A stretch of 51,939 nt of DNA from Chiloscyllium plagiosum (taxonomy: Eukaryota). Location: NCBI RefSeq assembly GCF_004010195.1, contig NC_057739.1, positions 41,771,275-41,823,213 of the forward strand, written 5' to 3'. Made by a program: the position numbers and the translations under genes. Numbering within the stretch: position 1 is the first letter of the stretch; each line of letters opens with the position of its first letter. A model generated the notes under the pieces. The model was not told the DNA's origin. It made no database searches and saw only the letters and a list, made by a program, of their open reading frames with translations. This document shows positions 1 through 51,939 of this stretch, piece after piece.

Positions 1-46
1 GGGGGGGTATGTGTGTCAGTGAGGGGGGGGGGGGGGGGGGGGTTAC

Positions 47-242
47 CTGTGAAGTTGAGCTGCACCCAGCGGGCCTCACAGCACTCCTGGAGCCTGCAGT
101 ACAGGGTGGGGAAGGTACTGAGGAGGCCGGTCAGAGCGGTGGCCACCCCGACAGCAATCCCCATGCTGATGGGCTCCACGGCGGCCGCGAAACGCCCAGA
201 TAGCAGCAAGAGGACGAACACGGTCCTGGACACCAGCTTCAT
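47..242 (-). CDS. TOR1: Torsin-1-like gene A, coding exon 1 (gene continues beyond left edge)
   Basis: Reverse complement reads MKLVSRTVFVLLLLSGRFAAAVEPISMGIAVGVATALTGLLSTFPTLYCRLQECCEARWVQLNFT(G): signal peptide, VEPIS hydrophobic domain and YC-x4-CC, as in TOR1A/TOR1B exon 1. Length 196 nt, phase-1 donor ACAG|GTAAC. 1A vs 1B orthology cannot be resolved. Confidence 0.93.
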
Positions 243-400
243 CCTTCCCGGCCACCGGCCGCCAACCGCTACCGAAAACCTACTGACCTCACATCCGCCA
301 CGCAGTCCAATCCGCCTCCCGCCCCGGGCAAGACAGGAGCGGCTGCCATCTTTGTGCGGGGCAACTCCCAATAATGTCCAAAACACTCACGTTCCTGCAT
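243..400 (-). promoter_or_regulatory. CpG-rich promoter/5'UTR of torsin A
   Basis: CpG-dense stretch next to the ATG, with GC box CCCGCCCC (~318), CCAAT (~307, ~369) and YY1-like GCCATCTTT (~345). Confidence 0.65.
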
Positions 401-574
401 CATATGAAAGTAAAATCAGAAAATGGGTACAACTGATTGGCACCATATTCCATGAGAGCTTTAAAAGAGGAAACAAGTATCTTTCAAAAGGGAATCGATT
501 TTAAATGATTTGCAAAAGAGTCAAACTTTAATAGTATGAGACAACAACCTTCAAGAATTGATGTTGAATCAAGG

Positions 575-710
575 CTATAGTCCAAGAGATTTATTTGAAA
601 GTACAAGCTTTCGGAGTGCTGCTCCAGATAAAACTGTTGGAATATAACCTAAAGTTGTGACATTTTTAACTTTGTCTACCCCAGTCCAACACTGGCACTT
701 CCACGTCTTG
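575..710. mobile_element. Decayed hairpin PLE mini-element (family B, AGCU type), core partly deleted
   Basis: Resembles 5595-5795 and 45486-45633 (caagctttcggagtgctgctcc ... ccccagtccaacactggc). Confidence 0.7.
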
Positions 711-2727
711 GAGTAGATTGTTTGCAGGTAAAGAGATGATTGGCAAGTGGGAGGCTTTCACAAGTGTGTTAACAAGCGTTCAGAGGCGTTATGTTCCTGT
801 GAGAGTGAAAGGTTTGGCTGGTAAAATTAGGAAACTATGAATGAATAAAGATATTGAGGTTCTAGTCAGGAATAAAAAAAAATCATAGATTACTTGGACT
901 TTAATAAAGCTTTTGATAAGGTTCTGCATGGTAGACTTAGTAAAAGTTAGATCACATGCGATTCAGGGTGAGCTAGCCAATTGGATACAAAATTGGTTTG
1001 TCAGTAGGAGACAGATGGTGGAGTTGGAGGGTTGTTTTTCCGGACTAGATGACAGTGACCAGCAGAGTACCACAGGAATTGGTACTGGGTCCACTTTTGT
1101 TATTTACATAAATAATTTCTAAGAGAATATAGGATGCATGGTTTGTAAATTTGTGGATGACCGCTAAAATTGGTGGTATAATACAGTGAAAAAGGTCATC
1201 TAAGATTACAAAGACATCTTATTCAATTGGGTCAATGGGCTGAGGAGTGGAAGATGGAGTTTAATTTGGATAAATGCAAGGCATTGCCTTTTGATAAAAT
1301 GAACAAGGGCAGGACTTCTACAACTAATGGTAGGGCCTTGGGTAGTGTTAGAGAAAAGAGACCTTTGGGTTTGGGTACATAATTCTTTGAAATTTATCTC
1401 ACAGGTAGAACAGGGTAGTTAAGAAGGCATGTAGCATGCTTGCCTTCATTGCTCAGACCATTGATTATAGGAGTTGGGCATCATGTGGAGGTTGTACAGG
1501 ACATTGGTGGGACCTCTTCTGGTTGATCTATTACAGGAAGTATATTATTAAACTGGACAGGGTTCAGAAAAGATTTATCAGGATGTTGCCTGGAATAGAG
1601 GGTTTGAGGGCCAGATAGGCTGGGATGTTTTTTACTAGAGCATCAGAAGTTGATGGGTGACCTTATAGAGGTTTACAAAATCATGAGGGGCATAGATAAG
1701 GTGAATAGCAAAGGTCTTTTCCCTGTAATAGGGGAGTTCAAAACTAGGGGGCATACTTTCAAGGTGAGAGGAGAAAGATTTAAAAAGGACATGAAGGGCA
1801 ATTTCCTTTTACACAGATTGGTTAGTGTGTGGAATGAACTGCCAGATGAAGTGGTAAATGCAGGTACAGTTATAATGTTTAAACAATGTTTGGATAAGTA
1901 CATGAATAGGAAAGGTTTGGAGGGATATGGGCCGAATAAAGTGTTATGAAGATGTGGATGTACTGTACCTTTAAGAAAGTCAAAAGCTAGCAGAACTACC
2001 TGACAGCACCAAGTATTCTCAACAAGATACAATGAAGCATGTGGTCCAGCAGTTAATGTAGCTGGTTGCCTAGAGACAAAAACAAATTTGAATTAGGCCA
2101 ATCAGTTTAAATTATATACCAAAAATACCAAATTCCAATCAAGTTTGAATTTAGTACATTGACTATCTTAAAAGCCAATGACACAATCCAATGCTTTGGG
2201 GTATAAGACTGGGGAAAATTGAACAGTTGGGAGGAGAATTGCCACTAACCAACAGATGTAGATTACTAGTCAGAACTGTCCAAGAGGTACCTGTCTAGAG
2301 AAGGAGTTTGCAGAGAAAGACATTGACACTGATCGGGAGAGTAAATCTGCAAATAAAAGATTCAAAAACAGCTGGCTGGTTTTGAAATTTGAATTTTTAA
2401 GTAAATCTTAACTGGAGGTTTTGTTGGACTAGTGTTATGGAAGGGAATGTAAAAGGTAGGTTAGACGAAAGAGTTGTAAATAATTGTTAGTTAATTATTC
2501 TCTGTGATACTTTAAGAAATAAAGTTGTTAATTTTTACTTTAATTAGTTCTTGGCCTCAAATTTTCACAGATTACTGCACGGGATAAATCTTTTCTGTGT
2601 TGCTGGTATAAGTTAAGAAGTTAAGTTATGATGTAACAGAAGGCAGCTGGGACTAGTTTAGTTTGGGAACATAATTGGCATAGACTAGTTGGACCGAAGG
2701 GTCTGTTTCCATGCTGTATGACTCTAA
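711..2727 (+). mobile_element. CR1-clade LINE 3' fragment, interrupted by an LTR at 1942-2638
   Basis: Broken RT/C-terminal motifs (FDKVLHGRL, WIQNW, FVDD, GDLIEVYKIMRGID, WNELP) and a CR1-type tail ending ctgtatgactctaag. Confidence 0.88.
1942..2638 (+). mobile_element. Solo LTR
   Basis: TGTTA...TAACA termini, TATA-like gggtataaga at ~2200 and AATAAA at ~2518. Splits the CR1 tail cleanly. Confidence 0.7.
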
Positions 2728-3309
2728 GCAAGGATGGCAAATGTGAAAAGACTTCTCAGGTTGCTAGTAGATAGTGCATTCCATACACTGCCTGAAAGTG
2801 TGATGGGGCAGGTTGAGATGAGGCATTCAAGAGAGCACCAGACAATTGTTCAACTAAAAATGGCATCTAAGGGGATGGAGGGGGGAAAAGTAGGAACTTG
2901 GTACTTGATATGCCAAGGCATCATTAATGATGCTCATTTGAAAATCTGGTGCAAGCAAGATGACTATAGGCACCCCTAGCTCCAATTCTGAATTGAATAA
3001 ATCCTCTAAATTTTCCCTCATTGATTGTGGTCATTCTTTACCACAATGTGGTCATTGGAAGGAAATATATTCTTTCCAATATGCCAATCAACTTTGTGTT
3101 ACATGCTTTAATCCCCTTAAGTTTGATATTGTCTAACTTTTTTGAAGTTAATTAAAAATGGAAGGTCCTCCCCTCGGAATTTTTCTCATTGCATTGTGCC
3201 TACTCTGCCCATTCTGAATTATCCCATCAAATGTCTGTCACTGCATCTCTATTGATCCATCTCTTTGGTGAATCTGGCAGGTGACAATTCAAGGTAGGGG
3301 GAATTGGGA

Positions 3310-3560
3310 GTTAGCATGTGGTAATGTCACTGGATTTGAAATTCTGAGGCCTAGGTTAATGTATGGTTGGTGGGGGCAGTAACAGAGAATCATGGTTTAA
3401 AAGCTAAGCTTCAGTGATTGCAACTAAATCAGTTTCTGGTAATAAAAACTCACCTGGTTTGGTCTAAGAGTGATTCCATGGTATCACAACATGGTTGGTT
3501 CCTAATTGCTATAGTTTCACAGCTCAAAGGCAATTGGGAAGGCTTAGTGGCAGAGGATTA
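3310..3560 (+). mobile_element. Decayed tRNA-headed SINE (L2-tailed family)
   Basis: Reverse complement of the family seen at 30675-31285 and 49295-49645. Confidence 0.5.
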
Positions 3561-3562
3561 AG

Positions 3563-3830
3563 GATAGCACAATGGCTCAGTGGTTAGCACTGCTGCCTCA
3601 CTGCAGCAGGGACTTGGGCTCAATTCCAGCCTCGGGTGACTGTTTGTGCAAATTCTACACATTCTCCCCATGTCTGCATGGGTTTCCTCCCACAGTCCAA
3701 AGATGTGCAGGTTAGGTGCTTTGGCCATGGAAAGTGCAGGATTACAGGGACGGGGTAGAGGTCTGGGTGGGATTCTCTTCCTGGATGTGCCAAATGGCCT
3801 GCTTCCACATTGTCGGGATTCCACGACAAC
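3563..3830 (+). mobile_element. HE1/V-SINE-type tRNA-derived SINE
   Basis: A-box head tggctcagtggttagcactgctgcctca, V-domain-like ttctccccatgtctgcatgggtttcctcccacagtccaaagatgtgcagg, CR1-like tail. Confidence 0.88.
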
Positions 3831-4054
3831 AAATTGAAGTAATAAATAGGAAAGCCACAGGTTTTAGGGATAGAGTAGCAGAAGAGTGGAACTAATTTAA
3901 AAAGCAAGCAAAGGCCAAATGGGCTCCTTCTGTGTTGTATCATTTTTGGGTGGGGGAGCGGGGTAGTTGTTATCCAGACAGCTGATTTGCAATGCAGTGA
4001 TGCCAACAGCGTGCATCAATTCTCACACCATCTGAGGTTAGAATGAAGGAATAT

Positions 4055-4695
4055 ACAAAGAACTGCACATGCTGGAAATCATTCAAATTGCTGGAAAAAC
4101 TCCCAGCAGGTCTGGCAGCATCTGTGGAGAGAAGGCAGCGTTAACATTTCAGGTCCAGTGACCAGTCTTCAGAACTGATTGTAGCGAGCACAAGATTGGT
4201 AGATGGGAAAGGGGAGGAGTAAGTGATAGGCAGAGATGCAGACCATGGAGGGAGAACGACAGTTGGACAAAGGTCAGTCGAGGATTATCAATAGCTGCTA
4301 ATGGGGACTGCGACAATGGGTTGAATGTGGTAGCAGCCAATGTGACCTGGAGTGTGGGGTTTGGATTAAGGATATGGGAGAAAGTACTCAAGCCCTAAAA
4401 TTATTGAACTCTATAATCAATTCCTGAAGGCTGTTGGATCCCCAAGCAGAAAATGAAATGCTGTTCTTCCAGGTTGAACTTCGCTTCACTGAAGCACCAC
4501 GGCAAGACAGAGATGTTGGCCAGGGAACATGAAGGTGTGAAGTGACAGGCAACTGGAAGCTCAGGGTCAGTTTTTGAAATCAGAACTTAGGTATTCCGCA
4601 AAGCAGTCACCCAGTTTGTGTACTGTTTCCCCAATGTAGAGGAGACTGCATTTTGAACAGGGACTACAGTAGACTAGATTGAGTCCAGCAATTTT
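4055..4695 (-). mobile_element. Penelope-like element 3' fragment (GIY-YIG remnant plus family C hammerhead)
   Basis: Minus strand gives CSLLYIGET.HKLGDCFAEYL ... FIFCLG.QQPSG. Hammerhead-like GTT CTGAAGA ..GGTC/GACC.. GAAA TGTT AAC at 4175-4140. Confidence 0.8.
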
Positions 4696-5594
4696 TGATT
4701 TTGTTTACAATGAAGGACTCTCATTCTCAACCTCTCCTCTCAACTGAGGCATGGTGACCCTCAGGTTAAACCACCACCAGTCATCTCTTTCTAATGAAAG
4801 AGCAGCCTGTGATTTGGTCGGACTATGGTGACCTTTACCTTGTATCATTCTACATATATGATATGATTATGAACTATTCCATGGTTAACCCTAACTCCCT
4901 CAATGTGTGAATCCAGTGAGGATAGAAGATTGCAAATGTAGTTTCAACCCCTAAATTTTTCCTTTTAAAAAAAGTGCTCACCCCAAATGAAGGCCTGACC
5001 AGGAAATAGTGATACATTGCTTTGCAACAAGTCGTACCTTCTAGGGAAGAAAAACTACCACCTCTTCCTCATCGGGACCTTACATGTTTTGACTGTTTAA
5101 CCTAACTGTTAGACATGCCTTCATCCATAGAAGAATTGTGTATTTAAAAGGAAAAATTAGCTGTCATTTATTGAGGCCAAACCAGGACAAATAATACAGT
5201 GGCTAAAGATATTTCTAGAACGCATGTTGAGGTTACAAAATATTTTCTTTTTTTTTATTAGATTTTGAAATACATAACTAATTATTACATGAATGATTTC
5301 CCCATCCCATTTTGTAGTACCACTGTAATTTATTTGCACCCCACCATAAATTGGAATTTAATCAATACTGGCCTGATACACATAAGCAGCATATTTGACC
5401 TTTTGTGTTAGCTCCTCACTGGAGGAATAAAAAAAAAATCCAAAAGCTTTTCACCCTATGTAGTTTCCTCCATGTCAAATACCTGCATTTTACATCAAAG
5501 ATGTAGCAGTCTCTGCAACGATTGCTACATGACAACGTGGAAACTAACAGCAGCAGGAAGCCATTTGGCCATTTGAGTCTGCTCCACCATGCAA

Positions 5595-5795
5595 TCAGAA
5601 GTCACATGACACCAGGCTATAGTGCAAGAGGTTTATTTAAAATCACAAGCTTTCTGAGCACTGCTGCTTCACCTGATGAAGGAGCCATGCTCTGAAAGCT
5701 TGTGATTTTAAATAAACCTCTTGCACTATAGCCTGGTGTCATGTGACTTCTGACTTTGTCCACCCCAGTCCAACACTGGCATCTCAACATCATCG
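5595..5795. mobile_element. Hairpin PLE mini-element (family B) with hammerhead motif
   Basis: Perfect 60-bp inverted arms 5595-5654 / 5694-5753. Approximate TSD ccatgcaatc/ccattcaatc. Confidence 0.85.
5669..5705 (+). ncRNA. Minimal hammerhead ribozyme motif (family B)
   Basis: TCAC-CTGATGA-A-GGAGC cat GCTCT-GAAA-GC-TT-GTGA: stem I UCAC/GUGA, stem II, palindromic AGCU at stem III. Confidence 0.75.
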
Positions 5796-6365
5796 CCATT
5801 CAATCTGATCATGGCCGCTCCTCTATCTCAACACCATATTTCTGCTTTCTCTTCCGACCCCTTGACACGTTTACCATCTAAAAACGTGTCAATTTCTTTC
5901 TTCAATACACACTCAGGTGACCGGCCTCCACAGGCTTCTGTGGTAGTGAATTCCACAGATTGATCACCCCCACCATGTGAAGAAATGTTTCCTCATCTCA
6001 GCCTAAATGGCTAATCCCCTGGAGACTGTGACCCCTAGCTCTACACTCCCCAACCTGGAGGAGTAAAGTCCCTATATTTAGTCTGTCCATCCTGATTATT
6101 TTATGCAATTTTATCACATTCCCGCTCATTATTTCTAAACTCTGGTAAATACAGGTGCAGTCAAACCAATCTCTCCCACAGGTCAGTCCTGTCATCCACA
6201 ATATCAGCCTAGTGAACCTTGACCACACACCATCTAAGGCAAGCATGTCCTCTCTTAGGCAGAGAGCACAAAACTGCACACAATACTTCATATGCAGTCT
6301 CACCAAGGCCCTGTACAACCATAGTTATACATATCAACTTCTGAACGCAAATGCCTTTGTAAATA

Positions 6366-6923
6366 CTTAGAGATGTACAGCATGGAAACAGACCCTTCGG
6401 TCCAACTCGTTCATGCCGAACAGATATCCCAACCCAATCTAGACCCACCTGCCAACACACGGCGCATATCCCTCCAAACCCTTCCTATTCATATACCCAT
6501 CCAAATGCCTCTTAAATGCTGCAATTGTACCAGCCCTCACCACATCCTCTGGCAGCTCATTCCATAGACGTACCACCCTCTGCGTGAAAAAGTTGCCCCT
6601 TAGGTCTCTTTTATATCTTTCCCCTCTCACGCTAAACCTATGCCCTCTAGTTCTGGACTCCCCGACCACAGGGAAAAGACTTTGTCTATTTACCCTATCC
6701 GTGCCCCTCATAATTTTATAAACCTCTGTAAGGTCACCCCTCAGCCTCCAACGCTCCAGGGAAAACAGCCCCAGCCTGTTCAGCCTCTCCCTATAGCTCA
6801 AATCCTCCAACCCTGGCAACACCCTTGTAAATCTTTTTTGAACCCTTTCAAGTTTCACAACATCTTTCCGATAGGAAGGAGACCAGAATTGCACGCAATA
6901 TTCCAACAGTGGCCTAACCAATG
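6366..6923 (-). mobile_element. Young 5'-truncated CR1 LINE
   Basis: Uninterrupted 160-aa ORF2 C-terminus (VRPLLEYCVQFWSP...RGDL.EVYKIMRG...NFFTQRVVRLWNELP) plus 3' tail. Confidence 0.93.
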
Positions 6924-7835
6924 TGCTTCATCTGCCTGTTTATTTTGCAAAGTATCCCGTACTCCAAAAATCAATGTAAAGGAATTTCTCCTAATTTTCT
7001 TCTCCCTCTTCATAATAACTTTAAAATTGATTAAATTTATCCAGTGCTTCCCCAATGCATGTTATACTAAGCAGCAGCATAATCTGAAAGTCTGTTTGGG
7101 ATAAATGATGAATAGGGAAACAATTCCTGGGTGAGTTATTAAACACAGTAAATAAAACACAGAGCAGCCAGAATTGAGTAGCGTTGCTGTTCTACTTGAA
7201 AAATAAAGTCTGAGTTAATAATTTCAAAATTATCTCAATATTGTATCTCACAATGGTAAAACCAGAATCAAAGTATAACCCAAGAAATAAGTGTTTACAT
7301 ACAGATCTGTAATTTAAAAAAATAAACTTCTAGATTAGTTCAACAAACTTCCCATTTGTAACATGTAGTCATATCAAATGTTCCCATTTACAAGGTGATA
7401 AGAAGAAATGTGCAAACATGAACACTCCGCCAAAAACAGTTTGCATTCCCTGTACCTGTTTATTTCAGTGTCACCATTCTACAGCCCCATTGAGAGCTAT
7501 TCTTTTGTGAAATTAGACCACAACTAAGTTATTAAAGAAAAGCTAAGACAAAAAATTTCAAGAGTGATCACTGGAGTAGATGCACTTTCTCCTTGAACCA
7601 TTTTCCATCATTCAAGTGTAATCTGAATACATTCATTAGTGCAAAATTGCTGTGGACTCAGAGCCACTGGAATCTAGACTAAGGTTGCTGAAACAGGTTT
7701 CATTTTTGATATTTATAAACTAAAAAGGCAAAAGACAGCGAACATAACAATTACAAGCACAAGAAAGAGCCAGATAGACAGTGAGGGACAGAAGAACAGA
7801 AATACATTGAGAGACAAACACATACAAAAAACTGC

Positions 7836-7855
7836 GAGAGAGAGAGAGAGAGAGA
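7836..7855. repeat. (GA)n microsatellite
   Basis: About 10 GA units seen directly. Confidence 0.9.
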
Positions 7856-8517
7856 TGGTGAGGAACAGAGAATTTATCCCATTAATATGCATTACATTTA
7901 GACTCAGGATTTAACTGTGAAAGGGAAACACATTGCCCCAATGCAGAACAGAACCCAACATACAGAAATGGTTCCTAAAAGTCTGATTAAAACCTCATCC
8001 CCATACAACATTAAAACATGACCACCACTTAGTAGTTACTTGTGCAAGACACATGAAACAGACTCCGCAAAGAGTTATTCAGCAAATAACAGCTAAAAAA
8101 ATTACACACTATTTCAGTGCATGGTCAAAGAACATAAGTGAATTTTCGGTTGTAGACTTGGCATGTTGCTATAATTATAATTTTCATTTCCTCTCAAGTA
8201 CTTAGAACATCAGGCTAGTTTTTGGCTCACAACCCTTAAGTTTCATTCAATCAAATGTCAAGTGCAAAGCTCACCATTTATACAAAGATATAAAAATGCC
8301 AAAATAATAGCTTCAGTTTTGCAGTCTTGATTTGTCATAGAAACAGAATGCTTCACACACAAGATGTTAAAAGCTTCAGAAAACTCGGGATCAAGTCTTT
8401 CATTGATGTAAACATTGAAGTGTTCAGCCTGGAGTTCTCCAAATAAATAGGGATTTCATCATTTGATTTTCTTCACTGTAATGCATCATAGGCATTTTAA
8501 AACAAAACAGAAATATT

Positions 8518-8780
8518 CTACAGTTTTGAATCTGCGGCTGTCCAATAATTCACCTTTGCAGCCACAGTTTTGCAGCCCTTGACTGAAAAGACTCTTTGGT
8601 CCTTTGGGAAGTATACCATCTCTTCGGCCACTTTGATGGCTACTTGGTCAACATCTTCAAGATGCCGCGTGTACAATTCAGCTTTTGCACACAACACAAC
8701 GTGCTTATACTCCAGTGGCAGAAAAGGAATAAAATAATCGATCAGATATTTGTCAATGAGACGGGTGTGCCAGAATCCAC
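8518..8780 (-). CDS. TOR1: Torsin-1-like gene B, exon 5 (last)
   Basis: Acceptor tctctgatcacag|GT. Reads (S)GFWHTRLIDKYLIDYFIPFLPLEYKHVVLCAKAEL...VAEEMVYFPKDQRVFSVKGCKTVAAKVNYWTAADSKL*, including the torsin sensor-2 GCK. Confidence 0.96.
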
Positions 8781-9111
8781 CTGTGATCAGAGAAAAATTC
8801 GAAACTCAGTCACATTCATAAAAATGCCTAGGTGCTCAGATTCCGATTAGCATAAACCTTCTAGTTTATCCAGAATAATGCCAAAATAAACAATATGTTA
8901 GAATCATCAAATCTCTATCGTGTGGAAGCAGGCCATTTGGCCCATCAAGTCCACACCTGCAGTAATTTTTAACAAAATTGAAATCATCCAGCATCTTTCA
9001 TCAGATGTCCCAAAGATCTTTATAGCTTATTAACCTTTTTAGAAGTGTGGACTCTATTGTAATGCAGAAAATGCAGCAACCAATTGGAGCACAGTAAGCT
9101 CCCATAAGCAA

Positions 9112-9723
9112 TGTTATGGATCAGATCAGATTCCCTCAAACCAGTTTAAGGAAGTAGCCCAGAAACTAACTTTTCTAGTTGTTTTAAGCAGGTGTAAGTG
9201 GATATTCCGGGAGTGATACAGCCTAATCACTTAGTTTCAAACAAAACAGAATTTATTTGCAGGATTACCAAATTAAACAAACAGAAGAGAACAGAATAAC
9301 TTAACCTGAAAACCTAACAGATTATCCCAACTTAATGATGCTGCTCCAAATATTTGCAACAATCACCATAAACATCCCTTTTCAAAAAATAAGAAAAATC
9401 CAACACAGGGTCTTACAGGAGAGGAAAAGAGATGGCAGTGAGATTCTTCCATGTAGCTGTTTCTTTGACCAGCAGTCTTGAAAAACTGACTAGCAGCTCT
9501 GAACCCAAACCAAACAAGACCAGAGAAAAGCTGAGCTGGGAGAACTGGCCCGTCCCCTTTCATTGTACAAGTCATTTTCTTACAACTTGGTTGTTGACTT
9601 AGGAAACATCTGTAGCCATTATTAAAGTGGCTAGCTCAGACATTTTGGAACCTGTGTCTTTAGACCCCTCAAATAAAAAAAACAAGGACTACATAACCTT
9701 GTTAAAGGAGCAGTACTATCACA
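9112..9723 (-). mobile_element. Probable solo LTR
   Basis: TGTTAT...ATCACA termini, minus-strand AATAAA at ~9253, inserted into an older SINE/L2 fragment. No clear TSD. Confidence 0.5.
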
Positions 9724-11359
9724 TTACATTGCCAACTCTTTTTACTGAAACTGTTGCAGGAATAAATATTACCCCAAACAGCTGCTTTTCTTCAAAATAA
9801 TGAAACTAGAATCTTTAACTTTCATCCATGGGAGCAGACTGGAGCTGTTTCTCACAACTCACCTCTATGATGCCACCTCTGGCAATCCCTCTCTCCCTCA
9901 GAATTGCACCTGGGAGAGTCATCCTAGATTTTGTGTTCAACTATTTGAAACATTTCAACAATCTCCTGACTCAAAAGTGAATATGCTTCCCCCAAGGCAC
10001 AGATGGTAGCAAATGGCAAATATGCACAAGTGAAATATGCATTAAAAATTGTTAAGTAATGGAAATCATGCCATTCACCTTAAATTGGTGTCCTCTGGTT
10101 TTTAACCCTTCCACCAATGGGAATGGCCTCCCTCTGTCTAGTCTGACTTAATCCCTCCAGACTTGAACGCTTATGAATCTTCTCTATGGAGTAGTCCCAG
10201 TTTCTCAAAAAATATCCACATTATGCAACTGTTCTTGTAAATCTGTTCCTCTCCTTTTTGAAAGCCTTCACACCCTTTCTCAAGGACGATGACCGGAACT
10301 GGACACAATACTCATTTGAAACCAAGCCAGTGAAGTTCAGCTTAACCATTACGGTATTTCACAGCATTTTCTACAGTTGCAATTTATTCATTCACTGGGA
10401 TCCACTAACTCCACGTTTTATAGTTTGCTCAATCTGCAATTAAAAATTGAACAAGGATGCTTATACTCACCTTGTGCTCTCATTGTATAACTCAGGAGAC
10501 TGTTCGGTCCATCGTATTTGTCATATCTTCAAAACTATCCTGTCTGCTCTTTCCCTATAGCTCTCAAAAGTAGGCATCCATCATTTGTGAAAATTGTTTG
10601 AAGAGAAATTAAAGCAGCTTTATAGGGAAATGGCGGAGCCTAACTGGATAGATCATTCAATCAGACAGGATATACTGAGCATTCTCCTTCACTGCTTTAA
10701 GATTTTGGAAACGGGTAACATTTTTAAAAATCTTCAGTCAGGTAGATAAGTATATTTAAAACCTGGAAACTTAGTATTCAAATTTTTTCATTTGGATTAT
10801 ATTACTGACAGATTTTTTGCTTTTATGTTCACAAAAATAAGATATGGAAAGGCAGCACTAGAATTTGGAACAATTGGAGAGAATCATTTATGAAATCACT
10901 GGAAGATATAGAATAATTGGAAGGAAATGCTGTAGTTCCACCAAAGCATGGTGAGTTGGAACCATTTCCACCAAAGCTCAAATAAATTCAATGGGATACT
11001 GGTGGGTTGGTGAATCGGTATAAAATTGGCATCATAGAAACAAAGTCACTGTCAACCCTCCATAAGATGTTGGAGCAAAAGCAGGCCATTTGGCCCATTG
11101 AGTCTGCTCCACCATTCAATGAAATCATGCTGATTTGATAATCCTCAACACTACTTTACTTCCTTATCCCCATAAAAGGATTCCCTTAAAAGATTAGAAG
11201 TCTGTCTATCTAAGCCTTGAATATGCTTAGCAACGCAGCCTGGACAGCCCTTTGTAGTAAGGAATTCCACAGATTCACTACCCTGAGAGAAAATAAAGCA
11301 TTATGTCTTTAACAGGCTTTTCCATTCCCAGTTCAAATAAATTCTGAACCAAGACTTAC

Positions 11360-11487
11360 TATTTTTGTTGTTATAGACTTCTAAGGACAGGCTATTCTCC
11401 AAGTCTTTCTGTTGAATATCTTCCCTTTTCATCCCACGCTGCCAGAAATCTAGCACAATATCATTTATCTTCTCACCACCAGCATTG
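11360..11487 (-). CDS. TOR1: Torsin B exon 4
   Basis: tttgagtag|C AAT GCT ... AAT A|GTAAGT, 128 nt. (S)NAGGEKINDIVLDFWQRGMKREDIQQKDLENSLSLEVYNNKN, sensor-1 SN. Confidence 0.96.
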
Positions 11488-11969
11488 CTACTCAAAGAAA
11501 GTAGAGACAGATTACTTTACTTCAGTTCACTTCTATTAATGTTCACTTCAGGAACATCAAGAGTAAAAAATCAAAGATTTTAAGTGATTGGCATCAGAAC
11601 GACAGGGAAAATGGTGAGGTTTCTTCAAGACATCAGTTGTGGCTCAGTTAGTCAAACTCTTGTCCGAGTCAGAATGTTATCAGTTCAAGTCTTACTCCAT
11701 GAACTTAGCAGGAAAATCAAGGTCAATAGTATCAGCACATCTGTCTTTCCCATGTGATATTAAACTGATTGATTAAATTTGATTCCCTACAGTATGGATT
11801 GGCATCTGGAGAGCTTGCTGTGCACAATGTGACACTGCCCTGGTATTCTGGCTTTGTGATCTTGTTTGAGGGATAAATGTTGGCGAGGTTAGCAAATATA
11901 ACTTCCCTATCATTCTTTCAAAAATATTGCCATGGGATATTTTACATCTTCTTCAAAGGCCAGCTAGGG

Positions 11970-12410
11970 TACTGGAGCATCAGATTGTCAGGGTTGGAGG
12001 GTTTGAGGCTGGTGATGTTTTCCCTGGAGCCGAGGGGTGACCTTATAGAGGTTTGTAAAACCAAGAGGGGCATGGATAGGGTGAATAGTCAAGGTCTTTT
12101 CCACGGGGTGGGGGAGTCCAGAACTAGAGGGCATAGGTTTAGGGTGAGAGGGGAAAGATATAAAAAGGGACGTAAGGGGCAACTGTTTCACGCAGAGAGT
12201 GGTGTGTGTATGCAATGAGCCACCAAGGAAGTGGTGGAGGCTGGTACAATTACAACATTTAAAAGGCATCTGGATGGGTATGTGAATAGGAAGGGTTTGG
12301 AGGGATATGGGCCAGGTGTTGGCAAATGGGACTAGATTAGGTTAGGATATCTGGTAGGCATGGATAAGTTGGACCAAAGGGTCTGTTTCCGTGCTGTACG
12401 TCTCTATGAC
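11970..12410 (+). mobile_element. CR1 LINE 3' fragment inside an old tRNA-SINE (11635-11960)
   Basis: RGDLIEVCKTKRGMDRV...RTRGHRFRVRGERY and a CR1 tail. Confidence 0.88.
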
Positions 12411-13260
12411 TTGATGTTACAGTGTTAAAGCTGATATATAAAAGCAAGTTGCTGCTGTTAGAAATCCTTCCTAATTTTCATTTCTTTGGCAGAGATATGT
12501 AATAGGCAACTGAACTGATGCTTCTCACATTATGCTATTGCTCAAAGTCAACATTATTTTACCCCGTGAACAATCCAGGCACGTCCCTATATCCTACCCT
12601 AAAGGAGATCCTGAATAGTGTTAACAAGGCGAACAAGGAAAGGATGCTTTCCTTTGAATTAAGGGACAGTTTTAAAATTAGGAGTTACCCTTTCTGGACA
12701 CAGATGAGAGAAATTTTTTATTTCTCCCTCAGAGCATTATGTGACTTTGAAACTGTGTACCAGAAAATAGCAGAGACAGGGCCATTAAATATTTTAAGAC
12801 AGAGGAGGATAGATTCTTGCCAAACAGGAGAATCACATGTTACTGTGATAGCTGGGAATGTGGAATGTGACACACAAATAGATCAGTCATGATCTTCTCA
12901 GTTCGAGCCTGTCGCCTCATGGGGCGAAATGGTCTATGTATGTGTCTAGTTTGACTGTTGATACGTTTATGCAGAATAAAGAAGGGAACAAGGGGTAAGT
13001 TCACTGGTCACATCATATGGGATGCATCCATCAGGCAGCTCTAATCCATTTCCTAATTGCAGGACAAGATAGTAATGAATTGAGGGGCATGCTGCCTGGC
13101 CTGGCTTGGCCCTCTGACATGCTTCAGTCGTGCAGTACCCTACTTTTTAACCAAGAAATCTGGATGCTTCAAAGTGATTTTCCCGCATGCAATAGGATGA
13201 CAAAATAAAAAGCATAACAGCTTAAAACTGCAACATATCCAAAGACCAGCTTATACTTGC

Positions 13261-13436
13261 CTCAGGAAGATGAACATTGCCTTTCGATAAACCACTCCAT
13301 CAAGGTGGCTGTAGTATTCCAGAAATGGCTTAATGGAATCAATGAGCTCAGGGTTCATTTTGTCCATCTCATCAAAAATAAACAGTGACCGCTTACACAA
13401 GCTAACATTCCCACGAATCCAGTCCTGCAACTGTTG
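13261..13436 (-). CDS. TOR1: Torsin B exon 3 (GC donor)
   Basis: aattcag|CAA ... CTG AG|GCAAGT, 176 nt. [58 protein letters not shown], Walker B FIFDEMDK. Confidence 0.95.
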
Positions 13437-14454
13437 CTGAATTAATTCAAAATAGAAAATAAAAATTAAAACTGAATGTTTGCATCTAGTTAAGGCCAAA
13501 TGCCTTATTCTTTGAGTATCAGTTGTGTTGACAGCATCTTTCTTGGTAGCACCACATCTTCAACTACCTCTTTTAAAGTTCATGCTGCTGTCTTTATTTT
13601 TAACAATTCAGATAAAAGCTACAAATATTGATTTCAACTCATGAAATTCTTCCATAGAAATGCATGTGAATAGTTTAACTTAATATTTATGCAGGGTTAA
13701 ATAAAACCACCAAAGTGGGCCATTAGTGTCAAACATTACCACCACCTGTGGCTGCTTATAAAGGCATATCCTTAGCCAGATTGGAGATAATTGGCCAATT
13801 GTCGCACAAATCACATTGCTTAGTGACTGACATTGTTTATCCACAAGTGTTCTATATTTTCCTTAAGAAAACACCCAGTTTACAGTTTTGCCTATGTTTG
13901 CTGTAGTTTATATAGACTGTAGACTGACTGCTGTAGCACATTGTTTAAAAGCCTGTTGTGCTGAGTAAATACATTGATACAAATTACATTCCCTGCTCTG
14001 AACCCTGCCAAATGTCCCACCCTAATTCCAATTCATTGGCTGACATGTAGGGTGCTAGTAGAAATTCAGCTAACACGGAGACTCCTCTTCCCCCAAACAC
14101 AAGACCAAATACATGCTTCAGTCTTGTGGTATATTACTCTTGAACCAAGAAATTTGGATGCTTCAAAGTGATTTTCCCCACATGCAATAGGATGAGGCAA
14201 CATCACAAAGTATGAATTGCAATATGTGCTGTGAATGTTTGCATTCACAGAATTGTTTCATAAAGAATGTACTTCAATGAATTACCCAAAGTCTTGTCAA
14301 TGTAACAGAGCCATATATGATACAGAAGGGTGTCAGTAAGTCCATGATGGTTCTCTGTGGAGCAATCCAGATGTCCATTTCCACATTCTATCTACATAGC
14401 CCTGCAGGTTTATTATCTCTGGGTGTACATTCAACTTCCTTTTGAAATCCATCC

Positions 14455-16755
14455 CCTCTGGTAGACAAAGATGAGAGTGGTCCGAAGGGAAGAGTATCAA
14501 AAATGGGCCAAGGCCAATAATCTCAAAATTCAGCAGTAGCTGGGAAATGTGAATTGGGGGCAGCTATTTGAAGGGAAGTCCACATTTGATATGTGGGAGG
14601 CTTTCAAAGATAGGTTGAAGGTAGTGCAGGATAGGCATGTACCTTTGAAAACAAGGGATAGGAAAACATTGGATGACAGGAGGAATTGTGCAACGAGCCA
14701 AGAGGAAAAGGGAAACGTACATAAGGTCCAGACAGCTAAGAACAGAACGAGCCTTGGAGGAATATCGGAAGAGTAAGGACCAATCTTAAATGAGGAATCA
14801 AGCAGGCTAAAAGGGGTCATGAAATAACTTTAGTGAGCAGAATTAAGGAGAATCCCAAGGCTTTTATTCATATATAAGAGGCAAGAGGGTAACTAGAGAA
14901 AGGGTTGATCCACTAAAGGATAAGGAAGGAAGATTGTCTGTCGAACCAGAGAAAATGGGTGAGATTCTGAATGATTACTTTGCATCAGTGTTCACTGAGG
15001 AGACGGACATGATGAACGTTGAGATATAAGTTTGCTTACTCTGGATCATGTTGACATAGGAGGATGGATGTGTTGGGTAGGTGAAAGTATATTAAAGTGG
15101 ACAAATCCCCAGGACCTAGTTTGCTGAGGGAGGCGAGAGGAAATAGCTGGGGCCCTGACAGATATCCTTGTAGTATCCTTAAACATAGGTCAAGTGCCGG
15201 AGGATTGGAGAGTTGCTAATGTTGTCCCCCTGTACAAGATGGGTAGTAGGGATATTCCAGGTAACTACAGACCAGTGAGCCTATTGTCAGAGGTGGGGAA
15301 GTTGCTGGAGAAGGTACTGAGGGATAGGATCTATTTATATTTGGAAGAGAATGGGCTTATCACTAATAGGCAACATGGTTTTGTGCAGGGGAGATCGTGC
15401 CTTACCAACTTGAGAGTTCTTAGAGGAAGTGACCAAGTTGATAGATGAAGGAAGGGCTGTAGATGTCATATACATGGACTTTAGTAAGGCATTTGATTAG
15501 GTTCCCCATGGTAAACTAATGGGGAAAGTGAGGTCATATGGTGTGCAGGGTGTTCTAGCTAGGTGGATAAAGAATTGGTTGAGCAACAGGAAACAGAGTA
15601 GTAGTTGAAGGGAGTTTCTTGAAATGGAGAAAGATGACCAGTGGTGTTCCACAGGGATCAGTGCTGGGGCCACTGTTGTAGGTGGATAAAGAATTGGTTG
15701 AGCAACAGGAAACAGAGTAGTAGTTGAAGGGAGTTTCTTGAAATGGAGAAAGATGACCAGTGGTGTTCCACAGGGATCAGTGCTGGGGCCACTGTTGTTT
15801 GTGATATCCATAAATGATCTGGAAGAGGGCATTGATGGTCTGATCAGTATGTTTGCAGATGACACGAAGATTGGTGGAGTAGCAGAAAGCATAGGGGGCT
15901 GTCAAAGAATACAGGAGAATACAGATAGATTGGAGAGTTGGGTGGAGAAGTGGCAGATGGAGTTCAATCCAGGCAAATGTCAGGTGATGCATTTTGGGAA
16001 GTCTAATTCTAGAGCAAATTATACAGTAAACGGAAGAGACTTTGGAAAACTTGATGAGCAGAGAGATCTGGGAGCTCAGGTACCCTGAAGGTGGCTGCAC
16101 AGGTAGATAGTGTGGTCAAGGCGGCATATAGTATGCTTGCCTTCATTAGGGTATTGAGTATAAGAGCTAGCAGGTCATGTTAAATTGTACAAGACTCTGG
16201 TTCGGCTGCATTTAGAATACTTTGTACAGTTCTGGTCGCCACATTATCAAAAGGATGTGGACACTTTAGAGAGTGTGCACAGAAGGTTTACAAGAATGGT
16301 GCCTGGTATGGAAGGTTCTAGCTATGAAGAAAGGTTGAGTAGGTTAGGATTGTTTTCATTAGGAAAAAAGGAGACTGAGGGGGGACATGATTGAGGTCTA
16401 CAAAATCATGAAGGGTATAGACAGGGTGGATAGAGATAAGTTTTTCCCCAGGGTGAGGGATTCAATAACGAGAGATCACATGTTCAAGGTGAGTGGAGAA
16501 AAGTTTAAGAGGGATACACATGGAAAATACTTTACACAGAAGGTGTTAGGTGTCTGGAACACATTGCCAGCAGAGGTAGTAGAGGCAGACACAGTAGATT
16601 GATTTAAAGTACGTCTGGACCAATGCATGAGTAGGTGGGGAGCAGAGGGATACAGATCGTTAGGAATTGGGTGATAGGTTTAGACAGTGGATTTGGATTG
16701 GCTTGGAGGGCCGAAGGGCTTGTTCCTGAGCTGTAAATTTTCTTTGTTCTTTGTT
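14455..16755 (+). mobile_element. CR1 LINE, ~2.3 kb 5'-truncated and frameshifted ORF2
   Basis: PEDWRVANVVPLYK, NYRPVSL, QHGFVQGRSCLTNL, YMDFSKAFD, GVPQGSVLGP, FADD motifs. Confidence 0.95.
15560..15797 (+). repeat. 119-bp tandem duplication inside CR1
   Basis: 15560-15678 is repeated at 15679-15797. Confidence 0.92.
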
Positions 16756-17557
16756 TAGAGGCAGCAGGTTCCGGTTTGTGACCACTTGCTGCATTAAATG
16801 TTCTTCCTCACATCGCTTCTGCATCTCTCATTTGAAATCTTAGAACTATCTCCTCTAGTTCCTGGGCCAACAGCCAATGGGAACAGCCTTTCTTGGTCTA
16901 CTTTTTCTGACCGGTTATCATCTTCTACACTTCCATCAAATCTACCCTCCATCTACTTTGTTCCAGCACTTCTCCAAACTTTATAGTTAAAAGAAGACAG
17001 TCCTGAAAGGATTCTGTTGTGTCCCATTAGCATGCGGTTAACACACTGTATAATATGAATTGTGTTTGATAGACAGGGGAGCCCAAGATTATGGGGAGAT
17101 AGACAGGGAAGTGGAGCGCAAACAGATCAGCCATGATATTTTGAACAGTGGAGCAGGTTTGACTTGTCCAATGGTCTGTTCCTGAGTCCTAACTTTCTAT
17201 ACAGGATAAAACAAAACTGAAAAAAAATGGGGATAGAGAATATTCTTCATAATTGAAAGGTGCTACAAGTTTTAGGACAGGCAGTAACAGGATGCACGTT
17301 GTCACTTAAAATGTAGGCAGCAGTGCAGCACTATTTTGAATTCCAACATTGCTGAGCCAATGAAAAGCTTCAATTCAGTATTCTCAGAGTACAACTCAGC
17401 TGGATCAAGGTACATTATCTGGTTTGATAGGACCATAGAGAAGGAACCTTACTCTGTCTAACCCAAGCTGTACCTGCTCTGGGAAAAACCTGCTCTGATT
17501 TTGAATCCTGTACAAGTGATGCAAGAGTATGACAGAGAAAAACAAGTTGATAATTAC

Positions 17558-17823
17558 TATATACTTGCTGGTATGTTGAACATTGGGGAAGTGGTAAGAA
17601 GTCACAAATTTATGAACATATTTACTGTCCATTCCATTTTTATACAGGCTTTCAGCTATTATTCTACTGACAAAGCTTTTGCCAGTACCAGTCCAGCCGT
17701 GTAGAGAAAGGGTGAGAGGTTTCTTTGCATCCTTATTACTCAGGAAGCCTTCGATCGCCTTTGGAATCACATCCAATGCAATATGTTGCCCAAACAGCTG
17801 CTCCTTTAAGGAGGTTTCCAATC
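17558..17823 (-). CDS. TOR1: Torsin B exon 2
   Basis: aaaatag|GA TTG ... TAT ATA|GTAATT, 266 nt. LFGQHIA...KKPLTLSLHGWTGTGKSFVS...HFP, Walker A. Confidence 0.96.
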
Positions 17824-18461
17824 CTATTTTAAAAACAACCAGAAACAGATAAATACACACACAGGACACATGCAATACACAGCTACAGTCAGAGAAACAG
17901 TACAGCAGCTAAGTGTAAAAGTAATAGGGTCATGATAGTAGGGGATTTCAACCTCCCCAACATTAACTGGGGTAGTCAGTGTGAAAGTTTAGAGCGAGCA
18001 ATATTGTTAAAATGCATCTAGGACAGCTTTTAAAATCAGTAAATGGAAAGCCCTACAAAGGAGGAGGTAGTACTGAACTTAATTTTAAGACAAGAAAGGT
18101 GGGCAAGTGGTTGAAGCATCAATGGGGGAGCATTTTGCAAACAGCGATTATAAATTTGTTCAACTCAAAATTGTTATGGAAAAGAACAAGAACAGACAAG
18201 GGATAAAAATCAAAATCCTCAACTGGGTTCTCACCAATACAACAATTGGTGGATGTTAAATAATGACATAAGAATAGCATTAGATTACAGGAGAATATAC
18301 ACCGGCCGGTCAGATGGGCCAATCAATGGAAAACAGAATTCAATCCGGATAAATGTGAGCTGATGCATTTGGGCAGAACAAACAATGAATGTTACGACAC
18401 TGAGAAGCACTGAAGATCAGAGGGACATAGGTGTACATGTCCAACAGTTCCTTATGGTATC

Positions 18462-18551
18462 CTGAAGAAGGGCTTATGCCCGAAACGTCGATTCTCCTAT
18501 TCCTTGGATGCTGCCTGACCTGCTGCGCTTTTCCAGCAACACATTTTCAGC
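18462..18551 (+). mobile_element. 90-nt PLE mini-element (family A) beginning at the hammerhead core
   Basis: CTGAAGA-A-GGGC ttat GCCC-GAAA-CG-TC. 12-bp TSD ccttatggtatc at 18450-18461 and 18552-18563. Confidence 0.88.
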
Positions 18552-18997
18552 CCTTATGGTATCAAGACAGATAGACAAAGTGGTTAAGGAGACATAGGGG
18601 ATTCTTCCCTTTATTTGTCAAGGCATACAGTTTAAACTGTACAGTGCATTGCTGAACTGACATTAATGTGTACAGTTTTGGTTTCCTTATTTGAAACTAA
18701 AAATGTAATTGCATTAGCAGTTCAGAGATGGTTCACAACTCAGTTCTGGAGTGAAGCGCTTATGTTATGAGGAAAGTCTGACCACACGATGTCTTTATCC
18801 ATCGGAGTTTCAAAAAAAAAGAAACAAGGGTGACTTTATTGAAACTTAGAAGATCTCAAGGAGATGAGATAGGATGAACATCAGGAGGAACTTCACAGGA
18901 TAATGAGGTCTCTTTTTTAAAAAGAGAGTTGAGGAGAAATGTTTTTCTCTCAGACAGTCACCTTTCCAAGACGTCTTTAAATTTATTTGTGGGCGAG

Positions 18998-19539
18998 TGT
19001 TTTAAAAAATTCTCAAGGTCAGGTTCGTAGGAGAGTAGTCTGACACAGAACAAACGACCAAGAGGCGAGTCTGCTAGAATATGGGCATTTTATTCCCCGC
19101 AGCGTCGCCACAACCAGGTACATGCTTACAACGGGTCTGGCTTATACTCACTCTACATGTTACCGGAACTGGGAGCCGTCAGTTCTCGTAGAGCGGTTGC
19201 CAACAACCCACGCTCGGCGGTTAAACGTAACCCCGGAGCAGACTCACCGAACTGGAGACTTTTCCAGCTGATATACTCTTTTCCAGATATAAACATTCAT
19301 GTGAACAGCAGAGCAAGGCTAAAAAACACATTCCATTCTGGTTACATACAGATAAGAAGATTCACACGGGGAGGTGTGTAATAAGATTCACACGGGACTA
19401 AGCAACACCTCCATTCCGGTTAGATTCACACATGTATTGGGACATAATTTTTAACCGTTTCACCACATTCCACTGCTTGGCCCAATACATGTGTTACATT
19501 ATGATTCACACATGTATTGGGACATAATTTTACACCACA
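18998..19539 (-). mobile_element. Young solo LTR (542 bp)
   Basis: TG...CA termini, exact 5-bp TSD GCGAG (18993-97, 19540-44), minus-strand AATAAA 19089-94, internal U3-like repeats, CpG-rich. Confidence 0.88.
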
Positions 19540-19580
19540 GCGAGTGAAGTCAATTTTTGACAATGAACAGAGTCAAGGAT

Positions 19581-21220
19581 CTGGATGTAGGTTTGCTTGC
19601 TGAGCTGAAAGATTAGTTTTCAGACATTTCTTCACCATACCAGATAACATCTTCAGTGAGCCCCGGATGAAGCACTGGTGGTGTAGTCCACTTTCTATTT
19701 ATGGGTTTGGGTTTCCATGGGTTGGTGATGCCATTTCCTGTGGTGCCATCATTTCCTATGGTGATGACATTTCCTGTTCTTTTTCTCAGGGGGGTGGTAA
19801 ATGGGGTCTAACTCGATGTGTTTGTTGATAGAGTTCCGGTTGGAATGCCATGCTTCTCGGAATTCTCGTGCGTGTCTCTGTTTGGCTTGTCCTGGGATGG
19901 ATGTATTGTCCCAGTCAAAGTGATATTCTTTCTCATCGGTATGCAAGGATACTAGTGAAAGTGGGTCATGTCTTTTTGTAGCTAATTGATGCACATATAT
20001 CCTGGTGACTAGTGTTCTGCCAGTTTGTTCAATGTTGTGTTTGTTACAGTATTTGCAACAACAAAACCTACAGACAAACCAACAGAACACCCACAGGACC
20101 TCGGATATTAGGGTTCTTAACAGAGGCACGAACAAACAGCTCTGGCAAACATCCAACACAAACTTTGGGTCCGCTATGTGGATGACACCTTTGTCAACAC
20201 TAAACAAAACAAATTAGAGGAAACCTTCAAGACCATCAATAATACCCTTACTGGCATAAAATTCACTAAAGAGGAGAAAAACAACAATAAGCTGCCACTC
20301 TGAGATGTCACATTAGAGTGACCAGCCAATGGGGAACTTCAAACCAGCATCTACAAGAAAACAACACAAACAGACCAAATATTGAATTACAGAAGCAATC
20401 ATCCCATCACCCAGAAATGAACCTGCATTAGAACATTATTTCAACGAGCCACCACACAATGCAGCACAGAGAAGCTAAGAAGAGCAGAGGAAAATCAACT
20501 ATACAGTGTATTCAAAAAGAATGGGTACCCAATGAACACAGTCCGCCGATTTCTCAGCAACAAACCCAAACAAGCAGACAAAACACATCCAGAAACCCTA
20601 GCCACCCTCCCCTACATCAAAGACATCTCAGAAATGACTGTCAGACTACTCAGACCCCTTGGCATCATGGTAGCGCACAAACCCACCAACACGCTAAAAC
20701 AGCAGCTAATGAAGTTGAAAGACCCTATACAGACAACAAACAAAACTAATGTCATTTACAAAATACCTTGCAAAAACTGTAACAAACACTACATTGGACA
20801 AACAGGCAGAAAACTAGCCACCAAAATACATGATCAACTAGCCACAAAAAGACATGACCCATTCTCACTAAAGTATCCTTACATACAGATGGGGAAGGAC
20901 ACCACTTTGACTGGAACACATCTATCCTAGGACAAGTCAAACAGAGACATGGCATTCCAACTGGAACGCTATCAACTAACACATTGACTTAGATCCCATT
21001 TACCACCCCCTGAGAAAAAGAACAGGAAATGATATCACCACCCCAAGGAAACCCAAACATATAAACAGAAAGTAGGCTATACCACCAGTGCTTCAGCTGG
21101 AGGCTCACTGGAGAGGTTACCTAGTATGGCGATGAAACGTCTGAAAATGAACTTTCAGCTCAGCGAGCAAGCCTAAATCCAGAACTTCAAACTGAGCTAC
21201 AAATCTTCTCAAAACTTGCT
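19581..21220 (+). mobile_element. Penelope-like element (Poseidon-like) with an inverted copy of its 3' end
   Basis: RT RYVDDT, GIY-YIG VIYKIPCKNCNKHYIGQTGRKL. 19581-20056 is the inverted 3' end. 12-bp TSD agagtcaaggat (19569-80, 21221-32). Hammerhead motifs at 21105-21144(+) and 19620-19659(-). Confidence 0.92.
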
Positions 21221-21444
21221 AGAGTCAAGGATTACAGGGTAAGACATTAAAAGTGAAGTTGAGACCACAAACATCAGTCAAGAGTTGATTGAATGGTGCA
21301 GTAGGACCTAATACTGCTCCCTAGTCCTATTTTTGTTAATGGGATAAATATTGACAAGGACACCAGGGATAAAACTCTCTCCTGGCCAATTCCTCTTCAA
21401 TATACTGGCTGTGGATTATTAATCTGAGGAGGATCCAGAGCTTC

Positions 21445-22360
21445 TTTTTGATGTTCCATCCAAATGATAACATCTTTAACAATATGATTGAATAGAATGT
21501 AGGTGGTGTGCTTAGTAAGTTTGCAGAAGACACCAAAAGTGGTGGTGTAGTGAACAGTGAAGGTTGTTATCTCAGAGTACAGTGGGACCTTGATTAGATG
21601 GGCTGTGGGTCGAGGATTGGCAGGTGGAGTTTAATTTAGATAAATGTGAGGTGATGTATTTTAGTAGGACAAATCAGGGCAGGACTTATACAAGTAATGG
21701 TAGGGTCCTGGGAAGTGTTGCCAAACAAAAAGACCTGGGGATGCACATTCTTAGTTCTTTGAAGGTGGAGTCACAGGTAGACAGGGTAGTGAAGAAGGTT
21801 TTTGATACATTGGTCTTTATTAGTCAATGCATTGTGTATATGATTTGGGATGTTATGGCTGTGGCTATTCAGGACATTGATGAAGCTACCTTTGGAAATA
21901 TTGCATTCAATTCTGGTCTCCTTGCTATAGGAAAAGTCTTGTTAAACTTGAAAGGATTCAAAAAAGACTTAAAGATATTGCCAGGGTTGGAGGGTTTGAG
22001 CTATGGGGAAAAGGCTTAATAGGCTGGGGCTATTTTCCCTGGAGGCCGAGGGGTGATCTTATAGGGTGAATAGCCAAGGTCTTTTTCCCAGGGTAGGGGA
22101 GTCCAAAACTAGAGAGCACAGGTTTCAGATGAGGGGAAAGATATAAAAGGGACTCAAGGGGCAAGTCTTACATGCAGAGGGCGGTGTGTGTATGGAATAA
22201 ACTGCCAGAGGAAGTGGAGGAGGCTATTTTGACAACAATACTTAAAAAACATCTGGATGGGTACATGAGTAGAAAAGGTTTAGAGGGATATGGGCCAAAT
22301 ATTGGCAAATGGGACTAGATTGATTTAGGATATCTGTTCAGTATGAACAAGTTTCCGTGC
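21445..22360 (+). mobile_element. CR1 LINE 3' fragment within an old SINE
   Basis: KFAEDTK, EFNLDKCEVMYF, QVDRVVKK motifs and a CR1 tail. Confidence 0.88.
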
Positions 22361-22705
22361 TCTTCGCTACGAGGACACTAGAGTATGGTACCAAATAACC
22401 TCAACACTGGAGTGTCAGCCTTGATTTTTGTGCTCAAATTTTACAGTGGACCTGAACCCAGAACCTTGACTCAGAAATGAAACTGAAACTAACTAAGCCA
22501 CAGCTGTCATTCAGACAGTAAAAAAAACATATTTATTCTTTATATAGTTTCTGAACACTATCTATAGCATTTCATCAATGAAATTGATAAAAGGCCAACA
22601 AGAAACAAAGAAATCAGGCAAGATTTTAAAGTATAAGAAAAATAAACTAAAACATCCCAATGCAGTACCTCAGTATGACTCACTGATTTGGTATCTAATT
22701 GCAGA

Positions 22706-22861
22706 GGAGAAAGTGAGGTCTGCAGATGCTGGAGATCAAAGTTGAAACTTTATTGCTGGAACCGCTCATTCCTGAAGAAGGGCCTGTGCCCGAAACGTCG
22801 AATCTCCTGTTCCCTGGATGCTGCCTGACCTGCTGTGCTGTTCCAGCAATAAAGTTTCAAC
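22706..22861. mobile_element. Partly inverted PLE mini-element (family A)
   Basis: 14-bp TSD tatctaattgcaga, inverted arms gttgaaactttattgctggaa / ttccagcaataaagtttcaac. Confidence 0.88.
22768..22803 (+). ncRNA. Minimal hammerhead ribozyme motif (family A, best copy)
   Basis: ATTC-CTGAAGA-A-GGGC ctgt GCCC-GAAA-CG-TC-GAAT: stem I AUUC/GAAU, stem II GGGC/GCCC, ACGU palindrome, GUC site after 22799. Confidence 0.8.
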
Positions 22862-23267
22862 TATCTAATTGCAGACCCTAATTCTGCACTTCACTGCTAC
22901 CTAAATTACTCCAACCCAACATCTTATTTCATTCAATGCACACCCCTCCAATGATGTATTTCAATTTCTACTCTGTCTAACCCTGCCTCTACCACACAAT
23001 CCTGCACCTTGCCTCTCACCATCTCCCCCAGCCCTGGGCGCTCCATCTTACTTCTATCCCCAACTCTTCAACGTGTTCCACAACCTGAACCTCTGCCTTT
23101 CCTTAGTTTGTTAAAAGTCACACAACACCAGTTCATAGTCCAACAGGTTTATTTGGAAGCACTGGCTTTTGGAGCGCTGCCTTACTTTGACCTCCTTGTG
23201 CCTCAATTGTGCTCCTATTCCTAATCATACATCTCATTATCATTTCTTTCCCTCTCTCCCCCAAACT

Positions 23268-23428
23268 CTGCACTTTTTACCTGCTGGCCTTATACCTGGG
23301 TCTGAACCCTAACCTTGCACCTTTTACCTGCTGACCCCGTAATTAGCACTGACCCCTGTCTGTGCACATTTCACCTGCTGACCCTTAACTAGCTCTGACC
23401 CTTGACCCTGCACCTTTTACCTGCTGAC
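23268..23428 (-). repeat. Four degenerate GGTCAGCAGGTAAAAGGTGCA motifs at the start of torsin B intron 1
   Basis: Plus-strand tgcac(c/t)ttttacctgctg(a/g)cc-like motif recurs about every 45-50 bp. Confidence 0.75.
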
Positions 23429-23612
23429 CTTTGACATCCAGCGGTACCCAGGCCTTGGTGCAACATTCCTGAAAGCGACAGCTGAAATAATAATAGGCTG
23501 TAGAGGCAGCTCCGATCAAGACGGCGGAGGTCGTGAAGGGCTCCAACGCGGCGGTCAGTCTTACGGAAAGGGACAGGGCGAAAAACATCGTCACCCACCT
23601 CCCTGGCGCCAT
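23429..23612 (-). CDS. TOR1: Torsin B exon 1
   Basis: AAG ATG G context. MAPGRWVTMFFALSLSVRLTAALEPFTTSAVLIGAASTAYYYFSCRFQECCTKAWVPLDVK, 184 nt, phase-1 donor AAAG|GTCAGC matches exon 2. Confidence 0.92.
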
Positions 23613-23810
23613 CTTTCCAAGCGCGTACGGAAATGGAAACACGGAATATTTCCGCCCCGCGCGAATGGCGTGACTATACGTCACTACCGCCCCGCAGGTG
23701 GCGCCTCCGTTGCTCCCATTGGCTGTAGGCTGTACACGTGGTCGGTGGGGCGGGGCCAGTGGGAAGGTGTGAAGATGTTCAGGTGATCCCGCCGCCATAT
23801 TGTTCTTTAG
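23613..23810 (-). promoter_or_regulatory. CpG-island promoter of torsin B
   Basis: GC boxes (~23653, ~23688, ~23747), CRE-like TACGTCA ~23677, inverted CCAAT ~23718, CACGTG ~23734, YY1 GCCGCCATATTG ~23791. Confidence 0.75.
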
Positions 23811-24714
23811 TCTTTGGTGTGACTTGGGTGTCACTGACAAAACCCAACGTTCTTGTTCTTCACTAACAGGCAGTCACCTGGGTGGACAAAGTCAGAAATC
23901 AGGTGATAGTCCAATAGGTTCATTCGACATCAGAAGCTTTCTGAGCACTGCTCTGACATCTGGTGAAGTGAGAGGGAAGTGCACAGAACACCGAATTTGT
24001 GAGCAGAGGGATCAAGGACAGATAAATCAAAAGGTCGTGTAAATGCTGTGTGTGACATATACCAGTCCAACTCATCTTGTACATTGAAGGTCCAGTACAA
24101 CTGTAGATATATTACCAACCATTTCTGTTCTTTTAACTGAACTTTATCCCTGTGGACTGCTTACCATTTGAGGGAATGGAAGAGTCAATTACCTTATTGT
24201 TGACAGTTTGGGTTAACTCAAAAGGTCAGACCAGGTAAAAATAATAGATTTCTTACCTTAAAAACGGTTGTGAATCACTTGCTGGATTTTTCAGCAATCA
24301 ATGAAATGTTCATGGATACTATTTCTGGGACTGGATTCGGCAGTTAGCTCAGTAAGTTGGAAGGTTAGTGTGTGATGCAAATTGATGCCAACATATGATC
24401 TCCCTCTGGATTTGGTCATTCATGACATCCTTGGCACCTCACCTTGCTTCATGCTTGCAAAGAGTTGCCCAAACTGCAAGCTCTGTGTAACCAATTATCC
24501 CTCTGCAGTGGAATGAGGTGATGAATTAATAACTGAGATGTGTTTTTATTCCATTGTATTGTTCCTGGATGTCTCCATGAGTAACTCCCTGCACCCTCCA
24601 CTGGTTCACCTTCAGCCCCTTCTTTGTGATGGGGAATGCCTTCCCTTTTGTAGAACATTTTCCCCATTAAGAGATTATATCTGTGCATCTAGATAAGCTC
24701 AAGGTAGTCGGGAA

Positions 24715-26225
24715 GAGTCAGCAATCGTTTCATGACACCAAAATTGAGTTTAACCAATTTATAGGATTTCTTTCAAGGAGCTGAGGATGAAAGGGAACTG
24801 GCATATGTACTGTACTTGGATTTCCAGAGCCATTTAATAAGATGTAACATCAAAGGTTATTGCAAAAAATAAAAGCTTATGGTGTAAGGCTTATCAATTA
24901 GCCTGGATAGAAGATTGCATTAGATTGGTTCTGGAAAAGCACTGCAGGTCAGGCAGCATCCGAGGAGTAGGAAAAATCGACGTTTCGGGCAAAAGCCCTG
25001 CATCAGGAATCTATTGTTTTTACCTGGATAGAAGATTGCTTTATACCAACTAGACAAGAGAGTATGCATTAATGAGTCTTTGTCTGATTGACAGGATGTG
25101 GCCAGTTGAGTCCTGCAGGGGTCTGTGCTGGGTCTCAATGTTTTATAATTTATGTCAATGCCTTAGATAAATGTAGTAAACGCATTCAAGCTACCTTTGC
25201 AAACAACACAAAGATTAGTGAGAAGCTCTGTGTGAAGGAGACACAAGGACTTTACAGAAAGAATTAGATAGGTTGAGTGAATAGGCAAAAATCTGGCATG
25301 ATGTAAAGAAATCAGAAGTTCTTCCCTTTGGCAGGAGTCATAGAATTTACACCATAGAAACAGACCCTTCATCCATGTCAACCAGGTATTCCAAATTAAT
25401 CTACTCCCATTTGCCAGCATTTGACCCATATCCCTCTTAAACCCTTCCTATTCATACATGCATCCGGATGCCTTTTAAATGTTGTAATTGTGCCACTTCC
25501 TCTGGCAGCTCATTCCATAACGTGCCACTCTCTGTGTGAAAATGTTACCTCTCAGGTCCCTTTCAAATTTTTTTCCCCTCTCACCTTAAACCTTTATCTC
25601 TAATTTTGAACTCCCCCAACCTGAGGAAAATACCTTGTCTATTTACCCTATCCATGCCCCTCATACTTTTATATACCTCTATAAGGTCACCCCTCATCCT
25701 CTGATGCTTGAGGGAAAATAGCCCCAGCCTATTCAGCCTCTCCTTATAGTTCAAACCCTCCAATTGTGGTAATTCTTGTAAATCTTTTCTGAACCATTTA
25801 AAGTTTAGCATCATCCTTCCTATAAGCAGGGAGACCAGGTAGAATTTTAAAAAAACAAAATATTACTTAAAAGGAGAATGACTGCAGAGTTTTGAGGTGC
25901 AGAGGGATTTCAATGTTCTGGAGAATGAGTCACAAAGTTTGTGTGCAGTTACAGTGCATATTCAAGGAGCTGAATGGAGAATGTGGTGCTGGAAACGTAC
26001 AGCAGGTCAAGCACCATCTAAGGAGCAGGGGGATCGATATTTTGGTCATAAGCCTTTTATCAGGAATCTGATTACGCCCGAAACATCGATTCTCCTACTC
26101 CTTGATAATGCCTGACCTGGTATACTTTTCCAGCACCACACTCTCGACTCTGATCTCCAGCATCTGCAGTCCTCACTTTCTTCAAGGAGCTGAATGGTCT
26201 ACTTCTGCTCCTAATTTGTATGTTC
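24715..26225 (+). mobile_element. Old CR1/L2 fragment with nested insertions (PLE minis at 24920-25022 and 25978-26180, minus-strand CR1 tail at 25337-25818)
   Basis: LYLDFQ, V(P)QGSVLG remnants. 17-bp TSDs cctggatagaagattgc and ttcaaggagctgaatgg. RGDLIEVYKSMRG on minus strand. Confidence 0.8.
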
Positions 26226-27206
26226 ACATTTTGAGACAATCAAGAGAAGACAGAATGGTTTCAGCATAGAAGAAGGCCATTCACTCCACTCCCCATGCTG
26301 GCTGTCTTGATCCACTCCCTTCCCATTTCTCCACATGCAAGTTTTCCTCATTTAGATCTGTATCCAATTCCTTTTTGAAAGTTATTATTGAATCTGCTTC
26401 CGTTGGTCTTTCACTGGTGTATATTCCAAATCATGACGACAACTTCTGGGCTTTGTGATAGTAAAAAGGGAGCATTACATCCCTGCAACAAAACAAAATT
26501 AGGATGAAAAATGTCCACTTTTTAACAGCAGCTGTGTCCAGCAGGTGGATGGAATGACAGTCATCTGTGCACAAATGCTCAGCAAAAAAGCTTTAATTAA
26601 TCTTATTCACAGAATACTGCTAAGTACAATCACATTTGTAGCAGCCAATTCACAAATAGCAATAAGATCAATAACCAAAATTTTGTGGCTTAATACAGGT
26701 TTGAGGGAGAAGTAATGGTTAGGTCAGTGCCAGATTGCCCTGTTGTTCTTCAAATAGTGCAATAGGATCTTCTACCCTAAGTTCTCCTGAGAGGGCAAGT
26801 TGGAAGACAGCAGCTTGTACAGTGCAGCAACTCACTCAGTATTGCAAGGAAAGGTCCTGAAGTAATCCACTTAAGAGTTGTGTCATGTGCACAAATCTAA
26901 GTACCAATCCAACCTAAGTCAATTAAACTGTGTAGTTTTAGTCATAAGCTGTGAGTTAATGTCCACGGTTAGGAAAACAGACACAGCCCCACTATTTTGC
27001 TGGTTAATGTGCTCAATTGTCTGAAGTGGTGCTTGAACCCATGACTCTCTGATTCTGAGCCAAGCAGTTAAAACACTGCTCTTTCTGGTCAGAATTCTAT
27101 TCTTTAAATTGGTCTGAGAATCTTCAATAAGTGTCAATTACCAGGGAAACAGGAGTTTAATGCTTCACTCATTCAGATGCAGACCTGATTTTCAGGTGAA
27201 GGCATC

Positions 27207-27436
27207 AAAATTAGAGTGGTGCTGGAGAAGCACAGCAGGTCAGGCAGCATCTGAGGGGCAGGAAGGAAAAAAGATGTTTTGGGCAAAAGACCTTCATCAG
27301 GAGGGTTTCTGGTGAAGGGCTTTTGCCCAAAACATAGATTTCCCTGCTTCTTGGATGCTGCCTGACCTGCTGTGCTTCTCCAGCACCACTCTAATCTTGA
27401 CACTGGTCTCCAGCATCTGCAGTACCAACTTCCATC
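27207..27436. mobile_element. Hairpin PLE mini-element (family A)
   Basis: 17-bp TSD tttcaggtgaaggcatc. Inverted arms pivot at two decayed back-to-back hammerhead cores (~27300). Confidence 0.85.
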
Positions 27437-28041
27437 TTTCAGGTGAAGGCATCCTGTGAGGGCCAAGTACATCCGCACAATGATATTTCTAAACTAGGAA
27501 TACTAGACAACTATTTCCCAAAACTGATGTTCCAGTTTAATTCACAAGTATTTGACTGAATCAAATAAAACTGTATTAAAATGCCCTGAACTAGTCCACT
27601 GAGGTTTGTATATATGACACAACTTTTAAGTACAATCCATTCTAAGTCAGATTGAACCATGTAGTTTTAGTCATAAGCTGTAAATCAGTGATCACGGTAA
27701 GAAAAACAAATACTGCTTCACTAGTTTGCTGTCACGAGCACAAATTCACCTGTCAAACCGATATACCTGGATGGTTTTTCTTTTGCTTCTGAAAGAGCCA
27801 TTGGACTCCAAAACGTTTGCTCTTTCTCTATCCACAGATGTTGCTAGACCTACTGAGTTTCACCAGCGCAATATATATATATATATCAGATTGCCAGCTT
27901 CTGTATTATTTAGCTTCTATGTTAGAATGTCTTTTTGGACACATTGAGTGTACTCTGTCATTTATGTTCAATGCATCAACTCTTAATCCCAGATTGCCAA
28001 AGGTTGTGCACGAGTACTCCTGCCTTCCAAGGATATGGCTA

Positions 28042-28142
28042 GGAGAAAGTGAGGACTGCAGATGCTGGAGATCAGAGCTGAAATCAGGCAGCATCCAAGG
28101 AGCAGGAGAATCGACGTTTCGGGCATGAGCCCTTCTTCAGGA
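28042..28142 (-). mobile_element. 101-nt PLE mini-element (family A)
   Basis: TSD aaggatat(g/a)gcta. Minus strand starts TC-CTGAAGA-A-GGGC tcat GCCC-GAAACGTC-GA. Confidence 0.88.
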
Positions 28143-28514
28143 AAGGATATAGCTATACCTGTTCCTTAAACAACTCAATTGGTGATGCATTTTTGGCTGT
28201 ACAGCAGCAATGCAATCCACATTTACACAAGCCTCGAAGCAAGGAGTTTTTTCTCCCCTTTGGAGACTGTTACAGGAATTAGATATTGCAGTGAAATCAT
28301 CATTATCTATTCTGCTCAGGGATGGCTGGTGTGGGCTAATAAAAATATTGCAGTACTGACTCCTATCAATCTTAGTTTACACCTTATTTTTTCATTCTAT
28401 CTTAAATTCCTCAAAATGGAAGTTTAAAAGGTCACAAGTTGAAATATTGGGATCTGAAACTCAGTAGCTACTGTGGAACTCCAACCAAGTTATAAGAGCT
28501 TTGCTTCTTCTCAC

Positions 28515-28685
28515 ATGATGTGGAGGTGCTAGTGTTGGACTAGGGTACACAAAGTCAGATGTCACACAACACCAGTTTGGCAACAGCTTTATTCGCAATG
28601 ACAAGCTTTTGGAACATTGTTCTTTCGTCAGATGATGTCCTGGTTGGACGATAACCTGGTGTTGTGTGACTTCTCACTTTGTCCT
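28515..28685. mobile_element. Decayed hairpin PLE mini-element (family B)
   Basis: gtgttggactaggg...cacacaacaccag / ctggtgttgtgtgac arms. Confidence 0.7.
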
Positions 28686-29245
28686 CTCTAACAGATCTCT
28701 CAAAGCAGCTCACAACCCACTCTCACAGTGCTCACTGAGGGGTCATGACAATTTTCAGATTTTGAAATGGTGTCACAGTAGGAAAAGGTTTGAGATGTAT
28801 TGACCTTAAACATTTCACTCACACTTCATGCATAATTTAACTTTGCAAAAAAAATAAGTTTCAAGTGCTTGGACTCAACTCTTTCTAATGTCACTGGTGG
28901 ATTACATCTTAATCCAATATCGTGATCATTAATTCTTTTAAAATGTACAAGATTATACGTTTAACACCATTTAGGCACTTGTCAATAATCCATTTGTTTA
29001 CAGATGCTGCATTCTCTACCCTTCCCTGTACACATCAGAAGCCTGGACAATAAGTAAAGATCTGCAGAAAAAAACAGGTTTTTAAAAGTGTGCACACTGA
29101 GATCTCTGCTACAAATTTCACATACTACCCATAAGACAAATGAGCAAAAATAACTCTGCAAAGTGACATGTCCGTATTTTAGCCATTTGTTCATGGGTCT
29201 TTTCCAGCAGCCAAAGTGGTGACTGCAGAAAAAGGGCTCATCCCC

Positions 29246-29345
29246 AGTTCTGAGGAAGGGTCACTTGACCCAAAACGTTAACTCAGATCTCTCTCCACAG
29301 ATGCTGCCAGATCTGATGAGCTTCACCAGCAATTTCTGTTTTTGC
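29246..29345 (+). mobile_element. PLE mini-element (family C) with hammerhead motif
   Basis: AGTT-CTGAGGA-A-GGGTCA ct TGACCC-AAAA-CG-TT-AACT. G12 mutated to A (CpG decay), stem I AGUU/AACU. Confidence 0.75.
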
Positions 29346-29688
29346 TGCAGCTTGCAGTTGGATAACAACTGTCACAGAATGGTGGACAGATGTGCTGCTG
29401 TGGATGTATGAGTCAAAGAGTGTGGTGCTGGAAAAGCACAGGTGGTCAGGCAGCATTTGAGGATCAGAAGAGTCGATGTTTCGGGTTGGTACAATACAGA
29501 CAAGTATGGTACACCATGACAGCAGATCACCTAACTGGCAGAAATGGACACCAGCAGGTACAACAGGCTAGTTATTGAGTGATTCTGTTAAAAGAATTGT
29601 AAGTGGATAAGTACCTCATCAATCAGTCCCAGAGATTCTGCAAACACCAAGGAGATATGCAAAAGTTTCCTTCTGTAGGTTCTTCAAC

Positions 29689-29930
29689 TTAGAAATACAA
29701 GTTTACTTTGGAAGCTACAGTCTTACAGCCTTTTTGTGACAGCAGCTTCTCTTCTGGGTAGTAGACCATACTGCTTGCAATTGTGGTGACAATGCTCTCA
29801 CTGATCCTTTTACCTCTGGATGCAATTTCAGCTCTCACGCAGGACTCAACGTGTTTGAACTCCAGGGGTAGGAAAGGAATGAAATGGTCAATCAAGTTGC
29901 TTTGGATGAGAGCAGTCTGCCAGAAACCAC
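29689..29930 (-). CDS. TOR1: Torsin-1-like gene C, last exon
   Basis: tccattgtag|GT GGT TTC TGG. (S)GFWQTALIQSNLIDHFIPFLPLEFKHVESCVRAEI...IASSMVYYPEEKLLSQKGCKTVASKVNLYF*. Confidence 0.96.
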
Positions 29931-30119
29931 CTACAATGGAAATATTTTTAAATATTAATAATTTTCTTTTTTTATGATTTTCAGAAAGATTAAATGCCTC
30001 CTTTCAGTGCTAATTTCTCTCATGTAGGCATGACTCTGATGTTCATCGCCCCTCTCCCCAAACTCATTATCCTAATGGTCATTGGCCACTTGAGGCTTGT
30101 TTAAAAAAAATTATCTGTT

Positions 30120-30660
30120 CAGTCACTGGATGTGGGCTGGGCCACCACTTATTGACCATCCTCTGCTGCTTTTGAGAAGGCTGAGATAGGCTTTCTTCTT
30201 GAGCCGCTGGAGTTTGTGTTGTGTAGGTACACCCACTATGCAGTTAGGGAGGGGATTCCAGAATTTTGACCCAGCAACACTGAAGAGACAGTGATATATT
30301 TTCAAGTCAGAATGGTGAGTGGCTTGGAGGGATATTTTCAGGTAGTGGTGGCCCATTGCATCTGCCACCCTTAGCTCTCTAGATGGAAGCAGTTGTAGGT
30401 TTGGAAGGTGCTGTTGAAAGAGCCTTGGTGAACTTCTGCAGTACATTTTGAAGATGGTACACATTGTTGCTACAGAGTGTTGGAGGTGGAGTGACTGAAT
30501 GTTTGTGGATGTGGTTCCAATCAAACAGACCGCTTTGACTTGGATACATCACACTTCCTGAATATTGTTGGAGCTGCACCCATCCAGGCAAGTGGAGAGT
30601 ATTCCATCACACTCGTGAGTTGTGTCTTGTAGAAGGTGGACAGGCTTTGGGGAGTCAGGG
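30120..30660 (-). mobile_element. L2-type LINE 3' fragment
   Basis: IQSLHLQHSVATMCTIFKMYC...LFQQHLPN...FWNPLP, typical of an L2 ORF2 C-terminus. Confidence 0.7.
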
Positions 30661-30674
30661 GATGAGATTATTTT

Positions 30675-31285
30675 TAAAAATTCATTCACAGGATGTTGGT
30701 TTCGCTGGCCAAGCCAGCATTTTTTCCCATTCCTAATTTCCCAGAGGGAAGTTAAGAGTCAAATTGTTATGGATCTGGAGTCACATGTCGGCCAGACTGA
30801 GTAAAGGTGGCAGTTTCCTTTACCAAAGAACTTTCATAAAGACAAACCCAGGTTTTTCCTGACAATCAGCAATGGTTTCATGGTCATCATTAGACACTTA
30901 ATTCCAGATCTTTTATTGAATTCAGATTCTACAATCTGCTATAGTGGGATTTAAACCAGGTCCCCAGAATATCGCCTGGGTCTATGGATTAATATCTGGA
31001 TTAATGGTGCTGGAAGAGTTCAGGCAGCATCTAAGGAGCAGCGAAATCGACATTTCGGGCAAAAGCCCTTCATCAGGAATAAAGGCAGAGAGCCTGAAGT
31101 GAGGAGAGATAAGCTAGAGGAGGGTGGGAGTGGGGGGAAATGAGGAAACTGTTGAAGTCCACATTGATGCCCTGGGGTTGAAGTGTTCCGAGGCGGAAGA
31201 TGAGGCGTTCTTCCTACAGGCGTCTGGTGGTGACCTCTATATGGATTAATAGTCTAGCAATAATACCATTAGGCCGTTACATCCC
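30675..31285 (-). mobile_element. tRNA-headed SINE containing a family A PLE fragment (30995-31238)
   Basis: Same SINE family as 37500-38060, 49295-49645, 49900-50165. Insert has TSD tatggattaata and a minus-strand CTGATGA-A-GGGC/GCCC-GAAA motif. Confidence 0.8.
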
Positions 31286-33109
31286 CTTAGATAGTAGGTG
31301 TTGGATTGATAACCTTTGATCTAGCCTTTTGGCACTTAAAGTTAGCAACCTTTCCCATCGCTACAAATGAGAAGTTTAAGAAGGAGTCACAAGTCAGTGA
31401 CCAGAAAAAGAAGCACAAGAGATGGTTTGCCCTTTGTTAGCACTGAGACCAGTTAAAGTCTTGTGGCGTATCCCAAACTCTAGGCCAAACACTCCGACCT
31501 TCTCCCACTTAGGGCCTGATGGCCACGGAAGGTGTTTCATAATGCAGCCAAACAGATCCTACAAGTCCTTTCAATACACCTCTGCTAGGCAGAGAGAGCA
31601 GGAGAGAGTTTCCTGGTCAACCAGAACCAGGTGGTGGCTGCAGCACAACTGCCTCTGTGTTAATAAACTCCACGTTCAGGATCTTGCCATGAGCAAGCAT
31701 GATTCTTATTTCCAAAGACTACAATGCACACACATCAGTCATAGAAATCCCCTTAATGAACTCAACACAACCTTGGTTCTTGTTATCAAACTAGAGATTG
31801 AAACCATTATGGTTCAGCTGGTCATAGATCAACTTGCTGGATCACAGTAGACTCAATCATTTCACATATGGCTCACCTGTCACTCAAATTGCAATACATC
31901 CATGAGCACTGGCTGAAAAAAAGCTTATTTATAAATTTTATAAGTGAAAAGAATTGGCTGGCATTCTTCAAAGCTGTTGTGTTTGGCACAGATTTAAAAG
32001 CTTAGGAATGTTCTTACTCCCCCTCACCTCCCCCTTGCATTGCTGAACAAGGTGAATCAAAGCTTTCAGCACAGATATACAGATGGCAGACTGAGGCATA
32101 GTCAGAACTTTAACAGAGATGGAGAAACTGCACCTAATAAAGGATAGCAGGACACCATTTAGCTCCTCCAACCTACCATCCAATGGTAGAAGGCTCAACT
32201 GCAACCTAGCTCCACAAACCCACCTTTGCCCAATGTCCTTAATTCCCTTGGCTAATAAGCACCAACCAATCATAAAAAGTAATATTAACATTTTATCCAG
32301 CAGTAAGTGCAATTTGTGGTAGAGAGACCAAAATTTCAACCAACCTTTGCATTTGGAAGTATTTGCTAATTTCACTATAAAAGCTCTGGCATTCATTATT
32401 AGGCAAAGACTGCTACTCAGAATCTCCAACTGGTGGAAATGGAACCTCTGAATCTACCCTTTCCTCTTTAATATTTTGCAAATATCATTCAAATGAAAAC
32501 AATCTTAATTTGTCTAATCTGTCTTGGTTGAATTTGATGAAATGGCAGCAGAGAAAAGATATAGTACTAACTCTTTGAGTTTTCTTATTAAAAGGTGTTC
32601 TTGAGGTCATTAGCTTTGCCTTTTTCTTTTCATAGTCCTTTCAATTTTTAATATAGAATTATAAAACACAGTACAGAAGGCAACCATTCAAACCCTGGTG
32701 TATGCCATGGGTAACAAATGCTGGTCTTGCCGTCCTTTGAAAATGTAAGGAAAACATGTTGGTTCTCTTTAAGAGTAACCCAACTTGCTAACCTTTTCCA
32801 CGTAGCCGTGCAATGCTCTTCTTGTCAGAAAATTATTCACTTTTGTTTTGAAAGTCACGCTTGAGTTGGTCTTCATCAGAATCTTAGGCAGTGCATTGCA
32901 GATCTTAACCATTTGCTAGTTGAAATGAAAAGATTTTTGAATTGGGTGTCCTCTGCCCTTGATTCTTTGGTCAACAGAAACAGTTCCTTCTGATCTACTC
33001 TATGCAGATTTCTCATAATTGAGTAGCTCTGTCGAACCTCTTAATCATCTCTGAAGGGAATGGCCGTAACTTCACTAGTCTATCCATTTAATAAAATTCC
33101 TGGTCCATG

Positions 33110-33977
33110 TGTGATAAACAAATGTTATTGTTTTCATCATTTGAATTTTTCAAAAAGAAATAGAGGCAGCTGGGTTTTAGTTAGTCATGCGAAGGTAATA
33201 TTTTAAAAAAGTGCCAGGAGGTCATTTGAGGACAGTGAGTTAAAGCATATGACCTAAGCCAACTGCATCTTCCCTGCAGTGTTAACCAATAAAATATTTA
33301 TACAGTTGAGTTTATGACAGAAGGAGTATACTCATTAAGGTAATTAGTTTCATTTCCAATTCACAACAAAAGGTTCATGTTTTCAGATCTGAAGAATCCT
33401 GGAGTATAGTTCAGAAAGTAAGTTTGTTTTTGGCCCAACAGGTTAACCAACATTTTCAGTTCAGTTCAGGAGAATTAGTCACTTCTGCATTAGCGGTTTC
33501 TAGACTGTAGATCCTCCATGCCACAAAAGTTTGGATAGAAGCCTTCAAGTTTTTAAAAGTGAAAATGTTCAAGTCATCAGAATTATGAGAAGTATGCATT
33601 CACTGATTCAGAAAGGAATCATAAAACTGTCTCAGCAGTCCAAGAGAAAGCAACTGTGGAAAGTCAATTAAATAAGATTTAAAAGGCTGAGACATGAGTG
33701 TTATCTCTTGGGATTGAGTCTCTGTATTGGAGCACTTTGCCAAACTGGTTGAAACTTTGCTTTTGATATTTGTGTTAAGATTTTCTATCTGTAAGTGGTT
33801 TTGATTTTTTTCTTATTTTGTGTAATAAACTTGTGTTCTATTGTAAAAGAATATCTGCAGTCTTGTGTGAATATGTTTAAAAGACTGACTACATGTAATC
33901 AACTGTAAAAATTAAACAGATGATCGATCAAGGCAGATTATATTCCTGTCCAATATTACCATTAGGTGGGATCATAA
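33110..33977 (+). mobile_element. LTR-like element
   Basis: Starts TGTGAT, has AATAAA at ~33825 and ends gggatcataata. 3' part resembles 36270-36427. Confidence 0.45.
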
Positions 33978-34178
33978 TACAAGGAATCATTCTTGTCAAT
34001 CTTTTCTATACCCTTTCTAATGCCTTTACGTCCTTCCTAAAGAATCTTTTGCTTAAAGTAGAAATTAGCACTCCAGATGACACTGAACCATTGCTTTGTA
34101 AACGTTCATGACATCATAATTTTGTATTCTATAGCTCTACTTATAAATGTAGAGAAACAAAAACAATATCGAAGATAT

Positions 34179-36427
34179 TGTGATGAAAAATGTGTGATTT
34201 ATAATTATTTTAGATTTTAATAGCAGCATATGGGTGCTGAAGAGCTTAAAAAGAAAAATAGATCAGTTCTTCTAAAACAGTGACATAATCCAGGATGTAT
34301 CAAAGAGCAAATGATAGTAAAACCAAAGAGTGCTAACGGAAAATTGGATACAACTTGTTGTTTATCACAGGCATAAACAATGAAGGTTATTAACTTGTTT
34401 TCAGGTTATAATAATCATGCATTGATTTTTGGTTTAGAAAACTGAAATTGAGAATTGTCAGGGCAGTTTGTAGGAAATCAGAGGGTGTTGAGAAACAGCA
34501 TAATCCCTGTCTCAGAAATGAGATATTCAGAGCAGTTGAAGGAATGAGTTAACATCAGAAATTGGAAAACTGCCAGTATGACTCTCATATTCAGAAAGGG
34601 AGGGAGGCAAAAAGCAGGTAACTATGGGTGATTAGCCGATGATCTATTGTTGAAAAAAAATGTTGGAATCAATTACTGAAGAAGCAGCACATTTGAAGAA
34701 GCAGCACATTTGGAAAACCATAATATAATTGTGTAGAGTTAGCATGGCCACATAAAAGGTAAATCATGTCTGATTAATTTATTCAAGATTTTCAAGAAAG
34801 TCTCAACCAGAATGAATAGAGGGGAACCAGTAGATGTGTCATATTTGGACTTTCAAAAGGAATTCAACAAGGTACCTCACAGATGGTTAAGTCATAACAG
34901 TCCATAGCCCATGGTGTTGAAGGTAATATATTGGCATAGATAGAGAATTGGCTAATGGGCAGGAAACAGCGAGTGGGGATAAGAGGTTCTTTTTCAAATT
35001 GGGAGCCTGTAACCAGTGGGGTTCCACAGGAATCGGTACTGAGACCACAACTGTTCACAATACACATTAATAAATTTGGAGATGATATGAAAATAGGTGA
35101 AAAGGCAGAGTTGCGAGATGGATACAAATAATTTACAGAGAGATACTGGCAGGTTAAGTAAATGGCCAAAAAGTTGGTAAATGGAGGATAATGTGGCAAA
35201 ATACAAAGTTGTTCATTGTGGAAGGGAGAACAAAAGAACAATATTATTTAAATTAAGAAAAACTGCAGAAGGCTGCAACACAGAGGAACTCGGGAGTACT
35301 TGTGCATAAAACACAGAAAGACAGCATACAGGTAACCAGCAAGGCTCATGAAATGTTGGCCGTTATTTCAAGAGAGTTGGAGTATGAGAGTAGGGAAGGC
35401 TTACTGCAACTGTACAAGGTGCTGGGGAGACAACATCTACAATACCTTTATGCAGTTTAGGTTCCCTCATTTAAGGAAAGATATCACTTCATTGGAGGCA
35501 GTTCTGAAAAGGTTCACAAGGATAATCCACAATATTGCGGGATTGTTTTATGAGTGAAGGGTAAACAGGTTGGGACTGTACTCTCTTGGAGTATGGAAGC
35601 ATGAGAGGTGATCTCATTGAAACATATCAGATGCTCAAAGGACTTGGCAGGTACATGCTGAGAGGATGCTTCATCTAAGGGAGAGTCTCAGACCAGAGGG
35701 CGTAGTCTCAGATATGAGGGGCTCCAATTTAAGACTAAGATGAAGAGGAATTTCTTCTCTCAGAAGGTACAGAGGTTTTGGAACTCCTTGCCACAATGAG
35801 CTGTGGGGACAGAATCATTTGCAAGTTTAAGGCTGAGATAGATTCTTATCAATAGGAGAATGAAAGATTAAGGGGAAAATGCAGGTAGTGGATGTGAGGA
35901 ATATCAGATCAGCCATGATACTATTGAATGGTGGAACAGGCTTGAAAGACCCAATGGTTTACTCCAGTTCCTATTTCTTATGGGCTTATGGTAAAAAAGT
36001 TTAATTTGTGCAACTTTCAGACCAAGAGTGTTTGGTTAGAAAACTGTAGGCTATTAGAAGCTGTGAAAGTCTCTCAGTTTTGCAAACATTCATGTGAAAA
36101 TACCCCACAGTTCACAGGAGAGAATCTGGGGAGAATGATATAATTTCTCTGGATTCAAATCACTCTGAAGTGATGGTGTTGGGAAAGAGGTTGAAACTCT
36201 GTTTTGCTGAATGTTTGAACATTTCTCTAACCATGTTCTCTATCTCGTCTTTATTTTCACCTTTTGCACAATAAGTTTATGTTGTTAAAGAAACTGTACA
36301 GCCTCATGTGACTATGTTTCAGTGACTGACGACCACAAACTAAAATAAACCAATTATCTATCAAGCCAGGTTTAATTCCGGGATCTGAAAACATCATTCA
36401 CTAGTACTATCAGCTGGGATCATAACA
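34179..36427 (+). mobile_element. LTR-like element split by a CR1 insertion (~34560-35990)
   Basis: TGTGATG...CATAACA termini. Internal CR1 motifs YLDFQK, GVPQESVL, RGDLIETY. Confidence 0.55.
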
Positions 36428-36552
36428 ATGTACACAGTTGTTCAAAAATAGACCGGTCATGGGGAGGAACTGTGAAACAGACAGAATATATTTTGCCGAT
36501 CACAATTTTTGTTCACTATTTTATTCTCCACTTGTGAGTGACGTGAACTTAC

Positions 36553-36680
36553 TGTTGCTATTGTTGAAGACTGTCAAGGAGAGTTCCTCTTCTAGCTGAC
36601 TCAGCTTAATGCTCTCCCTTTCCTTTCCATTCATCAAAATGTTTAGGGTAAATTCACTTATCTTGTCACCACCAGTATTG
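36553..36680 (-). CDS. TOR1: Torsin C coding exon 4
   Basis: gaatag|C AAT ACT ... AAC A|GTAAGT, 128 nt. (S)NTGGDKISEFTLNILMNGKERESIKLSQLEEELSLTVFNNSN. Confidence 0.95.
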
Positions 36681-37046
36681 CTATTCAGATTTAAAAAAAA
36701 AACAAATGTCATTCAGGGTTTCTTCTGCTTCGTTGCAAAATGTTTACATTTAATTTTGTCGTGGAACGTATTACAATGGACAATTTCAGCCTCGCTTGTT
36801 GGACAGGAATCCCAGGGGATTGGATGGAATATCAGCTTTACCCCTGCTCAATATTGTACTCAACTGACTTCGATAGCAAGTTAAGCCAGAGTATAAAACC
36901 AGCATTGCACCCAATTCCATTGGTTAGAGTTGGTTGATAGGTTAGAGAATTGTCAAATGGTATCAAACTCTTAGAAATATCATGACTCTCCCCTGTTTGA
37001 TCACAAGTGGGAACCCTACCAAATTTATTTCCATTCCAGTCCTTAC

Positions 37047-37222
37047 CTTAAGAAGATGAATATTGCTTTTCTGTAATCCACTTTGTCAACATCACTGCTG
37101 TAGTCCAGGAAAGGTTTGATTGCATTAATGAGACCTGGATGCATTTTGTCCATTTCATCAAAAATAAACATTGATCTGGCACATTGTGAAACATTTCCAT
37201 GAATCCACCTCCGTAAGTCACT
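37047..37222 (-). CDS. TOR1: Torsin C coding exon 3
   Basis: ttgtacag|AGT ... TTA AG|GTAAGG, 176 nt. [41 protein letters not shown]...YRKAIFIFL. Confidence 0.96.
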
Positions 37223-37499
37223 CTGTACAATGAAAAACAAATTGCCCATCATAGGATGCTTGCTTCACCTCTACATTAAAAAAAATTTACATCCACTTAT
37301 TTGATGTCGTTGGTTCCTTTAAAAATAAATTAAAATAATAATAATCACTGTGAGAGTGTTTTCCCCTCTGGTTAGGGAACTTAGAGCACAAGGTCACAGT
37401 CTTAGGACGAAATCAGCATTTAGGACCGAGATGAAAACTTTCACCAGAAGGGCTGTGATCTTCAGAATTCTTTTTTTACCATGGATAGCATGGATTTCT

Positions 37500-38060
37500 T
37501 ATTTGTTTGTTCATGGCATGTTGGCGTTGCTGGCTGGGATGGCATTTATCCTTTGAACACTGGCTTGCTAGCCATTTCAGAGAGCATTTAAGAGCCAACT
37601 ACCTTGCTGTAGTTTTGGAGTCACACGCCAGGTAAGGCTAGCAAATTTCTTTCCCTTAAGGACATTAGTGATCCAGTGACAATGAACAATGGTTGTATGG
37701 TCAATATTAGATGAACTTTTTATTCCAAATTTTTATTCAGTTTTAATTTCAACATCTTCCATGGTGGGGTTCAAACACTGTCCCCAGAACACTAATAATA
37801 AAAACGTAGTATTGTAGAAATTCAGCAGGTCCGGCAGTGGAGAGAAAATGAGTTGGTACAATGACTCTTCTTTGGAACCAAAGAACAGTCATATCAGACT
37901 CAAAACATTACCTCTGTTTCTCCACAGTTGTGGTCAAACCTGCTGAGTTTTAATTTCAAATCTCCAGCATCTGCCATATTTTGCTTTTGTTCAGCAAAAC
38001 ATTAGTCTAGCGCTATGGATTACGAATCTGGTAACAGTATAATTGTGCCATTGCCTTCCC
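37500..38060 (-). mobile_element. tRNA-headed SINE with nested decayed hairpin PLE (family C-like, ~37800-37990)
   Basis: Family similarity. Inverted cagcaggt / acctgctg arms around agtcatatcagactcaaaac. Confidence 0.65.
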
Positions 38061-38729
38061 ATTTTTTTCTTGATTATATTGAAAACAGAAAGTCAATACA
38101 TTTTTAAACCTGAAGGGTATAGGGACGGTCCAAGAAAGTGGAATTACAGTGATAGAGCAGCCATGATCAAAATATAACTAGTGGAGTGCCACATGTATCA
38201 TCCCCATGACCCCAATTCTATTTATGTTAATGATTTAATATAGGAAATTAATATAGGAAAGTGTGAGATGATGTAGGAAGAGTCAAAGGCAAACTATCAT
38301 TGAAATGGAGAAAAACTCCAGCACAGAAGGTTTTGGGTATAATTACGTATGAAGCACAAAAGGTTAACATGCAAGTGCAGCCAGTAATTAAGCTAGAGGG
38401 TTGGAGTTTAAAATAAGGAAATTGTGTTACAACTATATAGCATGTTGGTGAGGCTGAACCTGTAGTACTACATGGTCAGACAGCATCCAAGGAACAGGGA
38501 AGTCAATGTTTTGGGCCAATGTCCTTAGGAAGGGTTTTGGCCAGAAACGTTGACATTCCTACTCCTCGGACGCTGTCTGACCTGCTGTGCTTTTCTAGCT
38601 TCACATCTATTAGCTCTGGCTTCCAGCATCTGCAGTCCTTACCGTCTCCTGGAGCTTTGGTCCCTGTATTTAAGAAAGGTGTATTGACATTGGAGAGAGC
38701 TCAAAAGAAATTCACTAGGCTGATTTTTG

Positions 38730-40202
38730 GGAAGAAAGTGAGGTCTGCAGATGCTGGAGATCAGAGCTGAAAATGTGTTGCTGGAAAAGCGCAGCAGGTC
38801 AGGCAGCATCCAGGGAACAGGAGAATCGACGTTTCGGGCATAAACCCTTCTTCAGGAATGAGGAAAGTTTGTCCAGCAGGCTGAGATAAAAGGTAGGGAG
38901 GAGGGACTTGGGGGAGGGGCGTCGGAAATGTGATAGGTGGAAAGAGGTCAAGGTGAGGGTGATAGGTCAGACGGGAGTGGGGGCGGAGAGGTCGGGAAGA
39001 AGATTGCAGGTTAGGAAGGCGGTGCTGAGTTCGATGGATTTGACTGANNNNNNNNNNNNNNNNNNNNNNNNNNNNNNNNNNNNNNNNNNNNNNNNNNNNN
39101 NNNNNNNNNNNNNNNNNNNNNNNNNNNNNNNNNNNNNNNNNNNNNNNNNNNNNNNNNNNNNNNNNNNNNNNNNNNNNNNNNNNNNNNNNNNNNNNNNNNN
39201 NNNNNNNNNNNNNNNNNNNNNNNNNNNNNNNNNNNNNNNNNNNNNNNNNNNNNNNNNNNNNNNNNNNNNNNNNNNNNNNNNNNNNNNNNNNNNNNNNNNN
39301 NNNNNNNNNNNNNNNNNNNNNNNNNNNNNNNNNNNNNNNNNNNNNNNNNNNNNNNNNNNNNNNNNNNNNNNNNNNNNNNNNNNNNNNNNNNNNNNNNNNN
39401 NNNNNNNNNNNNNNNNNNNNNNNNNNNNNNNNNNNNNNNNNNNNNNNNNNNNNNNNNNNNNNNNNNNNNNNNNNNNNNNNNNNNNNNNNNNNNNNNNNNN
39501 NNNNNNNNNNNNNNNNNNNNNNNNNNNNNNNNNNNNNNNNNNNNNNNNNNNNNNNNNNNNNNNNNNNNNNNNNNNNNNNNNNNNNNNNNNNNNNNNNNNN
39601 NNNNNNNNNNNNNNNNNNNNNNNNNNNNNNNNNNNNNNNNNNNNNNNNNNNNNNNNNNNNNNNNNNNNNNNNNNNNNNNNNNNNNNNNNNNNNNNNNNNN
39701 NNNNNNNNNNNNNNNNNNNNNNNNNNNNNNNNNNNNNNNNNNNNNNNNNNNNNNNNNNNNNNNNNNNNNNNNNNNNNNNNNNNNNNNNNNNNNNNNNNNN
39801 NNNNNNNGAGGTGATGAGGTTATGGATGGTCTGGGAGATGATGGTTTGGTGGTGGGGGGTGGGGTCATGGTCAAGGGGGCAGTAGGAGGAGGTATCTGCG
39901 AGCTGGCGTTTGGCCTCAGCGGTGTAAAGGTCGGTGCGCCAAACTACTACCGCGCCTCCCTTGTCTGCTGGTTTGATAGTGAGTTTGGGGTTGCAACGGA
40001 GGGAGTGCAGTGCTGCGCGTTCCGAGGGTGAGAGGTTGGAGTGGGTGAGAGGGGTGGGGGAGTTCAGGTGGCGGTTAATATCGCGGCGGCAGTTGCCTAT
40101 GAAGAGGTCGGGGGCAGGTAGGAGGCCAGCACGGGGTGTCCAGGTGGATGGGGTGTGTTGGAGGCGTGAGAAGGGGTCGTCAGAGGGTGGGCGAGAGGGG
40201 TT
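38730..40202 (-). mobile_element. Young Penelope-like element (family A parent) spanning the assembly gap
   Basis: SNLSPSERAALHSL...IKPADKGGAVVVW (PLE DKG motif) right of the gap. 3' end with intact core ATTC-CTGAAGA-A-GGGT ttat GCCC-GAAACGTC left of the gap. Inserted in a CR1 fragment (38240-40680). Confidence 0.85.
39048..39807. other. Assembly gap (760 N)
   Basis: Run of n. Confidence 1.
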
Positions 40203-40919
40203 CACTTATCATAAATGGCTAAAACAGGTTAGGCCTTTATTCATTAGCGTTCAGAAAAATGAGGGATGGTCTTACTGAAACATGCAAGTCTCTGAGGGTG
40301 CTTGACAGAACGGATGTTGAGGAGATGTTTCTGCTGATGGGGATATCTCAAAAAAGGGGACATCTCAAAAAAGGGGACAGAGATACAGAATAAGGGGACA
40401 TTCATTTAAAATTGAATTGCAAAGGAATTCTCCCAGATGGTAGTGAATGCCTTGAATTCCCTATCTCAGAGAGTTGTGGAGTCTATGTCACTGAAAATAT
40501 TTAAGGAGGAGATGGATTTCTTTTTAAACATCAGAGAGTTGAGGACTATGATGAGCTACACAAAAGAGGAGTTAGTCCTCAGGCAGGTGAGCCATAATCT
40601 TGACCATGAAAGGCAGAACAGGTTTGAGGAGCCAAATGGCCTACTCCAATTTCTATGTCTTGTGACTTTTCTTTCTTATGTTCAGAGATCTGTTGAAGAG
40701 GGAGTTCCAGAATTTTGGTCCAACAGCAGTGAAGGAAAAATTAACCAACAAGTCGTGAATATTCTCGAGGTCCCGTGATAAAAGAAAACACAACAAACTT
40801 GAGATTTATGCAGCCTTAACAACTAAATATAAATCAGAACTTTGATGTATCCATAAGTTGATAATACCACAAATTTATTGTAAAGTTCTTGTTGTCTATA
40901 ATTATAATGAAGGGATTAC

Positions 40920-41185
40920 CTGATACTTGTCAATGAACTGAACGTGAGGAAAATGGAGTGTTGACACAAACATATGGACATACTTGCTGTCTAGTCCTTT
41001 TCTGTAAAGGTTCTGTGCTATTAGTCGACTAACAAAGTTCTTTCCAGTGCCGCTGTAACCATGTAGAGACATGGTCAGGGGTTTCTGGGAATTAGGGTTA
41101 CTTGAAGAACCTTTAAGTGCTTTGATGATCACTTCACTTGCAATGTGCTGTCCAAACAGCTTGTTCGTGAAATCCTCCTCTAAAC
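40920..41185 (-). CDS. TOR1: Torsin C coding exon 2
   Basis: taatgtag|GT TTA ... TAT CAG|GTAATC, 266 nt. LFGQHIASEVIIKAL...KPLTMSLHGYSGTGKNFVS...TLHFPH. Confidence 0.96.
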
Positions 41186-41371
41186 CTACATTAAAGAACA
41201 GCAAAAAACAGTCCTGTTAAAAAAGGAAAAGCATTTTTGAAGCATACAGCATTTCATATGACCCCTGGCCAACAAAGTCATTTTGAAGTAAATGTGCAGT
41301 TTTAATATAGGCACCACTTTGCCAGCAGCAAGCTCTCATACGCTGCACTGTGAAACCATTCTACTAAGCTG

Positions 41372-41580
41372 GGGAGAAAGTGAGGACTGCAGGTGCTGAA
41401 GATCAGAGTCAAGAGTGTGGTGCTGGAAAAGCGCAGCAGGTCAGGCAGCATCCGAGGAGCAGAAGAATTGACGTTTCGGGTATAAGCCCTTCATCAGAAT
41501 GAAGGGCTTACGCCAGAAGCATCAATTCTCTTCAGATGCTGTCTGACCTGCTGTGCTTTTCCAGCACTACACTCTCGAGT
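41372..41580. mobile_element. Hairpin PLE mini-element (family A)
   Basis: Arms pivot at agcccttcatcag|aatgaagggct. Minus arm keeps CTGATGA-A-GGG..CCC-GAAACGTC. Confidence 0.85.
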
Positions 41581-41611
41581 TCTAATCTGTATATTAAATG
41601 GCAATGACTGG

Positions 41612-41960
41612 ACAGCATGATGGCTCAGTGGTTAGCTCTGCTGCCTCACAGTGCCAGAGACCCAGGTTTGATTCCAGCCTCAGGTGACTGTCTGTGTGGA
41701 GTTTGCACATTTTCCCCATACCTGCGTGGGTTTCCTCTGCATGCTCTCATTTCCTCCCACAGTCCAAAGATGTGCAGGTTAGGTGGATTGGCTATGCTAA
41801 ATTGCCTATAGTTCACAGGATGTGTAGGCTAAGTGGATTAGCCAGGGGAAATGCAGGGCTACATAGATAAGGGAGGTCTGGGTGGGATGCACGTTGGAGG
41901 ATCATTGGGGACTTGGTGGGCCAAATGGCCTGCTTCCACTCTGGAGGGAGTCTATGAGTG
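41612..41960 (+). mobile_element. HE1/V-SINE-type SINE
   Basis: A/B-box head, V domain and CR1-like tail. Confidence 0.9.
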
Positions 41961-42594
41961 AGGGTGATTGATGCTGGTTGAGGACAGGGGGAATGCTCCC
42001 CTCTTGAAAATCGTGCCATGCCATTTTTCACATCCACCTGAGAGGGCAGGTTGTCCTGTATTTACAAGATGGCTTCTTTGAAGGTACAGCATTCCCTCCA
42101 TACTGCATTTAGGGCTTCAGCCTAAATTTCTACCTCCAGGTTTCTGCAGTCCGATCTCAATCTAATACTGTACTTCTCAAACTTTTTCCCATCATGATCC
42201 CAAATTGACTTTCGAAAATTGTTGCAACCCCTCAGCGAGAATTGAGGGACAAAGAGCTGCATTTACATCAGAGGTGAAGCGTTGTTATAACTTGGTCAGA
42301 AATTCACGATGGCCATTGATACCTTAGAGCTCTTAATCCCAAAATTTCAGCTCATGACCCCACTTCGGGTCCTGACCTCTACTTTGGGGAGCCTTGATCT
42401 ACAACCATCTGTCTTGAATGTCAGTCTGCTACCAACAGTGCCACAAATTAAACTGTTGCTGATTACATTCCAATGGCTGTAGATTAATCCATTGACAATG
42501 ATAACGCGACATTACAGACCATTGAAAACAACACTTTTAATGGATTCATATGTGGATAATTTACCAATAGTTAGATTACAACAAGATCACAATC

Positions 42595-43670
42595 CAGGCT
42601 CACGTTCCATAGAATTTAGAAGGTTAAGGGGAGATTTGAACAAAGTTCATGAGGTGTTAAAGGAAACAGATCGGGTCAATAAGAAAGCTGCTATTTCCAC
42701 TGGTTTGGACAGGGGATTGGGATCTTGGATAAGGAGGGGTCAGAGTCTAAAACTTCGAGTCAGATCTCTTTGTAGTGAAATGAGGAAACATTGACACACA
42801 AAGTATAGACTGGTTAAGCTGAATGGCCTACTCTGTGCAATATATCCGACGTAATCGTTTGCAGTCTTAGCACTGTGAGTACAAACTGTATTCTCCAGCA
42901 ACTAACAGTAAGATTTGAGCTATAAAAATCAATAACATGCCAAGAAAGATTGAGTCATTATCACTTGTCCATACAATGGCAGTTTAGGAGTATTCTCACT
43001 GAAGCTGTAGCAAGAATTGTAATTGGATGTCAGTACAATTACAACATTTAGATGGATACATGAATAGGAAAGATTTGGAGGGATATGGACTAGGAGCAGG
43101 CAGGTAGATTCAGTTTAGTTTGGGATTATGTTCGGCACGGACTGGTTGGACCAAAGGGTCTGTTTCCCAGCTGTGTGACTCTATGTACTTGAGAGGGTAA
43201 CAAGGCAATTTATAAAGATGTTGTCAGGTTTGGAAAATTGCAACTATGAAGGAAGACTGGATAGGCTGGGGTTGTTCCTGTACAGAGGAAACTGTGGGGA
43301 AATTTGATTGAGATGCACAAAATCGAGAGAAGCCTGGATAGAGGGAATGGAAAAGGCTTATTTAGCTAAGCAAGAAGATCAGTAAATAGGGGACAATGAT
43401 TCAAAGTGATTGGTAGATTAGTGAGGAGATGAGGTACAGATTTATACCCAGACTGTGGTAGGAGTTTGGAATGCAATGTCTGAAAATGGAGTGAAGGCAG
43501 AAACCCTCGGCTCCTTTAAAGGTGTCTAGATTTGAACCTGAAGTTCCATAACTTCCAAGACGAAATGCTGGAAAGTGTGATTAGGCTGCTTAACATGTCT
43601 TGTTTTTCAGCAGTCACAGGCAAGATGGGCGAAGTGGCCTCTTTCTGGTTCATAAACCTTTTACAATTCT
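42595..43670 (+). mobile_element. Cluster of CR1/L2 3' fragments
   Basis: RRLRGDL..V, LDGYMNRKDLEGYG and tail motifs. Confidence 0.7.
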
Positions 43671-43851
43671 ACGAAGAATGCAGTGGTATTAAACAAAGTA
43701 TAGTTAGGTCAGGAATCTCAGGGCATGTTTCTGAGGTACTTTCTTGAAGCTTGAATTGTAGTTAGCTGTGCTTAATGTAGCAATTGTCAAAGGTGAATTT
43801 TGTGTCTGCAACAATAGCTGCCTTTATCACCTTCTTTCACACTTGTAACAA

Positions 43852-44025
43852 AGATGTGAAGGAGCTGATGTTGGACTGGGGTGGACAAAGTTAAAAATCA
43901 CACAACACCAGGTTATAGCCCAACAGGTTTGTTTGAAAGTACAAGCTTTTGGAGCGCTGAAAAAGCTTGTATTTTCAAATAAAACTGTTGCACTATAACG
44001 TGGTGCTGTGTGATTTTTAACTTCT
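43852..44025. mobile_element. Hairpin PLE mini-element (family B), core collapsed
   Basis: agttaaaaatcacac / gtgtgatttttaact arms around aagcttttggagcgctgaaaaagctt. Confidence 0.78.
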
Positions 44026-44236
44026 AACAAAGTCAAATGTCCCAAGATGCTTCGGCATGTTACATTTCATAACAAAACACAAAATGGCCAAAGTTCCCAA
44101 CCCTATAAACAAATCTGCAGTACACTTAATCATGTTATAATAGACTGCCACTGAAAGGGCTAACACAACAATATCAGAATAAAGCACACAGTTAGAAGCA
44201 TTTTAAGTTATCAGTCCTTAGATATGAAAGCTTGAC

Positions 44237-44369
44237 CTTTTATATCCAGTGCTATCCAATTGTCGTCACAGTCCTCGCATTTGGTGTAATTAATGTACTT
44301 GTTCAGTAGCAATCCCAGTACGCATGCTGTGACACTTATAATAACCAAGGGGACGTGTTGGCTTGCCAT
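44237..44369 (-). CDS. TOR1: Torsin C first coding exon
   Basis: GAC ATG G context with an upstream in-frame TAG. MASQHVPLVIISVTACVLGLLLNKYINYTKCEDCDDNWIALDIK, 133 nt, phase-1 donor AAAG|GTCAAG. WIALDIK|G parallels torsin B WVPLDVK|G. Confidence 0.82.
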
Positions 44370-44784
44370 GTCTGGTAGGTCTGCTCCTGCAACGTTCTAT
44401 TCTCATCTGAATGACTGAAAAACAATTAAGACAGTTTGAAATGCTTAGTCACAGCCTTAATAAACTGAAATGTTCTTTGTTCTATGTTTTGGGTATTGCT
44501 GGCTCACCCAGCAGTTATTGCCCAGAGGGCAGTTTAGAGCCAATTACATTGCTTTGGAGTCACATGTATGCAGTCCAGGTAAGAGTCAGAGTCCTACAGC
44601 ACAGAAACAGGCCCTGAGGCCCACATGGTCCATGCCAACCAAACTGTCTATCCATGCTAAGCCCATTTCTCTGCACTTGGCCCATATCTTTCTAATCCTT
44701 TCCTATACATGTATTTGTCCAAATGCCTTTTAAATGTTGTTAATGTACTCACCTCAACCACTTCCACTGGCAGCTCATTCAATA

Positions 44785-45345
44785 GTCAAACAGTGTGGTG
44801 CTGGAAAAGCACAGCCGGTCAGGCAGCACCTGAGGAGCAGGAGTCAACGTTTCAAACTTAAGCTCTTCATCAGGAATGAGGGGGTGGTCCAAAGGGGCTG
44901 AGAGATAAATGGGAGAGGGGTGGGGCTGGGGCTAAGGCAGCTGGTAATGCAATTGGTAAATGAAGGTAGGGGGTGAAGGTGATCGGTCGGAGAGGGGGGT
45001 AGAGCGGATAGGTGGAGAGGAAGATAGACAGGTCAAGAGGACAGTGCTGAGTTGGAAGGTTGGGGGGGGTGGGGAAATGAGGAAACTGGTGAAATCCACA
45101 TTGATCCTGTGTGGCTGGAGGGTCCCAAGGCAGAAGATGAGGCGTTCTTCCTCCACGTGACGGGTGGTAAGGATTTGGGGTAGAGGAGGCCCAGGACCAG
45201 CATGTCCTTGGCGGAGTGGGAGGGGGAGTTAAAGTACTTGGCCATGGGGTTGGTGGGGCTGTTTTGTACATGTGTCCTGAAGATGTTCTCTGAAGCATTC
45301 CTGTTGCTCCCAATGTGGTCTCCTCTACATTGTGGAGACAGGACG
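44785..45345 (-). mobile_element. Penelope-like 3' fragment (family A, GIY-YIG C-terminus)
   Basis: EEERLIFCLGTLQPHRINVDF, with a decayed hammerhead at ~44845-44878. Confidence 0.82.
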
Positions 45346-45359
45346 CTTACTTGCAGAAA

Positions 45360-45633
45360 GCTTCAGAGAACATCTCGGGGACATAAACCCAAAACTAACA
45401 TGATCATTCTAAAAGATGAAAGACTTAAGCTAAATTTGTTTAATATTACATTCCATGACACTGCAATCCTGTTGCTATAAAGTCTGCATCTTATGATTCT
45501 GCTCCACAACCACCTGATTAAGAAGCAGCGCTTCAAAAGCTAGTGCTTCCGATTAAACCTGTTGGACTATAACCTGATATTGTGTGATTTTTAAGTTTGT
45601 ACACCCCAGTCCAACACTGGCACCTCCACATCA
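45360..45633 (+). mobile_element. PLE 3' end (family B) with decayed hammerhead
   Basis: CAC-CTGATTA-A-GAAGC agc GCTTC-AAAA-GC-TA-GTG at ~45511-45545. Confidence 0.72.
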
Positions 45634-45959
45634 CAAACTTCAAACTGTATAACAATTTATACCATATGAGGAACAAAATGCTGATTGGTTAGCAACTGAA
45701 CTCTGGTTGCGGTTTTGCCATGCAAGGGAATGCAATATTAAACACTATCCCTCCAGCTCTTCTCTAATTGAAAACGACCAATGCCTGTACAAATTCCTTT
45801 CATAGTGTCACAGAGTCATAGAGTTGTACAGCACGGAAACAGACCCTTTGGTCCAACTCATATCCTAAAGTAATCTAGTCCCATTTGCCAGCACTTGGCC
45901 CATATCCCTCTAAACCCTTCCTATTCATGTACCCATTTCACCACATAGAGAACTAAACC

Positions 45960-46570
45960 CTGCCTATAAATATGTATAGTTTCTGGCAAGCAAAGGTGAC
46001 CACATTGCAAATCCTACTTATATTCTTAAACTGACTTCTAGATATTAAAAAATCTTAAATTGTTTGTTGATGTAATGCTCAGTACAGTCAGCATTGTTAA
46101 TTAAGTGCTGCCTTATCATGAAATCACATCTAATGTTGAACACTATGTTCTGAATTTTGCAAACATAGGTTGGTTGAGTATGGTCAGTATTCTGTTTGTT
46201 GAGAACAGCCAAGTGGACATGCTGATTGTTAAAAAGTAACCAGTCATTAGGACGTACAGCCTACATACCTGGCATCACACTGGCATTGGTATTCATATGT
46301 CATATTACTCATTTGTATGATAGAAAGAACATGTTGATGACTTAACCGCAACATCCTGCTGATGGAGAACACAATTCGTATTGCTAGCGAAAGAAGCAGT
46401 GTAAAACAGCTGGCCTCAGCTTGTTCGATGTTTTGAGACACATTATTCCTCCAGGGTAATTTGAGGTAGACTGGGCACATGTCAGGACTGAGAATGGTGG
46501 CATTAGGGTTGGCCTATGTTCGTACACAGAACACTGTCTGTGGCAATGCCTTGACCAAACAGAGTCCACT
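45960..46570 (-). mobile_element. Further Penelope-like GIY-YIG remnant
   Basis: PVYLKLPW...SNMTYEYQCQCDARYVGCTS. Confidence 0.7.
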
Positions 46571-46699
46571 TGTCAACTAATCAGCAACTTGTTTCTCAAG
46601 CAGTGTAAATTGTTGTTCCCTTTGAAAATTAGCATTCTTGTGTCTGTCCAAATGAGTGGAAGAGAAAAACTTATGTTTCTTTATTCCAGAATAATCAAA

Positions 46700-47220
46700 G
46701 TCTATACCACCAAGCAACTAATTCTAAATTCCAAGGAATGAACCCTAGTATTCTCTTTCCTCGAAATTTAACCATTGGATTAAAGGTGACATTCTGGTAA
46801 ATCTATGCCTCACCACCTCCATGGCTAATATATAGTCTTCCTAAGTGGCTGAATATTCCAACTGGTCTAACCAAGCCTTTGTATAATTGAAGTACAACTT
46901 CTATCTTCTTTTTTCTAATGCTATAAGATTAAAAAGAAATCATTCCATTAGACCTTTTGGTTATCTTCTGTACGCATTTGCAACATCCTAATGATCCACA
47001 GACTTGGATACAAGTCACTTCTAGTTTCTCATCATTTAGAAAGTACCCTGCCCTCCTCACAGGTTTCAAGTGGACGACATCACATTTGCTGACACTAAAA
47101 TGCATTTGCCATAGTTTTACCCATTTATCATTTTATCAATTTCTGTTTGTAATTTTGCACTTTCACCTACATTGCTTAGAACGATACTTATCTTCCTGTC
47201 ATTGACAAATTCGGATAGAT
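46700..47220 (-). mobile_element. Old CR1/L2 fragment
   Basis: Remnants of WQMHFSVSKCDVVH and YTRLG(RP)VG. Confidence 0.6.
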
Positions 47221-48774
47221 GTTTTCTTTAATTCCATCATCAGCTATTTGGGAAGTCATTTGTCAATTAAATCCCCACTCAGACATTTTATTAATGCCAT
47301 TGTGTTTGATCACAGAATGAGCTGGACATTCCCACCTTGGTCTTTTGATGGGCACCATGAGCAGATTTACCTCGTTAAAATGCATTAGTGAATGAGATGG
47401 GCTTTTACAATAATAGTTTTGTTATGTCATTACTGAGATTAGTTTTCAATTCCATACTTAAATTGATCAATTTTAGTTAAAGTCAAATTCCACCAGTGGG
47501 ATTTGAATCTATGTTTCTAAGGTGTTAACCTGGGTGTCTGGATTACTAATCCAGTGACATGTTGGATACAAGAGAAGGCTGAGGACAGGAAGCATGCTTG
47601 CACTCTGGTCACTGTCCTTTGATGTACACATTGCAATTTATTTTCATCTTGTTTCAACCCTGTGTTGTGTATGAACCCACTGGATTGCAGACACTGTGCA
47701 GTACTGATATTACTGCTAAACTTTCTCCCATTAATAACTCAACTGACCTCCTTCGCTGGTTGCCAACTGTGTTGCTGTCCACTTATACAAGCCACCTCCA
47801 AGAAAACCAGAAGTTGGAAACAGATCTGCATTATCATCTTACTTCCTTTGTTCTAATTTTCCCAACTTCACCCTCTCCGCTTCCAAATCTACTTCCCGGG
47901 AAAAATATCCCTATCAACCCCACCACGCATAGGTCTGATTCCACATTCCTAATTCTTAGATGCAAATTGTGAATAAAGAGGGACAGTCATCATAATCCTA
48001 CCAGATTAGAGGGCTTTTCTGTCATTAAAGAGATGTAACTACTTTAATCTGAGGGTTACTACTCCTCAGACAAGGGGAGAGAGTGAGGAGAGTTCTTCAG
48101 CTGGCGTGGGAATTGAACCCACACAATTAGCGTCACTCTTCATCACCATCCAAACAACTAAGCCAACTGACAGTCACCTTAGTACTGATTCCTGAGGAAC
48201 AGCACTTATGCCAGTCAGTAATAGCCCCCATCCAGTCTGTTTCTAGCTAGCTTTCTGACTTCCATTCTCTGATTTTAGTGATAAGTCTTAGGTATGGTAT
48301 CTTTTCAAACCTGTAAACATGACGTATCTAATACATTAACAAACTCAGAGAATGCTGGAGAAAATTCGGCTGGTATGGCAGCATCTGTGAAGAGAAATCT
48401 GAAGAACAGTCATGATGAGCTGCCAGAGGAGGTGGTGGAGCTTGGTATAGTAGCAGCACTTTAAAGGTATATGAATAGGAAGGCTTTAGAGTGATATGGG
48501 CCAAATGCTGGTAAATGGGACTAGATTAATTTCTGATATCTGGTCAGCATGGATGAGTTGGATGGAAGGGTCTGTTTCTGTGCTGTACATCCCTATGACC
48601 CAATATTTAATTCAGATTTCTAGCATCCATAGTAATTTGCATCTTATTAGTTGATGAACCGCACCTATTTTTTTCTGAAACCTCTTCAATGAAATCAGTA
48701 AGATTCTTAAAACCTGACGTCTCCATTGGTAATCTGCCAATAAGTCAATCACAGATATTTTCCTAATCAATCTG

Positions 48775-49070
48775 TTCAGAGATCATTAAATCCCTACAGT
48801 GTGGAAACAGTCCATTCAAACCCAGGAAGTTCTGAACGACTCTCCAATGAGCAGCCCACCCAGACTCACCCTATCTCTTGAAATCCTGCATTTCCCATGG
48901 CCAATTCATCTAACCTGCATATGGACTGTGAGAGGGAACCAGAGCACCAAGAGCAAACCTACATAGACTTGGGAGAATATACAAACTCCCCACAGACAAT
49001 CACACAAGGCTTGGATTGAACCCAGGTCCCTGAAGCTGTGAGGCAGTAGTGCTAACCGCTGAGCTACCAT
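48775..49070 (-). mobile_element. HE1/V-SINE-type SINE
   Basis: Reverse complement of the 41612 family. Confidence 0.85.
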
Positions 49071-49294
49071 GACATTTTATGACACAATGTTAAAGCAGTT
49101 GGGACTTGAACCTGAGCTTCTGGGCTCAGAGGTAGAGAGATGACCGCTGTGTCACAAAAGCCCATAAAACAAACTGCTGAAGACTTGCACAACAATTGGC
49201 TGTAAAAGACAAATCTATTGTTTGGTTTCTCCTAGTGATACATGAAACATGTCAATGGGGGCAGACACCCACAGGTTCAGTCCCTCTTCTTTAT

Positions 49295-49645
49295 TTATTT
49301 CATTCATGGGGTGAGGGCATCACTGGCTAGGCAACATTTATTGCCTATCCCTAGTTGCCCAGGGGGCAGTTAACAGTCAACCACATTACTGTGTATCTGG
49401 AGTCACATGAAGGCCAGACCAGGGTAAGGATGGTAGTTTCCTTCCCTAAAGGACATTAGTGAATCAGATGGGGTTTTCCGACAGTCAATTCATGGTCATC
49501 ATTAGATTTTTAATTCCAGATATTTTATTGAATTCAAGTTTCACCATCTGCTGTGGCAGGATTTGAACCTGGATCCCCAGAATATTATCTGGGTCTCTGG
49601 ATTAACAGTGCAGCAATAATATCACGAGGTCATTGCCTCCCCTTC
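49295..49645 (-). mobile_element. Full-length tRNA-headed SINE with L2-like tail
   Basis: Minus head GGGGAGGCAATGACC..., B box GGTTCAAATCC, tail ATGAATGAAATAAA. Second copy at 49900-50165. Confidence 0.8.
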
Positions 49646-50166
49646 TGACAATTGACTACAGAATCGAGGCTGGTGCTGCAGTGCAGACACTGAGGGAATG
49701 TCGCACTGTCAAATGAGACACTGTCAACCAAGGCCACACTGGGCAGATGGAAAAGCTCCCAATTAGATTTGAAGTGGATGATAGAATGATAGGGTGGCAC
49801 AGTAGCTCAGTGGTTAGCACTGCTGCTTCACAGCTCAGGGATTGGCATATTGATCCCACAAACAAATCTAGTCAGTACTTTACGTGGCTTGCTTTTCTTT
49901 TATCTACTCACAGGATGTGGGCATCTCTAGCTAAACCAGCATTTATTATCCATTGCCCAGAGAGCAATTGTGGATCTGGAGTCACATGCAAGTCAGACCA
50001 GGCAAGAATGGCAAATTTCCACCCCTAAAAGGCATTAGTAAACCAGATGGGGTTTTCCAACAATCACTTCATGGTCATTGTTCAACTCTTAATTCCAGAT
50101 GCTTATTGAATTCAAGTTCCACCACCTGCCATTGTGGGATTTGAACGCAGGTCCTCAGAACATTAG

Positions 50167-50259
50167 AGCTGAAAATGTGTTGCTGGAAAAGCGCAGCAGG
50201 TCAGGCAGCATCCAAGGAGCAGGAGAATCGACGTTTCGGGCATGAGCCCTTCTTCAGGA
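50167..50259 (-). mobile_element. 93-nt PLE mini-element (family A)
   Basis: 10-bp TSD agaacattag. Minus strand starts TC-CTGAAGA-A-GGGC tcat GCCC-GAAACGTC. Confidence 0.88.
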
Positions 50260-50312
50260 AGAACATTAGCCAAGTTGTTGTGGTTCTGTTCGCCGAGCAG
50301 GGAATTTGTGTT

Positions 50313-50352
50313 GCAGACGTTTCATCCCCTGTCTAGGTGACATCCTCAGTGC
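50313..50352 (-). ncRNA. Minimal hammerhead ribozyme motif (family D)
   Basis: GCA-CTGAGGA-T-GTCACC tagaca GGGGAT-GAAA-CG-TC-TGC, stem I GCA/UGC. Confidence 0.75.
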
Positions 50353-50619
50353 TTGGGAGCCTCCTGTGAAGAGCTTCTGTGATGTTTCCTCCGGCATTTA
50401 TAGTGGTTTGTCTCTGCCGCTTCCGATTGTCTGTTCCAGCTGTCCGTTGCAGTGGTTGGTATATTGGGTCCAGGTCGATGTGATTATTGATTGAATCTGT
50501 GGATGAGTGCCATGCCTCTAGGAATTCCCTGGCTGTTCTCTGTTTGGCTTGTCCTATAATAATAGTGTTGTCCCAGTCGAACTCATGTTGCTTGTCACCT
50601 GCGTGTGTGGCTACTAAGG

Positions 50620-51027
50620 TAGCGTGGGCGGCACGGTGGCACAGTGGTTAGCACTGCTGCCTCACAGCGTCTGAGACCCGGGTTCAGTTCCCGCCTCAGG
50701 CTACTAAGGTAGCGTGGGCGGCACGGTGGCACAGTGGTTAGCACTGCTGCCTCACAGCGTCTGAGACCCGGGTTGAGTTCCCGCCTCAGGCGACTGACTG
50801 TGTGGAGTTTGCACGTTCTACCCGTGTCTGCGTGGGTTTCCTCCGGGTGCTCCGGTTTACCCCCACTGTCCAAAGATGTGCAGGTCAGGTGAATTGGCCA
50901 TGCTAAATTGCCCGTAGTGTTCGGTAAGGAGTAAATGCAGGGGTATGGGTGGGTTGCGCTTCGGCGGGTCGGTGTGGACTTGTTGGGCCGAAGGGCCTGT
51001 TTCCACACTGTAATGTAATCTAATCTA
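50620..51027 (+). mobile_element. Young HE1/V-SINE with 90-bp tandem duplication of its head
   Basis: CpG-intact A/B boxes, V domain, (TAATC)n tail. 50609-50698 repeated at 50699-50788. Confidence 0.92.
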
Positions 51028-51689
51028 AGGATAGCTGGTCGTGTCGTTTTGTGGCTAGTTGTTGTTCAAGGATGCATCCCCCCCCCAACCCCCAACAGCA
51101 GTGACTATGTTTTGAAACTTACTGGAAGGCGCTATATAAATGCAACACTTCAATACTGAGTATATGTCAAAAGATGGTACTGTACATAAAAGTCCACGTT
51201 ACATTTGCAACAATATTATAAGAATTCAAAGTATTACCTTTAACTCTCCGTACTTCAAGACTGTTCCTCCGAAGTTCGGCCTTTTGCAAAGCTCACCTGG
51301 AAAACTCGAAGCGGGACAGATAACACTGCCAGAATAAACTTTCTCAAACTGCTGGCCCCGCTCAGGCCAGGTCTAAAATTCCCTGAACAAGCAAAACTCC
51401 TCAGACCCGAGCAATGTCCGCTTCCTAAAATAGGCGCAGCTATAGATCAGAAAGAGAAAACGAAAGTTACACTTCACTTCCTGACCAGTAAATCCGGTTG
51501 GACTGTCACCGACTTTTCCAAAGAGAGGGGAGAGAGAAGGTCCCAACTTCCTGCCTCCTGCTCAATCCCTCCTCAACTCTGTCTCTCATCCCCCACTCTC
51601 CACTTCCTCCCAATCCTCTCATACCACAGCTGTCTCAAACTCCCTCTTTACCCCACTCTATTCCCCACCAACAAGGCCATCCTCCTGGC

Positions 51690-51939
51690 CGACAGATTCG
51701 CGACCTCCGCGGCTATGGGGAATAACTCTGTCTCTGTGGTCGCCGCAGCCACTTCCGCCCCCAGTGACGTCACTAACCTACACGACCACAACGCCGCATG
51801 GGTCTCCGCCCCCACGCCGATCTCCACGCCTAACCCCGCCCCCCCCGCCGGGTTTCGTCACCACGCCTAACCCCGCCCCCACGACGATCTCCGTCGCCAC
51901 GCCTAACCCCGCCCCCACGCCTAAATCCGTCACCACGTC
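51690..51939. promoter_or_regulatory. CpG-island promoter, probably of torsin C
   Basis: ETS-like CACTTCCG ~51750, palindromic CRE TGACGTCA 51765-72, multiple GC/KLF boxes. Confidence 0.65.
51824..51939. repeat. ~36-bp GC-rich minisatellite (3+ units)
   Basis: CCACGCCTAACCCCGCCCCC starts at ~51824, 51861 and 51897. Confidence 0.85.

Follow-up and report, generated by a model that had tools for sequence, protein, structure and literature searches.

Four families of Penelope-like elements spread minimal hammerhead motifs in very large numbers through the genome of the shark Chiloscyllium plagiosum

Described Penelope hammerheads and their shark counterparts

Penelope-like elements (PLEs) of metazoans carry minimal hammerhead ribozymes that, in the accessible text of Cervera and de la Pena (2014, PMC4209133), are described as type-I cores without helix III, with an extra base between positions 9 and 10.1, a G10.1-C11.1 pair and palindromic positions 15.2-16.2. 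That account also describes several consensus families per genome that differ by compensatory changes, copies that are mainly solo or closely paired on opposite strands, truncated elements, and occurrence in fish Xena, Poseidon and Neptune elements. Here, we analyze a window of 51,939 nucleotides from C. plagiosum (NC_057739.1, positions 41,771,275 to 41,823,213) together with the surrounding genome, and find motifs that share these core, family and copy features. Since the extra base, the G10.1-C11.1 pair, the palindrome, the covariation between families and the mostly solo, truncated copies were reported there together, these features are of a kind already described. The accessible text of that account says nothing of 5' ends piling up at stem I, as they do below. 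The searchable part of its supplement does not mention sharks, and a literature search, with most subscription journals as well as Repbase and Dfam outside its range, returned no report of such hammerheads in sharks.

Three further systems invite comparison, each as far as the accessible text of its reports describes it. PAc, the Poseidon element of Anolis carolinensis (Frangieh et al. 2024, PMC11167929), likewise has a hammerhead in its pseudo-LTR (pLTR); reverse transcription begins at two points behind the hammerhead, separated by 30-40 bases, which matches the bimodal 3' ends of the shark copies, its priming on both target strands fits their head-to-head pairs, and its RNA-seq, like the one run considered here, has no ends at the cut site. 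PAc has been assayed in vitro as a protein-assisted ribozyme, and the C. plagiosum motifs are predicted ribozymes; our family D is of the same clade type as PAc, with A and C probably of Neptune type. Non-LTR retrozymes (Cervera and de la Pena 2020, PMC7229834; Li et al. 2026, 10.64898/2026.07.22.740005) are also short, non-coding, numerous type-I repeats tied to Penelope, with 126,247 hammerhead motifs in the axolotl (10.64898/2026.07.22.740005), but they form tandem units of 170-400 bases with canonical hammerheads and circular RNAs, whereas the shark copies are pLTR ends, dispersed or inverted, whose hammerheads are minimal. We rejected a retrozyme identity for the shark copies: neighbors within 400 bases are seldom direct (4 against 25 head-to-head among 139 family A copies, 1 against 10 among 33 of family B), and an Rfam search to E=10 gave 10 weak matches, none of them to a hammerhead. 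Finally, Penelope of Drosophila virilis (Schostak et al. 2008, PMC2377424) and the Penelopes of Adineta vaga (PMC3846280) have an internal pLTR promoter with an initiator, and share a tail, an inverted pLTR and target-site duplications with the copies described here. Transcription of the D. virilis element begins 46 bases ahead of an intron that ends at helix I (PMC2377424), whereas in the shark the start would be stem I itself.

Four motif families and their coding parents

Within the window, a census admitting up to six mismatches to a family motif yields 24 recognizable minimal type-I hammerhead motifs (A 14, B 5, C 2, D 3), where an earlier note on this DNA had put about 20. All 11 scored core letters are kept in 12 of the 24, and 9 of those 12 also keep the palindrome. 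A strict descriptor matches the window nine times, and matches neither its reversed sequence nor any of 100 dinucleotide shuffles. Across the 3.56 Gb genome, there are 220,032 matches to the bare core and 5,215 to its reversed control, or about 60 per Mb after control, bearing out the earlier note's expectation of extreme abundance; the corresponding counts in PMC4209133 are about 4,000 in coelacanth and 9,000 in Xenopus, obtained with different descriptors. Family A alone has 64,742 exact copies, and stem I is fully paired (AUUC/GAAU) in 12,427 of them (19%). Four Penelope-like families have spread minimal hammerhead copies through this genome in very large numbers.

All six sequences quoted in the earlier note are present where it placed them; three are intact and three (29246, 4140 and 21105) are decayed. 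The family A copy at 22768..22803 (+), recovered by both strict descriptor and census, is an intact member of a subfamily with a 4-bp stem I, and with C3 at 22772 its predicted cut falls after 22799, as had been proposed. Intact family A cores also lie at 18458..18493 (+), heading a stub of ~95 bases with a 12-base target-site duplication; at 28109..28144 (-); at 38824..38859 (-), the 3' end of a long element in sense orientation to a torsin intron; at 41466..41501 (-), an arm of a head-to-head pair; at 50226..50261 (-), a stub that immediately follows a family D copy and has a target-site duplication of 10 bases; and at 44842..44877 (-), where stem II has decayed and the motif follows endonuclease C-terminal sequence (about 44990-45270, -) beside an inverted GIY piece (45302-45391, +). 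The copy at 31045..31080 (-), with an endonuclease C-terminal piece at 31151-31240, has lost C15.2, and four decayed motifs occupy 24975..27340 (C3 near 25006, 26063 and 27300 on the minus strand and 27309 on the plus strand), with two more at 38524 (+) and 41496 (+) classed with them. Family B has an intact core with an AGCU palindrome at 5669..5705 (+), the right arm of a 160-base fold-back (5595-5753), a copy with two core changes at 45510..45546 (+), and decayed motifs with C3 at 5675, 23962 and 28631, all on the minus strand. In family C, the copy at 29246..29283 (+) carries G12 to A (AAAA in place of GAAA) and is predicted to be dead, and that at 4140..4175 (-) has lost C15.2 (UGUU in place of CGUU). 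Family D is intact at 50313..50352 (-), has one core change (CUGGAGA) at 21105..21144 (+), and has lost C15.2 at 19620..19659 (-), on an inverted arm.

The common frame stemI-CUGANGA-N-stemII-GAAA-SS-UH-stemI' holds across the families, with base pairs counted by anchoring on the core; a MAFFT alignment of 11 representatives shifted family B by one column. The first pair of stem I is C-G, C-G, U-A and A-U in families A, B, C and D, and the second U-A, A-U, U-A and C-G; within family D, the third pair is G-C, C-G or U-A in stem I and C-G or U-A in stem II. Helix II has four pairs in family A (each at 0.96-0.98, 50 matches), five in B (0.76-1.0, 25 matches), and in D five of six positions at 0.89-1.0 (9 matches), the closing pair being G-U in 6 of 9. 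Helix I has four pairs in C, three in B and D, and in A mostly two pairs, a U.U and one further pair, with four pairs in 19%, so that the commonest family A form has just two Watson-Crick pairs adjoining the core before the U.U; the first described families have a helix I of 4-5 pairs. The idea that the helices differ by family yet always pair stands in its first part, but the third stem I pair of family A is U.U in 30 of 50 unselected matches and stem II of D1 contains an A.G mismatch. The extra base expected after A9 is present, as A in 49 of 50 family A and 25 of 25 family B matches and as U in 9 of 9 family D matches. Positions 15.2 and 16.2, free to be C or G, read CG or GC in 86 of 86 unselected core matches, which are copies of a few masters and not independent; the full four-base palindrome (ACGU or AGCU) that had been ascribed to the motifs accompanies an intact core in only 9 of the 24 window copies.

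Single motifs fold no better than shuffles in any of 10 cases (z -1.3 to +0.3), so the case for hammerheads rests on motif and covariation rather than on stability; in five of five modeled cases, the hammerhead dimer is predicted to lie 5-10 kcal/mol above the cofold minimum. A non-catalytic protein-binding or promoter signal that merely resembles a hammerhead would suit the motif's overlap with the presumed start region, and by the accessible text of PMC11167929 the anole element inserts in vitro without needing the cut, and anole RNA-seq showed no cut ends. We nonetheless judge this very improbable: families whose flanks are unrelated all retain the 11 scored catalytic letters, the two stems and the palindrome, and the anole motif has been shown to cut in dependence on its core (PMC11167929). 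When copies are chosen by their downstream part only, the majority consensus retains an intact core in A (n=79), B (n=42), C (27 rows) and D (15 rows), while flanks of same-core families are 0.40-0.53 identical, about as much as random 60-mers (0.50), except between A and C (0.71-0.73 downstream). The 11/11 core identity of the reference copies follows from how they were chosen and carries no weight here.

The coding parents that the earlier note saw in the window for families A, C and D are found as coding pieces. Family A is represented by the DKG region of a Penelope-like reverse transcriptase ORF (39813..40196, -), separated from the 3' end by an assembly gap of Ns; family C by a broken GIY-YIG endonuclease piece (4400..4683, -; profile match 4576-4683, iE 4.2e-7); and family D by an endonuclease C-terminal piece whose translation was read by eye (50400..50599, -) and by a reverse transcriptase thumb and GIY-YIG region (20121..20930, +) that passes from thumb to GIY without a cysteine linker (20421-20930), beside an inverted endonuclease piece (19752-20063, -). 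In long copies, endonuclease profile matches lie upstream of the hammerhead by 225-231 bases in A, 281 in C, 167-258 in D and 649-689 in B, and, judged by these matches, all four families sit behind GIY-YIG-like coding sequence. Relatives of the family A DKG piece are RVT_1 and GIY-YIG proteins, with a CX2-5CxxC linker in 19 of 21 long ones; the linker is visible in one A-linked copy (L025), and family C aligns to that region (L078). Family D matches RVT_1 (E 3e-11), the Pfam GIY-YIG match of one family A piece is weak (E 0.12), and a Pfam search with four PLE pieces gave no match. By the accessible text of PMC8557442, a CX2-5CxxC linker before GIY-YIG is a feature of the Neptune clade; Nematis has a linker too, and the Penelope/Poseidon clade lacks one. 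Labels given by this one motif would make A and C, which are related, Neptune-type and D Poseidon-type, with B having a PLE-type endonuclease tail and no clade placement. Beyond the copies in the window, the C. plagiosum genome has many long open-frame PLE loci.

Together, these data support the Penelope-type identity that the earlier note proposed and place the motifs in PLE terminal repeats. We assign a probability of roughly 0.85, jointly with the clade labels, to the reading that the motifs are minimal type-I hammerheads in the pLTRs of four endonuclease-bearing Penelope-like families and that the dispersed copies are by-products.

Ends of the copies and their possible origin

Copies of families A, B and C are largely stubs of ~100-135 bases; in A, units of 95-135 bases make up about half and share one start and two ends. 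With alignment ends uncertain by about 5 bases, 5' ends fall at the front of stem I (-12..+1) in 92 of 195 family A copies, 24 of 64 in B, 20 of 52 in C and 0 of 16 in D. A further 66 of the 195 family A junctions lie inside +2..+55. The 3' ends are bimodal, at about +85 and +125 in A and B and +75 and +110 in D, the 30-40 bases between them being the tail. Several stubs have target-site duplications, such as the 12 bases at 18462, and the flanks at the junctions differ copy by copy. Two other 5' boundaries were considered and rejected: the cut site, with 8 of 195 family A ends against ~8.6 expected if the 66 ends were spread evenly, and a splice acceptor, with AG present there only in C and flanks that differ between copies.

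We propose that a few master elements alone maintain the motif, which in them would slowly cut a tandem precursor RNA, either as a dimer joined through the ACGU/AGCU palindrome or aided by the element's protein. Reverse transcription would start within the tail, at 85-130 bases downstream of the core, and for this reason every insertion, however short, would carry a hammerhead. In families A, B and C, copying would often stop at the front of stem I, which is most likely where the template RNA starts. More tentatively, RNA of the Neptune-type elements may start at the first base of stem I, from an initiator-like site at -4, and the internal start of reverse transcription may then mass-produce stubs of 100-135 bases, giving about one intact core per 16 kb. 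Family B, however, does not match the initiator consensus well.

The pile-up could instead arise from the chemistry of insertion, through a stop of the polymerase, priming by fold-back or an endonuclease nick at the ATT before the core, an explanation that we regard as doubtful while giving it real weight. By the accessible text of PMC11167929, the anole Poseidon protein makes nicks at ATT in both strands close to the junction of its own ORF and pLTR; family A reads ATT at -4, 66 of its 195 junctions lie inside +2..+55, and head-to-head junctions are common. Yet 5' ends of B and C gather at this position with no ATT there, the boundary is on the 5' side of the structure, which a polymerase coming from the 3' side would reach last, and the equally structured motif of D has no pile-up. 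The uniform stubs with their common start, two ends and target-site duplications also recall self-propagating non-autonomous elements of SINE or retrozyme type, copied from stub to stub by Penelope protein from an internal promoter of their own; the D. virilis element has such a promoter (PMC2377424), and retrozymes derive from pLTRs (10.64898/2026.07.22.740005). We consider this unlikely, in that, for every stub subfamily checked, its hammerhead variant also occurs in long copies with coding sequence upstream, junction flanks vary between copies, and tandem direct arrays are as rare as the 4 of 139 family A copies noted above.

Fate of inserted copies and implications

Inserted copies appear to decay like neutral DNA. 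At one and the same CpG, the lethal change G12A (5,377 copies genome-wide) and the mild change C11.1U (5,346) are equally frequent, which argues that the motif matters little once inserted. Core CpGs have decayed as much as other CpGs (17.9 vs 17.3% in A, 31 vs 31% in B), and the corresponding values for non-CpG core letters are 3.8% vs 5.2% in A and 4.6% vs 7.4% in B. Neutral decay after insertion would proceed fastest where G12 and the palindrome lie within CpGs. That dispersed copies are instead active ribozymes affecting host RNAs, under selection for or against them, is most improbable on these counts, even with their sheer number, with RNA reads that contain the motif in both orientations and in 94% run on into unlike flanks, and with intact sense-oriented copies in torsin introns. 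In vitro, minimal motifs failed to cut when solo (accessible text of PMC4209133), and the motif would be buried in a head-to-head pair, whose two arms are complementary to each other. One RNA run of single-cell poly(A) type, ill-suited to mapping ends (2,033 reads), has neither a pile of read starts or ends nor a step in depth at the cut site. Abundance is no measure of activity here: the scattered copies are solo or head-to-head, and neutrally decaying.

These findings extend a known link between ribozymes and retroelements to a shark genome at an unusual scale; the axolotl count is smaller in a far larger genome. The role of Penelope hammerheads is described as an open question in the accessible text of PMC8557442 and PMC11167929, and C. 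plagiosum, with four natural variants, numerous long open frames and young junctions in the tens of thousands, makes it testable with respect to RNA start, family-specific dimers and host relevance. If RNA does start at stem I, the ribozyme would act on the element's own capped leader, family-specific stem I sequences would limit dimers to members of the same family, and the resulting density of intact cores would lie above the literature figures compared here.

Motif census and relation to known hammerheads

We describe here the position, anatomy, covariation, abundance and neutral decay of minimal type-I hammerhead motifs in four Penelope-like element families, A to D. All six sequences quoted in the earlier note are present where it placed them; three of them, at 29246, 4140 and 21105, are decayed. 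A strict descriptor (core, CG/GC at 15.2/16.2, at least 3 stem II pairs and at least 2 stem I pairs) matches the window nine times, with 0 matches in 100 dinucleotide shuffles and 0 in the reversed window. When as many as 6 mismatches to a family motif are allowed, the window holds 24 copies (A 14, B 5, C 2, D 3); the 11 scored core letters are complete in 12 of these, and in 9 the palindrome is retained as well. An Rfam search of the window reported no hammerhead, and single motifs fold no more stably than shuffles, as would be expected of motifs that lack helix III.

Across the 3.556 Gb genome, exact narrow patterns match 64,742 times for A, 12,661 for B, 232 for C and 6,511 for D, with 0 matches in each reversed control. 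The bare core, with pairing not required, matches 220,032 times versus 5,215 in its reversed control, and the first 100 matches listed are, by eye, nearly all A, B or D; a position-based sample of 612,557 non-N bases, made up of the window with its neighbours, spaced stretches and a dense part of C1, holds 54 bare cores. The highest counts in the literature consulted are 126,247 for canonical type-I motifs (axolotl, PMC7229834) and about 9,000 for minimal ones (Xenopus, PMC4209133); the comparison is a rough one, since the descriptors differ. The features seen here agree point for point with those given for minimal Penelope-like hammerheads in PMC4209133, and thus the motifs belong to an already described kind; neither the searched supplement of that paper nor a literature search, with most subscription journals outside its scope, returned a report of such motifs in sharks.

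Two A copies 22 kb apart (28084-28143 and 50201-50260) are identical over 60 bases and therefore very young. At 50226-50352 (-), a short A copy, or stub, stands immediately behind the 3' end of a D copy, and mixed neighbours recur at two other loci of the genome, L095 (B behind D) and L063 (an A pair behind C). Relics at 27789 (+), 37858-37953 (+) and 48344-48437 (-) are C-like but older, their stem II is longer, and they are possibly a fifth subfamily.

Stem covariation and coding parents

We counted pairs in 173 matches anchored on the core, 86 of them unselected by family pattern. At stem I pair 1, A and B have C-G, C has U-A and D has A-U; at pair 2, A and C share U-A, B has A-U and D has C-G. 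D also varies internally, with G-C, C-G or U-A at stem I pair 3 and C-G or U-A at stem II pair 3. C pairing rests on selected copies and the majority consensus (one unselected match). The earlier description of helices as always paired overstates the case: in A, the third stem I position is U.U in 30 of 50 matches, and stem I is fully paired in 12,427 of 64,742 exact copies. When copies are chosen solely by their downstream part, the majority consensus of all four families keeps the whole core. The palindrome is ACGU in A, C and D and AGCU in B. Flank identity between families is at the random level except for A and C, which are related. In the classical hammerhead dimer, each stem I forms between two copies, one giving its 5' strand and the other its 3' strand; with stem I sequences that differ, dimers would be limited to a single family.

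In long copies, an endonuclease profile drawn from the C-terminal 150 residues of 18 full-length relatives matches upstream of the hammerhead, at a distance constant per family: 225-231 bases in A, 281 in C, 167-258 in D and 649-689 in B. The B matches, from loci L076 and L032, supply the parent that the earlier note lacked, and because of them B counts as a Penelope-like family also; its 3' UTR is long, with a CA-rich tract inside. Proteins related to the A DKG piece combine RT with GIY-YIG, and of the 21 long ones 19 carry a CX2-5CxxC linker. For the A protein piece, the named relatives nearest in sequence belong to Chiloscyllium punctatum (83-91%), so the host would be a carpet-shark-like fish. 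Because this linker is absent from D coding sequence and, according to PMC8557442, from Penelope/Poseidon, A and C appear Neptune-type and D Poseidon-type, labels taken from this one motif.

Anatomy of the copies and the 5' boundary

Copies were gathered through the stretch +55 to +75 from core C3, downstream of the cut site, omitting pattern-selected centres. Their 3' ends form two clusters whose intervening 30-40 bases are the Penelope tail, corresponding to two internal reverse-transcription starts in PMC11167929. Their 5' ends fall within -12..+1 in 92/195 A, 24/64 B, 20/52 C and 0/16 D copies (binomial p 7e-35, 1e-8 and 1e-5 for A, B and C; Fisher p 1.5e-7 for A versus D), and A shows no enrichment at the cut site itself (8/195 copies). 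In one A copy, stem I begins at A(-4), position 38859, and it is at this base that 87 RNA reads switch to unlike sequence. Around -4 the sequence is TCATTCC or TTATTCC in A and TCAGTTC in C, fitting the initiator consensus YYANWYY; B fits it poorly. We propose that the A, B and C template probably starts at stem I, which would set an upper limit on stub length, and that reverse transcription begins behind the hammerhead, so that even the shortest insertions would hold one. That the boundary instead arises from insertion chemistry is a less probable but serious alternative. Target-site duplications flank several copies, and close neighbours lie mostly head to head (A: 25, against 4 direct and 3 tail to tail; B: 10, against 1 and 0).

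Genomic setting, decay and proposed role

Three torsin-family genes lie in tandem on the (-) strand, with four matching exons each (29695-44336; 8503-23618; 42-224, continuing into loci L011/L010; Pfam Torsin E 3e-33 on one exon). Their introns hold intact hammerheads, sense at 38855 and 41497 and antisense at 18462 and 22772. Many truncated LINE 3' ends, presumably CR1-like, occupy 6368-6927, 12029-12408, 15702-16513 (RVT_1 E 1e-14), 21594-22353, 1236-1934 and 25525-25732, and a SINE-like family 3562-3689, 41609-41812, 48971-49071 and 50626-50918, the last with an internal 90-base duplication. Elsewhere, L002:135-1151 (-) is a 339-codon frame resembling, by eye, retroviral/LTR-element RT connection plus RNase H; the 662-codon frame L129:7291-9276 (+) resembles, again by eye, a glucosidase I host exon; and long minisatellite arrays in L133, L136 and L144 yield frames of 400-1,400 codons.

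Genome-wide, A motifs that are exact apart from G12A number 5,377, versus 5,346 for C11.1U, the change on the opposite strand of the CpG holding G12, which leaves a G.U pair; G12A removes the general base (PMC6155905). Across the copies sampled, CpG letters decay alike inside and outside the core, and core letters outside CpG decay just slightly less than those beyond the core. One single-cell poly(A) run contains motif reads in both orientations, 94% continuing into unlike flanks. No accumulation of read ends is listed in it and no step occurs at the cut site, which is weak evidence because such a library cannot map ends.

The minimal monomer is reported to be inactive and dimers to be weak (PMC4209133), and hammerhead cutting to be protein-assisted and dispensable for insertion in vitro (PMC11167929). 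We propose that master elements may keep the motif for slow cutting of a tandem precursor RNA, with a partner or a protein.
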